Positions 1-32,000 of a stretch of DNA of 32,000 nucleotides are shown one piece after another. The notes below the pieces were generated by a model. That model was given only the letters and a program-made list of their open reading frames with translations. It did no database searches and had not been told where the DNA came from. The translations under genes were made by a program, and so were the position numbers. How positions within the stretch are numbered: the first letter of the stretch is position 1; each line of letters opens with the position of its first letter. The DNA is from Desulfocapsa sulfexigens DSM 10523. GTDB lineage: Bacteria; Desulfobacterota; Desulfobulbia; Desulfobulbales; Desulfocapsaceae. Where the stretch lies: the NCBI RefSeq assembly GCF_000341395.1, contig NC_020304.1:2970001-3002000 (forward strand), in the 5' to 3' direction.

Positions 1-221
1 TGATGATGGTTGCAATGTGAACACTCCAGTGAAGGCTGTCTTGATCCATGTGTTTTTTTATGAATTATGGTAAGTGTAAATGCGTTTTTTTGAGCGTCTG
101 ATCTGCAAATCTACCCTGCCTGGGTAAAAATGTAAAATAGCTTATTTTTCTCTGGCATTATCTTCAATGTGGATGGTAGTGTGCAAGCCTGACGGATTCA
201 CATTTTAAAGGTAAGGATATA

Positions 222-1406
222 ATGGAAATTAAAGGATTCTCCACATCTGCTGTAGCGGCAGGTATTCGATATAAGGATCGGCTGGATCTTGGTCTTATTT
301 ATAGCAATGTTCCAGCTGTTACTGCCGGGGTTTTTACCACCAATCAGGTGAAAGCTGCACCAGTCATAATTGATCAGGATCGTTTGCGGCAGGGACGAGC
401 TCAGGCCATTCTTGTAAACAGTGGTTGTGCCAACGCCTGTACTGGAGTGAAAGGGATGGAGAATGCAAACATCACCAGCTCACTTCTTGCAACACGCCTG
501 AAGATTGATGAGAAAATGGTGCTTCTGTCATCCACCGGAGTAATTGGCGAACAGCTGAATATTGGAGCCTTCCGCTCGGCAATGGGCAAACTTGTTGAGG
601 GCTTGGGTGAGGATAATTTTGATTCCGTAGCCAGGGCCATCATGACCACGGACACTTTTCCAAAGGTGGTAAGTAGAGTTGTGACGATTGGAGGCCAAGA
701 AGTGAAGTTTATGGGCATGGCCAAAGGCGCCGGGATGATAATGCCCAATATGGCAACCATGCTCTCCTTTGTGATTACCGATGCCCAGATAAGTTTTCCT
801 GAATTGCATGATTCTCTGAAACAGGCAACCGATAGAACTTTTAACCGCATTACGGTGGACGGTGATACCAGTACTAATGATATGGTTTTGGTTATGGCAA
901 ACGGAACTGCAGAGAACGCCTGGATTGATGAGGATAATCCCATTGATAAACAGTTGTTTCAGGATACTTTGGAAGGCGTGTTGAAAGAGCTTGCCCTGCA
1001 GATTGTGAATGATGGAGAAGGTGCAAGTAAGTGCATCACTATACGAGTATGCGGGGCGCGTGGTGAGGCCGAAGCCGAACAGATTGCCAGGACCGTAGCT
1101 AATTCACCTCTGGTGAAGACGGCATTTTTTGGAGAGGATGCCAATTGGGGGAGGATTTTTGCTGCCATGGGGCGGGCAGGAGTCCGATTCGATCCCAGTC
1201 GGGTTGACATTGCCTTTGGTGATGTGGTTATTGTTCGTGATGGGCTTGCCGTTGGTCCTGATGCTGAAAAGGCTGCTACCAAGCTGTTGAAAGAAAAGAA
1301 TATTACAGTGTGTATAGATTTGAAAGATGGTACAGATTGTGAGGAGATCTATACATGTGATTTTTCTTTGGATTATGTGAAGATTAATGCTGATTATCGA
1401 TCCTGA
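222..1406 (+). CDS. argJ: Bifunctional ornithine acetyltransferase / N-acetylglutamate synthase (ArgJ)
   Basis: 394-aa ORF with ArgJ hallmarks: N-terminal 'GFSTSAVAAGIRYK', self-cleavage region 'PNMATMLSFVITDA', 'TVDGDTSTNDM', C-terminal 'DYVKINADYRS'. AAGGA Shine-Dalgarno sits just upstream of the ATG. Confidence 0.92.
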   Translation: MEIKGFSTSAVAAGIRYKDRLDLGLIYSNVPAVTAGVFTTNQVKAAPVIIDQDRLRQGRAQAILVNSGCANACTGVKGMENANITSSLLATRLKIDEKMVLLSSTGVIGEQLNIGAFRSAMGKLVEGLGEDNFDSVARAIMTTDTFPKVVSRVVTIGGQEVKFMGMAKGAGMIMPNMATMLSFVITDAQISFPELHDSLKQATDRTFNRITVDGDTSTNDMVLVMANGTAENAWIDEDNPIDKQLFQDTLEGVLKELALQIVNDGEGASKCITIRVCGARGEAEAEQIARTVANSPLVKTAFFGEDANWGRIFAAMGRAGVRFDPSRVDIAFGDVVIVRDGLAVGPDAEKAATKLLKEKNITVCIDLKDGTDCEEIYTCDFSLDYVKINADYRS

Positions 1407-1426
1407 AGCTGTTCACGGTATAAGCT

Positions 1427-2161
1427 ATGAATAGTATAGCGATGTATTCAAGCAAAGGAGGGGTGGGAAAGACTGCTGCTGCCGTCAATCTGTCCTATGC
1501 TTCATCCATTCGTGGGAAAAAGACTTTGCTCTGTGATATGGATCCGCAGGGGGCCGCAAGTTTTTATTATCGTGTTCCTATTAAAGGAAAATTTAATAAA
1601 AAACAGTTCCTGAAGGGAAGACTGAAGGGATTTATCCGTGAAACCGGGTATCCTGGCTTAGATCTTTTACCCGCTCATTTTTCCTTTAGAAATCTCGATA
1701 TTGCACTTGATATTGATGGGCAGGATCAACTCAAAAATATTTTTGCTGTACTTGCAGATGACTACGATGTTCTTATCTTCGACTGTCCACCCAATATGAC
1801 TCTGTTATCTGAAAAACTTATTGCGGCCTCAGATCAGGTGGTGATGCCAGTTATTCCGACTACACTTTCCATCAGGGCACTGGCCCAACTGATGAAATTT
1901 TTTGATAAGATTGGAGCAGATCGGAAGAAACTCCGGGCCTTTTTTTCCATGGTCGAACGCCGCAAAAACATGCATCTTGATACAGTTAAAAGCTATCGGA
2001 AGAAAAAGGTGTTTTTCCGAACTCTGATACCCTACCTGGCCGATGTTGAAAAGATGGGTATCAACCGTACGCCTGTGGCAGTCTCGACACCCGGATCAGC
2101 TGCTACTATGGCTTATGATCGTCTATGGATGGAGATCTGGAAGCGAAGAGTCAGTGACTGA
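1427..2161 (+). CDS. ParA/MinD-family P-loop ATPase (orphan, no adjacent parB)
   Basis: Deviant Walker A 'SSKGGVGKTAAAVNLS', 'CDMDPQG', Walker B-like 'YDVLIFDCPP'. Size is 244 aa. No ParB-like ORF follows it. Confidence 0.85.
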   Translation: MNSIAMYSSKGGVGKTAAAVNLSYASSIRGKKTLLCDMDPQGAASFYYRVPIKGKFNKKQFLKGRLKGFIRETGYPGLDLLPAHFSFRNLDIALDIDGQDQLKNIFAVLADDYDVLIFDCPPNMTLLSEKLIAASDQVVMPVIPTTLSIRALAQLMKFFDKIGADRKKLRAFFSMVERRKNMHLDTVKSYRKKKVFFRTLIPYLADVEKMGINRTPVAVSTPGSAATMAYDRLWMEIWKRRVSD

Positions 2162-2182
2162 ACCCGCCTTTTTAAGTCCACC

Positions 2183-3367
2183 ATGAAATCTCCTTCTCTT
2201 TCAAAGGCCATGGGCGGACTCATCTTTCTTGCCGGTCTATTTTTTCTTAATTTCACTTCCAGGGTTATATTTTCTCCTCTCCTTCCTCTCATTGAACAGG
2301 AAATGGGGATCGACCATGTTCAGTCTGGAGCATTTTTTCTTTTTATATCAGCCGGATACTTTCTCTCTATTCTTTCATCCGGATTTGTCTCATCCAGAAT
2401 TAACCATAAAAACACTATAGTTCTTTCAAGCCTTGCGTTGGGATTAGCCCTTTTTCTCCTTGGTGGCTGCTCCACTTTGTTCACTCTCCAGGCTGGTTTA
2501 TTTGTTTTGGGTCTTGGGGCAGGCCTGTATTTTCCGTCAGGACTTGCCACCATTGTCCATCTGGTTCCTTCAGCATATCTTTCCAGGGGGATGGCAATTC
2601 ATGAGCTGGCACCCAATCTGGGTTTTGTGGCAGCTCCTCTGATTTGTGATCTGTTTCTCAAATATCTCCCATGGCGATATGGGCTGGCTCTTCTCGGGTT
2701 GCTCATTATCGGTATAGGAGTCGTGTATGGTCTCAGTTCTCATGGCTGCAAGGAAAGGGGGAGAGCACCTGATCTGTCAGCGACGACAGTGTTTTTTAAA
2801 ATGCCACTTTTTTGGGCTATGGTGGCTCTGTTTTCCCTGGCAATCTGCTCAACACTCGGTATTTATGCGATGGCACCACTTTTTCTGGTCAATGATCATG
2901 GTATGGATCCGGGGCGTGCGAATAGTCTGCTGGCCATATCCAGGATTGCTTCTATTTTTATGCCGCTGGCTGGAGGATGGTTTGGTGATCGCTATGGAAG
3001 ACAGCTTGTAATGGCGCTGGTACTGCTTGTTACAGGACTTCTGACAGTTGCAATGGCCATGGTCGGTGATGGTGTCTGGCTTATGACGCTTGTTGTGGCG
3101 CAGCCAATTGTTGCAGTCTGTTTTTACCCTGCGGGATTTGCGGTTCTTTCAAAGCTTGGTGCTGTTCAGTACGGAAATCTTTCCGTATCCCTCTGCCTGC
3201 CACTGGCTTTTCTTATAGGGGGTGGCCTGATGCCCACATTTATTGGCTTTGTAGGAGATTTGTATTCTATAAGCAGTGGCATTATACTGGTTGGCAGTCT
3301 AATGGTCCTTGGCGGAGCTACTTCTCTATTTGTTGCTTTGACCAATGAAAAAAAAATGCTAGTCTAG
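2183..3367 (+). CDS. MFS-type transporter
   Basis: 394 aa and almost entirely hydrophobic, with about 12 predicted helices. An MFS loop-like motif 'GGWFGDRYGRQ' lies in the second half. Confidence 0.8.
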   Translation: MKSPSLSKAMGGLIFLAGLFFLNFTSRVIFSPLLPLIEQEMGIDHVQSGAFFLFISAGYFLSILSSGFVSSRINHKNTIVLSSLALGLALFLLGGCSTLFTLQAGLFVLGLGAGLYFPSGLATIVHLVPSAYLSRGMAIHELAPNLGFVAAPLICDLFLKYLPWRYGLALLGLLIIGIGVVYGLSSHGCKERGRAPDLSATTVFFKMPLFWAMVALFSLAICSTLGIYAMAPLFLVNDHGMDPGRANSLLAISRIASIFMPLAGGWFGDRYGRQLVMALVLLVTGLLTVAMAMVGDGVWLMTLVVAQPIVAVCFYPAGFAVLSKLGAVQYGNLSVSLCLPLAFLIGGGLMPTFIGFVGDLYSISSGIILVGSLMVLGGATSLFVALTNEKKMLV

Positions 3368-3420
3368 CAGAGTAGAACCGACTTAACAGGAAACCTTATC
3401 AATTATATTAACGGTAAAGA

Positions 3421-3642
3421 ATGGCAGGGCGTCCAAGTTGTTTGAAATGTGTTCACTATTTCGTGACTCACGATCCGTCGAGTCCCTATGGATGTAGGGC
3501 CATGGGCTTTAAGTCGGCACAGAATCCTGCAGCACTGGTTTTCTCTTCTTCTGGAATTGAGTGCCAGATATTTAAATGTAAACAACCACCAAAACAGAAT
3601 AAATCTGGCTCTGGTGGATCCAGTGGCGGTTTAATCGCCTGA
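3421..3642 (+). CDS. Small Cys-rich conserved hypothetical protein
   Basis: 73-aa ORF with 'CLKCVHYF..PYGC..GFKS..ECQIFKC' spacing. I recall small proteobacterial proteins with this pattern that are often loosely annotated as uracil-DNA glycosylase. Gly/Ser-rich tail. Weak RBS. It fills the gap between the MFS gene and avtA. Confidence 0.5.
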   Translation: MAGRPSCLKCVHYFVTHDPSSPYGCRAMGFKSAQNPAALVFSSSGIECQIFKCKQPPKQNKSGSGGSSGGLIA

Positions 3643-3659
3643 CTGGAGGAGTATGAAAT

Positions 3660-4913
3660 ATGAAGTTATCAGGGTTTGGTGAGCAGTTCACCAGCGGTGC
3701 AGGAATTCTCAGTCTAATGGAAGATCTGGGAAATGCTCTTGCCACCGGCGGTGATGATATGATCATGATGGGTGGTGGTAATCCCGGGCATGTGCCGGGG
3801 TTCCAGGAAGTTATCCAAAAGCGTTTACAGTACCTGGCGCAGGATACACCATCCTTCAAGAAACTTATTGGAGTGTATGATCCCCCGCAGGGAGAGAAGG
3901 ATTTTGTCGATGTTCTGGCGAATCTGCTCAGCCGTGAGTATGGCTGGGAGGTAGGGCCGGAAAATATATGCCTTACAAATGGAAGTCAGGCCGGATTTTT
4001 CCTTCTTTTTAATATGTTTGGCGGACAGTATTCAGACGGTAGTTCAAAAAAAATTCGTTTGCCATTGGCCCCGGAATATATTGGATATGCTGATCTTGGA
4101 ACTAAAAATGAATTTTTTGTTTCCACCCGGCCGCGTATTGAATTGCTCGATGATAATATGTTCAAATATCATGTTGATTTTGACAACCTTCTTGTCGGTT
4201 CGGAGACCGGTGCTCTTTGTGTCTCCCGTCCAACAAATCCCACCGGAAATGTCCTCACTGACGAAGAAATTGCAAAACTTGATGTGTTGGCACGTGAGCA
4301 TGATGTACCGCTAATCCTTGACAACGCCTATGGGGTACCTTTTCCTGGTATCATTTATACGGAAGCGCAACCTGTTTGGAATGAGAATATTATTGTCTGT
4401 CTGTCACTTTCTAAACTTGGGCTGCCAGCTGCCAGAACAGGAATGATTGTTGCTCGTAAAGAAATCATCAAAGCGGTTTCTGGAATGAATGCCATCATGA
4501 ATCTTGCCACTGGAAGTATGGGGGCCATGCTTGCCCATGAGATGGTGGAGAGCGGTGAAGTACTGAATCTGAGCCGTAATGTGATACGGCCATTTTATCA
4601 GGAGAAAATGGAAAAAGCAGTGGCAAATTTCCACGTAGCCCTTGCAGGGACTCCCTATAAGCTCCATAAACCGGAGGGGGCCATGTTTCTCTGGTTATGG
4701 TTCGAAGATCTCCCTATTTCAAGCCATGAGTTGTATCAGCGCTTGAAGGCAAGAAATGTTCTGGTGGTTTCCGGTCATTTCTTTTTCCCAGGACTTGAAA
4801 AGGAATGGCAGCATCAGAATGAATGTATCCGGGTAACCTATTCTCAGGATGAGGCACAGGTCGCTAAAGGTATTCAGATCATTGCAGAAGAAGTAAAGAA
4901 GGCGTATTCCTGA
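3660..4913 (+). CDS. avtA: Valine--pyruvate aminotransferase (class I/II PLP aminotransferase, AvtA-like)
   Basis: Colinear with E. coli AvtA as I remember it: 'FG.{2}FT..SGI..LMEDL', 'GGGNP', 'LAPEYIGYAD', 'FKYHVDF', 'VSRPTNPTGNV', 'DNAYGVPFPGII', PLP lysine context 'LSLSKLGLP', 'HKPEGA.FLWLWF.DLPI'. GGAGGAG RBS upstream. Confidence 0.9.
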   Translation: MKLSGFGEQFTSGAGILSLMEDLGNALATGGDDMIMMGGGNPGHVPGFQEVIQKRLQYLAQDTPSFKKLIGVYDPPQGEKDFVDVLANLLSREYGWEVGPENICLTNGSQAGFFLLFNMFGGQYSDGSSKKIRLPLAPEYIGYADLGTKNEFFVSTRPRIELLDDNMFKYHVDFDNLLVGSETGALCVSRPTNPTGNVLTDEEIAKLDVLAREHDVPLILDNAYGVPFPGIIYTEAQPVWNENIIVCLSLSKLGLPAARTGMIVARKEIIKAVSGMNAIMNLATGSMGAMLAHEMVESGEVLNLSRNVIRPFYQEKMEKAVANFHVALAGTPYKLHKPEGAMFLWLWFEDLPISSHELYQRLKARNVLVVSGHFFFPGLEKEWQHQNECIRVTYSQDEAQVAKGIQIIAEEVKKAYS

Positions 4914-6709
4914 TGGAGAAAAAAAGATTGAATTACAGGGCAAAGGTGAAATTAGCAGGTCTGGTGTTCGCTACCATACTGTTTTGTACTATCACGGCTT
5001 ATGGAGAGTGCTTACAGGGAGACTGTAAAAATGGTGAAGGAGTTCTGGTTCATGAAGATGGCAGACACTACAATGGTTCATTTGAAAAGGGAGCTATACA
5101 TGGAACAGGAGTCTTGAAATTTCCCGATGGGCGTATGTACAGTGGAGAATTTCAAGGGGGAAGGTTTCATGGTAAAGGTGTTCTGACGAGTCCCGATGGC
5201 AGAAGATATGAAGGCGAATTCAGTTCAAATGTGATCCATGGTAAAGGTGTCTTGTCCTATAAGGATGGCACTCGATATGATGGTGATTTTCTCCTTGGAA
5301 AATATCATGGAGATGGTGAACTTACCTATGCGGACGGTCGTAAGTACCTGGGAGAATTTAGAAATGGCTTACTTGAGGGACAGGGAAAGCTGACCTATGT
5401 CAATGGTACTTATTTTGAAGGAGAATTTCACAACGGTCAACCCGCAGGTAAGGGCATTAAAACCTATGTGGGTGGTAGTACGTATATTGGTGAGTTTTAC
5501 GGTGGTGAGCGCCGTGGCTATGGGATATGGAAAGGAACCGACAATAATCGCTATGAAGGTGATTTTGCCAGAGACAGCTATAATGGATATGGCGTTCTGA
5601 TATATGCTGATGGCAGAAAATATACTGGTCAGTTTTTTGATAATTACAGACATGGTGAAGGTGAGCTGATTTACACCGATAAAACCCGATATATCGGACA
5701 ATTCGATCACGGGAAAAAACAGGGGAAGGGGATCGAGTATTATTCTGATTCCAGTCGTTACGAAGGTGAGTTTGAAGCAGATAAGCGCTCTGGTACAGGA
5801 AAACACTTTTACGCAGACGGTTCCGTCTATGATGGAGAATTTCGTGATGGAAAACCGAATGGTTATGGAAAGCTTACCCTAAAGGACAGTAGTGTCTACA
5901 CAGGGCAGTTTGTTGATGGCAGACCTGTGGAAGAAACTCGTCCTGCGGGAGAAGTCATCCCGGTTCCTCCTGTAAAAGAGGTTGTGACTGCGGTCAAAGT
6001 TGAGAAGATAGAGAAAAAGGAGCAGATCGCTGCAGTTCAGCCCTCTTCAAAGCCTGAGGTACCCGTTCTCGTGCCGGATGCGAGCCAGGGGCGATATATC
6101 TATTACAAAGGCAGGGTGTGTCACCTTGGAAACAGAACCCCAGTCAATGGAGTAGTTGAATACCTTTTTGATGATGGAATGTTCTATCGCGGAGAAATGA
6201 AGAAAGGGCTTATGGATGGTAGTGGCGTCATAGAGTATGCCAATGGTGATGTCTATGACGGAGATATAAAAGAGGGTAAACTCCATGGTAGTGGTGTCTA
6301 CAGATATAGTAACGGCAGGCGCTATGAGGGTACATTTGTCCAGGGGGTAAAGGAAGGAACTGGAGTGTTCGCCTATCCCGACGGTTCACGGTATGCTGGA
6401 GAGTTGCAACAGGATCATTTTTCCGGAAAGGGAAGCTATTATTTCAATGATTCCAGTTATTATGAGGGCCAATTTAAGCTGGGCCGTTTTCATGGAAACG
6501 GCAAACTGACATATGCTGATGGAAGTGTTATCAGCGGTGAATTCCAGGATGATATGCCCAATGGAAAAGCAACTCTTGTTTCTGCCGATGGAAGCAGGTA
6601 CGAGGGAGAATTTTCAATGGGACGTCGGAACGGTTTTGGTAAACTGACCACCAGTAAGGGGAAGGTGTATGAGGGTCAGTTTAAGGACGATCAGTTCTTG
6701 CGTCCCTGA
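4913..6709 (+). CDS. Secreted/anchored MORN-repeat protein (13 + 8 repeats)
   Basis: N-terminal hydrophobic signal/anchor 'LAGLVFATILFCTITAYG'. There are 21 copies of the 23-aa MORN unit (Y-x-G-x-F-x(5,6)-G-x-G). A Pro/Val/Glu/Lys linker (aa 338-395) splits them into two arrays. The ATG overlaps the avtA stop (TGATG). Confidence 0.85.
   Translation: MEKKRLNYRAKVKLAGLVFATILFCTITAYGECLQGDCKNGEGVLVHEDGRHYNGSFEKGAIHGTGVLKFPDGRMYSGEFQGGRFHGKGVLTSPDGRRYEGEFSSNVIHGKGVLSYKDGTRYDGDFLLGKYHGDGELTYADGRKYLGEFRNGLLEGQGKLTYVNGTYFEGEFHNGQPAGKGIKTYVGGSTYIGEFYGGERRGYGIWKGTDNNRYEGDFARDSYNGYGVLIYADGRKYTGQFFDNYRHGEGELIYTDKTRYIGQFDHGKKQGKGIEYYSDSSRYEGEFEADKRSGTGKHFYADGSVYDGEFRDGKPNGYGKLTLKDSSVYTGQFVDGRPVEETRPAGEVIPVPPVKEVVTAVKVEKIEKKEQIAAVQPSSKPEVPVLVPDASQGRYIYYKGRVCHLGNRTPVNGVVEYLFDDGMFYRGEMKKGLMDGSGVIEYANGDVYDGDIKEGKLHGSGVYRYSNGRRYEGTFVQGVKEGTGVFAYPDGSRYAGELQQDHFSGKGSYYFNDSSYYEGQFKLGRFHGNGKLTYADGSVISGEFQDDMPNGKATLVSADGSRYEGEFSMGRRNGFGKLTTSKGKVYEGQFKDDQFLRP
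5024..5923 (+). repeat. In-frame tandem array of 13 MORN units (69-bp period) inside the CDS
   Basis: The core recurs every 23 aa: YNGSF, YSGEF, YEGEF, YDGDF, YLGEF, FEGEF, YIGEF, YEGDF, YTGQF, YIGQF, YEGEF, YDGEF, YTGQF. Confidence 0.8.
6146..6688 (+). repeat. Second in-frame tandem array of 8 MORN units
   Basis: YRGEM, YDGDI, YEGTF, YAGEL, YEGQF, ISGEF, YEGEF, YEGQF cores at a 23-aa period. Confidence 0.8.
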
Positions 6710-6733
6710 TCTCTTCGTTTCAAGGAGTGCGAA

Positions 6734-7099
6734 ATGCGATGGAGCTACAAAACAGTACATTTTAGTCTCAAGAAGGAAGGGTTGCTGGGCAGTGCATTCC
6801 TGGATGAAAATGAACTTGAGATTTCTCTCAATGAATATGGTCGTCTCGGGTGGGAACTGGTCTCAATCCAGGAGGTGAATGATGGACTTATTGCAATACT
6901 TAAGCAGCCCTATACTCGGGGACTGCTTTCAGTTGAAGATGAACCAGTTGTAATCTCAAATACAGAGAACCCTTTGCAGCGGCAGGTTGAACTTTCCTCC
7001 TCTGTCTCATCATCGTCGAAGGCCTCCATTAGCAGGGAAGAGGTCGACGAAAGTGTATTGAGTAATGCTAGTGATGTTGGTTCCATCCGGATAATGTGA
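6734..7099 (+). CDS. DUF4177-like small protein with Ser/acidic tail
   Basis: 'W.YKTV......G.......E.E..LNEYG..GWELVS' is the pattern I associate with DUF4177. AAGGAG RBS upstream. The C-terminal half is low-complexity (SSSVSSSSKAS). Confidence 0.65.
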   Translation: MRWSYKTVHFSLKKEGLLGSAFLDENELEISLNEYGRLGWELVSIQEVNDGLIAILKQPYTRGLLSVEDEPVVISNTENPLQRQVELSSSVSSSSKASISREEVDESVLSNASDVGSIRIM

Positions 7100-7125
7100 G
7101 TAGCAACTTCTGGTATTAAATATGA

Positions 7126-8316
7126 GTGCAAATGGCAAAACAAATGAAAGAAGCTCCTGCTGTCCCCCCTGAACTCTTATCCTGGATGTGTGAGATCAGG
7201 CAAAGCATTCATCATAATCCAGAACTCTCATTTAATGAATACGACACTGCCGATTATGTCCGGTCAAAATTGAAGGAAATTGGTATTTCCAGGCAGTGGA
7301 AGGTTACTGAAACAGGAGTAGTTGCAGAGATTGGTGATCCAGGTTCTTCATCTGTGGTAGGTCTCAGGGCTGATATGGACGCCCTTCCTGTCAAAGAGGA
7401 GACAGGATTACCCTTTGCTTCAAAACACACTGGTATTATGCATGCATGTGGCCATGATGGTCACGTTGCCATGCTGCTTGGTGCTGCGTTCCTACTGCAG
7501 GGCATGAGCTTTCCAGGGCGGGTGCGTCTCCTATTCCAGCCTGCCGAAGAAAAAGGTAATGGCGCAGAAAGTATGATTGCGGGCGGTGCTATTGATAACC
7601 TGGCCGCTATCTTCGGAGGGCATATTGATACCCACTATGAAACCGGTAGTATCACGGTTGATGAAGGAATTATCTGTGCTTTTGCTGATGCCTTCATAGT
7701 GACAATAAACGGTAGTGCTGGCCATGCTGCCAGACCTCATGAGTGTAAAGATGCCATTGTTGCCGCCGCCGGTTTAATACTGTCCCTTCAGTCACTGGTG
7801 TCCCGTGAGGTGAACCCAAATCACGCTGTTGTTGTGAGCGTTGGAAGGATTCGCGCAGGTGAAATACATAATGTTATTGCCGGTGAAGCTGTGCTTGAGG
7901 GAACTATCCGCAGCACCCATCAGGATTCAAGAACAGCTGTCATTTCCGGACTGAAAAGAATGGTCCGGAGTTGTGCGGAATGTTATGGTGTTCAGGTCGA
8001 CCTTCAGTTTCCTGAATTTCTTCCGGCTGTAATTAATGATAGTGTGGGGACACAGGTTGCAAGGCAGGCGGCTGAAAAAGTAGTTTCCAGTGGGAATGTA
8101 ATTTCACAGGGGCCATCAAGTCTCGGTGGAGAGGATTTTTCCTTCTACCTTCAAAAAACCAAAGGCTGTCTGGTTCGTTTTGGCGCTAGAATATCAGATA
8201 CAGCTGGCCCTGCACATAGTAGCACATTCGATTTTGATGAAGCAGTTCTTGGCATTGGTGCTTCCTGGTACGCTCAGGTTGCGGAAACATTCCTGTGTGG
8301 CTGCGGTGATAGATAA
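7126..8316 (+). CDS. M20D-family amidohydrolase (N-acyl-L-amino acid amidohydrolase / hippurate hydrolase-like)
   Basis: 'IHHNPELSFNEY.T', 'LRADMDALP', metal-binding 'HACGHDGH', 'FQPAEE', 'GGEDFS.Y'. The ORF opens with GTG at 7126. An ATG two codons later (7132) is an alternative start. Confidence 0.85.
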   Translation: MQMAKQMKEAPAVPPELLSWMCEIRQSIHHNPELSFNEYDTADYVRSKLKEIGISRQWKVTETGVVAEIGDPGSSSVVGLRADMDALPVKEETGLPFASKHTGIMHACGHDGHVAMLLGAAFLLQGMSFPGRVRLLFQPAEEKGNGAESMIAGGAIDNLAAIFGGHIDTHYETGSITVDEGIICAFADAFIVTINGSAGHAARPHECKDAIVAAAGLILSLQSLVSREVNPNHAVVVSVGRIRAGEIHNVIAGEAVLEGTIRSTHQDSRTAVISGLKRMVRSCAECYGVQVDLQFPEFLPAVINDSVGTQVARQAAEKVVSSGNVISQGPSSLGGEDFSFYLQKTKGCLVRFGARISDTAGPAHSSTFDFDEAVLGIGASWYAQVAETFLCGCGDR

Positions 8317-8340
8317 CCGCTAAGCAAGAGAGGGTTTTCA

Positions 8341-9474
8341 ATGACACCCGGAGCCAAGCAGACTCTACTCCCTTTTGCTTCCAGTCCATCATACACCCTC
8401 GGGGTGGAGTTAGAGTTTCAGACCTTAGATAATGAAACGTTGAATCTCGCCCCTCTTGCTCCGATCCTTCTTGAGAATGCTCCAGTCATTCTTAAGCCCA
8501 AAATTACCCACGAGTGGATACGTTCTATTTTAGAAATTCGCACCGGAATTTGTAAAACACTCCGTGATGTCGAGAATGATCTGTTGCAGACCTGCTCCAT
8601 AGCAGAGGAGCTTGCCGCCGATAATAACTGTCTTCTCTACGCTGCCTCTCTGCACCCATTTGCCCGTTCTCATGATCAGTTACTGACAAAAGACCCTCGT
8701 TATGAACGTATCATGGAGGAGTTACAAATTGTTGGGCGTCGTTTTATCTCCCAAGGATTTCATGTTCATGTGGGAATGATTGATGGTGATACTGCAGTAA
8801 GAGTATGTGACCTGATACAGCCCTATCTTCCCTTGTTCCTGGCTCTTTCTGCATCCTCGCCATTTTTTCAAGGGGAGGATACCGGACTGATGTCTTACAG
8901 AACGAAGCTGTTTGAAGCTTTGCCGCTTGCCGGTATTTACGAACCAATTGGTGACTGGGAGAATTTTGTCTCTGATGTCTGGCAACTGCAGGAAGCAGGG
9001 GTGATAGAATCCATTAAGGATCTCTGGTGGGATGCCAGACCGCATCCAGGTTTTGGAACCCTTGAGATACGTGCCTGTGATCTTCCTGCCCAATTTGGTG
9101 ATATTCTCGGAATTACAGCTCTTATTCAGTGTTTTGTTGCAACTCTCGCCGAGTCAAAAATGGTGACAACCTCGTGCAATCAGCAATTTCTGAGAAGTAA
9201 TAAGTGGCAGGCTGTCCGTTACGGACTTGATGGCAGCTTTTTTGATCCTCTTGGCTTTCTTGGCGAGGGAAAAATGAGTATTCGTATGGCAGTTTGTACT
9301 CTGATTGAAAAGCTACAGCCCATGGTGCAGGCTTTTCGTTGTGAACGGTATATAAACATGCTTAAGAGAATATTAGATCATGGGACGGGTGCAGACAGTC
9401 AGAGAAGGATCTATGCGAAAACCGCTGACTTTAAAAAGGTGGTACAACAACTTCATGAGAAATTTTGGGCATGA
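8341..9474 (+). CDS. ybdK: Carboxylate-amine ligase, glutamate--cysteine ligase family 2 (YbdK-like)
   Basis: Colinear with E. coli YbdK as I remember it: 'TLG.ELE.Q', 'HPF', 'RY', 'FG.HVHVG', 'LSA.SPF..G.DTG..S.R', 'IKDL.WD.RPHP.FGT.E.R..D', 'N.WQA.RYGLDG'. Confidence 0.85.
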   Translation: MTPGAKQTLLPFASSPSYTLGVELEFQTLDNETLNLAPLAPILLENAPVILKPKITHEWIRSILEIRTGICKTLRDVENDLLQTCSIAEELAADNNCLLYAASLHPFARSHDQLLTKDPRYERIMEELQIVGRRFISQGFHVHVGMIDGDTAVRVCDLIQPYLPLFLALSASSPFFQGEDTGLMSYRTKLFEALPLAGIYEPIGDWENFVSDVWQLQEAGVIESIKDLWWDARPHPGFGTLEIRACDLPAQFGDILGITALIQCFVATLAESKMVTTSCNQQFLRSNKWQAVRYGLDGSFFDPLGFLGEGKMSIRMAVCTLIEKLQPMVQAFRCERYINMLKRILDHGTGADSQRRIYAKTADFKKVVQQLHEKFWA

Positions 9475-11003
9475 GTAAATATACTAAATCCGTAGTGGCT
9501 TCAGGGCATCCTCTGGTCAGTGAAGCAGCAGCAATTATCCTGAGAGAAGGAGGTAATGCATTTGATGCAGTTGTCGCAGCTGGCTTTGCCTCAAGTGGTG
9601 TTGAACCTGCATTGAACAGTCTGGGTGGTGGCGGTTTGCTTCTTGGCCATTCGGCAGCAAATGGACAGAATCTGTTTTTCGATTTTTTTGTTGATACTCC
9701 CGGGCTTGGTTTGCAAAATCCCGTTGAGAAACCACATTTTTTTCCAGTAACGGTACAGTTTTCTGGAAGCAAACAGGATTTCAATGTGGGGCTTGGCTCG
9801 GTAGCGGTTCCCGGAACCTTAAAAGGACTGCTTCATATCCATAAACGTCTTGGATACATGGACTTAGCCTCGGTTGTGGCACCTGCTGTCCAATATGCAA
9901 AAAAGCATATTCTCAATGTAAAACAGGCTTATTTCTTAAAACTCCTTCGTCCAATCATGACCCTTTCTTCTAAAGGAAGAGAAATATATGAACCTGGAGG
10001 AAGCTACCTTCAGGAAGGCAGCTTCCTCACGAATCCTGAGCTTGCAGCTTTTATAGAACATGTTTCAAGGGATGGCGGTAAAGAGTTTTATAATGGGGAG
10101 ATAGCCAGAAAAATTGGAAAAGAGATGCAGGAAGAAGACGGCCTTCTTACAGTTACCGATCTGGCATCTTTTGAGGTAAGGGAAAGAACCCCTCTGAAGG
10201 TGCCCTTTCGGAAGTATGACTTCTTCACCTCCCCGGCACCCTCAATGGGGGGGGCACTTATCGGGCTATCCTTATCGCTGCAATCGCTATGCACAACAGG
10301 CCAACCCCAATATGCGTTTGGCAGTGGAGAGTATTTGATTCATACGACAGGGCTGATGCAGGAGGTTGAGCGAGTGCGGGAAAAGGGGGTTTTCAATGCC
10401 TCGGATTTAGAGAATTTTTTACGTTCCGACAGGAGTCAAGAGAGCGTTAAACGTATCAGGATGTTCTCTCGTGGAACCACCCATATATCCATAGCTGATA
10501 AGCAGGGGAACTGTGCTTCCATGACCTGTTCAAATGGTGAGGGTGCCGGTTACTTTGCGCCTGGCACCGGCGTGATGCTGAACAACATGATGGGTGAGGA
10601 CGATCTCCACCCTGATGGATTTCATTCCAGTCCTCCCGGACAGCGTGTGGGATCAATGATGTCCCCATCCCTGCTTATTAAAGACAATGAGGTCAAACTT
10701 GTCATTGGCAGTGGTGGCTCAAAACGGATTCGAACTGCAGTCACTCAGGTTCTTGGCCAGATAGTTGATTTTAAGAGGTCTCTTCAAGAAGCGGTTGATG
10801 CTCCACGAATACATTGGGACGGAGAGACTGTCCAGATGGAACCTGGTTTTGCTGAAGATGGCGTTGAAAAATTGAGGGAACATGCCAGCGTGAATGAGTG
10901 GAACTCACAGGGGGTTTATTTTGGAGGAGTTCACGCTGTGATACCTGGAATGGAAGGGGCAGCAGACAAACGACGTGGGGGCAAGGTTCTTGAGATAGTG
11001 TAA
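9465..11003 (+). CDS. ggt: Gamma-glutamyltranspeptidase-family Ntn hydrolase, no signal peptide
   Basis: 'ASGHPL.SEAA..IL..GGNA.DA', autoprocessing/nucleophile Thr context 'SRGTTHISIADKQGN', 'MSP', 'GSGGSKRI', 'D.R..G'. The start overlaps the ybdK stop by 10 nt. The N-terminus runs straight into the mature domain with no hydrophobic leader. Confidence 0.85.
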   Translation: MGMSKYTKSVVASGHPLVSEAAAIILREGGNAFDAVVAAGFASSGVEPALNSLGGGGLLLGHSAANGQNLFFDFFVDTPGLGLQNPVEKPHFFPVTVQFSGSKQDFNVGLGSVAVPGTLKGLLHIHKRLGYMDLASVVAPAVQYAKKHILNVKQAYFLKLLRPIMTLSSKGREIYEPGGSYLQEGSFLTNPELAAFIEHVSRDGGKEFYNGEIARKIGKEMQEEDGLLTVTDLASFEVRERTPLKVPFRKYDFFTSPAPSMGGALIGLSLSLQSLCTTGQPQYAFGSGEYLIHTTGLMQEVERVREKGVFNASDLENFLRSDRSQESVKRIRMFSRGTTHISIADKQGNCASMTCSNGEGAGYFAPGTGVMLNNMMGEDDLHPDGFHSSPPGQRVGSMMSPSLLIKDNEVKLVIGSGGSKRIRTAVTQVLGQIVDFKRSLQEAVDAPRIHWDGETVQMEPGFAEDGVEKLREHASVNEWNSQGVYFGGVHAVIPGMEGAADKRRGGKVLEIV

Positions 11004-11013
11004 TGAGGAGCGG

Positions 11014-11034
11014 GGTGGGTAGAAAGTACCCACC
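11014..11034 (+). other. Perfect 8-bp hairpin just after the ggt stop
   Basis: GGTGGGTA-gaaag-TACCCACC. No T-run follows, so it looks like a 3'-end stabiliser or processing hairpin rather than a terminator. Confidence 0.5.
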
Positions 11035-11082
11035 ATGTTGCCAGGGTGAGTAAAAAAGAATCATTTCTTTCAATGATATATG

Positions 11083-11108
11083 AGCTTTTTCGAAAAGCTT
11101 GCTTTTTT
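11083..11108 (+). terminator. Weak AT-rich intrinsic terminator
   Basis: AGCTTTT-tcg-AAAAGCT followed by tgcTTTTTTgTTTTg. Confidence 0.35.
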
Positions 11109-11210
11109 GTTTTGTTGTTAAAACAGTAGTATATGATTTGTTTTGTAGTTCTGGCATATATCTTGGAATAAAGGATTGAAAATGTACTTCATTTTTCTTC
11201 CCCTCCCTTT

Positions 11211-11244
11211 GCCCCTCTGGTCGGTTCCAGAGGGGCTTTTTTTT
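11211..11244 (+). terminator. Strong rho-independent terminator
   Basis: GCCCCTCTGG-tcggtt-CCAGAGGGGC (10-bp perfect GC-rich stem) followed by T8. Confidence 0.75.
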
Positions 11245-11355
11245 ACTTCTTTTTTTTACGGCCTTTAAAAATTGAGCAGATCAGTTGTTTTTCCTCATGA
11301 CGTGTTGTCGTGTTTCTGACGGTACTACATGTTGTGTATTTACTGCTAATGGAAC

Positions 11356-11384
11356 TTGACATATATCAATCGTCCCGCTAGAAT
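11356..11384 (+). promoter_or_regulatory. Sigma70-type promoter driving the riboswitch
   Basis: TTGACA (11356-11361), a 17-nt spacer, then TAGAAT (11379-11384). The predicted start is about 11391, right at the 5' arm of riboswitch P1. Confidence 0.6.
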
Positions 11385-11393
11385 AAGAGTATG

Positions 11394-11554
11394 TTCAGGT
11401 GTCCGTAAAAAGACTGAAAAGGGAACTTCGTGTAAATCGAAGACGGGCCCGCCGCTGTAACCGGAAAATATTCTGCATTTGCCACTGACTTGTTTCTAAT
11501 TAGTTGGGAAGGCGCAGGGTGAGAAGTATCCGGAAGTCAGAAAACCTTCCTGGA
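11394..11554 (+). promoter_or_regulatory. Cobalamin (B12) riboswitch aptamer
   Basis: Core elements appear in the canonical order. 'AAAAGGGAA', then 'CUUCG-UGUAAAU-CGAAG' (the GGUGnAAnUCC-type hairpin), 'GGGCCCGCCGCUGUAA', 'GCCACUG', 'UGGGAAGGCG', and the B12 box 'AGUCAGAAAACCUUCC' (11535-11550). P1 closes as UUCAGG / CCUGGA. Confidence 0.8.
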
Positions 11555-11565
11555 TTAATAGTGGT

Positions 11566-11591
11566 GATTATCGTCGTGGATTATCGATAAT
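11566..11591. promoter_or_regulatory. Fur-box-like hexamer cluster (ATTATC-n7-ATTATCGATAAT)
   Basis: Perfect 12-bp palindrome ATTATCGATAAT (11580-11591) plus a third GATTATC copy at 11566-11572. GATAAT/ATTATC is the classical Fur hexamer. Confidence 0.3.
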
Positions 11592-11616
11592 GAACTTATC
11601 TTGTGGATATATAGGG

Positions 11617-11660
11617 AAATCCTCAGATTTGAATGTAGTGTTCAGTCTGGGGATTTTTTT
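11617..11660 (+). terminator. Intrinsic terminator, candidate riboswitch expression platform
   Basis: AAATCCTCAGA - 18-nt loop - TCTGGGGATTT (11 bp with one G-U), running into a T-tract (GGGGATTTTTTTATT). Confidence 0.6.
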
Positions 11661-11814
11661 ATTCCCAGGCGACTGACCAGGTAATGCCTGAGGAGAAATG
11701 GATTATGACCTTGCGTGAACGGAGTTTGACAAAGATGTATCTGTACCGGATAACTGATTGGGATGCCTTTCAGCGGATAATGCGGAACCTCTTGTAAAAG
11801 AAGAAGATTGCATG

Positions 11815-11855
11815 AAAAAGAGGAGCTTTGTGATGCATTGCAGGCTCCTCTTTTT
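11815..11855. terminator. Bidirectional terminator (feoB 3' end / riboswitch transcript end)
   Basis: AAAAAGAGGAGC - 17-nt loop - GCTCCTCTTTTT. An A-tract and a T-tract flank a GC core. It lies 10 nt beyond the feoB stop. Confidence 0.7.
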
Positions 11856-11865
11856 ATGATTACTT

Positions 11866-14085
11866 CTACCCGAAAAAAGTTCCAATCTGAAAGACAGCTA
11901 CGGAGGCAAGAAAGGCAAATCCAGTATTAAAAGCCATTGAAAAGAAGGCCCATTTCCATGAGGCTTCTTTGGCGATACAGACAACAGTTACAAAACAGGG
12001 AGCGTAGAACATGATGAAGATTAATGCTGATATTGCAACAACGCTGTTCCAGTTTGGGTCCTTCACAAGACGTTGACCGAGGGTGCCCGCATCATCGCTT
12101 TCTATCTCACCCATAGAGTATACCGTACCGAGCGTTGAAATTATCACTTCTTTTGCTGCGAAGCCACCAAGCATTGCAATATTTGTTTTCCAGTCAAAGC
12201 CTGCGTAGCTTGAGACAGGCTCAAAGAACCTGCCAATTTTACCGGCGACTGAATTTCTGAGAGCGGCTGCAGATTCATTCTGATCAATTTTTCTGAGTTT
12301 TTCCAGGAGTTCTGCAGCATCTGCAGAAAGTAATGTTATTTCAGCAGTGATATTTTGGATCTCCTCCTGCACTGTCTTCGGGTAGGTGCTTGTTATCTTA
12401 TCCCGCTCTGTCTGAAAGGTTAGCCGGTCTGACTCCTGAAGACCCGGAAATGTCATCAATGCCCAGAGAAGTATGGATATGGCAAGAATCACTGTTCCCG
12501 CCTTTTTTATATATTGCCAGGTACGCTCCCAGGTGTGAATCAGTAAGCCCTGAAGCGTCGGAAAGCGGTAAGGAGGAAGTTCCATGACAAAGGGAGTGGA
12601 TTCACCCTTAAGTACCGTCATGCGAAGAAATTTTGCTGCCAAAAGGGCAACAAGCCAGGCCAGCATGGTAAAAAGAAACATGTACATGGCCTTGTGGTCG
12701 GAAAAGAATGCACCAATTAAAAGAATAAGAACCGGGACCTTAGCACCACAGTTCATAAAAGGAACGGTAAGCAGAGTGGCCATTCGCTCTTTAGGCGAAC
12801 GCAGTGTTCTGGTGGCCATGACGCCAGGTACGGCGCATCCACCGGCAATACCCCCTGAAACAATAAAGGGCATAACACTTGATCCATGAAGGCCAAATAT
12901 CCGAAATACCCGATCCATCATAAATGCTACTCTTGCCAGATACCCGGAATCTTCGAGCACAGCAATTCCGAAAAACATAAACATGATAAGAGGCACGAAA
13001 CCAAGCACTCCGCCTACACCATCTATAACGCCAGAGATTATCATGGATTTTAACATGCCTTCGGGAAGTGTGTTTTCAACTATCCCTCCAAGCCAGCCAA
13101 ACAATCCTTCCATCCAGGTGACAGGAAGTTCACTCCATGAAAATGTGAATTGATAGAGGCCGAAGAGGATGGCCAGCATAAAGAGCGGGCCAAGCAGACG
13201 ATTTGTTAAAACCTTGTCGATCTTGTCCGAAGTGTATAATCGGTCAATGTCAAATGCGTGGGTCATAACTCCCTGCCTGACTATTGATTTAATAAATCCA
13301 TAACGATGATCTGCGATTATTGCTTCGGGATAAACATCCATGGTCTTAAGCAAATGATCGGATATACTGCCAACGGTTTGTTCAAGCTTTTTTGCAAGTA
13401 AAGGGTCAGCCTCCTGTCCCTTTGTAAGCATCTGATCATCATGCTCAAGGTATTTAATGCCAGTGAAGCGGGGATTGTAATTATTAACAAGAAAGGATGA
13501 TTCATTGATTAGGGTAATGATCTCCATAAGGACCTCATCAAGATCGTCACCATATGAGATGTCTCGTGAAGTCCATATTTTGTCCGATTTGGCAACGTTT
13601 ATTGCCTGTCTGATCAGTTCTTCGGTACCCTCACCGGATCGTGCAACTATCGGTACAACCGTGACCCCGAGAAGCTCGGCAAGTTTCTGCGATTGTATCT
13701 CGATGCCTCTATCTTTCGCCACATCAATCATATTCAGTGCAATGATCAAAGGCACACCCATCTCAAGAAACTGGGTGGTGAGATAGAGGTTTCGTTCGAT
13801 GTTTGATGCGTCGACGATGTTAATAACCACATCGGGTTTCTGTGTTGTCAGGAAGTCACGAGTGACGATTTCTTCAACAGAATAGGCGGTCAGTGAATAG
13901 GTTCCAGGCAGATCTGTGAGTGTAACTTTCTGATCGTCTTGAGTGAAATGGCCTTCTTTATGGGCAACTGTAATGCCGGGATAGTTTCCTACGTGCTGTC
14001 TTGCTCCCGTCAGGCGGTTAAAGAGAGTGGTTTTACCGGCATTCGGGTTGCCGGCCAATGCCATGGTGATTGAATTGTTACTCAT
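11866..14085 (-). CDS. feoB: Ferrous iron transporter FeoB
   Basis: 739 aa. N-terminal G-domain 'LAGNPNAGKTTLFN', 'DLPG.YSL', 'NM.D', followed by a polytopic membrane domain with the gate motifs typical of FeoB. Confidence 0.95.
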   Translation of the reverse strand: MSNNSITMALAGNPNAGKTTLFNRLTGARQHVGNYPGITVAHKEGHFTQDDQKVTLTDLPGTYSLTAYSVEEIVTRDFLTTQKPDVVINIVDASNIERNLYLTTQFLEMGVPLIIALNMIDVAKDRGIEIQSQKLAELLGVTVVPIVARSGEGTEELIRQAINVAKSDKIWTSRDISYGDDLDEVLMEIITLINESSFLVNNYNPRFTGIKYLEHDDQMLTKGQEADPLLAKKLEQTVGSISDHLLKTMDVYPEAIIADHRYGFIKSIVRQGVMTHAFDIDRLYTSDKIDKVLTNRLLGPLFMLAILFGLYQFTFSWSELPVTWMEGLFGWLGGIVENTLPEGMLKSMIISGVIDGVGGVLGFVPLIMFMFFGIAVLEDSGYLARVAFMMDRVFRIFGLHGSSVMPFIVSGGIAGGCAVPGVMATRTLRSPKERMATLLTVPFMNCGAKVPVLILLIGAFFSDHKAMYMFLFTMLAWLVALLAAKFLRMTVLKGESTPFVMELPPYRFPTLQGLLIHTWERTWQYIKKAGTVILAISILLWALMTFPGLQESDRLTFQTERDKITSTYPKTVQEEIQNITAEITLLSADAAELLEKLRKIDQNESAAALRNSVAGKIGRFFEPVSSYAGFDWKTNIAMLGGFAAKEVIISTLGTVYSMGEIESDDAGTLGQRLVKDPNWNSVVAISALIFIMFYAPCFVTVVCIAKEASWKWAFFSMAFNTGFAFLASVAVFQIGTFFG

Positions 14086-14193
14086 TTAATTGAACTCGAA
14101 GGAAGTGAATTTCTAAGGTGCTTATAGCTTTCCATGAAGGTTACTCATCTGAGTATCGGCTTTCTTACAGATTGCCGGTATTAGATGTTGTAT

Positions 14194-14367
14194 TCATGAT
14201 TTTTTCTTCTGTGTTTCGCAACTGGTTACTCCACAGCCGCTACACCCACTACTGCAGGAGCAATCCTGGGTAGGGTCAGTAATTCGATGAATTGCGGAGT
14301 ATACCCTTTTTCCGATAAAAAAGAGAGCAATTGCGACAACAAATACGCTGATGAGTGTTTGCCACAT
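14194..14367 (-). CDS. FeoB-associated Cys-rich small membrane protein (57 aa, below the ORF-track cutoff)
   Basis: Hand translation gives MWQTLISVFVVAIALFFIGKRVYSAIHRITDPTQDCSCSSGCSGCGVTSCETQKKKS. It has one N-terminal TM helix and a C-terminal CxCxxGCxGC cluster, and sits between feoA and feoB. This matches the family I know as 'FeoB-associated Cys-rich membrane protein'. Confidence 0.75.
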   Translation of the reverse strand: MWQTLISVFVVAIALFFIGKRVYSAIHRITDPTQDCSCSSGCSGCGVTSCETQKKKS

Positions 14368-14407
14368 GGTAAAACCTGATAGTTAGGGGGTCCTAATTCA
14401 AAAGATT

Positions 14408-14434
14408 AAAAAAAAAGCAGTATTTTAATACTAC
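14408..14434 (-). terminator. Weak AT-rich hairpin + T9 between feoA and the downstream feo genes (possible attenuator)
   Basis: Minus strand reads GTAGTA-ttaaaa-TACTGC followed by TTTTTTTTT, immediately after the feoA stop. Confidence 0.35.
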
Positions 14435-14441
14435 TTCTAAC

Positions 14442-14753
14442 CTATACTGATTGAACAATAATGTTATTACTAGTGACTTCGTCAAGGCTGAGGGTTCCAC
14501 CATGAACTTTTAAAAGACACTGAGAACCATTTTGAGGGCAGATCAGTTCCGCCTCCTGTCCGGGGAGTACTCCAAGTGACGCCATTCTGGCGCAGAGTTT
14601 TCTGTCTCCGGTAACCTTACAAATCTTCACCTTGCCTGCCTGAATACTCTTAGAGAGGGGACCGGGGTGGCCATTGCACCGTTCTTCTTGTGTGCATTGT
14701 TGTATTTTTCTGGCAAAACAACCACATTTTTTATTGAGTTCTTTTAAGGTCAT
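14442..14753 (-). CDS. feoA: FeoA-domain protein with Cys-rich N-terminal extension
   Basis: The C-terminal ~70 aa follow the FeoA SH3-like pattern ('KV.GD.....R.ASLGV.PG.E......G..CL.KV.G...SL'). The N-terminal 30 aa carry 'CGC..(7)..C..(5)..C'. GGAGA RBS upstream. Confidence 0.8.
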   Translation of the reverse strand: MTLKELNKKCGCFARKIQQCTQEERCNGHPGPLSKSIQAGKVKICKVTGDRKLCARMASLGVLPGQEAELICPQNGSQCLLKVHGGTLSLDEVTSNNIIVQSV

Positions 14754-14875
14754 TTCATTCTCCGTGGAAGACTATGTTTAGGTACACCAAACATTATGTA
14801 CTGTCAACTCATTTATCAAGGGTGTGGAGCGGTTTGGAGGGCAGAAAAACCGTGTAATAATAAAAAGGTGGATTC

Positions 14876-14905
14876 TTGAATGAATAGTGAATATCTATAT
14901 ATAAT
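14876..14905 (+). promoter_or_regulatory. Sigma70-type promoter for the CDF gene
   Basis: TTGAAT (14876-14881), an 18-nt spacer, then TATAAT (14900-14905), 44 nt upstream of the ATG at 14949. Confidence 0.5.
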
Positions 14906-14948
14906 TCCTTTTTTTATATAAATTATTTGCCGGCCAACCAACAGGAAT

Positions 14949-16124
14949 ATGACTAATAACCAAACGAAACAGCGACTCGGGGAAGCAAAGAAAAGGGCTA
15001 TTGTTTCAATTTGCCTGAATCTTTTCCTTGCGATTGGTAAGGGAATTGCGGGTGTCATGTCTGGATCTGCAGCACTCATTGGAGATGCTGTTAATTCTGC
15101 AACAGATGTTTTCTCCTCCTCCGCCGTGTTTGTAGGGATTCTTGTGGCTGGTAAGAAACATCCCTCTTTCCCATATGGACTTTATAAGGCTGAAACAGTC
15201 GCTGTCCTGGCGACATCTGTTGCTGTTATACTTGCAGGCTATGAAATTGGAAGACAGGCACTCTTTGGAGTAATAAGTTATCCTGATATAAAAATAGCAC
15301 TTCCTGCCGCGGCAATTTCCTTTATGATAGCACTCGGATTCGGATTGATTCAATTTCGTGCAGGTAAAAGGCTCAATTCTCCAGCACTCACGGCAGATGC
15401 CAAAGATTACCTCGCTGATTCTCTTTCTACGGCTGTGGTTCTGGTTAGCCTGATTATTGTTCCCTTCGGGTTTAATGTTGATAGATTTGCAGCAGGGATT
15501 GTAGCTCTTTTTGTCTTTTATGCAGGTGGTCAGTTGTTCGTAGGAGCTTTGAAAGATCTGCTTGATGCTTCAATTGATAGAGAAACGGAAAGGGACATTA
15601 TTCGCTTTGTTGAGAAACATCCTCGTATTAGCAAGGTGAAAAAATGTTTCAGCAGGAATGCGGGTGGGCGTTTTCTTGTGGATATGGATGTGGAATTACG
15701 TACACCATCACACAGGATTGCTGACCTTGTAGCCGATCGTCTGGAAGAAGAGTTGCTGGTGGAATTCCCTGGACTGGTGCTGGCACGCATACGTCCTCAT
15801 TTCGTTTCGGGTGATTTCACGCGCAGAGTGATTCCGGTGCAGAGTCCTGAGGGAGAATTAAGCGTGAAGCATCTGGCTTCGGCACCCTGGTTTCTTATAC
15901 AGACAATAAACAGTGAAACCAAAGAAATAAAAAAACGACAATTCGTTGAGAATCGATACGGTTCAGCTAAAAAGAAAAAGGGGCTGCTGGTGGGACGATG
16001 GCTTCTGAAACTGAAACCGGATGAAGTAGTGGCTGAAGAAAATGAGAGTGTGGCACTTGTTTTACTCAAAGAGGCTGGTGTTGAGATCGTTCATCCCTCA
16101 TCTTTGACGTCAACGACAATGTAG
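14949..16124 (+). CDS. Cation diffusion facilitator (CDF) transporter fused to a C-terminal NifX/NifB-like (FeMo-cofactor-binding-fold) domain
   Basis: CDF core: six TM helices, 'SGSAALIGDAVNSATD' (TM2 metal-site HD/DD-type motif), 'DAKDYLADS' (TM5), and a cytoplasmic alpha/beta domain to about aa 285. The extra ~100 aa 'VKHLASAPWFLIQ...E.K...FVEN...VALVLLKEAGVEIV' follow the 'HFG.A..F.I / a...L...GI.V' pattern of the dinitrogenase FeMo-cofactor-biosynthesis-type domain. Confidence 0.8.
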   Translation: MTNNQTKQRLGEAKKRAIVSICLNLFLAIGKGIAGVMSGSAALIGDAVNSATDVFSSSAVFVGILVAGKKHPSFPYGLYKAETVAVLATSVAVILAGYEIGRQALFGVISYPDIKIALPAAAISFMIALGFGLIQFRAGKRLNSPALTADAKDYLADSLSTAVVLVSLIIVPFGFNVDRFAAGIVALFVFYAGGQLFVGALKDLLDASIDRETERDIIRFVEKHPRISKVKKCFSRNAGGRFLVDMDVELRTPSHRIADLVADRLEEELLVEFPGLVLARIRPHFVSGDFTRRVIPVQSPEGELSVKHLASAPWFLIQTINSETKEIKKRQFVENRYGSAKKKKGLLVGRWLLKLKPDEVVAEENESVALVLLKEAGVEIVHPSSLTSTTM

Positions 16125-16333
16125 TCAGCTTCATCATTGCGCAGTGTAAGTGTACCGCCCATTACTCGCAGTGCAACGGGATCATATAGGGGGGCTCGAC
16201 CCTGAATGGTTATTTCGGTTCCGGGTACAAGTCCCATTTCCCGAATTCTTCTCCCCAGTTCTCCGCCAACTTTCACAGACTTGATTGTTCCGGACTGGTT
16301 TTTTGCCATTTGTCTAAGATTTATTTCGGACAT
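16091..16333 (-). CDS. feoA: FeoA-family protein (second copy)
   Basis: 80 aa. 'G.IKSVKVGGELGRRIREMGLVPGTEITI.......DPVALRV.GGTLTLR..EA..I.V' is a canonical FeoA. Its 3' end overlaps the convergent CDF gene by 34 nt. Confidence 0.85.
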   Translation of the reverse strand: MSEINLRQMAKNQSGTIKSVKVGGELGRRIREMGLVPGTEITIQGRAPLYDPVALRVMGGTLTLRNDEADYIVVDVKDEG

Positions 16334-16769
16334 TATATTTCACTTACTTTATTAGATTCCACAAAGAAACTGAGGGGCAGGGGATATCGTGAAGCCGTCA
16401 TCTGTACTTCCAACCACTGTCATTAGGTGTTGCTAATTTCTTAATCTTGCCAGGATACTCTGTCAAGAGAGATCTGAGAAAAAAGTTGAGTCAGTGAGTG
16501 AGCCTAACTTCTTAAGGATTTATGCGACCGTCTTGGGAGTGGAAAACCTGATTTTTCCATTCTATCCTATTACTGTTCCTGATATAATAGTGTGTGAAGG
16601 TAAGGAATTGCTGCATAATATGTATGAATTGTGCTTAAATTAAACAGCAAGATTGTTTCATTAAACTCTTTTTATGTTGAAACGAATTGCTATTAGGGGT
16701 GACTACTGCCAAAGAATGTTATTGATTTGAAAAGGTTTGCTTATTTCTGGATTGGTGAGGTCGTTTATA

Positions 16770-17924
16770 ATGGGCACAGCAGAAAAATGTATCTGGTACA
16801 TTGAAGGTGGTATGAAGGATGGGAAATGTCTCGATGTCCCTATCCATGTATCACCTTTTTTTATTGGAAGAGATAAGGGGTGTCATCTTAGGGTGAAAGC
16901 TCCAGGTGTATCACGAAAACATGTTCAGCTTGAAGTCAATGGTGAAAAGATTTTTGTTGGAGATATGGGGAGTACCAATGGAACGTTTGTGAATCGTAAC
17001 AAAATTACAAGACAGGTTGAAATCAGATCTGGAGATACTATCCATCTGGGCCAGGAGGAACTCCGCATTACAAGGCGTTGTGATTACAAGAAAAATGATC
17101 CTGTTGCCGATGATATTTTGTATAATTCAACGATTATGATAAATATCAACGATCCGATGTTTGCCCTCAATGACGATTTTGTCCAGCAGGAAAAAGAGTT
17201 CAATCTTATGATAACCAACCGGGAGGTTACCATTGTTTTCCAACCGATAGTTTCCTTGTCTGAGTGCGAGGTTGTCGGTTATGAAGCGCTTGGGCGCGGT
17301 TTCAGAAGCGACCTTCCGGAGTCTCCCTGTGATCTGTTTCGGATCGCCGAAAAACTTGGCAGAGCAAAAGAATTAAGTTCAGTCTTCAGGAGCAGAGCAA
17401 TACAGACTTGTCATGAGCTTCCCGGTGCCCCGTTAATTTTTGTGAATACCCATCCTGTTGAAGACCTGACCACTGGACTTCAAAATAATATTGAAGAGAT
17501 GCGCAGGTTGACTGCTCCCTGGCAGGTGGTACTTGAGGTTCATGAGTCAGCAGTGACTGACACCAGAATGATGCTTGAGCTGAAGGAAATACTTCGAGAT
17601 CATGAAATGTATCTTGCCTATGATGATTTTGGTGCTGGGCAGGCAAGGTGGAATGAACTTGTGGAGGCTCCTCCAGATTATCTCAAATTTGACCTGCAAC
17701 TTATTAGGGACATTCATAAGAAAACAACACAAAAACAGGAAATGGTTCGTAAACTGGTTGATATCTGCCTTGATCAGGGTGCCTATCCATTAGCGGAATG
17801 TGTCGAAAACCATGAAGAACTGGAGGCCTGCAGGCATCTAGGCTTTACTCATGGGCAGGGATGGCTCTTTGGAAAACCAGCCGAAGCATCTTTTTTTGCA
17901 GCTACAAAAAATAAAAAGGCCTGA
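16770..17924 (+). CDS. FHA-domain / EAL-domain protein (putative c-di-GMP phosphodiesterase)
   Basis: FHA: 'FFIGRD..C.L......VSRKH.QL.....I.V.D.GSTNGTFVN'. EAL: 'FQPIV.....VVGYEALGR', 'FVNTHP', 'LEVHES', 'YDDFGAG', 'LKFD', 'AECVE', 'HGQGWLFGKP'. All catalytic signatures are present. The ORF opens with TTG at 16737. I prefer ATG 16770, which has GAGG 9 nt upstream. Confidence 0.85.
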   Translation: MGTAEKCIWYIEGGMKDGKCLDVPIHVSPFFIGRDKGCHLRVKAPGVSRKHVQLEVNGEKIFVGDMGSTNGTFVNRNKITRQVEIRSGDTIHLGQEELRITRRCDYKKNDPVADDILYNSTIMININDPMFALNDDFVQQEKEFNLMITNREVTIVFQPIVSLSECEVVGYEALGRGFRSDLPESPCDLFRIAEKLGRAKELSSVFRSRAIQTCHELPGAPLIFVNTHPVEDLTTGLQNNIEEMRRLTAPWQVVLEVHESAVTDTRMMLELKEILRDHEMYLAYDDFGAGQARWNELVEAPPDYLKFDLQLIRDIHKKTTQKQEMVRKLVDICLDQGAYPLAECVENHEELEACRHLGFTHGQGWLFGKPAEASFFAATKNKKA

Positions 17925-18170
17925 GTTGGTAGTTGTTTTGACTGTACATTCTCGAATTCTATAAGCCTTTAATATGAAGCTTTTATTATAGGTAAAGTGG
18001 TGTATAATAAAGATGTTTCTCAAAATTACCGCTTTTTGTATCTGTTAGCCCTGTAGACGGGGTGTTGCCTGTAGTGAATAATTTGGGAAGTAAGAGATCG
18101 TTTTGGTATACGTTTTTTTTTATAAATAATTAGATAAGAAATCTAAGATAAACTTTTTTAGGAGAACGTC

Positions 18171-19442
18171 ATGAAGAATAGGGCAGTTATTCGTTTTTGG
18201 GCAATGATGACAATCCTGTTTTACAGCACAGCCCTTGCTCAGGCAGGGCAGGTGATAACCCAGGGTGAAAGGTCATGGGCCAAACAAGCTGTGCAGCAGG
18301 AAAAGTCACTAGCTGCCGCCAGTTCCCCGAATTCTATTGCGGTACTTTATTTTAACAACAAGTCTGGTCAGGAAAAATTGAACGCTCTGCAAAAAGGTAT
18401 GGCGGTGATGTTGATTTCTGACCTTTCTAAGGTAGAAGAGATTCAGGTTGTTGAACGGGTGAGAATGCAGGCCCTTCTGGATGAGATGGCTCTGGGAGCT
18501 TCCGGTCTTGTTACTGCAGAGACCGCCCCTAAAGTTGGTAAAATGCTCGGTGCCTCCTATGTGGCAAGTGGAGATATCCTCGGTGGAAATACCCAGGAAA
18601 TTTTAATAGATTCTTCTGTTCTTGAAATAATTTTTGAAACCCTTACTCGGCAGCCCATAGCCAGTGGAGCGCTGGATGAACTCTTCAGGCTGGAAAAAGA
18701 GATCCTCTTCAATATTATTGCTCAGATGAGGGTGACCATTTCTCCGGCAAAAAAAATCGAACTCGAAAAGCCATTATCTGTCAGTACTGCAGCTTTGCTG
18801 GCATTGTTTCTTGGTATTGATTACTCCGACAAGGGACGGTATGCCGAGGCTGCCAATATGTACCAGCAGGCTCTGGTCGAGGATCCTAAACTGGAAATGG
18901 CCAGGAGTGCCTTGCAGGAACTCAGAGCAATGGGACTGTCCACTGCTGAGGAGCTAGCGATAGTGGAGGAAACACCTCCTGCACCTCCTTCTCCAGCTGT
19001 GGAAGCTGAAGGCTCTTCCGTTGGCACTGTTGTTCTGGTTGGTCTGGGTGCCGCAGCCATTGGTGGAGCGGTCTTTGCCTTATCAGGATCAGGTTCCAGT
19101 GATGATAATGGATCATCTGATGTCGTTACACCAGAAGTTGATACCACTGCACCAGTTGCTACCCCATCACCTGGTACCAGTGAAACTCTTGACTGCATGA
19201 GCGGGTCTGTTGCTTTTTCTTTTTCTAAATCGATGTCGGACGCTGGTTCTGCTGAAATCTCTCCTAAGGATTTTGCCGACAGCCAGGGATGGTTCGGGGA
19301 CAGTTATGTTATTTCATGGGGGAATGATACCTCCACGTGCAGTAGCAGTCTAACATCCGTACAAATTACTTTAAGAAATTTTGAAGATACGGACGGAAAC
19401 GCACTGGCTAACCCTACAGTGTTTGATTATTCAGTTGAATAA
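18171..19442 (+). CDS. Secreted CsgG/LpoB-like module + TPR-like + hydrophobic segment + Ig-like C-terminal domain protein
   Basis: Signal peptide 'FWAMMTILFYSTALAQA'. Module 'IAVLYFNNKSG...QVVERVRMQALLDEMALGASGLV..ETAPKVGKMLGASYV.SG'. TPR-like 'GRYAEAANMYQQALVEDP'. Hydrophobic 'VGTVVLVGLGAAAIGGAVFAL'. C-terminal 'VAFSFSKSM......ISW......QITL..FEDTDGNAL' resembles SbsA-type bacterial Ig-like domains. AGGAG RBS upstream. Confidence 0.7.
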   Translation: MKNRAVIRFWAMMTILFYSTALAQAGQVITQGERSWAKQAVQQEKSLAAASSPNSIAVLYFNNKSGQEKLNALQKGMAVMLISDLSKVEEIQVVERVRMQALLDEMALGASGLVTAETAPKVGKMLGASYVASGDILGGNTQEILIDSSVLEIIFETLTRQPIASGALDELFRLEKEILFNIIAQMRVTISPAKKIELEKPLSVSTAALLALFLGIDYSDKGRYAEAANMYQQALVEDPKLEMARSALQELRAMGLSTAEELAIVEETPPAPPSPAVEAEGSSVGTVVLVGLGAAAIGGAVFALSGSGSSDDNGSSDVVTPEVDTTAPVATPSPGTSETLDCMSGSVAFSFSKSMSDAGSAEISPKDFADSQGWFGDSYVISWGNDTSTCSSSLTSVQITLRNFEDTDGNALANPTVFDYSVE

Positions 19443-19460
19443 GCAATACGTCAAATAGAG

Positions 19461-19496
19461 TACCGGATTTCCAGGGGTTGTTGTGGAAATCCGGTA
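19461..19496. terminator. 12-bp perfect hairpin between convergent genes
   Basis: TACCGGATTTCC - 12-nt loop - GGAAATCCGGTA. It sits between the stop at 19442 (+) and the stop at 19508 (-). No strong T-run follows. Confidence 0.55.
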
Positions 19497-19507
19497 TGAA
19501 CTGTATT

Positions 19508-20020
19508 TTAGAAAAGTTGTGCTGTGACAGCTTCAACTGCAGCAAGCAGGGCTGAAACATTATCTGCCCTTATCGTATGGACGCCGGTTCGAACAACCGC
19601 TCCCGATGCGACTTCAATAAGGCGAAGATCGATTCGCAGTTGTTCTCCTACCTGTTGAAATCCACCAAAGACCATAAACTGGGCGCCAAGCAGGCGTCCA
19701 ACCTCAAGTCGGCTTGTCTCATCAACTAGCACAGAACTTCCAAGAGATAATTCCTCCAGTGCCAATACCAATTTTTCACGCTCGACAACGATGCATTCTC
19801 CTGACTCTTTCAGGGTTTCAGCAACCTTTGCGGTGAGGAATTCTTGCATGTCATCCAGGATCTGGTTTTCTGTAACGCTGTAATTCTCCAGATTCCAGAC
19901 TGCAACTACACTGCCACTGCCAAAGTATTCCGGTGTGTATTGTGGCTGTGAACCAGCACAGGCGTTAAGGAACATTGGCAGCAGCGATATGAACAAAAAG
20001 GGCCGCAACAACTTCTTCAT
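19508..20020 (-). CDS. Lipoprotein consisting of one CsgG/LpoB-like module
   Basis: Lipobox 'MFLNAC' (Cys21). Module 'VVAVWNLEN......IVVEREKLVLALEELSLGSSVLVDETSRLEVGRLLGAQFMVFG...LRIDLRLIEV'. The ATG overlaps the upstream stop by 4 nt. Confidence 0.75.
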   Translation of the reverse strand: MKKLLRPFLFISLLPMFLNACAGSQPQYTPEYFGSGSVVAVWNLENYSVTENQILDDMQEFLTAKVAETLKESGECIVVEREKLVLALEELSLGSSVLVDETSRLEVGRLLGAQFMVFGGFQQVGEQLRIDLRLIEVASGAVVRTGVHTIRADNVSALLAAVEAVTAQLF

Positions 20021-21984
20021 GATTTGTTTCCTTCTGTAGTTGTAAAGCTCAGCTTCTCCTGCACCTTGTCATCCTGTTGTAATGGTCGTTTGGCATCACG
20101 AATACTGACAACACTCATATCCGGTTCCACTTGAATGACTTCCAGCATAGCCAGTGTTTGAGGAAGTCCATGCAAGGTTTTACCTTTGTATTGTATTGGT
20201 TCACCTTCCATAATGGCTTCGAAAGATGATCCGAGAACAACCCCCTGATTTGTGCCGATATTGATAACAGCCTGGTCACCAGTGATCTGGACAATGAAAC
20301 CCTGTAGTGGATATTTCTCCATAATAGTCCGTAAAATCTCCTGGGTGACCTTTTCTGTTTCCTCTTCAATATTTCTGGCTCCGGTGGCAAGTTTCCTGGT
20401 TAATACTTTGGGGATAGCGGTTGTTTCGGTATCTATCAGGCGGAGACTCAGTAGAGTCTGGTCAGGCAAATGGAGCAGGGCACCGGTGGAAACGATCTTC
20501 GCGGCAAGAATACGACCGAGTTGGAGGGCGGTTTCCGGGTCAGCAAGTTCCGAAGAACCAAGGTTGAGTTCCTCAAGCAGGCGGTCCATCAGTACACGTT
20601 CCACCACTCGTACCCGTCCCGACTGGTTGAGTTGTTCTGCAAGTTGGGTAGTCAAAACCATTGATAATCCGTCTCGTTCGCTCAACCCTCCTTTTTCGTG
20701 GAAATCTACAAAAGAAAGGACCATTGGCCGTGAAGTCCAGTTATCTTTAGAATTGAAGAAGGGGATTACGGTTTCTTTGGAACGAAAGCGTGTGGCTAAT
20801 TCCTTGACTAATTTGTCGATGCGCTGTTTTTCAGAAGTGTTTTTCTGCAACTCCATCATGTCTTTTGTTTGCCTTGCAAGAACTGCAGAAAACTGGTCGT
20901 TTTTATTAATGGTCATGGCCTGCTGAAACATTTCCATGGCTTTATCAAGTTGCCCTTCTTTCTGGTAGGTCACTCCCTTATTGGACATAGCTACAAGATT
21001 ATAGGGATCAAGTTCTACCGTCTGGTCGTAGTTGATACGTGCCAGATCAAAATTTTCTGTACTGGCATAAAGCCTGCCAAGCTGGTTATGGGCCTCAGCT
21101 TTCTGACTCAGGCTTCCCTCCGGTTTAGTTACGGCCTCCTGATATTCTGCCATTGCTTCTTCTTTCTTATTTTGAGCGTAAAGGATGTCACCTTTAATAA
21201 CATTGACAGCACCACGACCCGGTGCTTTGGTTTCAACCTCGTTGGCTACGGCCATAGCTTTTTCAACATTGCCCTCTCTTGCATAAATTTTAGCAAGACC
21301 CTCTTTTCCGAGAATTTCACCTTCTCCAGGTTCCTGTGCCAGATCGTTAAAAATATCTTCCGCTTTATCTACTTCATCTGCCTTGAGAGCCGCGTAGCCA
21401 TAGACAGTTTTTGCCTCAAAGGAATCCGGGTTGTCGGACTGCACTTCCAGACTGATGGCCTGAGCCAAGAGAGGTTCGTTACGCTGTAATTCTCTTTCAG
21501 CGAGGCTGATCAACATTTTTTCAGTACTTTCTCCTCCTCCCTGAAAGGAATTAATGATCCTGCGTTCTGGTCCCAGGATATAGACTGTTGGAAGAATGAG
21601 TTCTGCGTGATATGTGGAACTGATTCCTTTTTGATCCTGCATCACCGGAAAACCTGCCTTATGGGTTACGATGAAATCTGAAACACTGTTTTTACTGGAA
21701 GTGGTAATACCCCATACCAGCAGGTCTGTATCCTTGAAGGAATTGAGAAGTTTGTTTAGAGTCAACAGTCCTTCCTGGCTGGCAGGAGAACTTGTATCAA
21801 AAAAATAAAGGACTATGAGAGAATGGTCTTTCATAGCTGAAAGTTGATAAGGACGGCCATAAACATCTTCCAGAGTGAAATCAGGGGCGACGTCACCTGG
21901 ATTGAACTGTGCCCGGCTTATTGCCGGATTCGTGAGAAGAAGTAGCAATGCTAAAAAGAGCAAAAGTTTGATTTGGTGGTGCAT
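20017..21984 (-). CDS. Secreted multidomain protein: Cys-less redoxin fold + TPR repeats + CsgG/LpoB-like module + C-terminal beta domain
   Basis: Signal peptide 'LLLFLALLLLLTNPAISRA'. AhpC/TSA-redoxin-like 'APDFTLEDVYG.PY.LS..K....VLYFF' carries 'DTSSPAS' where CxxC is expected. There are at least 5 TPR-like units (aa ~190-370). Module 'MVLSFVDF.....RVVERVLMDRLLEELNLGSSELADPETALQLGRILAAK'. C-terminal 'GFIVQITGDQAVINIGTNQGVVLGS.FE'. Confidence 0.75.
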   Translation of the reverse strand: MHHQIKLLLFLALLLLLTNPAISRAQFNPGDVAPDFTLEDVYGRPYQLSAMKDHSLIVLYFFDTSSPASQEGLLTLNKLLNSFKDTDLLVWGITTSSKNSVSDFIVTHKAGFPVMQDQKGISSTYHAELILPTVYILGPERRIINSFQGGGESTEKMLISLAERELQRNEPLLAQAISLEVQSDNPDSFEAKTVYGYAALKADEVDKAEDIFNDLAQEPGEGEILGKEGLAKIYAREGNVEKAMAVANEVETKAPGRGAVNVIKGDILYAQNKKEEAMAEYQEAVTKPEGSLSQKAEAHNQLGRLYASTENFDLARINYDQTVELDPYNLVAMSNKGVTYQKEGQLDKAMEMFQQAMTINKNDQFSAVLARQTKDMMELQKNTSEKQRIDKLVKELATRFRSKETVIPFFNSKDNWTSRPMVLSFVDFHEKGGLSERDGLSMVLTTQLAEQLNQSGRVRVVERVLMDRLLEELNLGSSELADPETALQLGRILAAKIVSTGALLHLPDQTLLSLRLIDTETTAIPKVLTRKLATGARNIEEETEKVTQEILRTIMEKYPLQGFIVQITGDQAVINIGTNQGVVLGSSFEAIMEGEPIQYKGKTLHGLPQTLAMLEVIQVEPDMSVVSIRDAKRPLQQDDKVQEKLSFTTTEGNKS

Positions 21985-22014
21985 GAGATCCTCCGTGTTG
22001 AATGTGTTTGTCAG

Positions 22015-23664
22015 CTATTCTGGTAAAAGAGAGATGGAGAGTGGAACCAGTCCTCCCTTGCTGAGGTTCAGCTGGGCCTGCCAGTTAAGATGTCCCTGCA
22101 GTTCAAGTTTCACCTCATGTTTTATTGCTGTAACCTCAATCTCCAGGGGGGTTAATCCATGATAGTTCCCGTCTATGTAGAGGCTTGCTCCAGATGGACT
22201 GCTGTTTATTTGTAAGGTTGTTATTTTTTTCTGGATATCGGAATTCTCTTCTTTTCCTATTGGTGGTAGTGAGGCTACTACTGTACCAGGCGTAATTGGT
22301 GACGAAGGTTTTAAGCTGCCATCTGGCTCAATTCCCAGTTCAACTTTTGTCAAGGAAGCTGGTTTCGTGGCAGTTTCAGGCTCGTTTGTGGAGGGAAAAA
22401 TTGGTGCATTCTCTCTGTCATCTGTAAAAAGATCGTCAAACGACTCTTCGACCCGTTGTGCCTGCAACGTTTCTTTTTTTATTTCTGGTACTGCATCGGG
22501 TACGGGAGAGGCTTCTTCAGAATCAGGTGATATAACGGGTGTGGGTGCCACAGATGATTGGGGGACGGAAGGTACATAAATCGGGGCAAGTGGTTCTTCA
22601 GGTTTACTTGGTAGTACTACCGGAGGAACGGGTGTGGTCTCCTCATCTTGCACAGCAATGTGCGAGGGCTGTTCCGATATTGCGGCCGTATTTTTTTGTT
22701 GCTGGACATCATCTGCTGTAGGTGGCCTCATGGTGAGATAAGCGACCAGGGCAGCTCCGCAGAAGAGGAGAGCGGTCGCTATCATAAAGCCGTTATAAGA
22801 ACGCCGTTTTTCAGGTGCTGTCTGAATAATTGTTTCGCTAAAAGATTCCTGAGATTGAACATTAAGACAGTTGCCAAGAAGTTCTGACATCTCCTGGCCA
22901 CTGCGGAATCGATCTTCAGGTTTTCTGGCCATGGCTTTCAGGATCAGCTTTGAGAGAGCCGGGGGGATATCAGGGTTGAGCTGATCCGGTGGAACAGGAT
23001 CATCCTGGGTGATGGCTCTAAAGACGGCAGTGAGGTTCTCACCCTTGAATGGACGATGACCTGTGGTGAGCTCATAGAGAATGACACCTAAAGAGTAAAG
23101 ATCGGATCGACCATCAACGGTTTGTCCCATGACCTGCTCAGGGGCCATATAGACAGGGGTACCAAGGATCTCACCGGCTCGAGTCATCTGCTGACCATCC
23201 GGATCATCGATATGGGCAATCCCAAAGTCTGTTACCTTAAGAATATTTTCAGGAGTACAGATAATATTTGGCGGTTTGATATCACGGTGAATGATCCCTC
23301 TTGTATGTGCATAATGGAGGGCCTGGGCTATCTGTATTCCGATATCAACGATGTCGGTCAGGCTTAAATTGCCAGCTTTGACCAGTTGATCCATGGATTG
23401 CCCTTCCAGAAATTCCATCGCAATGTAGATGGTGCCGTGATCCTGGCCAATATCATAGACTGTCACTATGCCTGGATGGGAGAGTCGTCCAATGGCGGTA
23501 GCTTCTTTGAGAAAACGCTGCACGTAGTCCTCGGTGGTAAGTCGATCTTCACGAAGTACCTTCAGTGCCACCATACGGTTAATCTGAGGGTCATGGGCCT
23601 GATAAACCTTACCCATGGCACCTCTACCGAGTTCGGAAACGATTTCATACCTACCGTATTTCAT
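22015..23664 (-). CDS. Hanks-type Ser/Thr protein kinase with TM helix and periplasmic PEGA domain (PpkA analogue)
   Basis: 'LGRGAMGKVY', 'VALKVL', 'HRDIKPPNI', 'DFGIA', 'GTPVYMAPEQ', 'D.YSLGV.LYE'. TM 'FMIATALLFCGAALVAYLTM'. Pro-rich linker. C-terminal PEGA 'LQINSSPSGASLYIDGNYHGLTPLEIEV'. Confidence 0.9.
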   Translation of the reverse strand: MKYGRYEIVSELGRGAMGKVYQAHDPQINRMVALKVLREDRLTTEDYVQRFLKEATAIGRLSHPGIVTVYDIGQDHGTIYIAMEFLEGQSMDQLVKAGNLSLTDIVDIGIQIAQALHYAHTRGIIHRDIKPPNIICTPENILKVTDFGIAHIDDPDGQQMTRAGEILGTPVYMAPEQVMGQTVDGRSDLYSLGVILYELTTGHRPFKGENLTAVFRAITQDDPVPPDQLNPDIPPALSKLILKAMARKPEDRFRSGQEMSELLGNCLNVQSQESFSETIIQTAPEKRRSYNGFMIATALLFCGAALVAYLTMRPPTADDVQQQKNTAAISEQPSHIAVQDEETTPVPPVVLPSKPEEPLAPIYVPSVPQSSVAPTPVISPDSEEASPVPDAVPEIKKETLQAQRVEESFDDLFTDDRENAPIFPSTNEPETATKPASLTKVELGIEPDGSLKPSSPITPGTVVASLPPIGKEENSDIQKKITTLQINSSPSGASLYIDGNYHGLTPLEIEVTAIKHEVKLELQGHLNWQAQLNLSKGGLVPLSISLLPE

Positions 23665-24602
23665 TGCTTATCCTGCTCATTGAGAAAATCGATAACGGTT
23701 TCAAGAGGGATTAAAAAACCGATTCCGGTGGATACTCGATGGCGCCCTTTGACAATGGCTACAAAAGCACCATTTTCATCGAACACAGGACTGCCACTGC
23801 TGCCTGGTTGAATTTCCATGCTGGCCTGCCATATTGGCTGATTATTTGCCATACGGGGAGGGCCATTGATAAAACCTGAACTGATTGTGCCCCGGAGGCT
23901 TACCGGGCATCCTATTGAGAAGACTTTCTCTCCCATCCCTAGCAAGTTGCGCCCCCCTTCGAGTTCGATAAATTGATCTTTATCGGTTGTGATCTGTATG
24001 AGAGCCAGGTCACGATCAAAATCGATTTTTACAATATCACCCTTGAAATGGGTGTTTATCGTGGAGATGATGTTGACCTCCTCGTGTTCTTTAAGGTCAT
24101 GTGCAGTGGATAGAATTAGCCCTTTTCTGTCTATGAAAACTCCGGAAAACTGAACAGTCTCTCCCTGATGATTTGCATTAATACAGGCAACGGTACCAAT
24201 TTTTTCCAGGATAGTTGCCGGGATTTGCGCTTGCTGCTGGTTCGTTGTGTGGAAGGAGAGTGTATTCTTATCCTTAACGTACTGGAGGAGTTCTTTAAAG
24301 TTCTCTTCTCTCTGTGTATCGTTTTCAACATGGACAGTCAGCTTTGTAGTTAGAGGTGAGTGGGGAGTGAGTTCGATAGACCACCCCTGGTTCAGTTGTA
24401 AGCTTCGGATATGAATCGGACCACCTGGGGTGGTGATGACCTGGAAGGTGAGGTCATTCTTCTCTAGCCATCGGGAAACGGAATCTCGTGTTGCTGCTAT
24501 GGAGAGAGGATATTGCTCAATGATTTCAGAAGAGTGAACGGTGTTCGTGGCGGATAGCCATGCTATGGTGAGGAGAAAAAGGAAGGGGAAATATTTGTTC
24601 AT
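23661..24602 (-). CDS. Secreted trypsin-like (S1/chymotrypsin-fold) serine protease with unknown N-terminal domain
   Basis: Signal peptide 'FPFLFLLTIAWLSATNTVHS'. Triad contexts 'ILSTAHDL' (His), 'DRDLALIQI' (Asp), 'IQPGSSGSPVFDENG' (Ser). Start and stop both overlap neighbours by 4 nt. Confidence 0.8.
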   Translation of the reverse strand: MNKYFPFLFLLTIAWLSATNTVHSSEIIEQYPLSIAATRDSVSRWLEKNDLTFQVITTPGGPIHIRSLQLNQGWSIELTPHSPLTTKLTVHVENDTQREENFKELLQYVKDKNTLSFHTTNQQQAQIPATILEKIGTVACINANHQGETVQFSGVFIDRKGLILSTAHDLKEHEEVNIISTINTHFKGDIVKIDFDRDLALIQITTDKDQFIELEGGRNLLGMGEKVFSIGCPVSLRGTISSGFINGPPRMANNQPIWQASMEIQPGSSGSPVFDENGAFVAIVKGRHRVSTGIGFLIPLETVIDFLNEQDKQ

Positions 24603-25339
24603 GGTAAGACTTCCACCAGTACTGCGGTAATATTGTCACGGCCACCATTGGTCTTAGCACGTTCAATAAGCGTGGCAGTTCGTTGCTGCAGCGATTCTCT
24701 TCTGAGGAGTATTTTCGTAATAACCTCTTCGGTAACCATATCAGTCAGTCCATCGGAGCAGAGAAGAAAAAGATCTTTTGTCAAATATCGCCCTCGAATA
24801 ATATCAATTTCCAGTTTCTCTTCAATCCCTACTGCTCTGCTGATTACATTACGTAAACGGTGTGTTCGTGCAGCTTCTTTGGAAATCAAGCCTTGATCCA
24901 CCTGATTCTGGACAAGCGAATGATCCTTGGTCAGGCGGGTCAGCTTTCCATTGCGAAGGCGGTATGATCTGCTGTCTCCTATATGACCCAGAGCAAAGCC
25001 ATTATGATGAAAGAGGAGAAGTTCAGCCGTACATCCCATGCCACTGTGGTCTGGGGTGCTAAGAATATGGCTTCTGATTTCCTTATTGGCCGTAAGAAAA
25101 ATCTTCTTAATCAGAGCCACAGTGTTACTTTCTGATTGATTTCCAGATTGAGGAATTAGTTGAGCAGCTGTATCTGCAAATATTCGACTTGCAATCTCAC
25201 CGGCGGCTGCACCGCCCATACCGTCAGCAACAAGAAAACAATATGTGTCTTTCTGTATAAAGTAGCTATCTTCATTACTGCTACGATGCAAGCCGATATC
25301 AGTCAAGCCGCTGGCTGATAACTTGAGGTTCATTTCCAT
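24599..25339 (-). CDS. PP2C-family Ser/Thr phosphatase (PppA/Stp analogue)
   Basis: 'R..NEDS', 'VADGMGG...GE.AS', 'HIGDSR.Y', 'LLCSDGL.D', 'GGRDNITAV'. These are the complete PP2C metal-binding signatures. Confidence 0.9.
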   Translation of the reverse strand: MEMNLKLSASGLTDIGLHRSSNEDSYFIQKDTYCFLVADGMGGAAAGEIASRIFADTAAQLIPQSGNQSESNTVALIKKIFLTANKEIRSHILSTPDHSGMGCTAELLLFHHNGFALGHIGDSRSYRLRNGKLTRLTKDHSLVQNQVDQGLISKEAARTHRLRNVISRAVGIEEKLEIDIIRGRYLTKDLFLLCSDGLTDMVTEEVITKILLRRESLQQRTATLIERAKTNGGRDNITAVLVEVLP

Positions 25340-25680
25340 GCAGCCGAATCCTCTCGATGAGAGTATATAAAAATGAAGCTAATCGTGTTTTCCGTGCGAG
25401 CGGATAATGTATTCTTTTTCTATAGTATGAAAAAGACTCCTTAAGTGCGAATTCTATCGAAAAAAAGCTTTAAGATCAATATGATTTTGATATGATATGG
25501 AAGAAGAGGGAAATGATCCTTGCACCTGTTTCAGTCCTGACCTTTATGGGTGTAAAGATACCAACCGAATTATCCGTATTGATCTTAACGGAGCAGAAGT
25601 ATCCGTGTGTACGTGGCAGGAAGGACTGTTTGAGGCGAACGTGAATATGTTATATGTTGAATACCCTATTGTAATAACAA

Positions 25681-26703
25681 ATGAATATCCCAGATAAAAA
25701 AGTACAGTTAGTGCATCTGAACGGGCCGTTTAAAGGTGAAATTCAAGATTTCTTTGAATCGGTTATTGTTATTGGGAGACATCCTGATTGCCAGCTGGTC
25801 TTTCCGAGTGATTCCACAGCAATTTCACGGAAACATGCTGAAATTAGACGGGAGGGGAACCGCTTCAAGTTTCTGGATTACAGCGCAAATGGTACCCTGA
25901 TCAATGGTATAGAGCAAAAAGATGTTTTTTTAAAAGATGGTGATGTGCTGATTATTGGTGGAGAGGGAGGGCCAAAGGTCAGTTTTTTGAGTTCAAAAGT
26001 TACTCCCGAAGAAAAGGAGGCCATTGCTTCTTCTGGAGATATGAATAGACAGCAGGATCCAAGTGTATCGCTGTCACCGCCTGATAAGGTGCAGACACCT
26101 AAAATAGAAGAGTCGCCTGAAAATGTTCCGCTAGCTCAGTCTCTGCAGAAATCACCAGTGATAGAACCTTTGCCATCGTCATCGATGAAAGGTCCTCGAG
26201 ATTCTGCGCCGATTCCTACAGTTAATAAAAGCTTTATCATCCAGTATGGGGCAACCCTTACCTCCTTTAAGAAGTTACCAATCATCATCGGGAGTGGCAG
26301 TGATTGTGACTGTACATTGCAGCATCATGCTCTGCTTGACCACCATGCACAGATTTTCTTCCGGGACAATCAGTACTGGGTGAAAGACCTTACCGGCCGT
26401 GGAATGCTGACGGTCAATTTACGACCGGTTCAGTCTGAATCATCGCTTCAGCCAGATACCTGTCTGGCCCTCACACCTCAGGGGCCTAAGTTTCAATTTC
26501 TTGGCGAAGGCAGGCTAGCTGAAATTGAGACAACGGAAGAATCGGAAAAGAGACTGGAACCAGTGCAATCAGACAAGTACCAGCAACAGCAATCAAGAGG
26601 ATCCAGTGTCAAACCATCCGGAGGCGGCAAAAAGCTGTTCTGGATTCTGTTTACTCTGCTGCTTGTACTCGGGATTCCAATAGCAGTCTGGTATTTCCTG
26701 TAA
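25681..26703 (+). CDS. Tandem-FHA protein with C-terminal membrane anchor (Fha/TagH-like)
   Basis: FHA1 is canonical: 'IGRHPDC.LVF......ISRKHAEI.......F.D.SANGTLING'. FHA2 (aa ~184-275) is degenerate. C-terminal TM 'LFWILFTLLLVLGIPIAVWYFL'. It is divergent from the PP2C operon. Confidence 0.8.
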   Translation: MNIPDKKVQLVHLNGPFKGEIQDFFESVIVIGRHPDCQLVFPSDSTAISRKHAEIRREGNRFKFLDYSANGTLINGIEQKDVFLKDGDVLIIGGEGGPKVSFLSSKVTPEEKEAIASSGDMNRQQDPSVSLSPPDKVQTPKIEESPENVPLAQSLQKSPVIEPLPSSSMKGPRDSAPIPTVNKSFIIQYGATLTSFKKLPIIIGSGSDCDCTLQHHALLDHHAQIFFRDNQYWVKDLTGRGMLTVNLRPVQSESSLQPDTCLALTPQGPKFQFLGEGRLAEIETTEESEKRLEPVQSDKYQQQQSRGSSVKPSGGGKKLFWILFTLLLVLGIPIAVWYFL

Positions 26704-26793
26704 CTATCTTGTTTTTGAGATCTACTCAAAATGTACCGTGTAACAAATACAATATCTCCGTCAGTTCAAGAATAACTCAGCAAGGAGGCCTGC

Positions 26794-28362
26794 ATGGAAC
26801 AGATATCTATTCCAGATTTCCCTTTTTCCATTCTTGCACTTGCACCGTTTACTTCAGAAGTAAATCCTGGTGTGACCGTCAAACTTCTTGCAGTTGATCC
26901 TTTGGATATTGATCAGGCACTAACTGCGTTGATGCCATCTTTTTTTCTCTCTCTCCCAGTTGCAGAATGTCCTGCCGGTGGGCTTCATCTTCGATTCAGG
27001 AAAATGCGCGATTTCACCCCTGACGGTCTTTTGCAGAGTCAACCATATCTTGAGAATTTGCTTGCCGCTCATCGTTTCTGCCTTGAGGCTGAACAGCAAA
27101 AGAAGTCTACAGAGGTAATTATTGAAGGAGTTAAGAAGTGGCCTGATCTACCCCCGATCTCACTGACTCAGAAAAAAAAGGACGAGGAAGAAAAAAAGAG
27201 TTCCCTGGAGAGTATTTTATCCATGGTGGCTTTGCCGGAAGAAGACAGTTCAGTCAAGGGAGCCACTGCAGGAGGAACTGGATTTTATGGCGCACTGGCC
27301 CGTAAAATTCTAGACAGCATCTATACCGATCCAATATTTCGATCCCTTGAGTCCTGCTGGCAGGGTTTGCGATATCTCGGTCGCCATCTTGCTGAGGCTG
27401 GTGGTCGTTTGTCAATATTACCGATATCTCATAATAACATTGAAAAAGTCCTGGATGAACAAAGAGAAGAGATCATACTTGATCCTCCTTCTGTCATTCT
27501 TGTTGATCAGCCCTTAAGCAGTTCAGAGAGATCCGTGCAAATGATGACTCAGCTCGCTTCCTTTGGCCAGGAGATGCTTGTACCTGTGCTTACCTGGTTG
27601 GATGCTTCGTTTTTCCAGATTGAAAATTGGAAGAATCTTGATAGCCTTTCTTTTCTTCCCCACCACTTGGAAAAAGCATCCTTTGCCAGGTATAAAGGTT
27701 TGCAGAATTCCGATTTGAGTCGCTGGATAGGGTTGAGCTGCAATCGTTTTGGGACTCGTTTCCCCTATGGGCCTGAGAACCGATCACGCCTTCTTCCTTT
27801 CAGGGAAAAGGAGATGCTCTGGCTCTCTTCGGTATGGGGAGTTGCAGCTCTTATGGCTTCCCGCGTAAGGCAAACCGGATGGCCAACGGGTATGGCCTCA
27901 TCACGGCAGATCTGTCTGGAAGATTTGGCTCTTGCCCTGGAAGGTTCGGTTGAACAAAGTCCGCTTGAGGTACAATGGAGTGAAAGTCGGCTGGAACAGG
28001 TTTCCCGTTGCGGCATTATGGCGCTGGCCGGATGGAAGGGAAGGGATAGCGCTTTTCTTGCCGGTGATGTCATGGCCTCGACGGATAGTAGTTTGAGTTA
28101 TCAGACCTTGCTTTGCAGAGTGAGCCACTTTATCCTCTGGTGTCGGGACAATTGGCAGGAACCTTTGCTGGCAGATGAATTGGCTAGTCGATTGCACACT
28201 GCCTTTCAACTGTTTACCAAAAAACAGGGGGAGTATCCTGTTGGTGATTTTGGGGTGGAGTGTCACGATGATAAAGGGGCTATTCAGGTCTTGTTTCGAT
28301 GGATCCCTTCCAGGCACATTCTCCCCAGCGGACAGGAGATAGTGCTGGAGTTTGGCTGGTAA
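26794..28362 (+). CDS. Fused TssB(VipA)-like / TssC(VipB)-like T6SS contractile-sheath protein
   Basis: aa 5-100 track VipA: 'DFPFSILALAPFT' vs 'ELPLKVLMLGDFT', and 'LHLRFRKMRDFTPDGLL...L.NLL' vs 'VDLNFESMNDFSPESVV'. aa ~165-522 track VipB: 'FRSLESCWQGLRYL' vs 'FQAMESAWRGLKLF', 'RWIGLSCNRFGTRFPYGPEN' vs 'RYLGLTAPRFLLRVPYDPIEN', 'LWLSSVWGVAALMA', 'TGWP', 'E...SRCGIMAL....GRDSAFLAG', 'CRVSHFILWCRDNW'. A Lys/Glu-rich linker (KKKDEEEKK) joins the two parts. AAGGAGG RBS upstream. VipA/VipB comparisons are from memory. Confidence 0.65.
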   Translation: MEQISIPDFPFSILALAPFTSEVNPGVTVKLLAVDPLDIDQALTALMPSFFLSLPVAECPAGGLHLRFRKMRDFTPDGLLQSQPYLENLLAAHRFCLEAEQQKKSTEVIIEGVKKWPDLPPISLTQKKKDEEEKKSSLESILSMVALPEEDSSVKGATAGGTGFYGALARKILDSIYTDPIFRSLESCWQGLRYLGRHLAEAGGRLSILPISHNNIEKVLDEQREEIILDPPSVILVDQPLSSSERSVQMMTQLASFGQEMLVPVLTWLDASFFQIENWKNLDSLSFLPHHLEKASFARYKGLQNSDLSRWIGLSCNRFGTRFPYGPENRSRLLPFREKEMLWLSSVWGVAALMASRVRQTGWPTGMASSRQICLEDLALALEGSVEQSPLEVQWSESRLEQVSRCGIMALAGWKGRDSAFLAGDVMASTDSSLSYQTLLCRVSHFILWCRDNWQEPLLADELASRLHTAFQLFTKKQGEYPVGDFGVECHDDKGAIQVLFRWIPSRHILPSGQEIVLEFGW

Positions 28363-28407
28363 CCCGTTGTTCGGCTCCAGTTTTTTACCACTGAGAGTAA
28401 ATGAGAA

Positions 28408-29175
28408 TCAGCCGGCCGGGTTTCGCAACTGCTGTTGCAGAAGATCTGGCATATTGTCGATGGCATCCCTGCTGACAATTTCCTGGAAGGCAGGAATACC
28501 AGAGAGCTGGGTCACCTCGGTAATAAATTTATCAGGTGGCAGGAAGGTTGATAATGGTGTGCTGATCATAACTGCCGGAAGATTGCCAAGATCTGGTAAT
28601 TTGTAAATATCTACCTGATAGCGAAGATCTTCAAGCAAGGTCTTCAGATTTGGAAAATGTTCCAGTAGCAGAACTAGACTGAGGTGGCAGATTATGGCCT
28701 GGCGCATATCTTCAGTCTGACGAGCCTCCTTGCCACTCAGCATACCTCGCAGACGATCCAGGGGACATTCGCTCTGATAAGAAACGATGAAACGGGTAGG
28801 TGAGGTGATGGTAATGGCTTTTGCATCGCTACCATCAATGGTCAGTTCATACTGCAGCGGGGTGCATTCAAGAACATTGGAAATGGCTGGTAGCGGTGGC
28901 TGGAGTTTCCTGGGGAGTTGAAATGGTGATTCGCAGAGGGCACTGAAACTTTCCTGCAGTTCTGCAAATGCTTTGTCTGAACCATGGGTCTCCTGTTGAG
29001 AGGCACTTTTAATGTAGGTTCCGAGGAGTTTACGTGGAATGAAGAGCGGTCGCAGGGTGCTGAGATGGTCTCTCAGGCGTTGACCCAGAAAGGAGCTGAT
29101 CTTATCGGTTGCCTGTCGGAGTTCAAGGAATTCCTGGCTGTCCAGATCGGTGCGGGGAATGTTGAGTTCAGTCAT
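28408..29175 (-). CDS. Hypothetical protein (no recognisable domain), last gene of the vgrG operon
   Basis: Long uninterrupted frame with no TM or signal peptide. ATG at 29175 is preferred. The ORF-track start at 29217 is a TTG that overlaps the upstream gene. The composition looks coding and no competing ORF exists. Confidence 0.55.
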   Translation of the reverse strand: MTELNIPRTDLDSQEFLELRQATDKISSFLGQRLRDHLSTLRPLFIPRKLLGTYIKSASQQETHGSDKAFAELQESFSALCESPFQLPRKLQPPLPAISNVLECTPLQYELTIDGSDAKAITITSPTRFIVSYQSECPLDRLRGMLSGKEARQTEDMRQAIICHLSLVLLLEHFPNLKTLLEDLRYQVDIYKLPDLGNLPAVMISTPLSTFLPPDKFITEVTQLSGIPAFQEIVSRDAIDNMPDLLQQQLRNPAG

Positions 29176-29200
29176 AGTATTTTCTCTTTTGTGTTGTAGG

Positions 29201-29980
29201 CTATTGTAATGAAACAATAAATGCCTCGGTTTCCTCTTCAGAAGAGTAAGGGCAGAACATTATTTTTTTCGGTGACCCTGCAACCTTTAGATAATAGGAA
29301 CTGGACGAATCGATTTCATTTTGCACTCCCCAGGCCGTAAACTTTTGATCACCCATTGTTATTTCCAAGCCCTGCTGCGGGTAGTTGAGGACTGTCTTTT
29401 CAGGGAGTTGACCAGCTGGACCGACAGCGTGGAGTTTGATTTCACCATCGCTGACCCCAAAAATTGCACCCTTCCAGTTCCCTTTTAAGGGGCCCACTTC
29501 AAACCATTGACCGATGTTGGGGATGCCATAGACATCCATCCTGTACTCTGACTGGATCTTGTGCAGCGGCGTATGGACGATGGCTATCAGCTTGGCTGCG
29601 TAGGATTCGTTTGCAAGTGGTAAAATCTTTACATTGGCGAAGGGTGTAGGCAGGGTGTCTGGCTGTATAGTATCTTCTCCGATTTGGAGAATAACAATAG
29701 GAAAGTCCTGGCCCCGTTCTGCCTGCACTCCAAGAGCCAGCATTGCCAGTCCGTAACGGAAGCTTGGCTGCTGAAGACTTTCAGCTGAAGTTACTAGCAG
29801 CCACATGGAAACATTGTGATCGACCAATTGCTTACGGGGTGCTGCCCAGGCCATTTTGTCGAGGTCATCTGTAAAGAAGTGACCATCTGCAGCGAGGCCA
29901 TAGCTCTGCAGTTTGCCCATAACCGACTGAACCGTTTCCTGGGAACAGTTGAATGCACTGAGCCATATTTTTTTCTGCAT
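29201..29980 (-). CDS. Hypothetical protein; N-terminal flavodoxin/TIR-like alpha-beta segment (tentative) + beta-rich C-terminal domain
   Basis: ATG at 29980 sits 7 nt after the upstream stop, with AGGA overlapping that stop. The ORF-track start at 30052 is a TTG inside the upstream gene. 'KIWLSAF......V..V...L...GL...GHFF.DD......W......L.....MWLLVTS..S' loosely follows a TIR-like/DUF1863 pattern. I see no catalytic signature. Confidence 0.55.
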   Translation of the reverse strand: MQKKIWLSAFNCSQETVQSVMGKLQSYGLAADGHFFTDDLDKMAWAAPRKQLVDHNVSMWLLVTSAESLQQPSFRYGLAMLALGVQAERGQDFPIVILQIGEDTIQPDTLPTPFANVKILPLANESYAAKLIAIVHTPLHKIQSEYRMDVYGIPNIGQWFEVGPLKGNWKGAIFGVSDGEIKLHAVGPAGQLPEKTVLNYPQQGLEITMGDQKFTAWGVQNEIDSSSSYYLKVAGSPKKIMFCPYSSEEETEAFIVSLQ

Positions 29981-29987
29981 GGTATTC

Positions 29988-31454
29988 CTATTTTGCCGCA
30001 ATAATGAGCGGATTGTCAAAATCAAAGCCAAAGAGACCGGGGTTTTCTCCAATCACTGCCGCTGAAAAAATGTAGAACACATAGTCATAGGTTTGTTCGG
30101 GTATTTTATCACGATACTGTTTAAAAAACTGCCAGAAATTACGTTCTTTTGGATTATTCGGCATATCTCTCACAAGTTGAATAACGCGGTTTTCTCCCCA
30201 GTTGTACGAGGCCATTACCAATAGCCCGGAGGCCTGAGCATCGGTATCGTAAATTTTTCGCAGGTACTTTGCTGCGGCCACGGTTGATTTGGCAAAATTA
30301 TGCCGCTCGTCAAGGGGATCTACCTTTCGTTGCTTAAAAAGGGGACCTGTTTGCAGGCCATATCGAGAGCCGGTTTCAGGAATGAATTGCCACATACCTT
30401 TGGCAATACCCCAGCGGGTTTTAGGGCCCAGGGCATTTACGTTAAAATTACTTTCCTGCAGAGCCAGATAAAAGAACTGTGGTGGGAGAAAATAATAGCG
30501 CATGGTTCTGGCAATTGGAGAAGTGTAGCCATTGTTTTCTGCGCGTTCCAGGGCGTTAACAAGACGGCTGCTTGACTGCCACTTCTTGATGTAGCGTATG
30601 ACTTCACTGGTAAAGTCAGCAGGAACAAATATTTCACATTCACCAAAAATTCTCGCAGTTTTTAGAATTGCCTCTTCCTGGGGACTGATATTTTTATAGA
30701 TCCCGAGAGTGTCGACAAATTCGCTATAGCTGTTTTCCAACTCTCTTGCCTGCTGTTTATAATATTCTACCCTGGCAATGGTAGCAGTGTCATCACTGTC
30801 TCGTGCTGTTTGAAGAACATCTGCAAACTCTACTTCCAGTCCTTTCATGGTATAGAAGATTTCAGCAGCGAGTTTTTTTTGTTTCTCAACCTGCAGATGC
30901 ATGTAGATGGCAACTGAGCCAGCAATACAAAAAAGGCAGGTAACCAGGCCAATGATGATACCATACTTTCTTTTCTGTTTTTTCTGAACCTGGGCAAAGG
31001 CACGTCTAACCATTATGGTGTGCTCACCTGCGTCCCCGTCATCCTTATCACCGAAATAATGTTCCTGATAGTGGGACATGGATCGTGGAGTTCCAGGCTT
31101 TTTAGTTTCCTGGAAAGGCTGGTCAACCGACAGTGTAAGGAGTGGCCCGTTTCTTCCCAGTTCAATCCTGGTCAGTTTTTTAATGGCAATGCGATTAACC
31201 CGGTTACCGTCAACAAAAATACCATTGGCACTATTACAGTCTTGAATCCACCAGGTGTCTGCCAGAAAAATTACCTCGGCATGGTGGCGACTGACTACCG
31301 GATCGGTAATAGCTATATCACAGTCGGGATCACGACCGACACGAAAAGAGGAGGAAAATGCGCGTTCTGCAAACTGTCCGGCTGGCCATGTTGCTGAGAC
31401 TAAAACAGCTGGAGGTGACGAATTCTGCCCGTTATTTTCCAGCCTTTGAATCAT
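29988..31454 (-). CDS. FHA domain - TM helix - lytic transglycosylase (SLT family) protein
   Basis: FHA: 'FRVGRDPDCDIAI.D..VSRHHAEV.......IQD.NSANGIFVDG'. TM: 'YGIIIGLVTCLFCIAGSVAIYMHL'. SLT: 'LALQESNFN.NA.....GIAKGMWQFIPETG..YGL', 'D.LDERHNF.KST.AAAKYL', 'MASYNWGENRV', with the catalytic Glu in 'QES'. Confidence 0.8.
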   Translation of the reverse strand: MIQRLENNGQNSSPPAVLVSATWPAGQFAERAFSSSFRVGRDPDCDIAITDPVVSRHHAEVIFLADTWWIQDCNSANGIFVDGNRVNRIAIKKLTRIELGRNGPLLTLSVDQPFQETKKPGTPRSMSHYQEHYFGDKDDGDAGEHTIMVRRAFAQVQKKQKRKYGIIIGLVTCLFCIAGSVAIYMHLQVEKQKKLAAEIFYTMKGLEVEFADVLQTARDSDDTATIARVEYYKQQARELENSYSEFVDTLGIYKNISPQEEAILKTARIFGECEIFVPADFTSEVIRYIKKWQSSSRLVNALERAENNGYTSPIARTMRYYFLPPQFFYLALQESNFNVNALGPKTRWGIAKGMWQFIPETGSRYGLQTGPLFKQRKVDPLDERHNFAKSTVAAAKYLRKIYDTDAQASGLLVMASYNWGENRVIQLVRDMPNNPKERNFWQFFKQYRDKIPEQTYDYVFYIFSAAVIGENPGLFGFDFDNPLIIAAK

Positions 31455-31463
31455 ATCAATTGA

Positions 31464-31871
31464 TTAGGGTGCTAACAAAAGGACTTTGGTTTGGCTGGGT
31501 ACTATCCTCATACCAGGAACATTTGTACCATTCTGCAGAGTTGGACTTGTCAGCCGTGTCGCTGGTTTTCCCTGGAAAAGCACGGTAAACGATCCTGCTA
31601 GATGCCGTGAAGGCCCCATGACTCTGCCAGAGGCTACTCCCATGGAGACACCTGCATTGTCACCATTGGTCATGGGGGTGACCGTTCCCATGTTATGAGC
31701 TGGCATTCCCATGATAAGAATTTTCGTACATGCGGTACCAGGATTTGCTGTGGGTCCCATTGCAATATTCGGATAAGGAATAGGTACAGGCGCAGGTGCT
31801 GGTGGAGCAGGGGTTAAACAAACGTCAGGAAAAGCAAAATCCTGACCCATCATTTGTGAATTGGCAAACAT
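31464..31871 (-). CDS. Stand-alone PAAR-like (DUF4150-type) T6SS spike-tip protein
   Basis: 'FPDVCLTP.......PIPYPNIA', 'T..KILI.G.PA.N......MT.GD..G...GV.SG...G......GS..V...GKP..RL.......NG.N..G' is the DUF4150/PAAR-like pattern. GAGGAGG RBS upstream. It starts 12 nt after the upstream stop. Confidence 0.75.
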   Translation of the reverse strand: MFANSQMMGQDFAFPDVCLTPAPPAPAPVPIPYPNIAMGPTANPGTACTKILIMGMPAHNMGTVTPMTNGDNAGVSMGVASGRVMGPSRHLAGSFTVLFQGKPATRLTSPTLQNGTNVPGMRIVPSQTKVLLLAP

Positions 31872-31883
31872 TATTATCCTCCT

Positions 31884-32000
31884 CTAACCCATATGGATCA
31901 TTTTCCCATCAATCTTTATATTTTCTTTTGCAGTAACAACAGAATATTTGCCACGTAAGGACATCAGTCTTTCTGCATTGTAATCGATCTTACCAGCCTT
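31884..32000 (-). CDS. 3' end of a VgrG / phage-spike-like gene (partial, runs off the window)
   Basis: Hand translation of the minus strand gives ...KAGKIDYNAERLMSLRGKYSVVTAKENIKIDGKMIHMG*. The alternating beta-helix-like ending 'IKIDG..I..G' and the position directly upstream of a PAAR-like gene fit a VgrG C-terminus. Only 38 codons are visible. Confidence 0.4.
   Translation of the reverse strand, partial: KAGKIDYNAERLMSLRGKYSVVTAKENIKIDGKMIHMG

Follow-up and report, generated by a model that had tools for sequence, protein, structure and literature searches.

Cobalamin riboswitches usually precede btuB, btuFCD, cob/cbi, metE or nrd genes, and the genes that riboswitches control are a reliable guide to the physiology of the ligand. 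EutX of Enterococcus faecalis and Rli55 of Listeria monocytogenes are stand-alone B12 riboswitches whose transcript is short or long according to B12; their long forms are non-coding and carry tandem hairpins that sequester the ANTAR regulator EutV. Small proteins of metal or nutrient limitation are exemplified by MntS (42 aa) and MgtS (31 aa) of Escherichia coli, both of which are under protein regulators. Short translated ORFs under B12 riboswitches upstream of metE and ppe2 are described for Mycobacterium tuberculosis in PMC11260477, according to which each lies right after or within the B12 leader, the riboswitch interacts with ribosome access, and the short ORFs act in cis on the large MetE or PPE2 gene, partly through termination-reinitiation. 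A survey of antisense-acting riboswitches, AspocR among them, counts 190 cobalamin cases (PMC9943018).

Here, we characterized a cobalamin riboswitch locus of Desulfocapsa sulfexigens within a 32-kb window (the whole stretch of DNA analyzed, 32,000 nt), in which RF00174 is the only Rfam family reaching threshold. The earlier note on this DNA had taken the riboswitch for an orphan that lacks any gene to control. The features of the locus are as follows.

11356–11384, plus strand: sigma-70-type promoter (TTGACA at 11356–11361, 17-nt spacer, TAGAAT at 11379–11384)
11380–11567, plus strand: cobalamin riboswitch aptamer, RF00174 (105 bits against a gathering threshold of 31.5, E = 1.5e-25)
11565–11592, plus strand: hairpin 3' of the aptamer at the P13 position, with the conserved loop UCGUGGAUUA (stem 11569–11573 with 11585–11589)
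11597–11609, plus strand: near-invariant linker, consensus GATCTTGTGGATA, candidate antiterminator strand (invariant columns in platform alignment A2)
11617–11660, plus strand: terminator T1 of the expression platform (5' arm about 11617–11629, 3' arm about 11644–11656, then U7)
11662–11670, plus strand: switching segment C, UUCCCAGGC, just 3' of the U-tract, able to pair with the T1 3' arm or the Shine-Dalgarno (SD) region
11686–11695, plus strand: SD region (GCCU, then GAGGAG; SD at 11690–11695)
11705–11797, plus strand: small protein gene (sORF) of 30 codons and a stop, MTLRERSLTKMYLYRITDWDAFQRIMRNLL, with GAGGAG 9 nt before the ATG
11815–11855, both strands: terminator hairpin T2 (z = −4.5 on the plus strand, −4.2 on the minus strand)
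11866–14085, minus strand: feoB (Pfam FeoB_N, Gate and FeoB_C), its 3' end at 11866 convergent with the riboswitch unit

Every feature that the earlier note had read from the letters held up. The promoter matches 11 of 12 consensus positions and is conserved in relatives, where the −35 TTGACA is invariant, the 17-nt spacing is kept over an unconserved spacer sequence, and the −10 element takes the form TAnnnT. Both bounding terminators are present, the sORF sequence translates as had been stated and has the SD at the distance given, and the gene on the opposite strand is indeed the 3' end of feoB. The claim that no B12 gene lies in cis also stands: Pfam scans found no B12 transport or biosynthesis family among 25 long ORFs in the 32-kb window (plus one overlapping, probably spurious ORF), two real-looking ORFs having no Pfam match. 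Upstream of the unit, a gamma-glutamyltranspeptidase (GGT) gene ends with a terminator of its own; the metal-transport genes nearby are feoAB and a CDF exporter. In our reading, to which we assign a probability of roughly 85%, the promoter, cobalamin riboswitch, terminator platform, SD, 30-codon gene and second terminator form a self-contained transcription unit that is regulated by B12.

We examined the aptamer by running cmsearch, the check that had been proposed for it. The window sequence aligns to the full RF00174 model (positions 1–189 of 189) at a score well over the gathering threshold, and orthologous aptamers in relatives score 74–120 bits where uninterrupted; low scores were seen in L008 (37 bits), where an insertion disrupts the aptamer, and L092 (33 bits), where a contig end cuts the copy. 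The stem at the P13 position was 99% paired in an alignment of 21 platforms, with compensatory changes in four of its five pairs, and this hairpin is, by comparison with the riboswitch family, the putative kissing-loop partner. Judged by its fit to the model, the aptamer is an ordinary RF00174 member. As in canonical cobalamin riboswitches, the full-length aptamer is followed by a hairpin and U-tract, and an OFF switch is expected; a terminator with alternative pairings, the expression platform looked for in this class, is present. The locus differs from the canonical case in that the sole controlled gene is a stand-alone 30-codon ORF without a recognizable link to B12, and in that the terminator is apparently joined to a helix that masks and unmasks the SD. 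A gene for B12 transport or synthesis, or for a B12-independent isozyme, is the usual target of the class but not a defining one, and it is not what this unit carries.

We then surveyed the distribution of the unit, using FeoB as an anchor to collect 80 related genome loci, all from Desulfobulbales, of which the closest were Desulfocapsa metagenome-assembled genomes (FeoB identity 78–86%). A cobalamin aptamer convergent to the feoB 3' end was found in 16 of these 80 loci. BLAST revealed that the stretch after terminator T1 is conserved as well, and tblastn placed this conservation at the protein level. A riboswitch, detected by Rfam or BLAST, was found in all 16 genome loci bearing the sORF, and a metagenome scan with the peptide alignment yielded 18 further loci, 16 of which have RF00174 directly 5' of the sORF (33–120 bits). 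L098 keeps a T1-like terminator, its contig ending before an aptamer could appear; in L096, a divergent homologue, no riboswitch was detected in the 517 nt upstream of the sORF. When about 1.3 Mb of related sequence was searched with a profile built from the 24 distinct peptides, every positive locus gave exactly one hit and the remaining sequence gave none. The unit is absent from the 336 nt available downstream of feoB in a close relative (L002), and in more distant Desulfobulbales the riboswitch and the sORF are both missing and feoB directly abuts the gene that follows. So far, judging from these sequence searches, the 30-aa protein appears confined to Desulfocapsa-type sulfur bacteria. 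One locus that does not carry the unit, L016, has an aptamer directly before a 729-aa ORF, the ordinary layout of a cobalamin riboswitch.

The neighborhood of the unit changes from lineage to lineage. On the promoter side we found GGT, DUF4177, DUF900, a two-component system with a sigma-54 activator, an ABC importer, or Metal_resist with a PocR-domain kinase (Metal_resist in L003). A recurrent B12-related gene upstream of the unit was sought across lineages and none was found, these neighbors being uninformative. The proposed adjacency of riboswitch and feoB, suggested for testing alongside conservation of the sORF, held in most loci, with two other settings observed: in L088/L089 the unit has a DUF900 hydrolase on one side and, on the other, a DAO oxidoreductase that converges on it, and in L085 a Ppx/GppA gene adjoins it and a transposase-like ORF lies some 3 kb off. 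Neither setting includes feoB. Conservation of the sORF itself was borne out in 34 loci. Since the riboswitch–sORF pair occurs away from feoB, these results indicate a self-contained, autonomous unit.

Next to the window copy, the sORF is represented by these 34 related loci with one copy each, amounting to 24 distinct peptides. The frame is open in every locus, and its length is 30 codons except in four loci, where 31, 33 or 51 codons make up three distinct variants; among the genome sequences, 16 of 17 have exactly 30. GAGGAG or GGAGG ends 5–10 nt before the ATG in every homologue. An upstream in-frame ATG exists at 11684, and L009 has an in-frame stop between it and the conserved Met, which excludes that codon and places the start at 11705. 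Pairwise comparison gave a mean pN of 0.214 and a mean pS of 0.771 (pN/pS = 0.28), with pN below pS in 136 of 136 pairs, values that come from 30 codons only and from related, non-independent sequences. Variable columns numbered 19, 15 and 27 at the first, second and third codon positions, so that 27 of the 30 codons differ at their third position; the shifted frames gave pN/pS ratios of 1.1 and 1.4, and nearly all sequences have stops in them. In the 17 peptides first aligned, nine residues never change (M1, E5, K10, D18, W19, D20, Q23, R27 and L30), and the tblastn consensus reads M-x-x-R-E-[RK]-S-L-T-K-M-x-L-x-[RQ]-x-[TK]-D-W-D-x-F-Q-x-x-M-R-x-L-L-stop. Conserved length, start codon, ribosome-binding site and codon-patterned substitution, the marks of a small gene, are all found here; by this pattern of change, the sORF is a genuine protein-coding gene under purifying selection. 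The description of the riboswitch as lacking a gene to control is accordingly contradicted by 24 versions of a protein kept under purifying selection. A parallel to such an arrangement, the short ORFs of M. tuberculosis, differs from it: here the sORF precedes no gene that it could act on in cis and is followed by a terminator and a convergent gene, and its amino-acid sequence is itself under selection.

Detailed investigation of the expression platform was based on an alignment of 21 sequences (A2), in which we counted pairing fractions and compensatory pairs. T1 folds at −23.7 kcal/mol (z = −5.5 against shuffled controls), and its helix is 92.8% paired across the 21 sequences with 3 compensatory pairs. 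A consensus terminator scan missed T1 and T2 solely for their loops of more than 8 nt. An A-tract and a T-tract flank T2 from opposite sides, so it looks bidirectional and, to judge from its sequence, able to end both the sORF transcript and the convergent feoB transcript. At the T2 position, a strong hairpin of unrelated sequence (−24.6 to −47 kcal/mol) occurs in 15 of the 17 sequences examined; the exceptions are L006, where it is weaker (−18.6 kcal/mol), and L013, where it is masked by N. The T2 hairpin of some relatives, L009 for example, has no clear U-tract.

Segment C can enter two helices. Paired cells make up 97% of its helix with the T1 3' arm (4 compensatory pairs) and 82% of its helix with the SD region (2 compensatory pairs). 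Furthermore, a three-way covariation was observed at columns 100, 123 and 149 of the platform alignment, where a U-to-C change in the T1 3' arm is accompanied by A-to-G changes in both the T1 5' arm and segment C. Taken as an alignment signal, the covariation is support for T1 and for the competing, mutually exclusive helix between its 3' arm and segment C, and it points to control at both the transcriptional and the translational level. The same two states came out when the window sequence was folded: with the terminator intact, segment C is paired to the SD region; once the T1 5' arm is removed, it goes to the 3' arm and GAGGAG is free. In minimum free energy folds with the terminator intact, the SD was at least three-quarters paired in 13 of 21 sequences; with the 5' arm removed it was fully free, likewise in 13 of 21, a clean SD-masking switch being predicted in only about half of the relatives. 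The platform thus seems, from alignment and folding, to couple termination with SD masking in a compact four-strand design.

The remaining strand is the linker. Its pairing with the T1 5' arm holds in 98% of cells, compared with at most 62% when the register is slid; the helix is weak at −5 to −8 kcal/mol, a range that shuffled sequences reach as well, and carries no informative covariation. As the helix is invariant, covariation neither supports nor rejects the linker, which we regard as the probable antiterminator.

We propose the following course of switching. When B12 is plentiful, the ligand-bound aptamer would favor T1, and the transcript would end at about 270 nt; in any RNA that reads through, segment C would pair with the SD region and mask the SD as a fail-safe. 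When B12 is scarce, the T1 5' arm would be captured, with the invariant linker GAUCUUGUGGAUA as the probable partner. The 3' arm, thus released, would pair with segment C, the SD would be exposed, and a transcript of about 465 nt could yield a peptide of 30 residues, net-basic (+3) and of non-membrane type. We infer an OFF switch with a safety catch, its direction taken by analogy from characterized cobalamin riboswitches. On this scheme, the peptide is proposed to be a product of B12 limitation.

The earlier note had left two readings side by side, a B12-dependent regulatory RNA and a B12-controlled micropeptide, of which the second is favored by the conserved coding frame, start and SD, and the first is disfavored by the finding that the segment is coding. 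A long transcript acting in trans as a B12-gated regulatory RNA in the manner of EutX/Rli55, with an incidental or dual-function sORF, would account for a riboswitch that stands alone and whose short and long transcript forms are delimited by two terminators; we nonetheless hold it to be quite improbable, as 11705–11797 is conserved by codon pattern, with pN/pS well below that of the shifted frames and with frame, length and SD kept. The likeness to EutX/Rli55 drawn in the note also fails on structure: where their long forms rely on tandem hairpins, the long form here is a predicted mRNA, and a scan for ANTAR-type hexaloops, with A at loop position 1 and G at position 4, across 11560–11865 returned one 3-bp stem inside the P13-like hairpin and no tandem pair. 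Conservation of the non-coding stretch 11660–11704, which might otherwise speak for an RNA function, is explained by the helix that masks and unmasks the SD. A decaying remnant, in which a downstream B12 gene was deleted and the sORF is a chance frame or gene fragment, had been raised as well and fits the lack of a B12 gene in cis in the window. It is barely credible given that promoter, aptamer, terminator, SD and the selected 30-codon frame are all intact, that relatives show the unit conserved across lineages whose FeoB is only 69–86% identical to that of the window, and that phmmer found no longer protein containing the peptide.

Position relative to feoB invites a further comparison. As with AspocR, the riboswitch faces a convergent gene at its 3' end, an arrangement kept in most loci, and its own gene is unannotated. 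Low-B12 read-through might then repress feoB by collision or duplex formation, as AspocR does with pocR. Some read-through is conceivable in relatives whose T2 is without a clear U-tract, and antisense cobalamin riboswitches are numerous in the published survey (PMC9943018). The locus departs from the AspocR type in the terminator hairpin that intervenes between sORF and feoB in 15 of 17 sequences (in the window with a U-tract on both strands), in its conserved sORF, and in the retention of riboswitch and peptide where feoB is missing (L088/L089 and L085). Antisense action also leaves selection on the peptide sequence unexplained, and we consider it very improbable as the function of the unit; control of feoB by this route would be a secondary effect at best. 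The link to the iron-uptake operon drawn in the earlier note is weak for the same reasons, the unit standing beside unrelated genes as well. We therefore retain the B12-regulated protein-coding unit as the preferred reading.

We examined the nature of the encoded peptide by database searches and structure prediction. Pfam and NCBIfam scans of three peptides gave no match at E values up to 10. An exhaustive phmmer search with the 30-aa query against 1.84 billion representatives recovered the window's own ORF alone, as a 37-aa version with the wrong start, and this single query revealed no wider family. A 15-billion-protein collection contains that mis-started version but not the exact 30-aa sequence. 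None of the family entries found in that collection is named. A profile search of the PDB returned an 11-residue match, VEDWDSFQAIL, to actin-like protein 6A (E about 0.2), which was taken as chance. AlphaFold, given this one sequence, predicted one helix (pLDDT 85), a model that is weak evidence since the helical moment of the whole peptide is no better than that of shuffles. Of the 30 residues, 9 are charged, and the net charge is +3. The lack of any hydrophobic stretch makes a membrane peptide unlikely, and the lack of conserved cysteines and of modifying enzymes nearby makes a RiPP precursor unlikely. A search of the literature found no description of the peptide or of the riboswitch–sORF arrangement.

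By analogy with other bacterial small proteins, the peptide most likely binds a larger partner, which is a guess. The recurring metal-transport surroundings (feoAB, the CDF exporter, and Metal_resist in L003) suggest cobalt or iron handling, an idea weakened by the copies away from feoB. One version of it, which we consider unlikely, is that the peptide is a B12-starvation signal acting post-translationally on metal transport, binding FeoB, the CDF exporter or another transporter and raising cobalt; if true, it would be a riboswitch-controlled counterpart of MntS that ties B12 status to metal trafficking, with the cobalt serving corrin synthesis. On this proposal, the peptide would share with MntS and MgtS the character of a tiny, non-enzymatic protein made under micronutrient scarcity and encoded near transporter genes. 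The comparison is a lead only: there is no sequence similarity, and regulation is by a riboswitch here and by protein regulators there.

With an ordinary aptamer, the locus is unusual in its cargo, a strongly conserved gene of 30 codons that stands alone, and in the way terminator and SD mask appear to be coupled; the four-strand platform is suited to mechanistic study. What looks like a gene-less or antisense riboswitch can be regulating, in cis and in the ordinary way, an ORF that annotation passes over for its shortness. The survey cited above would probably class loci of this kind as antisense (PMC9943018), so hidden sORFs may explain some of its cases, and unannotated micropeptide genes may lie behind many riboswitches now called "orphan" or "antisense-acting". 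For the sulfur-cycling anaerobes in which the unit is found, a 30-residue protein with a B12 riboswitch as its sole recognizable regulator would be an unseen part of the response to B12 limitation.

Examination of the window at 11545-11695 revealed that a CUG(G/A)GGAU-like core is common to the 3′ strand of P1, the invariant linker (11597-11609), the 3′ arm of terminator T1 and the SD region (11686-11695), and that a complementary AUCCCAG-like core occurs in the 5′ strand of P1, the 5′ arm of T1 and segment C (11662-11670). These two cores constitute a chain of interchangeable pairing partners, and this chain might relay the state of the aptamer to the SD.

We observed related insertions of approximately 190-240 nt in the riboswitch leaders of two related loci, each at a different leader site:

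L008:5797-6036, insertion in the riboswitch leader, copy 1
L011:6097-6285, insertion in the riboswitch leader, copy 2

Both contain AGGGTnnCTTGAAAAATT...GTTCAAnATCnAGGCAT...CGAAAAGnCAATTTT, and they appear to represent a small MITE-like mobile element. The L008 copy lies in the variable hairpin of the aptamer, where the RF00174 score falls to 37 bits; the L011 copy is placed between aptamer and platform, and is absent from the sister locus L010. The sORF is uninterrupted at both loci. A third related locus, L012, carries an insertion of approximately 190 nt at the same site as that of L011 but unrelated to it.

The gene order aminotransferase, MORN-repeat protein and DUF4177, convergent with feoAB, was found in the window (3660-7099) and at loci L013-L069, and is kept across much of Desulfobulbales, with M20 peptidase, GCS2 and GGT genes as optional insertions. 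The MORN-repeat protein has 598 aa and 10 MORN repeats. At L003 (10911-15389), the riboswitch-sORF unit adjoins a gene for a Metal_resist (ZraP/Spy-like) protein and lies beside one for a PAS histidine kinase of 1186 aa that carries a PocR sensory domain at its N-terminus. The coincidence is curious, since in Listeria an antisense RNA under a B12 riboswitch targets pocR.

Elsewhere, the window holds a signalling and envelope gene cluster, which is reminiscent of a contractile or secretion system under kinase control, and a 128-aa ORF that gave no match in a Pfam search and is probably spurious:

Window 16737-31871, cluster members, part 1: FHA-EAL; CsgG/TPR lipoprotein-like proteins; Ser/Thr kinase with PEGA domain; PP2C phosphatase
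Window 16737-31871, cluster members, part 2: trypsin-like protease; FHA proteins; VipB-like sheath-domain protein; FHA-SLT; PAAR-like toxin-domain protein
Window 10771-11157, minus strand: 128-aa ORF, overlapping the GGT 3′ end on the opposite strand

L002 (10217-10553) comes from a close relative, whose FeoB is 83% identical to that of the window. In the 336 nt of available sequence beyond its feoB, neither sORF nor riboswitch was found, only a different terminator. The unit may have been lost or relocated in this lineage.

Two further loci encode homologues of the peptide. The one at L098 (150-366) is lengthened at its C-terminus to a total of 51 aa (MTANEQAYCKITLFQLKDWDSFQIAMRGCLRRMEGKEAAAQGEGNQSERL). 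A terminator built like T1 lies upstream of it, and the gene that it converges with encodes an aminotransferase instead of FeoB; this contig is too short for an upstream aptamer to be visible. L096 (300-610) encodes a divergent homologue, MTVREQTISKMTIFQIKDWDVFQLVMRGAL, with no riboswitch in the 517 nt upstream of its sORF. In place of the riboswitch, this upstream region carries a TTGACA promoter-like site and two copies of a direct repeat, CTGTATATTGTGTT, an arrangement suggesting that in the L096 lineage the peptide homologue is under the control of a protein regulator.

What the first reader, a model, noticed from the sequence alone, without database searches (positions are those of the whole stretch)
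16770..32000. Overall: an STK/PP2C/FHA signalling island organised around a pared-down T6SS-like module with novel accessories
Within 15 kb there is one Hanks kinase, one PP2C and four FHA domains in three proteins. Each FHA protein has a different output: EAL, membrane-anchored reader + pseudo-reader, or SLT hydrolase. There is also a periplasmic S1 protease and three proteins sharing a CsgG/LpoB-like module, one of them with a dead redoxin. The only T6SS-type structural genes are a fused TssBC, a PAAR-like cap and a VgrG end. Hcp, TssE/F/G/K, TssJ/L/M, TssA and ClpV are not in the window. My hypothesis has three steps. An envelope signal is sensed by the CsgG-like/TPR/protease set. The kinase then phosphorylates targets read by the FHA proteins. 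Those proteins in turn coordinate PG opening, c-di-GMP turnover and assembly of an unusual sheath. The rest of a conventional T6SS may lie upstream of vgrG, off-window. In that case the novelty is confined to the accessories and the sheath fusion.
Basis: inference. Interest (0 to 1): 0.75.

Follow-up and report, generated by a model that had tools for sequence, protein, structure and literature searches.

The report
T6SS regulatory arm with extra sheath-like protein
This region is not a stripped-down secretion machine but the accessory and regulatory end of an ordinary, complete type VI secretion gene cluster, and its one unusual part is a conserved, uncharacterised single-chain copy of the contractile sheath protein that always sits next to a phospho-threonine-reader protein.

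Summary
The domain inventory is real: one Hanks kinase, one PP2C, four FHA domains in three proteins, EAL, SLT, an S1 protease, three CsgG/LpoB-like proteins (one with a cysteine-free redoxin), a TssB–TssC-like single chain and a PAAR-like protein. One call is wrong. The gene running off the window end is TvpC (DUF3540, a VgrG mimic), not VgrG.

The window is from Desulfocapsa sulfexigens DSM 10523. The "pared-down T6SS" reading is refuted. Near-identical strains have ClpV–VgrG–TvpAB–TvpB just upstream. A syntenic relative has the full TssJKLM–TssA–TssB–TssC–Hcp–TssEFG–ClpV–VgrG set upstream, with separate tssB and tssC.

The window therefore holds two things:
- the end of a class III Tvp spike-loading module;
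- an 11-gene module that travels together in other Desulfobacterota, a variant of the PpkA/PppA/Fha threonine-phosphorylation pathway.

FHA-EAL is not part of the conserved set.

The new element is the 522-aa sheath paralogue. It has the sheath fold but lacks the TssB N-terminal inter-subunit linker and most of sheath domain 3. It evolves fast. A tandem FHA (reader plus pseudo-reader) gene sits directly upstream of it in all 7 distinct neighbourhoods. Its function is inferred only.

The parts
16737..17924 (+). FHA–EAL protein (395 aa). It neighbours the module but is not a conserved member.
   Evidence: Pfam FHA 7e-19 and EAL 4e-41. EAL, DDFG and KFD motifs are present. No orthologue lies next to the module in L006 or L031.
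18171..19442 (+). Signal peptide, CsgG/LpoB-like domain, TPR, a TM (286-304) and an S/T-rich C-terminal region (423 aa).
   Evidence: Pfam CsgG 4e-10, LpoB and TPR. TM found. Orthologues in L006 (68% identity) and L031 (56%).
19508..20020 (-). CsgG/LpoB-like lipoprotein (170 aa).
   Evidence: Pfam CsgG 7e-8 and LpoB 1.5e-6. A lipobox-like LNAC is present. Orthologues in L006 (64%) and L031 (59%).
20017..21984 (-). Periplasmic protein (655 aa) made of a cysteine-free AhpC/redoxin domain, TPR repeats, a CsgG/LpoB-like domain and FlgT_C.
   Evidence: No Cys in the whole protein. Orthologues at 80%, 63% and 46% identity in L006, L031 and L030.
22015..23664 (-). Hanks Ser/Thr kinase, TM (292-310) and a periplasmic PEGA domain (549 aa). 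It is the PpkA/TagE analogue.
   Evidence: Pkinase 1.8e-54 and PEGA 9e-14. VAxK, HRD, DFG and APE motifs. Conserved in L006, L027, L031 and L030.
23661..24602 (-). Secreted S1 (Trypsin_2) serine protease (313 aa).
   Evidence: Trypsin_2 7e-19. His168, Asp198 and Ser-containing GSSGS motifs. It always lies between PP2C and the kinase.
24599..25339 (-). PP2C phosphatase (246 aa). It is the PppA/TagG analogue.
   Evidence: PP2C_2 1e-14 and PP2C 4e-12. DGMGG, DG and DN motifs. Divergent from the FHA/sheath-like operon in the window, L006, L027, L031 and L036.
25681..26703 (+). TagH-like tandem FHA protein (340 aa): a canonical FHA1, a P/S/T-rich linker, a degenerate but highly conserved FHA2, and a C-terminal TM anchor.
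   Evidence: Pfam finds two FHA stretches, 1e-24. The best NCBIfam hit is TIGR03354 TagH, 66 bits against a cutoff of 120. Residue analysis across 6 homologues. TM 319-337. An FHA gene lies directly upstream of the sheath-like gene in all 7 distinct neighbourhoods; the L030 copy is fragmented.
26794..28362 (+). Single-chain TssB–TssC-like sheath paralogue (522 aa, UWK_02690).
   Evidence: Pfam VipB 7e-28 and VipA 0.0025. Across the family 50 of 50 match VipB and 45 of 50 match VipA. AF2 pLDDT 88, pTM 0.87. Foldseek top hits are T6SS sheath TssC chains, E 1e-17, TMt up to 0.74. By hhalign, residues 1-99 align to TssB 22-126 and residues 165-477 to TssC 75-435.
28408..29175 (-). Unknown cytoplasmic protein 'unk255' (255 aa by the start used in relatives; the ORF could start at 29217).
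   Evidence: No Pfam, NCBIfam, PADLOC or PDB-sequence match. Identity is 79-84% in L006 and L027 and 64% in L031.
29201..29980 (-). Unknown T6SS-associated protein 'unk259' (259 aa; the ORF could start at 30052).
   Evidence: No family match. Homologues lie after PAAR (L029), after a VgrG in Ca. Electrothrix (L026) and just upstream of tssJ in Desulfovermiculus (L022/L023). The single-sequence model is poor, pLDDT 48.
29988..31454 (-). FHA (cytoplasmic), TM (165-183) and a periplasmic SLT lytic transglycosylase (488 aa).
   Evidence: FHA 3e-18 and SLT 7.5e-15. The catalytic E-S motif sits in LALQESN. Orthologues at 63-74% identity in L025, L027 and L031.
31464..31871 (-). PAAR-like DUF4150 spike tip (135 aa), the Paar1 equivalent of a class III Tvp module.
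   Evidence: Tox-PAAR-like 5.5e-40. Orthologues at 93-94% identity in L025, L026 and L027.
31884..32000 (-). The last 38 codons of TvpC (DUF3540, 216 aa), a VgrG mimic of the spike pre-complex. It is not VgrG.
   Evidence: DUF3540 2.9e-12, profile positions 162-199 of 199. The full gene is in L001 and L003. Role as described in PMC13373197.

Best explanation
The region is the downstream accessory and regulatory arm of a canonical, complete T6SS-i gene cluster of Desulfocapsa sulfexigens.

Part 1, 31464-32000. This is the end of a class III Tvp spike-loading module: vgrG, tvpAB (DUF2169 plus pentapeptide repeats), tvpB, tvpC (DUF3540) and paar (DUF4150). The module pre-assembles the PAAR tip on a VgrG mimic and then hands it to VgrG.

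Part 2, 18171-31454. This is an 11-gene module that moves as a unit in Desulfobulbales-like Desulfobacterota. It is a lineage-specific version of the T6SS threonine-phosphorylation pathway.
- Input (inferred): envelope proteins lie next to a membrane Hanks kinase with a periplasmic PEGA domain. They are two CsgG/LpoB-like proteins, a cysteine-free redoxin–TPR–CsgG-like protein and a secreted S1 protease.
- Reset (inferred from family): PP2C reverses the phosphorylation.
- Read-out (inferred): a TagH-like membrane-anchored tandem FHA protein, and an FHA–TM–SLT protein that would bring a lytic transglycosylase to the phosphorylated site so that peptidoglycan is opened where the machine assembles.
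- Sheath paralogue: the tandem-FHA gene is always followed by a 520-aa single-chain sheath paralogue. It keeps the sheath core fold. It lacks the TssB N-terminal inter-subunit linker, the TssB C-terminal helices and the first ~74 residues of TssC (the surface domain 3). My most likely reading (inference) is that it cannot build a normal contractile lattice by itself. Instead it would dock at an end of the TssB/TssC polymer, or on baseplate or tube partners. There it would act as a phospho-regulated, membrane-tethered nucleator, cap or stopper of sheath assembly.

FHA-EAL is a neighbour and not a demonstrated member.
For: - Source organism: the 522-aa protein is 100% identical to UWK_02690.
- Same or near-identical strains: L002/L005 share 100% DNA identity with window 26623-32000. 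L004 shares 99.8% and L003 99.1%.
- L003 shows TvpAB–TvpB–TvpC–PAAR.
- L024 comes from the same sample as L004 and has a TvpAB 100% identical to that of L003. It shows a ClpV C-terminal part (84% identical to a bona fide ClpV), then VgrG, then TvpAB.
- Syntenic relative scaffold_52 carries TssJ-K-L-M-TssA-TssB(162 aa)-TssC(494 aa, VipB+VipB_2)-Hcp-TssE-F-G-ClpV-VgrG-TvpAB-TvpB-TvpC-PAAR-FHA/SLT-259-255 ... TssBC-like-FHA-PP2C-Trypsin-STK-Redoxin/TPR-CsgG-CsgG/TPR.
- The same order is seen in L027.
- The whole module is present in L031.
- Identities are tabulated.
- Tvp class III definition: PMC13373197 and PMC11883445.
- TPP precedent and the peptidoglycan-remodelling precedents TagX and MltE: PMC13584744.
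- Sheath homology and the missing parts.
- The ORF cannot extend upstream, because the ORF listing starts each ORF at the first start codon after a stop.
- Reader plus pseudo-reader architecture is conserved in 6 of 6 homologues.
- An FHA gene lies directly upstream of the sheath-like gene in the window, L006, L027, L029, L030, L031 and L036.
- The paralogue evolves faster than the real sheath. Listed canonical TssC homologues stay at 80-96% identity. TssBC-like identities are 31-59%.
Against: - The D. sulfexigens chromosome beyond position 32000 could not be fetched. Full-core adjacency is shown only in a relative (51% identity for the TssBC-like protein, 72% for VgrG). For near-identical strains only ClpV and VgrG are shown.
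- No phosphorylation, localisation or interaction data exist. The roles of the envelope proteins, the protease, the two unknown proteins and the sheath paralogue are inference.
- In L031 the module is not next to spike or core genes within 10 kb. In L029 and L036 the FHA/sheath-like pair occurs without the kinase set nearby. The module is therefore separable, and its dependence on T6SS is not proven.
- Loss of the N-terminal linker is inferred from alignment, not from a lattice model.
Confidence: 0.72

Rival explanations
1. First reader's headline. The window encodes an autonomous, pared-down T6SS-like apparatus whose sheath is the fused TssBC. It works with only PAAR and VgrG-type parts plus novel accessories.
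For: Inside the window no Hcp, TssE/F/G/K/J/L/M/A or ClpV is present. The 522-aa protein has the sheath fold.
Against: A full canonical core with separate TssB and TssC lies directly upstream in the syntenic relative. ClpV and VgrG lie upstream in near-identical strains. The paralogue lacks the N-terminal inter-subunit linker and domain 3. The supposed VgrG is TvpC.
Confidence: 0.03
2. The kinase, PP2C, protease, CsgG-like proteins, FHA proteins and sheath-like protein form a self-standing envelope-signalling and cell-wall-remodelling system. It merely tends to sit beside T6SS genes. The sheath-derived protein has been exapted as a cytoplasmic scaffold unrelated to T6SS firing.
For: In L031 the complete module is flanked by unrelated genes (an RdgC-like gene, DivIC and an SNF2 helicase) and not by spike or core genes. 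In L036 the PP2C, FHA-FHA and sheath-like genes sit among unrelated genes. The paralogue evolves much faster than TssC.
Against: In the window and 4 of the 6 other neighbourhoods the pair or module abuts T6SS spike genes (window, scaffold_52, L027, L029, L030). unk259 homologues sit next to vgrG or tssJ in genomes sampled independently. The best NCBIfam match of the tandem FHA is TagH. Peptidoglycan-active partners (SLT, or LysM plus deacetylase) fit T6SS envelope passage. L031 and L036 show only ±10 kb or a contig end, so a T6SS elsewhere in those genomes is not excluded.
Confidence: 0.15
3. The 522-aa protein is an alternative, polymerising sheath subunit. It co-assembles with or replaces TssB/TssC to build a second kind of sheath on the shared baseplate, for example one that is independent of ClpV.
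For: The core fold, the C-terminal strand and the invariant terminal Trp are conserved. A longer fused subfamily (600-645 aa) with complete VipA, VipB and VipB_2 domains exists elsewhere. Single-chain T6SS-type sheaths are therefore plausible.
Against: The segment equivalent to the TssB N-terminal linker, needed to interconnect subunits (PMC5797969), is absent across the 520-aa subfamily. Low sequence conservation is atypical for a lattice-forming protein. The obligatory pairing with an FHA protein suggests regulation rather than bulk structure.
Confidence: 0.1

Closest known systems
T6SS threonine-phosphorylation pathway (PpkA/TagE, PppA/TagG, Fha1/TagH, with TagQRST or RtkS as inputs) of P. 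aeruginosa H1-T6SS, Serratia and Agrobacterium
   Same: A membrane Hanks kinase, a PP2C and an FHA protein are encoded in a T6SS cluster. The best NCBIfam hit of the FHA protein is TagH. The logic is that of post-translational control of assembly (PMC13584744).
   Different: No TagF, TagQ, TagR, TagS, TagT or RtkS homologue was seen. The periplasmic part of the kinase is a PEGA domain. The co-travelling envelope set is CsgG/LpoB-like lipoproteins, a Cys-less redoxin–TPR protein and an S1 protease. The FHA protein is tandem (reader plus pseudo-reader) and tail-anchored. A second FHA is fused to an SLT. A sheath paralogue is part of the module.
Class III Tvp spike accessory system (TvpAB, TvpB, TvpC, Paar1) of Serratia marcescens Db10 (PMC13373197); 'synteny type C' of DUF2169 loci (PMC11883445)
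   Same: The gene order is vgrG, DUF2169+pentapeptide, pentapeptide, DUF3540, DUF4150. The window holds the DUF4150 gene and the last 38 codons of the DUF3540 gene.
   Different: It is found in Desulfobacterota, not Proteobacteria, and is only 27-35% identical to the Sorangium and gammaproteobacterial TvpAB found. No experimental data exist here.
TssB/TssC (VipA/VipB, HsiB/HsiC) contractile sheath
   Same: The fold matches (Foldseek E 1e-17, TMt 0.64-0.74 to 3j9g, 5urw, 5n8n). There are Pfam VipA and VipB matches. The order B then C is the same as in the two-gene sheath.
   Different: It is one polypeptide of 522 aa against 162+494 aa. It lacks TssB 1-21 (N-terminal linker strand), TssB 127-162 and TssC 1-74 (domain 3, where ClpV binds in V. 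cholerae; that last point is my own knowledge). It is replaced there by a disordered linker with one conserved short motif. There is no Pfam VipB_2 hit. TIGR03355 scores 72 bits against a cutoff of 271.5. It coexists with a canonical TssB/TssC.
Position-specific sheath paralogues of extracellular contractile injection systems (Afp2/3/4, Pvc2/3/4) and T6SS end-binding factors (TssA cap, TagA stopper)
   Same: The shared idea is that a sheath-fold or end-binding protein occupies a defined place at an end of the polymer and controls its assembly. Weaker Foldseek hits reach Afp, PVC and Streptomyces CIS sheath chains.
   Different: No T6SS is known to me to use a third sheath-fold protein. TssA and TagA are not sheath-fold proteins. 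The functional analogy is untested.
T6SS peptidoglycan remodellers TagX (L,D-endopeptidase) and MltE (lytic transglycosylase recruited by the membrane complex)
   Same: A membrane-anchored periplasmic cell-wall hydrolase is associated with a T6SS (PMC13584744). The SLT domain has its catalytic Glu.
   Different: Here the hydrolase carries its own cytoplasmic FHA domain. Recruitment would then be phospho-dependent rather than through TssM. No paper describing such a fusion was found.

Membership tests
Canonical T6SS-i gene cluster | All core genes present: TssA, B, C, Hcp, E, F, G, ClpV, VgrG, J, K, L, M and PAAR | tested here: met
   Met in the syntenic relative scaffold_52. For strains 99-100% identical to the window only ClpV, VgrG and PAAR could be shown. 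The D. sulfexigens chromosome itself could not be fetched.
Canonical T6SS-i gene cluster | Core structural genes lie inside the finding's coordinates (16770-32000) | tested here: not met
   Only PAAR-like, the TvpC end and the sheath paralogue lie in the window. The core is off-window.
TssB/TssC sheath (VipA/VipB) | Sheath fold and VipA + VipB N-domain homology | tested here: met
   Foldseek E 8e-18 to 3j9g and TMt 0.74 to 5urw. hhalign probability 96.6% to TssB and 99.7% to TssC. VipB hits in 50 of 50 and VipA in 45 of 50 family members.
TssB/TssC sheath (VipA/VipB) | Passes the curated equivalog threshold for TssC (TIGR03355) | tested here: not met
   71.8 bits against a cutoff of 271.5.
TssB/TssC sheath (VipA/VipB) | N-terminal inter-subunit linker of TssB, and the domain 3 elements (TssB C-terminal helices, TssC N-terminal ~70 residues) | tested here: not met
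   The alignment starts at TssB residue 22 and stops at 126. The TssC alignment starts at residue 75. The ORF has no room upstream. Residues 126-162 are disordered.
TssB/TssC sheath (VipA/VipB) | Polymerises around Hcp into a contractile tube that ClpV recycles | not testable with these tools
   Needs purification, cryo-EM or live imaging.
VgrG (for the gene at the window end) | Phage_GPD / Phage_base_V (gp27/gp5) domains | tested here: not met
   The fragment matches the C-terminal end of DUF3540. The complete 216-aa gene has only DUF3540. The real VgrG (762 aa) lies three genes further upstream.
Class III Tvp accessory system | vgrG followed by DUF2169+pentapeptide (TvpAB), pentapeptide (TvpB), DUF3540 (TvpC) and DUF4150 PAAR | tested here: met
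   Seen in L003 and L024 for near-identical strains and in L025, L027 and L029 for relatives. The definition comes from PMC13373197.
Class III Tvp accessory system | TvpAB/TvpB/TvpC/PAAR pre-complex, with VgrG replacing TvpC | not testable with these tools
   Biochemical. No complex modelling was available.
T6SS threonine-phosphorylation pathway (TagE/TagG/TagH) | Hanks kinase, PP2C and FHA protein encoded with a T6SS | tested here: met
   Catalytic motifs are intact.
T6SS threonine-phosphorylation pathway (TagE/TagG/TagH) | FHA protein is a TagH equivalog (TIGR03354) | tested here: not met
   It is the best hit, but at 66.2 bits against a cutoff of 120.25. The architecture also differs: tandem FHA plus a TM.
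T6SS threonine-phosphorylation pathway (TagE/TagG/TagH) | Kinase-dependent phosphorylation of the FHA protein or TssL triggers assembly | not testable with these tools
   Needs phosphoproteomics and mutants.
FHA domain (second domain of the 340-aa protein) | pThr-binding residues Arg (GR), Ser/His (SxxH) and Asn (NG[ST]) | tested here: not met
   The positions read GS / LDHH / TGR in the window protein. They are non-canonical in all 6 homologues, while FHA1 keeps all of them.
Thiol peroxidase / redoxin (AhpC-TSA) | Catalytic cysteine(s) | tested here: not met
   The 655-aa protein has no cysteine despite an AhpC-TSA fold match of 1e-15.

The most novel reading that the evidence does not exclude
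The ~520-aa single-chain sheath paralogue, which lacks the N-terminal linker and domain 3, together with its obligatory tandem-FHA partner forms a new class of T6SS accessory. It would be a sheath-fold protein tethered to the membrane and switched by Thr phosphorylation. It would dock on one end of the TssB/TssC polymer (or on the baseplate or tube) to nucleate, cap or arrest sheath growth. An FHA-fused lytic transglycosylase would open the wall at the same phosphorylated site. A conserved linker motif (D-x-I-L-x-M-V-A-L-P, residues 139-148) may be a remnant of the ClpV-binding helix of TssC.
Probability: 0.3. Interest if true: 0.75.

Novelty: new variant of a known kind. Interest (0 to 1): 0.55.

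Why it matters
How T6SS sheath polymerisation is started, stopped and positioned is only partly understood. The known players (TssA, TagA, TagB/J, TagH) are not sheath-fold proteins.

A conserved sheath-derived protein is genetically locked to a phospho-threonine reader and to a kinase/phosphatase pair. At E ≤ 1e-30 its profile recovers 653 clusters at 50% identity, and about 130 of the top-listed ones are full-length ~520-aa proteins. Such a protein would give a direct, testable handle on assembly control in a phylum where T6SS biology is essentially unstudied (sulfur-cycling Desulfobacterota, including relatives of cable bacteria).

The FHA–SLT fusion suggests a simple way to couple cytoplasmic signalling to local cell-wall opening.

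For annotation, the work shows three things:
- 'TssC' calls of ~520 aa in these genomes are not the functional sheath.
- DUF3540 fragments should not be read as VgrG.
- FHA-EAL should not be counted in the module.

Tried and rejected
- The genome-contig scan with TvpAB did not return D. sulfexigens. It returned only distant Sorangium, gammaproteobacterial and Desulfovermiculus loci. The true sequence beyond 32000 was therefore never read.
- Exact look-ups of window proteins found only short metagenome contigs.
- The metagenome-contig scan with the redoxin/TPR protein gave one useful locus at 98% identity and three spurious TPR hits. It added nothing on co-occurrence.
The single-sequence model was poor, with pLDDT 48. 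Its Foldseek hits are generic Rossmann/flavodoxin-like folds, some to TIR domains of SPARTA, at E ≥ 8e-4, and I treat them as inconclusive.
- unk255 and unk259 gave no Pfam, NCBIfam, PADLOC or PDB-sequence matches. They are not paralogues of each other.
- A sigma-54 promoter pattern and sigma-70/terminator scans gave nothing above background in the relevant intergenic regions.
- Literature searches found no paper describing natural TssB–TssC fusions, T6SS in Desulfocapsa, or FHA–SLT fusions.
- I considered that the fusion was a frameshift or annotation artefact and rejected it. The ORF is continuous, and about 130 representatives share the same length and architecture.

Full report
**Observation.**
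- FHA–EAL, 16737-17924.
- A signal-peptide CsgG/LpoB-like + TPR protein, 18171-19442.
- A CsgG/LpoB-like lipoprotein, 19508-20020.
- An AhpC/redoxin–TPR–CsgG-like–FlgT_C protein, 20017-21984. It has no cysteine at all, so the redoxin is dead.
- A Hanks kinase with one TM and a periplasmic PEGA domain, 22015-23664.
- A secreted Trypsin_2 protease, 23661-24602.
- A PP2C, 24599-25339.
- A tandem-FHA protein with a C-terminal TM, 25681-26703.
- A 522-aa protein with VipB and weak VipA matches, 26794-28362.
- Two proteins without any family match, 28408-29175 and 29201-29980.
- FHA–TM–SLT, 29988-31454.
- A Tox-PAAR-like (DUF4150) protein, 31464-31871.

Catalytic and ligand motifs are intact in the kinase, PP2C, protease, EAL, SLT and three of the four FHA domains. 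The second FHA of the tandem protein has lost the Arg, Ser and Asn positions.

One item is wrong. The gene end at 31884-32000 matches the last 38 positions of DUF3540 (2.9e-12), not VgrG. The rest of the window (1-16700) is housekeeping: ArgJ, a ParA-like ATPase, MFS, an aminotransferase, a MORN protein, M20, GCS2, GGT, FeoB and CDF.

**Source and what lies beyond the window.**
The 522-aa protein is 100% identical to UWK_02690 of Desulfocapsa sulfexigens DSM 10523. The chromosome itself could not be retrieved.

Metagenome contigs from the same or near-identical strains overlap the window end:
- L002/L005: 100% DNA identity over 26623-32000.
- L004: 99.8%.
- L003: 99.1%.

L003 shows DUF2169+pentapeptide (855 aa), a pentapeptide protein (351 aa), DUF3540 (216 aa) and then PAAR-like. 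L024 comes from the same sample as L004, and its TvpAB is 100% identical to that of L003. It shows a 473-aa ClpV C-terminal part (84% identical to a bona fide ClpV), then VgrG (762 aa), then TvpAB.

This is exactly the class III Tvp arrangement described in 2025-2026. There TvpC (DUF3540) is a VgrG mimic in a PAAR pre-complex (PMC13373197, PMC11883445).

**The adjacent canonical T6SS.**
The best long relative is ENA scaffold_52, 143 kb. Its identities to the window are 51% for the TssBC-like protein, 80% for redoxin/TPR and 73% for FHA-SLT. It carries the island in the same order.

Directly upstream it carries TssJ, K, L, M, TssA, TssB (162 aa), TssC (494 aa, VipB+VipB_2), Hcp, TssE, F, G, ClpV, VgrG, TvpAB, TvpB, TvpC and PAAR. 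L027 (59% TssBC-like identity) shows the same order from VgrG to the kinase. In Desulfovermiculus a homologue of the 259-aa unknown sits just upstream of tssJ-K-L-M, an AMIN-domain gene, vgrG and the tvp genes.

The 'pared-down' reading is therefore refuted.

**Which genes travel together.**
- Eleven genes keep their order in the window, scaffold_52 and L031 (40% TssBC-like identity), and in L027 as far as that contig is visible. They are CsgG/TPR, the lipoprotein, redoxin/TPR, kinase, protease, PP2C, tandem FHA, TssBC-like, unk255, unk259 and FHA-SLT.
- In L031 the module is not flanked by spike or core genes, so it is a separable unit.
- More distant members keep smaller cores. L036 has PP2C, the tandem FHA and the TssBC-like gene. 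L029 has ClpV–VgrG–Tvp–PAAR–unk259 convergent with the tandem FHA and TssBC-like genes, and carries TPR/LysM and polysaccharide deacetylase genes instead of FHA-SLT. L030 has the kinase set plus a second kinase, with LysM/TPR and deacetylase.
- An FHA gene lies directly upstream of the sheath-like gene in all 7 distinct neighbourhoods. The L030 copy is fragmented.
- FHA-EAL has no orthologue next to the module in L006 or L031. I treat it as a neighbour.

**The sheath paralogue.**
- An AF2 model built from 50 family members is confident: pLDDT 88, pTM 0.87, disordered only at 126-162.
- Foldseek against the PDB returns T6SS sheath TssC chains first: 3j9g, 5urw/5urx, 5myu, 5n8n, 3j9o and 9n4v, at E 8e-18 to 9e-12 and TMt up to 0.74. 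Phage, pyocin and eCIS sheaths follow.
- Profile alignment to the canonical TssB and TssC of scaffold_52 places residues 1-99 on TssB 22-126 (probability 96.6%) and residues 165-477 on TssC 75-435 (99.7%). The model's C-terminal hairpin and terminal strand (484-522) are the expected counterpart of the TssC C-terminus.
- Three segments are missing: TssB 1-21, TssB 127-162 and TssC 1-74. The ORF cannot extend upstream.
[quoted passage not shown] A protein without that segment should not build a normal lattice. This step is inference.
- The linker carries one conserved short motif, D-x-I-L-x-M-V-A-L-P, with L142 invariant. It loosely resembles the N-terminal SLLEEITQAT of the canonical TssC, which in V. 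cholerae is the ClpV-binding helix (my own knowledge). This is speculative.
- The paralogue is poorly conserved, at 31-59% identity, whereas the listed canonical TssC homologues stay at 80-96%.
- The family is large. There are 653 representatives at E ≤ 1e-30, and about 130 of the top-listed ones are full-length ~520-aa proteins. A second fused subfamily of 600-645 aa retains complete VipA, VipB and VipB_2 domains, for example in Ca. Poribacteria.
- No paper describing such proteins was found.

**The tandem FHA partner.**
Six homologues share an invariant canonical FHA1 (GR, SRxH, NGT), a variable P/S/T-rich linker, and a second domain that lacks the pThr-binding residues. That second domain has its own invariant motifs: IQYG.TL, CD..L.H, DLTG and GP.F.FLG.GRLAE.

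Closer relatives end in a TM helix. Distant ones end in a basic tail. The best NCBIfam hit is TagH, below threshold.

**Mechanism.**
- Shown: gene content, domain integrity, fold, synteny and adjacency to a canonical T6SS.
- From established knowledge of the T6SS threonine-phosphorylation pathway (PMC13584744): the kinase activates assembly, PP2C reverses it, and the FHA protein reads the signal.
- Inferred: the CsgG/LpoB-like, TPR and protease set provides the envelope input to the PEGA-domain kinase. FHA–TM–SLT is recruited to a pThr site and opens peptidoglycan locally, by analogy with TagX and MltE. The tail-anchored tandem FHA holds or releases the sheath paralogue, which acts at an end of the sheath or on the baseplate or tube as a nucleator, cap or stopper.

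**Rivals.**
- An independent envelope-signalling system with an exapted sheath fold, supported by L031 and L036: 0.15.
- A genuinely polymerising alternative sheath: 0.10.
- The original pared-down apparatus: 0.03.

**Comparison and novelty.**
The Tvp part is an already known kind. The kinase/PP2C/FHA control of T6SS is known in principle. The new elements are:
- the specific composition of the module;
- the FHA-fused lytic transglycosylase;
- the two highly conserved unknown proteins;
- above all, a third sheath-fold protein locked to a reader/pseudo-reader FHA protein.

I rate it a new variant of a known kind. The interest is moderate, and it rests on the sheath paralogue and not on the 'island' as framed.

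**Limits.**
- The actual D. sulfexigens sequence upstream of tvpC was not read.
- unk255 and unk259 remain without fold assignment.
- Promoter scans were uninformative.
- No functional data exist.

Noticed in passing
Proteins P0433-P0467 (no locus); e.g. Ca. Poribacteria HGE70899.1: A second, longer subfamily (600-645 aa) of natural single-chain TssB–TssC fusions has full VipA + VipB (+VipB_2) Pfam matches. They are annotated only as 'sheath large subunit'. Whether these replace separate tssB/tssC genes is unknown.
   Followed up: partly
L026 1-22589 (Ca. Electrothrix aarhusensis CALNZH020000002.1): A cable-bacterium locus has three vgrG islands in 22 kb, two Tvp class III sets and two adjacent DUF3540 genes. 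A homologue of unk259 lies right after a 938-aa VgrG. Toxin-antitoxin genes and an IS110 transposase lie between the islands.
   Followed up: partly
window 28408-29175: The unknown 255-aa protein is 79-84% identical between genomes whose sheath paralogue is only 51-59% identical. Its first ~60 residues are nearly invariant across the three sequences compared. No family, fold or paralogy to unk259 was found.
   Followed up: partly
window 18171-19442: The CsgG/LpoB-like + TPR protein has a signal peptide and also an internal TM helix (residues 286-304). A ~120-residue S/T-rich C-terminal part follows, and its L031 orthologue gives a faint Big_5 hit there. The topology is unclear.
   Followed up: no
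L006 11593-18487 (scaffold_52): In the relative, a sigma-54 activator, a 1303-aa MFS/acyltransferase/AMP-ligase fusion, an alpha/beta hydrolase and a 150-aa unknown are inserted inside the module, between the sheath paralogue and unk255.
   Followed up: no
L030 4314-5531: The most distant neighbourhood carries a second Hanks kinase (405 aa, no PEGA) immediately next to PP2C. A transglutaminase-core protein lies after the sheath paralogue.
   Followed up: no
L028 1-1044: Two genes without Pfam hits (441 and 249 aa) precede tssJ in the canonical cluster of the relative. The 249-aa one is not a detectable homologue of unk259, although in Desulfovermiculus an unk259 homologue occupies that position.
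   Followed up: partly
window 4913-6709: A 598-aa protein has ten MORN repeats (2.9e-98). It lies in an otherwise metabolic stretch and is followed by a DUF4177 protein.
   Followed up: no
window 7126-11003: Three adjacent genes encode an M20 peptidase, a GCS2-type glutamate-cysteine ligase and a gamma-glutamyltranspeptidase. Together they suggest a gamma-glutamyl peptide metabolism operon.
   Followed up: no
window 16737-17924: The FHA–EAL protein has intact EAL, DDFG and KFD motifs and a canonical FHA. It could link Thr phosphorylation to c-di-GMP turnover, but it is not conserved beside the module in L006 or L031.
   Followed up: partly

What the first reader, a model, noticed from the sequence alone, without database searches (positions are those of the whole stretch)
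26794..28362. Single-polypeptide TssB-TssC (VipA-VipB) sheath fusion, shortened and lacking the TssC N-terminus
Every characterised T6SS I know of (i, ii/Francisella IglAB, iii/Bacteroidota) encodes the small and large sheath subunits separately. Here one 522-aa ORF starts with a VipA-like segment, including the 'KMRDFTPD' counterpart of 'SMNDFSPE'. It continues through a Lys/Glu-rich linker (nt ~27091-27288) into a VipB-like body (ESxWxGLxxL, RFPYGPEN, LW, GWP, and the C-terminal handshake region). About 130 aa are missing relative to VipA+VipB. The missing parts are the TssB C-terminal helices and the first ~60-90 aa of TssC, the segment that carries the ClpV-recognition helix in Vibrio. This predicts either a covalently linked protomer with different assembly and recycling, or a non-contractile sheath-derived protein. 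The gene sits apart from any baseplate or tube genes and next to an FHA protein.
Basis: partly seen in the sequence, partly recalled or inferred. Interest (0 to 1): 0.8.

Follow-up and report, generated by a model that had tools for sequence, protein, structure and literature searches.

The report
Accessory fused TssB–TssC sheath paralogue
This gene really does encode the small and large type VI secretion sheath subunits as one shortened protein, but it is an extra, uncharacterised sheath paralogue at the edge of a normal type VI secretion cluster that most likely has its own separate sheath genes, as a related cluster does.

Summary
The 522-aa ORF (26794-28362, +; Desulfocapsa sulfexigens UWK_02690) is real. 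An identical copy occurs in an independent assembly, and the family is conserved at about 520 aa in more than 100 clusters at 50% identity. Family profiles match TssB (E 2.5e-11) and TssC (E 2.8e-46). The AlphaFold model (pLDDT 87) matches TssC structures (Foldseek E 1e-18). Missing parts are the TssB N-terminal donor strand, the TssB C-terminal tail, and roughly the first 35-70 residues of TssC.

It is not the secretion system's sheath. A related contig carries TssK-L-M-A-B-C-Hcp-E-F-G-ClpV-VgrG, then two conserved unknowns, then the fused gene. D. sulfexigens has a TssF and is scored T6SSi=1 by TXSScan. Contigs 99-100% identical to the window extend it into a VgrG/DUF2169/PAAR-like module. 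"Apart from baseplate genes" is therefore a window-edge artefact.

The gene forms an operon with a membrane-anchored double-FHA protein in 32 of 40 loci. It lies beside a Ser/Thr kinase and a PP2C phosphatase.

Best reading: an accessory sheath-derived subunit or regulator. Its mechanism is inferred, not shown.

Related fused forms are widespread (at least 1196 clusters in Acidobacteriota, Gemmatimonadota and others). Some lie outside T6SS loci. I found no literature on them.

The parts
26794..28362 (+). Fused TssB-TssC sheath paralogue ('D-type'), 522 aa, UWK_02690
26794..27096 (+). TssB-like segment (aa 1-101). It corresponds to about TssB 30-135 and starts at the beta2 'LPF...GDF' strand, so the N-terminal donor strand beta1 is absent.
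   Evidence: Profile against TssB chains E 2.5e-11. hhalign. Comparison of N-termini. The ribosome-binding site fixes the start codon.
27097..27264 (+). Linker (aa 102-157). It contains the WPDLP motif (aa 116-120, nt 27139-27153) and the conserved S/T-rich + LDxILxMVALP motif (aa 134-148, nt 27193-27237). AlphaFold pLDDT is below 50 for aa 125-162.
   Evidence: hhalign places the motif on the second N-terminal helix of TssC. Its resemblance to the ClpV-binding helix is not significant.
27265..28359 (+). TssC-like body (aa 158-522). It includes a predicted C-terminal beta-hairpin (aa 484-505) and a terminal strand (aa 516-521) that ends in the invariant W522.
25681..26703 (+). Protein with two FHA domains and a C-terminal transmembrane segment; the operon partner of the fused gene.
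   Evidence: Pfam FHA, two stretches. Best NCBIfam match is TagH at 66 bits, below the cut-off of 120. It lies immediately upstream on the same strand in 32 of 40 loci, with gaps of -4 to about 130 nt in most.
28408..29217 (-). u269, a conserved partner of unknown function. The true protein is about 255 aa, starting at M15.
   Evidence: Found in 14 of 49 loci. No Pfam, NCBIfam, PDB-sequence or PADLOC hit. A homologue sits next to an L-type fused gene in L062, E 8.9e-54.
29201..30052 (-). u283, a conserved partner of unknown function. The likely true start is M26 at nt 29977, giving 258 aa.
   Evidence: Found in 22 of 49 loci. No family hit. A homologue is present in L062, E 2.4e-58. A weak TIR/flavodoxin-like fold hint comes from a low-confidence model.
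29988..31454 (-). FHA + SLT lytic transglycosylase
31464..31871 (-). PAAR-like (Tox-PAAR-like/DUF4150) spike tip. It is the last visible gene of a VgrG-DUF2169-pentapeptide-DUF3540-PAAR-like module that runs off the window.
24599..25339 (-). PP2C Ser/Thr phosphatase
23661..24602 (-). Trypsin-like peptidase
   Evidence: present in 10 of 49 loci.
22015..23664 (-). Ser/Thr protein kinase with a C-terminal PEGA domain
   Evidence: present in 27 of 49 loci.
20017..21984 (-). AhpC/TSA-TPR-CsgG-like-FlgT_C multidomain protein
   Evidence: present in 9 of 49 loci.
19508..20020 (-). Small CsgG/LpoB-like protein

Best explanation
UWK_02690 is an accessory, single-chain paralogue of the type VI secretion sheath. 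It consists of TssB about 30-135, a roughly 55-aa linker, and TssC from about residue 40-70 to the end. It is encoded at the VgrG/PAAR end of a T6SSi locus; a related cluster, and by inference this one, has its own TssB, TssC, Hcp and ClpV.

Shown:
- The fold and homology of both halves.
- Which parts are missing.
- Conservation of the family.
- Operon linkage to a membrane-anchored double-FHA (TagH-like) protein.
- Neighbourhood with a Ser/Thr kinase, a PP2C phosphatase and two conserved unknown proteins (u269, u283).
- Coexistence with separate tssB and tssC in a related cluster.

Inferred mechanism:
- The protein keeps the sheath core, the beta-hairpin that accepts neighbours' linker strands, and its own C-terminal donor strand.
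- It lacks the TssB N-terminal donor strand that cross-links protofilaments, and it lacks the ClpV-recognition N-terminus of TssC.
- It could therefore dock onto, or co-assemble with, the TssBC lattice, but it could not propagate the full mesh or be recycled in the usual way.
- I propose that it is a sub-stoichiometric modulator of sheath assembly (priming, capping or stabilising).
- Its deployment would be coupled to the threonine-phosphorylation pathway through its FHA partner.
For: - Homology and fold: pLDDT 86.9, pTM 0.86; VipB/TssC hits at E 1e-18 to 1e-12, TM-score on target 0.60-0.72.
- Missing N-arm: the D-type protein starts at the 'FPFSILALAPF' strand, whereas canonical TssB has 'RVQITYDVE' about 15 residues earlier. 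The start codon is fixed by the ribosome-binding site.
- C-terminal hairpin and terminal strand are predicted at high confidence, and motifs align with the canonical '...RPHF...FTLSLVG'.
- Roles of the arms, and of TssE as acceptor, come from PMC5807055 and PMC5813253.
- Coexistence with a canonical sheath: one search gives the full gene order on the contig that carries the L007 TssF. One search shows ClpV, TssG and TssF beside VgrG in L007, and ClpV beside VgrG in L014 and L053. One search shows the same cluster type with VgrG-DUF2169.
- D. sulfexigens itself: a TssF (P0210), TXSScan T6SSi=1, and extension of the window into the VgrG module.
- Operon with FHA in 32 of 40 loci, four of them with 4-nt overlaps.
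- T6SS spike genes lie within 10 kb in 8 of 18 loci that have both flanks.
- The A-type fused family, which may be a separate fusion event, also sits inside T6SS clusters that have separate TssB and TssC.
Against: - Ten of 18 fully flanked D-type loci show no T6SS gene within 10 kb.
- The closest sister type (L-type, about 630 aa) sits with u283 and u269 homologues in a locus with no T6SS genes in 16.7 kb.
- Poribacteria have a tandem pair of fused genes with no recognisable T6SS neighbours.
- No experiment and no multimer model links the protein to the TssBC lattice.
- The S/T-rich patch in the linker has no conserved Thr. D. sulfexigens has only Ser there, so it is unlikely to be a universal FHA-binding site.
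- The separate tssB and tssC of D. sulfexigens were not seen directly. The TXSScan score could in principle have counted the fused gene as one component.
Confidence: 0.5

Rival explanations
1. Autonomous sheath-derived module. The fused protein, together with u269 and u283 (and with FHA in Desulfobacterota), forms its own assembly, for example a non-contractile filament, scaffold or signalling polymer. Its function does not require the T6SS tube, baseplate or sheath, and its adjacency to T6SS loci in Desulfobacterota reflects shared regulation only.
For: The trio u283-u269-fused gene is conserved across D-type and L-type. In L062 it forms one co-directional operon with an HTTM membrane protein, next to WD40 and caspase genes, with no T6SS gene in 16.7 kb. 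Ten of 18 fully flanked D-type loci lack T6SS genes within 10 kb. Some loci lie directly downstream of ftsQ-ftsA-ftsZ. Poribacteria carry two tandem fused genes without T6SS neighbours. D-type is more similar to L-type than to canonical TssC.
Against: Eight of 18 fully flanked loci have VgrG or PAAR genes within 10 kb, far above chance. Several loci run straight into ClpV-TssG-TssF. In L042, VgrG...PAAR-like-x-fused gene-u283 are all co-directional. The FHA partner's best family match is T6SS TagH. Whether the L062 and Poribacteria genomes have a T6SS elsewhere is unknown.
Confidence: 0.3
2. ClpV- or TssA-directed decoy or adaptor. The conserved helix in the flexible linker (LDxILxMVALP) is a docking peptide for a T6SS ATPase or cap protein, and the sheath-like body serves only as a scaffold.
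For: The motif is the only strongly conserved element in an otherwise variable, disordered linker. It resembles the 'SLLEEITQAT'/'LLDRII' N-terminal helix of canonical TssC. The best PSSM hit in one canonical TssC falls exactly on that helix.
Against: The PSSM match is not significant: 184 of 500 shuffles reach it. hhalign instead aligns the motif with the second TssC helix (VEALIAQLIEP / ...VEPHLV), including the conserved Pro and the matching spacing. That second helix is a domain-3 packing helix, not the ClpV site (PMC5807055).
Confidence: 0.1
3. One reading: this is the system's actual sheath, a covalently linked TssBC protomer that replaces separate subunits.
For: It is single-chain and has the sheath fold with a C-terminal handshake region. 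No tssB or tssC is visible inside the 32-kb window.
Against: Separate TssB, TssC, Hcp and ClpV lie on the same contig as a D-type gene. The protein lacks the TssB N-terminal donor strand needed for the inter-protofilament link (PMC5807055). Its scores are far below the TssB and TssC equivalog cut-offs. D. sulfexigens has a canonical-type TssF elsewhere or just beyond the window.
Confidence: 0.03
4. Assembly-fused gene pair or decaying pseudogene.
For: None beyond the unusual architecture.
Against: An identical sequence occurs in an independent assembly. More than 100 clusters at 50% identity keep the same length and show full-length matches. Motifs across the junction are invariant. The AlphaFold model is confident.
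Confidence: 0.01

Closest known systems
Canonical T6SSi sheath TssB/TssC (VipA/VipB, HsiB1/HsiC1; PDB 3J9G, 5N8N, 5URW)
   Same: Same fold and clear sequence homology for both halves. The hallmark motifs are kept (DF.P[DE], LE..W.GL, R.PYG). So are the C-terminal hairpin and terminal strand. The gene lies at a T6SS locus.
   Different: One chain instead of two. It lacks the TssB beta1 N-arm, the TssB tail beyond about residue 135, and roughly the first 35-70 residues of TssC, including the ClpV-binding helix. It has a family-specific linker with the WPDLP and LDxILxMVALP motifs. It scores 72 bits against the TssC equivalog cut-off of 271. In a related cluster it coexists with a genuine TssB/TssC pair.
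A-type fused TssB-TssC proteins of Acidobacteriota, Gemmatimonadota and other 'delta' lineages (NCBI names: 'T6SS contractile sheath large subunit' or 'sheath domain-containing protein')
   Same: Single chain of about 500-525 aa that hits PF05591 and PF05943. TssB is truncated near residue 130. It is located in T6SS clusters that also have separate TssB and TssC. hhalign gives one continuous alignment at E 8e-57.
   Different: A-type keeps the TssB N-arm and the TssC N-terminus (GSLLD helix) but lacks the whole TssC C-terminal domain (TssC 375-498). That is the opposite truncation. It has no u269, u283 or FHA partners. By pairwise similarity it is closer to canonical TssC than to D-type, so it may be an independent fusion.
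L-type fused proteins (about 610-645 aa; Poribacteria and others)
   Same: The closest relatives of D-type by HMM score (270-290 bits). They share the linker motif (e.g. DPLDALLEMVDLPE), the C-terminal region and, in L062, the u283 and u269 partner genes.
   Different: About 100 aa longer, with more of the TssB tail and TssC N-terminus. The loci seen have no T6SS, FHA or kinase genes nearby.
Single-chain two-domain sheaths of R-type pyocins and extracellular or cytoplasmic contractile injection systems (PDB 3J9Q, 6RAO, 8BKY)
   Same: A single polypeptide with a minimal sheath core and little or no outer recycling domain (PMC5807055). These are detected by Foldseek at E 1e-6 to 1e-4.
   Different: Much more distant than TssC (TM-score on target 0.33-0.50 against 0.60-0.72). 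Those sheaths have both donor arms and are encoded with their own tube and baseplate genes.
T6SS threonine-phosphorylation pathway (PpkA/PppA/Fha1-TagH)
   Same: A kinase, a PP2C phosphatase and an FHA protein are encoded beside a T6SS. The FHA partner's best family match is TagH.
   Different: The FHA protein has two FHA domains and a C-terminal membrane anchor, and it scores below the TagH cut-off (66 against 120 bits). Two further FHA fusions (FHA-EAL and FHA-SLT) lie in the same neighbourhood. No sheath-like protein is part of the described pathway, as far as I know.

Membership tests
T6SS large sheath subunit TssC (VipB) | Pfam PF05943 (VipB) above the gathering score | tested here: met
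   98 bits against 27, aa 231-424.
T6SS large sheath subunit TssC (VipB) | NCBIfam equivalog TIGR03355 above the curated cut-off | tested here: not met
   71.8 bits against 271.5.
T6SS large sheath subunit TssC (VipB) | TssC fold (domains 1 and 2) | tested here: met
   Foldseek on the AlphaFold model (pLDDT 86.9): 3J9G, 5URW, 5N8N and others at E 1e-18 to 1e-12, TM-score on target 0.60-0.72.
T6SS large sheath subunit TssC (VipB) | N-terminal helix recognised by ClpV (Vibrio type) | tested here: inconclusive
   Robust alignments start at TssC 32-73. The linker motif resembles that helix, but the match is not significant, and hhalign maps the motif to the second helix.
T6SS large sheath subunit TssC (VipB) | C-terminal beta-hairpin plus donor strand (handshake) | tested here: met
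   Predicted strands 484-493, 496-505 and 516-521 at pLDDT above 90. Motif-level match to the canonical C-termini. This rests on prediction, not a solved structure.
T6SS small sheath subunit TssB (VipA) | Pfam PF05591 or NCBIfam TIGR03358 above cut-off | tested here: not met
   18.1 bits against 24, and 13.4 against 97.25, for the single sequence. At family level, homology is significant: the profile hits TssB chains at E 2.5e-11, and many homologues carry a precomputed PF05591 hit.
T6SS small sheath subunit TssB (VipA) | N-terminal donor strand beta1 ('arm', TssB1 residues 15-38) | tested here: not met
   The protein begins 8 residues before the beta2 'FPF' strand. The canonical 'RVQITYDVE' has no counterpart. 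The start codon is supported by the ribosome-binding site.
Functional contractile sheath of a T6SS | It is the cluster's sheath gene set (no other tssB/tssC) | tested here: not met
   Separate TssB (162 aa) and TssC (494 aa) lie on the same contig as a D-type gene. For D. sulfexigens itself the evidence is indirect.
Functional contractile sheath of a T6SS | Polymerises around an Hcp tube and contracts | not testable with these tools
   Needs multimer modelling, cryo-EM/cryo-ET or live imaging.
Fused TssB-TssC paralogues, D/L clade (defined here) | Single chain with TssB-like and TssC-like parts, the linker motif LDxILxMV.LP, and a C-terminal handshake region | tested here: met
Fused TssB-TssC paralogues, D/L clade (defined here) | u283 and u269 partner genes adjacent | tested here: met
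   Window 28408-30052. Present in 22 and 14 of 49 loci. L062 homologues at E 2.4e-58 and 8.9e-54.
Phage / pyocin / eCIS single-chain sheath | Encoded with its own tube, baseplate and spike genes as the only sheath | tested here: not met
   The neighbours are T6SS-type (VgrG, PAAR-like, ClpV, TssF/G). Foldseek similarity is much weaker than to TssC.
T6SS-associated FHA protein TagH (the neighbouring gene 25681-26703) | NCBIfam TIGR03354 above cut-off | tested here: not met
   66.2 bits against 120.25; the match covers only the FHA region.

The most novel reading that the evidence does not exclude
The fused protein, with u269 and u283, is the core of a previously unrecognised sheath-derived machine. 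It would be a single-chain, tube-less polymer or scaffold that arose from the T6SS sheath. It operates on its own in some phyla (the L062 operon, the Poribacteria tandem pair). In Desulfobacterota it has been wired to Ser/Thr-kinase/FHA signalling next to a T6SS.
Probability: 0.25. Interest if true: 0.8.

Novelty: new variant of a known kind. Interest (0 to 1): 0.55.

Why it matters
T6SS sheaths are described as obligate TssB/TssC heterodimers. Accessory factors known to act on the sheath (TssA, TagA, TagJ, ClpV) are unrelated to it in fold. This work shows that thousands of environmental genomes (Desulfobacterota, Acidobacteriota, Gemmatimonadota, Poribacteria) encode a third, single-chain sheath-like protein, usually beside a complete T6SS.

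The main forms carry complementary truncations. D-type lacks the N-terminal donor arm. A-type lacks the C-terminal acceptor and donor domain. That pattern is what one would expect of lattice-end or lattice-modulating subunits.

If that is their role, it would give a new handle on how sheath length, initiation or stability is controlled. It would also give a natural example of a re-fused sheath protomer, relevant to how the split TssB/TssC arose from single-chain phage sheaths.

On the practical side, these genes are currently annotated as 'sheath large subunit'. That can mislead T6SS gene counts.

Tried and rejected
- Assembly artefact, frameshift or pseudogene: rejected.
- Main sheath of a novel T6SS subtype: rejected.
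- Linker motif equals the ClpV-binding helix: a PSSM scan was not significant, and hhalign maps the motif to the second TssC helix.
- The S/T patch before the linker helix as a conserved FHA phospho-Thr site: Thr is present in only about 25% of sequences at any one position, and D. sulfexigens has only Ser. Not supported.
- u269 and u283 as homologues of the unknown genes flanking A-type fused genes: no similarity.
- u269 and u283 function: no hit in Pfam, NCBIfam, PDB sequences or PADLOC. The single-sequence model is poor (pLDDT 50), so its TIR/flavodoxin-like hits are only a hint.
- Anti-phage defence system: no PADLOC support.
- Direct view of the D. sulfexigens chromosome beyond the window: the NCBI record is not in the gene-position index, and the single genome-contig scan missed it because its motif is CNRFGTRFPY.
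- Literature searches for any described TssB-TssC fusion or TssBC-like paralogue found nothing relevant.
- The organism of L062 could not be identified.
Full report
**1.

The window is from Desulfocapsa sulfexigens DSM 10523. The ORF at 26794-28362 (+) is UWK_02690, annotated 'hypothetical protein'. It starts at an ATG 6 nt after an AAGGAGG ribosome-binding site.

- Alone, it passes Pfam VipB (98 bits) but not VipA (18.1 bits against a gathering score of 24). It falls far below the NCBIfam TssC and TssB equivalog cut-offs.
- A profile of 32 homologues removes the doubt. It matches solved TssC chains at E 2.8e-46 (query 158-427) and TssB chains at E 2.5e-11 (query 5-93).
- hhalign against a canonical pair gives TssC 73-417 of 498 and TssB to residue 135 of 172.
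- The alignment-based AlphaFold model is confident (pLDDT 86.9, pTM 0.86), apart from a disordered stretch at aa 125-162.
- Its best PDB matches are all T6SS large sheath subunits (E 1e-18 to 1e-12, TM-score on target 0.60-0.72). Pyocin, eCIS and phage sheaths come far behind.
- The fusion is not an artefact. An independent assembly is 100% identical over 5.4 kb. The exhaustive search found more than 100 clusters at 50% identity with full-length matches in proteins of about 515-535 aa.

**2. Anatomy.**

- aa 1-101 correspond to TssB from the beta2 strand (FPFSILALAPF, matching canonical LPFVVGVVGDF) to the helix that ends near TssB 135.
- The canonical N-terminal donor strand (RVQITYDVE / ERVNIVYRP) has no counterpart.
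- aa 102-157 form a linker. It carries a nearly invariant WPDLP (aa 116-120). It also carries a conserved motif of an S/T-rich stretch followed by [LV]D[NDS][IL]LxMVALP (aa 134-148), found in 69 of 78 homologues with a strict pattern.
- hhalign equates that second motif with the second N-terminal helix of TssC (…VEALIAQLIEP…), not with the ClpV-binding helix. A PSSM test of the alternative was not significant.
- aa 158-522 form the TssC body. It includes a predicted C-terminal hairpin (484-505) and a terminal strand (516-521) ending in the invariant W522, and it aligns at motif level with the canonical '…RPHF…FTLSLVG'.
- In solved sheaths, the hairpin of TssC accepts two donor strands. One is the C-terminal strand of a neighbouring TssC in the same protofilament. 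The other is the N-terminal strand of a TssB from another protofilament. Both linkers point towards the baseplate, where TssE is thought to accept them (PMC5807055; PMC5813253).
- So this protein keeps the acceptor and the C-terminal donor. It lacks the N-terminal donor and the TssC N-terminus that ClpV recognises in Vibrio.

**3. Context in the window.**

- A protein with two FHA domains and a C-terminal membrane anchor lies 90 nt upstream on the same strand.
- Divergently transcribed are a PP2C phosphatase, a trypsin-like peptidase, a Ser/Thr kinase with a PEGA domain, and CsgG/TPR-type proteins.
- Converging on the fused gene are two unknown proteins (u269, u283), an FHA-SLT lytic transglycosylase, and a PAAR-like protein.
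- The window then ends.
- Contigs 99-100% identical to the window continue with DUF3540, a pentapeptide protein, DUF2169-pentapeptide and VgrG.

**4. Context in relatives.**

A scan of species-representative genomes returned 49 loci. Almost all are Desulfobacterota-type MAGs. De novo clustering of their ORFs shows the following.

- The FHA gene lies immediately upstream on the same strand in 32 of 40 loci where that side is visible. Four of these have 4-nt overlaps.
- Across all 49 loci: kinase in 27, u283 in 22, PP2C in 21, u269 in 14, PAAR-like in 10, VgrG in 8.
- Of 18 loci with at least 8 kb on both sides, 8 contain T6SS spike genes.
- In L007, L014 and L053, VgrG is followed by ClpV; in L007 by TssG and TssF as well.
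- Using the L007 TssF as a handle, its contig shows TssK-TssL-TssM-x-TssA-TssB (162 aa)-TssC (494 aa, VipB+VipB_2)-Hcp-TssE-TssF-TssG-ClpV-VgrG-HEAT protein-u283-u269, then the fused gene convergent.
- A second cluster of the same kind continues from VgrG into DUF2169-pentapeptide, as in Desulfocapsa.
- D. sulfexigens has a TssF 65% identical to that of L007 (P0210). It is scored T6SSi=1 in TXSScan Table S3 (PMC4793230).

The fused gene is therefore an extra sheath paralogue at the edge of a complete T6SSi cluster.

**5. The wider superfamily.**

- A distant hit (P0081) belongs to a much larger 'A-type' family: at least 1196 clusters at 90% identity, about 500-525 aa, all hitting PF05591 and PF05943, from Acidobacteriota, Gemmatimonadota and 'delta' lineages.
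- Three of four A-type loci examined lie inside T6SS clusters. Two of those show separate TssB and TssC; the third is cut within ClpV. The fourth is orphan.
- A-type keeps the TssB N-arm and TssC residues 21-374 but lacks the whole TssC C-terminal domain. That is the opposite truncation to D-type.
- The exhaustive search also revealed an 'L-type' of about 610-645 aa. L-type is the closest relative of D-type and shares its linker motif.
- In L062, an L-type gene follows clear u283 and u269 homologues (E 2.4e-58 and 8.9e-54) in one operon with an HTTM protein. WD40 and caspase genes are nearby, and there is no T6SS gene in 16.7 kb.
- Poribacteria have two fused genes in tandem, followed by four large proteins without family hits.
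- By pairwise similarity, A-type and L-type are each closer to canonical TssC than to D-type. D-type is closest to L-type. The fusion may therefore have arisen more than once. This is unresolved.

**6. What it most likely does.**

Shown: it is a conserved, folded, sheath-derived single-chain protein. It is co-transcribed with a membrane-anchored FHA protein. It is embedded in a kinase/phosphatase neighbourhood. It is very often next to a T6SS that, in the one related cluster seen in full, has its own sheath and ClpV.

Inferred: with an acceptor hairpin and a C-terminal donor, but without the N-terminal donor or the ClpV handle, it can plausibly dock on or co-assemble with TssBC. It cannot extend the full two-linker mesh. 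I therefore favour a role as a sub-stoichiometric modulator of sheath assembly (priming, capping or stabilising) coupled to Thr-phosphorylation signalling. My confidence is about 0.9 for 'accessory, not the sheath', about 0.35 for the specific lattice-docking mechanism, and 0.5 overall.

The main rival (0.3) is an autonomous module with u269 and u283. It is supported by the L062 and Poribacteria loci and by the ten fully flanked D-type loci with no T6SS genes within 10 kb.

**7. Novelty.**

I found no paper describing a TssB-TssC fusion or a sheath-like accessory protein. Databases label these genes 'sheath large subunit' or 'sheath domain-containing protein'.

I rate it a new variant of a known kind.

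Noticed in passing
window 16737-17924 (+), 25681-26703 (+), 29988-31454 (-): Three different FHA-domain proteins surround one Ser/Thr kinase/PP2C pair. They are an FHA-EAL c-di-GMP phosphodiesterase, the double-FHA membrane-anchored partner of the fused gene, and an FHA-SLT lytic transglycosylase. This suggests one phospho-Thr signal is read out into c-di-GMP turnover, peptidoglycan remodelling and the sheath-like protein.
   Followed up: partly
L062 3221-7904: An operon of u283 homologue, u269 homologue, a 630-aa 'L-type' fused TssB-TssC and an HTTM membrane protein, next to a WD40 (1113 aa) gene and a caspase gene. No T6SS gene is visible in 16.7 kb. The organism was not identified.
   Followed up: partly
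L063 2215-13398 (Candidatus Poribacteria-like contig): Two tandem fused TssB-TssC genes (542 and 612 aa), followed by 1019-, 380-, 183- and 907-aa proteins with no significant Pfam match. This could be a very divergent sheath-based system.
   Followed up: partly
P0440 (2151 aa), P0447 (1116 aa): Very long proteins that contain the fused sheath module as an internal domain (profile matches at residues 1015-1473 and 520-993).
   Followed up: no
L025, L032, L034, L043 (upstream of the FHA-fused gene pair): In several Desulfobacteraceae MAGs, the FHA-fused-sheath pair sits directly downstream of murG-murC-(303-aa gene, not annotated; murB by position)-ftsQ-ftsA-ftsZ and a radical-SAM gene. It is followed by TPR, LysM-polysaccharide deacetylase and cyclase genes.
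   Followed up: no
window 29204-29977 (-) (u283): A single-sequence AlphaFold model is poor (pLDDT 50). Its N-terminal 125 aa (pLDDT about 70) give TIR / flavodoxin-like Foldseek hits (SPARTA TIR-APAZ, SARM1, MyD88, type II dehydroquinase). This is only a hint.
   Followed up: partly
window 20017-21984 (-), 19508-20020 (-), 18171-19442 (+): An unusual AhpC/TSA-TPR-CsgG-like-FlgT_C multidomain protein and two CsgG/LpoB-like proteins flank the kinase. The set recurs in 7-9 of 49 loci. It may be an envelope sensor module, possibly analogous to TagQRST upstream of PpkA.
   Followed up: no
L022 3134-4729, L045, L059 1736-3256: Large methyltransferases recur near both D-type and A-type fused genes. 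In L022 and L045 it is a MethyTransf_Reg/PKMT-type enzyme; in L059 it is an MTS-type enzyme directly downstream of the A-type gene.
   Followed up: no
window 4913-6709 (+): A 598-aa protein made of about 15 MORN repeats. It appears unrelated to the finding.
   Followed up: no

Follow-up and report, generated by a model that had tools for sequence, protein, structure and literature searches.

In the window, by which is meant the whole 32,000-nt stretch of the Desulfocapsa sulfexigens genome that was analysed, a gene was found whose product joins an FHA (forkhead-associated) domain, a single transmembrane (TM) helix, a periplasmic helical region and an SLT lytic transglycosylase domain. Our preferred reading, to which we give about an even chance, is that this product is a bitopic inner-membrane protein, with the FHA domain in the cytoplasm and the MltD-like SLT domain in the periplasm, which serves as a conserved T6SS accessory in the position of Fha1/TagH, beside a PpkA-like kinase and a PppA-like PP2C phosphatase. 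The family is undescribed so far; on this reading it would be a wall hydrolase dedicated to the T6SS and joined to Fha. No literature on it was found, the 2026 review of T6SS accessory genes included, nor any paper naming both 'FHA domain' and 'SLT domain'; as far as titles and abstracts tell, publications on FHA (forkhead-associated) domains and lytic transglycosylases in connection with the T6SS treat the two as separate topics. The gene and the parts of its product are the following:

29988..31454, minus strand: FHA-TM-SLT gene (SLT gene), the subject of this finding (ORF of 488 aa with an ATG start; FHA and SLT above Pfam gathering scores)
31125..31406, minus strand: cytoplasmic FHA domain, residues 17-110 (Pfam, AlphaFold2 [AF2], Foldseek, conservation)
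30996..31031, minus strand: juxtamembrane motif A-G-E-H-T146-x-x-[IV]-R, residues 142-153 (conservation)
30897..30965, minus strand: single TM helix, residues 164-186, N-in/C-out (sole hydropathy peak of the protein)
30543..30896, minus strand: periplasmic helical region, residues 187-304 (AF2 helices and invariant columns)
30018..30542, minus strand: periplasmic SLT domain (GH23, family-1, MltD-like), residues 305-479 (Pfam, PDB, NCBIfam, conservation)

Both Pfam models score above their cutoffs in this protein (PF00498, 66.4 vs 20.7 bits; PF01464, 55 vs 21.3 bits), and a chance ORF is excluded because all 120 of the best database matches (53-100% identity) have the two domains. A gene-fusion artefact was also rejected, since the same architecture recurs across hundreds of genomes. 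The family comprises 277 clusters at 50% identity (E<=1e-30) and is found in more than 558 species genomes, its hosts being Desulfobacterota, Acidobacteriota, Ignavibacteria, Nitrospirota and others. The architecture claimed by the original prediction is confirmed: the coordinates that it gave for the FHA, TM and SLT segments correspond to residues 17-110, 164-186 and 325-470 and match the AF2 strands, the hydropathy peak and the alignment to PDB entry 8rhe, and the motifs that it quoted are all there (G40-R41, S55-R56-H57-H58 and S75-A76-N77-G78 in the FHA domain; E334-S335, G353-M-W-Q-F and Y417-N-W-G in the SLT domain). In the alignment of 105 family members from which the conservation counts are taken, between 102 and 105 sequences retain each pThr-pocket and catalytic residue, with R56 (95) and M354 (85) as the exceptions, so that the two sites are strongly constrained over several phyla.

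Concerning the FHA domain, the PF00498 match covers residues 38-100 (E=3e-18) and the pThr-pocket residues G40, R41, S55, R56, H58, S75, N77 and G78 are present; R41, S55 and N77 are each kept in 103 of the 105 members and H58 in 102. AF2 places the strands of a beta-sandwich, as expected of the 11-strand FHA fold, at residues 17-110 (pLDDT 83-92), and Foldseek matches the domain to FHA-1 of Rv1747 (TM(target) 0.84, rmsd 2.4). From the intact pocket, the domain is predicted to bind pThr. The protein also passes the Pfam Yop-YscD_cpl model (50.2 bits vs a cutoff of 33.2), and its FHA-TM-periplasmic-domain topology is like that of SctD/YscD/PrgH in the T3SS inner-membrane ring and of Myxococcus GltG. 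However, the periplasmic parts of those proteins are ring-building or other non-enzymatic domains, and SctD FHA-like domains generally lack a pThr pocket, whereas the pocket is conserved in the FHA-TM-SLT family. An identity as T3SS SctD was rejected: the cytoplasmic model is passed, but the periplasmic part is SLT and there are no T3SS genes nearby.

In the juxtamembrane motif, T146 is kept in 98 of the 105 members, G143 in 97, and the +3 position is I, V, M or L in 101. A known type of FHA ligand, as for the mycobacterial and Rad53 FHA domains, is pT-x-x-[I/V/L], and AGEHT146xx[IV]R fits it. A related motif, AGEQT, is present in P0254, a relative with a kinase-TM-SLT layout. This stretch is a candidate phospho-acceptor and FHA-docking site; it counts against it that T146 lies in an AF2-predicted helix of low-to-moderate confidence, a less than ideal setting for an FHA ligand.

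Kyte-Doolittle hydropathy in 19-residue windows gave one peak only (window starts 163-171, maximum 2.48). By the same measure, one TM segment was found in 78 of 80 family members, and K/R are richer on the N-side flank of the helix in 76 of the 80 (median 6, vs 3 on the C-side), in agreement with the predicted topology of FHA inside and SLT outside. AF2 helices are located at residues 142-209, 211-219, 223-250, 258-269, 281-293 and 297-307. The periplasmic helical region, which is also present in kinase-fused relatives, has the invariant residues Y243, E272 (in an FGECE motif, 105/105) and W292.

In the SLT domain, PF01464 covers residues 316-434 (E=7.5e-15), and the closest PDB sequence is 8rhe (E=6.4e-8, aligned over residues 305-479). 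This entry is MltD (family 1D), the best match to the catalytic domain, with which the E-S, G-x-W-Q and Y-N-x-G motifs are shared. They read here E334-S335, G353-M-W-Q356 and S416-Y-N-W-G420; E334, S335, G353, W355, Q356, Y417, N418 and G420 are kept in all 105 members and W419 in 104 (S416 was outside the count). The domain most likely still cleaves peptidoglycan. MltD is also the top NCBIfam model (NF008050), at 51 bits far under its cutoff of 508. Unlike MltD, the protein has no lipoprotein signal or LysM repeats (neither a Pfam LysM match nor an N-terminal signal was found) and is anchored by an internal TM helix. The relationship to MltD comes from sequence searches, as the Foldseek comparison of the full-length model with the PDB gave FHA-domain matches only among the best 50 and did not place the periplasmic part.

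The SLT gene is part of a cluster that extends over about half of the window:

31881..32000, minus strand: 3' end of a DUF3540 gene, which continues past the window (sequence, translation, synteny)
31464..31871, minus strand: PAAR-like spike-tip gene, directly upstream of the SLT gene with a 9-nt gap (Pfam Tox-PAAR-like, E=5.5e-40)
29201..29980, minus strand: d1, a soluble protein of 259 aa whose gene follows the SLT gene after 7 nt (AF2 pLDDT 94.5)
28408..29175, minus strand: d2, a 255-aa soluble protein co-conserved with d1 (synteny)
26794..28362, plus strand: VipB-like protein, 522 aa (Pfam VipB E=7e-28, VipA 0.0025)
25681..26703, plus strand: double-FHA protein, 340 aa (Pfam FHA twice, E=1.1e-24)
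24599..25339, minus strand: PP2C Ser/Thr phosphatase, PppA-like role (Pfam PP2C_2, E=9.8e-15)
23661..24602, minus strand: periplasmic trypsin-like (HtrA-type) protease (Pfam Trypsin_2 E=7.4e-19; N-terminal signal-like sequence)
22015..23664, minus strand: Hanks-type Ser/Thr kinase, PpkA-like role (Pkinase E=1.8e-54, PEGA E=8.6e-14)
20017-21984, minus strand: AhpC-TPR-CsgG protein, exported (Pfam)
19508-20020, minus strand: CsgG-like lipoprotein, exported (Pfam)
18171-19442, plus strand: CsgG-TPR protein, exported (Pfam)
16737..17924, plus strand: FHA-EAL protein at the cluster edge (Pfam EAL E=4.1e-41, FHA E=7e-19)

The gene had been described as standing right after the spike genes. This is correct for the PAAR-like gene, whose adjacency is repeated in other loci (L001, L003, L004, L057), whereas vgrG is absent from the window and its position is deduced from syntenic relatives: in L001 and L003, a 611-aa gene, DUF2169-pentapeptide, VgrG and ClpV are found upstream of the DUF3540 gene. 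T6SS core genes are absent from the 32,000-nt window, and a promoter and terminator scan of positions 28000-32000 gave nothing above shuffled expectation.

Regarding the downstream genes, d1 is a partner co-conserved with the SLT gene in a subset of loci. Its fold consists of a TIR/flavodoxin-like N-domain and a beta-sandwich, with weak Foldseek matches to SPARTA TIR-APAZ; no Pfam or NCBIfam match and no hydrophobic segment were found, and each of its 124 homologues is annotated as hypothetical. No Pfam, NCBIfam or PDB sequence match was obtained for d2, whose homologues in other lineages are at the head of T6SS core operons, adjoining tssA. The VipB-like protein presents a TssB-like N-terminus and a TssC-like middle (PDB TssC matches cover residues 231-421 only, and the VipB_2 C-terminal domain was not detected), and its profile also finds true TssC (2e-73) and TssB (2e-12). 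The double-FHA protein carries a C-terminal hydrophobic tail (residues 314-332) and scores 66 bits with the TagH model, under the cutoff of 120. The kinase has a TM helix at about residues 290-313 by hydropathy and a periplasmic PEGA domain. The three CsgG/LpoB-like and TPR proteins (18171..21984), considered exported on the basis of signal peptide and lipobox, are candidates for the periplasmic sensing part of the kinase module; among 82 related loci, 39 contain proteins of this kind. In the FHA-EAL protein, a pThr reader is fused to a c-di-GMP phosphodiesterase. PADLOC gave no defence-system match for the SLT gene, d1, d2 or the double-FHA protein, matched the kinase only to generic kinase models and gave weak or generic matches for the protease, the PP2C and the VipB-like protein. 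A defence-system reading was dropped after these results.

Loci were compared by ORF clustering, Pfam on cluster representatives and iterated local profiles, because a plain tblastn of the window proteins (50% coverage) lacked sensitivity beyond Desulfobacterota. The 80 best-scoring loci were surveyed with a crude ORF caller and home-made profiles, and a locus was taken as well flanked when 8 kb or more was available on each side (n=36). T6SS genes were present in 24 of these 36 loci and a Hanks kinase or PP2C also in 24, with both in 19, one or the other in 29, and neither within 10 kb in 7. The linkage expected by chance is estimated at about 1%, for a T6SS locus of about 30-50 kb in a genome of 4-6 Mb. 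T6SS-linked members are scattered through the sequence clusters, and the linkage occurs in at least three phyla. The proposed placement in the T6SS is supported by linkage to T6SS and Hanks kinase/PP2C genes in several phyla, but this linkage is frequent and not universal.

Desulfopila and Desulfocapsaceae show the order ClpV-VgrG-DUF2169-DUF3540-PAAR-like-SLT-d1-d2, with PP2C, trypsin-like protease, Ser/Thr kinase and CsgG-like genes nearby, and the same vgrG-to-PAAR-like block is followed in Ignavibacteria by SLT-PP2C-kinase-CsgG/TPR. Acidobacteriaceae present TssF-TssG-ClpV-VgrG-TssK-TssK-SLT and also SLT-PP2C beside TssM, TssL and TssK. In loci of Ignavibacteria, Aminicenantes and Acidobacteria, the PP2C gene immediately follows the SLT gene. 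Furthermore, in three metagenome loci (L086, L087, L090) the SLT gene, together with a Ser/Thr kinase gene, is divergent from a T6SS core operon, which in L090 contains tssA-B-C-E by Pfam and F-G-clpV by profile label. By this recurrence in or beside the core loci of unrelated lineages, the SLT gene is a T6SS-associated gene. The complete genome CP070707.1 has two copies of it, only one of them beside vgrG. Some Desulfobacterales loci have the SLT gene with a kinase/PP2C/FHA/caspase-FGE-sulfatase module only, which indicates that the primary association of the gene may be with the kinase module, and that only through this module may it be tied to the T6SS.

Moreover, the FHA-TM-SLT protein is the sole FHA ORF in 30 of the 41 kinase-linked loci, which places it in the Fha position of the T6SS threonine-phosphorylation pathway. 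The T6SS loci with Fha1/TagH and PpkA/PppA of Pseudomonas (H1), Agrobacterium and Serratia likewise combine an FHA protein with a membrane-bound Hanks kinase and a PP2C. TagH is, in contrast, soluble and has a long C-terminal region, and we know of no TagH in which a TM helix leads to a periplasmic enzyme. The TagH model TIGR03354 reaches 39.4 bits with the protein (cutoff 120.25) and aligns with the FHA part alone. On sequence grounds the protein is not a TagH orthologue, and it may be Fha-like in function.

In the mechanism that we propose, the kinase would be activated by periplasmic CsgG/TPR/PEGA components and would phosphorylate a threonine of its own, one of TssL, or the juxtamembrane T146 of the FHA-TM-SLT protein. 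This pThr would be bound by the FHA domain, and the transglycosylase would be recruited, clustered or activated at the TssJLM/baseplate assembly site, the wall being opened or engaged only there and only at that time. The PP2C phosphatase would then reset the system. In Agrobacterium, Fha binds p-TssL (PMC13584744). We infer that the protein has transglycosylase activity under phospho-dependent control, and its usual place beside T6SS genes and a kinase/phosphatase pair suggests that wall opening for the T6SS is wired to a phosphorylation switch.

A tentative and somewhat doubtful alternative is that the signal runs from outside to inside. The helical and SLT module would be a sensor or scaffold that binds or processes peptidoglycan as the ectodomain of a Hanks kinase, either fused to it or docked by the FHA domain, like PASTA on Gram-positive PknB-type kinases, and the T6SS would be one of several outputs. 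In fact, there are three mutually divergent relatives in which Pkinase replaces the FHA domain (Pkinase-TM-helical+SLT, with E-S kept); in them the module stands where a receptor kinase has its ectodomain, and their layout mimics kinase-TM-PASTA. Linkage to kinase or PP2C is as frequent as linkage to the T6SS, at times without T6SS genes nearby, the module is found together with other parts of the periplasm that resemble sensors (CsgG/TPR, PEGA, and FGE-sulfatase, as known from TagR), and the FHA-EAL protein of the window cluster could be a second output. The PASTA kinases (PknB/Stk1) and FhaA/FipA also tie Ser/Thr phospho-signalling to peptidoglycan status, and FHA readers dock on juxtamembrane pThr sites in these Gram-positive systems, from which the present family differs in its enzyme-fold ectodomain, its Gram-negative hosts and its T6SS linkage. 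Nevertheless, the full conservation of the catalytic Glu and active-site residues fits an enzyme better than a pure binding domain, FHA domains are pThr readers and not kinase activators, and the kinase fusions are three singletons at 90% identity, each on 1-2 contigs. A metagenome scan with P0254 found no additional fusions, because in its 'full-length' matches the tool had merged an FHA-TM-SLT gene with the kinase gene next to it. Several of the P0254 metagenome loci adjoin T6SS core operons.

A bolder proposal, which we consider unlikely, is that the helical and SLT module is the peptidoglycan-sensing ectodomain of a Gram-negative Hanks-kinase pathway, fused to the kinase in the rare relatives and, in the main family, docked through the FHA domain and the juxtamembrane pThr. 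Damage to the wall, or the turnover of muropeptides, would then lead to phospho-dependent T6SS assembly and counter-attack, and the module would be functionally analogous to the PASTA kinases while also replacing the soluble Fha1 across several phyla.

It is quite improbable that the protein is a general housekeeping lytic transglycosylase which serves growth or division under the control of Ser/Thr phosphorylation, in the manner of the wall control linked to FhaA/FipA in actinobacteria, with an incidental T6SS adjacency. Some loci are indeed among housekeeping genes (e.g. L084 and the Bryobacteraceae loci), and the FHA domain also gives a below-threshold match to the FhaB/FipA model; however, the T6SS genes in 24 of the 36 well-flanked loci, the spread over at least three phyla, the SLT genes inside core operons and the lack of recurrent division or elongation genes beside them speak against it.

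A Tge-like muramidase or transglycosylase effector carried by the VgrG-PAAR spike encoded upstream is very improbable: the slot directly after a PAAR-like gene often encodes cargo and some toxins that attack the wall have the SLT fold, but the protein has an internal N-in TM anchor with a cytoplasmic signalling domain, it is an orthologue of near-constant length in many phyla and not polymorphic cargo, no adjacent gene encodes a periplasmic immunity partner (d1 and d2 have no signal peptides, and the downstream gene is PP2C in other phyla), and in Electrothrix a real cargo cassette, RHS-WHH/SUKH, is inserted between the PAAR-like gene and the SLT gene. The argument against secreted cargo made in the original prediction is upheld by these features.

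Going back to the preferred reading, of a T6SS accessory in the Fha1/TagH position, specialised SLT-family enzymes are known to open the wall locally, such as VirB1 (T4SS), EtgA/IpgF (T3SS) and SltF/FlgJ (flagella). As in the present case, they are encoded in the gene cluster of their machine; unlike it, they are soluble in the periplasm and are regulated through protein partners. On how the T6SS membrane complex crosses the wall, and how the cleavage is confined in space and time, a 2026 review names only two studied systems, TagX and the TssM-activated MltE, both of them required for membrane-complex assembly (PMC13584744). The view that known T6SSs borrow or recruit a housekeeping hydrolase holds for MltE and is inexact for TagX, because the latter is encoded in the T6SS locus (PMC13584744). 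TagX of Acinetobacter and Burkholderia resembles the FHA-TM-SLT protein in being a wall-cleaving, periplasm-facing, T6SS-locus-encoded and inner-membrane-anchored enzyme, and MltE, in the EAEC Sci1 T6SS, in being a family-1 lytic transglycosylase associated with a T6SS (PMC13584744). However, TagX is a VanY-type L,D-endopeptidase of another fold, MltE is a lipoprotein with a housekeeping role which TssM recruits and activates, and both lack a cytoplasmic domain or a link to phospho-signalling.

The FHA-TM-SLT family points to a third, widespread solution, an inner-membrane-tethered wall enzyme with its own pThr reader, so that wall cutting could be positioned or gated by the very kinase/phosphatase switch by which assembly of the T6SS is licensed. 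Its carriers, among them relatives of the cable bacteria, soil Acidobacteriota and Ignavibacteria, are environmentally important and little-studied organisms in which T6SS regulation appears, to our knowledge, largely unexplored. The family is also a rare candidate case, in Gram-negative bacteria, of a peptidoglycan hydrolase directly under Hanks-kinase signalling.

The gene at 29988-31454 on the minus strand is a single intact ORF encoding the 488-residue FHA-TM-SLT protein, named for its FHA domain, transmembrane (TM) helix and SLT lytic-transglycosylase domain. Pfam located the FHA domain at residues 38-100 (E=3e-18) and the SLT domain at residues 316-434 (E=7.5e-15), both well above the curated thresholds. 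This agrees with the original prediction, whose ranges correspond to residues 17-110 (FHA), 164-186 (TM) and 325-470 (SLT) and whose quoted motifs are all present in the sequence. The AlphaFold2 model (49 homologues as input, mean pLDDT 77.8) places beta-strands exactly at residues 17-110, matching the FHA range, followed by a disordered linker (113-145), a long membrane-crossing helix, a helical region and the SLT domain. The modelled FHA domain superposes on FHA-1 of Rv1747 with a TM value of 0.84 (Foldseek). Only one hydropathy peak was observed, with windows starting at 163-171, and a single TM segment was found in 78 of 80 family members. Since the N-side flank of this segment is richer in K/R in 76 of the 80, the positive-inside rule sets the FHA domain in the cytoplasm and the SLT domain in the periplasm, the orientation that had been proposed. 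The protein is thus predicted to be bitopic; its cytoplasmic pThr reader and its periplasmic family-1 lytic transglycosylase both look competent.

Conservation was counted in an alignment of 105 family members. In the pThr pocket, G40 and S75 were kept in 104 members, R41, S55, N77 and G78 in 103, H58 in 102 and R56 in 95. In the active site, E334, S335, G353, W355, Q356, Y417, N418 and G420 were kept in all 105, and M354 in 85. Two further features were absent from the original prediction. The periplasmic helical region (residues 187-304) carries invariant Y243, E272 (in an FGECE motif) and W292, and the cytoplasmic motif A-G-E-H-T146-x-x-[I/V]-R sits shortly ahead of the TM helix (30996-31031, minus strand). 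T146 was kept in 98 of the 105 members and a hydrophobic residue at +3 in 101; this motif could act as a phospho-acceptor and as a ligand of the FHA domain.

The architecture recurs widely. A search of 5.8 billion proteins found both domains in all 120 best matches (53-100% identity), those named being from Desulfobulbus, Candidatus Electrothrix, Desulfopila, Desulfofustis or Desulfobacterales, which places the source of the window among Desulfobulbaceae-type organisms. An exhaustive search of 50%-identity representatives gave 277 clusters at E<=1e-30; among the 150 listed, most span most of the query length, down to about 35% identity, and about a fifth are short fragments. Scanning one genome per species revealed a relative in more than 558 species, including Desulfobacterota, Acidobacteriota (Acidobacteriaceae, Bryobacteraceae), Ignavibacteria and other Bacteroidota, Nitrospirota and Aminicenantes. 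Databases name these proteins only "FHA domain-containing protein", "transglycosylase SLT domain-containing protein" or "membrane-bound lytic murein transglycosylase D". The literature search found no paper naming an FHA domain together with an SLT domain, related searches were likewise empty, and the accessory-gene table of a 2026 T6SS review has no entry of this type (PMC13584744). The family is real and widespread, and appears undescribed.

Regarding known systems, the protein resembles TagX and MltE if read as a putative T6SS-dedicated wall enzyme, and Fha1 and TagH if read as the putative component that recognises pThr in the T6SS phosphorylation pathway, but it belongs to neither group. 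The fold of TagX differs from that of its enzyme domain, MltE and MltD are lipoproteins, unlike this protein, and the TagH model does not fit it. The original prediction had also cited TagX as a borrowed housekeeping enzyme, whereas it is T6SS-encoded (PMC13584744). The nearest relative of the catalytic domain is MltD (PDB 8rhe, E=6e-8; NCBIfam MltD, 51 bits); the score is far below the equivalog cutoff, and neither a lipoprotein signal nor LysM repeats were found, so the domain is best described from its sequence as MltD-like, not MltD. SctD (T3SS) and GltG share the layout of FHA, TM and periplasmic domain, but their periplasmic part is different.

The neighbouring genes in the window are as follows.

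Window end: DUF3540 gene, 3' end only, preceding the PAAR-like gene
31464-31871, minus strand: PAAR-like gene, 9-nt gap to the FHA-TM-SLT gene
29201-29980, minus strand: d1, soluble protein of 259 aa, 7-nt gap from the FHA-TM-SLT gene
28408-29175, minus strand: d2, soluble protein of 255 aa, 25-nt gap from d1
26794-28362, plus strand: VipB-like gene, 522 aa, convergent
25681-26703, plus strand: double-FHA protein, 340 aa
Beyond the double-FHA gene: PP2C phosphatase, exported trypsin-like protease, and membrane Hanks-type Ser/Thr kinase (STK) with a periplasmic PEGA domain
18171-21984: three exported CsgG/LpoB/TPR proteins
16737-17924, plus strand: FHA-EAL protein, at the cluster edge

The minus-strand genes from PAAR-like to d2 are tightly packed. 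The window contains no T6SS core genes, and the vgrG gene that had been placed upstream is not in it. Housekeeping genes (FeoB, cation efflux, gamma-glutamyl transpeptidase and others) lie beyond about 16.7 kb; a 598-aa protein with about 15 MORN repeats (4913-6709, plus strand; Pfam E=2.9e-98), among amino-acid and glutathione metabolism genes, is unrelated to the present finding.

d1 has no Pfam match; its family is small, and the 124 homologues are without exception hypothetical proteins. The very confident AlphaFold2 model of d1 (pLDDT 94.5) combines a TIR/flavodoxin-like N-domain, with weak Foldseek matches to SPARTA TIR-APAZ, and a C-terminal beta-sandwich where the invariant residues are concentrated (G157, W159, E161, W169, G171). 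d2 has no match in Pfam, NCBIfam or PDB. Its homologues head the T6SS core operon in other lineages (metagenome loci L086 5548-6312, L087 8170-8955 and L090 8045-9022, the last adjoining a Pfam-confirmed tssA), so d2 looks like another unnamed T6SS-associated gene. In the VipB-like protein, a weakly TssB/VipA-like N-terminus precedes a TssC middle domain (residues 231-424), and the VipB_2 C-terminal domain was not detected; the protein looks like a single-chain relative of the sheath subunits. In 8-10 related loci its gene again neighbours d1, d2 and the double-FHA gene, and its profile also matches true TssC (2e-73) and TssB (2e-12) in L086, L087 and L090. The double-FHA protein scores 66 bits against the TagH model (cutoff 120) and could be tail-anchored, given a C-terminal hydrophobic segment (residues 314-332). 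The FHA-EAL protein, a pThr reader fused to a c-di-GMP phosphodiesterase, hints that the same kinase may also feed c-di-GMP signalling. In the CsgG/LpoB-like trio, one protein is a fusion with an AhpC/TSA thioredoxin-like domain and TPRs, and another is a small, lipobox-bearing lipoprotein. CsgG/TPR proteins like these neighbour the kinase at 39 of 82 loci from relatives and, by analogy with TagQ/TagR, may form the pathway's sensor arm.

These 82 further loci were surveyed by ORF clustering, Pfam on cluster representatives and iterated local profiles; the basis is a crude ORF caller, home-made profiles and the 80 best-scoring loci only. The layouts found were (SLT, the FHA-TM-SLT gene):

(a) Desulfobulbales, as in Desulfopila sp. 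IMCC35008: ClpV, VgrG, DUF2169-pentapeptide, 611-aa gene, DUF3540, PAAR-like, SLT, d1, d2, double-FHA (opposite strand), PP2C, trypsin-like protease, STK-PEGA, CsgG-like
(b) Ignavibacteria and Aminicenantes: [VgrG ... PAAR-like or DcrB-like], SLT, PP2C, STK, CsgG/TPR
(c) Acidobacteriaceae, form 1: TssF, TssG, ClpV, VgrG, TssK, TssK, SLT; CsgG-like and STK-TPR on the other strand
(c) Acidobacteriaceae, form 2: SLT, PP2C; TssM, TssL, TssK on the other strand
(d) Desulfobacterales: SLT, then caspase(C14)-FGE-sulfatase protein; double-FHA, PP2C and STK-PEGA nearby; no T6SS genes within 10 kb
(e) Bryobacteraceae and a few others: no recognisable partner

The tandem TssK genes of form 1 are full-length (451-453 aa) and immediately upstream of the FHA-TM-SLT gene (L055 7171-9894, both profile-labelled; L068 7163-9886, both strong Pfam T6SS_VasE matches). 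The form-2 TssL (245 aa) is DotU-only and thus has no wall-binding extension. The Peptidase_C14-FGE-sulfatase fusion directly follows the gene in L084 (11512-13398), L008, L009 and L018; FGE-sulfatase is the domain type of Pseudomonas TagR. In L086, L087 and L090, a gene with two FHA domains ahead of TM-SLT and an STK-PEGA gene are divergent from a T6SS core operon, which in L090 comprises tssA, tssB, tssC and tssE by Pfam, and tssF, tssG, clpV and the d2-like head gene by local profiles.

Partners were counted within the flanks of the 36 loci that extend at least 8 kb to either side of the gene. T6SS markers were present at 24 loci and STK or PP2C also at 24; 19 had both, 29 either and seven neither. 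T6SS-linked members are scattered across the sequence clusters of the family. Judging from gene order, linkage to T6SS core/spike genes and to the Hanks kinase/PP2C pair is conserved. The T6SS link is not universal, and the gene's primary partner may be the kinase module. FHA-TM-SLT is the only FHA-domain ORF of the fetched stretch in 30 of 41 loci with a kinase or phosphatase, so it holds the Fha position of the ppkA-pppA-fha triad. The original prediction was largely correct in its architecture and topology and in its rejection of an effector role; its T6SS-machinery reading needs tempering on universality and primary partner, and the function that it assigns is putative.

Several distant representatives (P0123, P0127, P0205) carry two FHA domains ahead of the TM helix. 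In three mutually divergent ones (P0246, P0251, P0254), a Ser/Thr kinase domain replaces the FHA domain before the TM helix and the same helical and SLT module, with E-S intact; P0254 keeps AGEQT, related to the juxtamembrane motif. Each is a singleton at 90% identity and occurs on 1-2 contigs; the kinase fusions are hence rare, though three independent cases. Such fusions act as a Rosetta stone that would tie the periplasmic module directly to the kinase.

We give about an even chance to a composite mechanism. The kinase, switched on via its periplasmic partners, would generate pThr in its own chain, in TssL (as in Agrobacterium) or at T146 of the FHA-TM-SLT protein. FHA binding would then recruit, cluster or activate the transglycosylase at the assembly site of the T6SS membrane complex, and PP2C would undo the phospho-dependent step. 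MltE and TagX are precedents for a wall enzyme required for T6SS assembly, and the T6SS threonine-phosphorylation pathway for FHA-pThr control (PMC13584744).

The main rival reverses the information flow, the periplasmic module being a wall-status sensor or anchor of the kinase pathway with the T6SS as one output. The kinase fusions and the loci without T6SS genes speak for it, but the catalytic residues are perfectly retained, and we regard it as rather unlikely. A housekeeping role fits poorly and is improbable. That the protein is a T6SS effector is very hard to sustain, as it is membrane-anchored with its N-terminus inside, its orthologues in different phyla hardly vary in length, d1 and d2 lack signal peptides, the downstream gene is PP2C in other phyla, and in Ca. 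Electrothrix sp. GW3-4 (L002 5523-9176) a genuine cargo cassette, an RHS-WHH nuclease toxin with SUKH immunity, sits between the PAAR-like and FHA-TM-SLT genes and marks the slot of real cargo. That insert also has ParE and PIN/MazE toxin-antitoxin pairs, with a Cas6 gene downstream.

Through this fusion, how wall opening is licensed becomes directly testable, with four point mutants.
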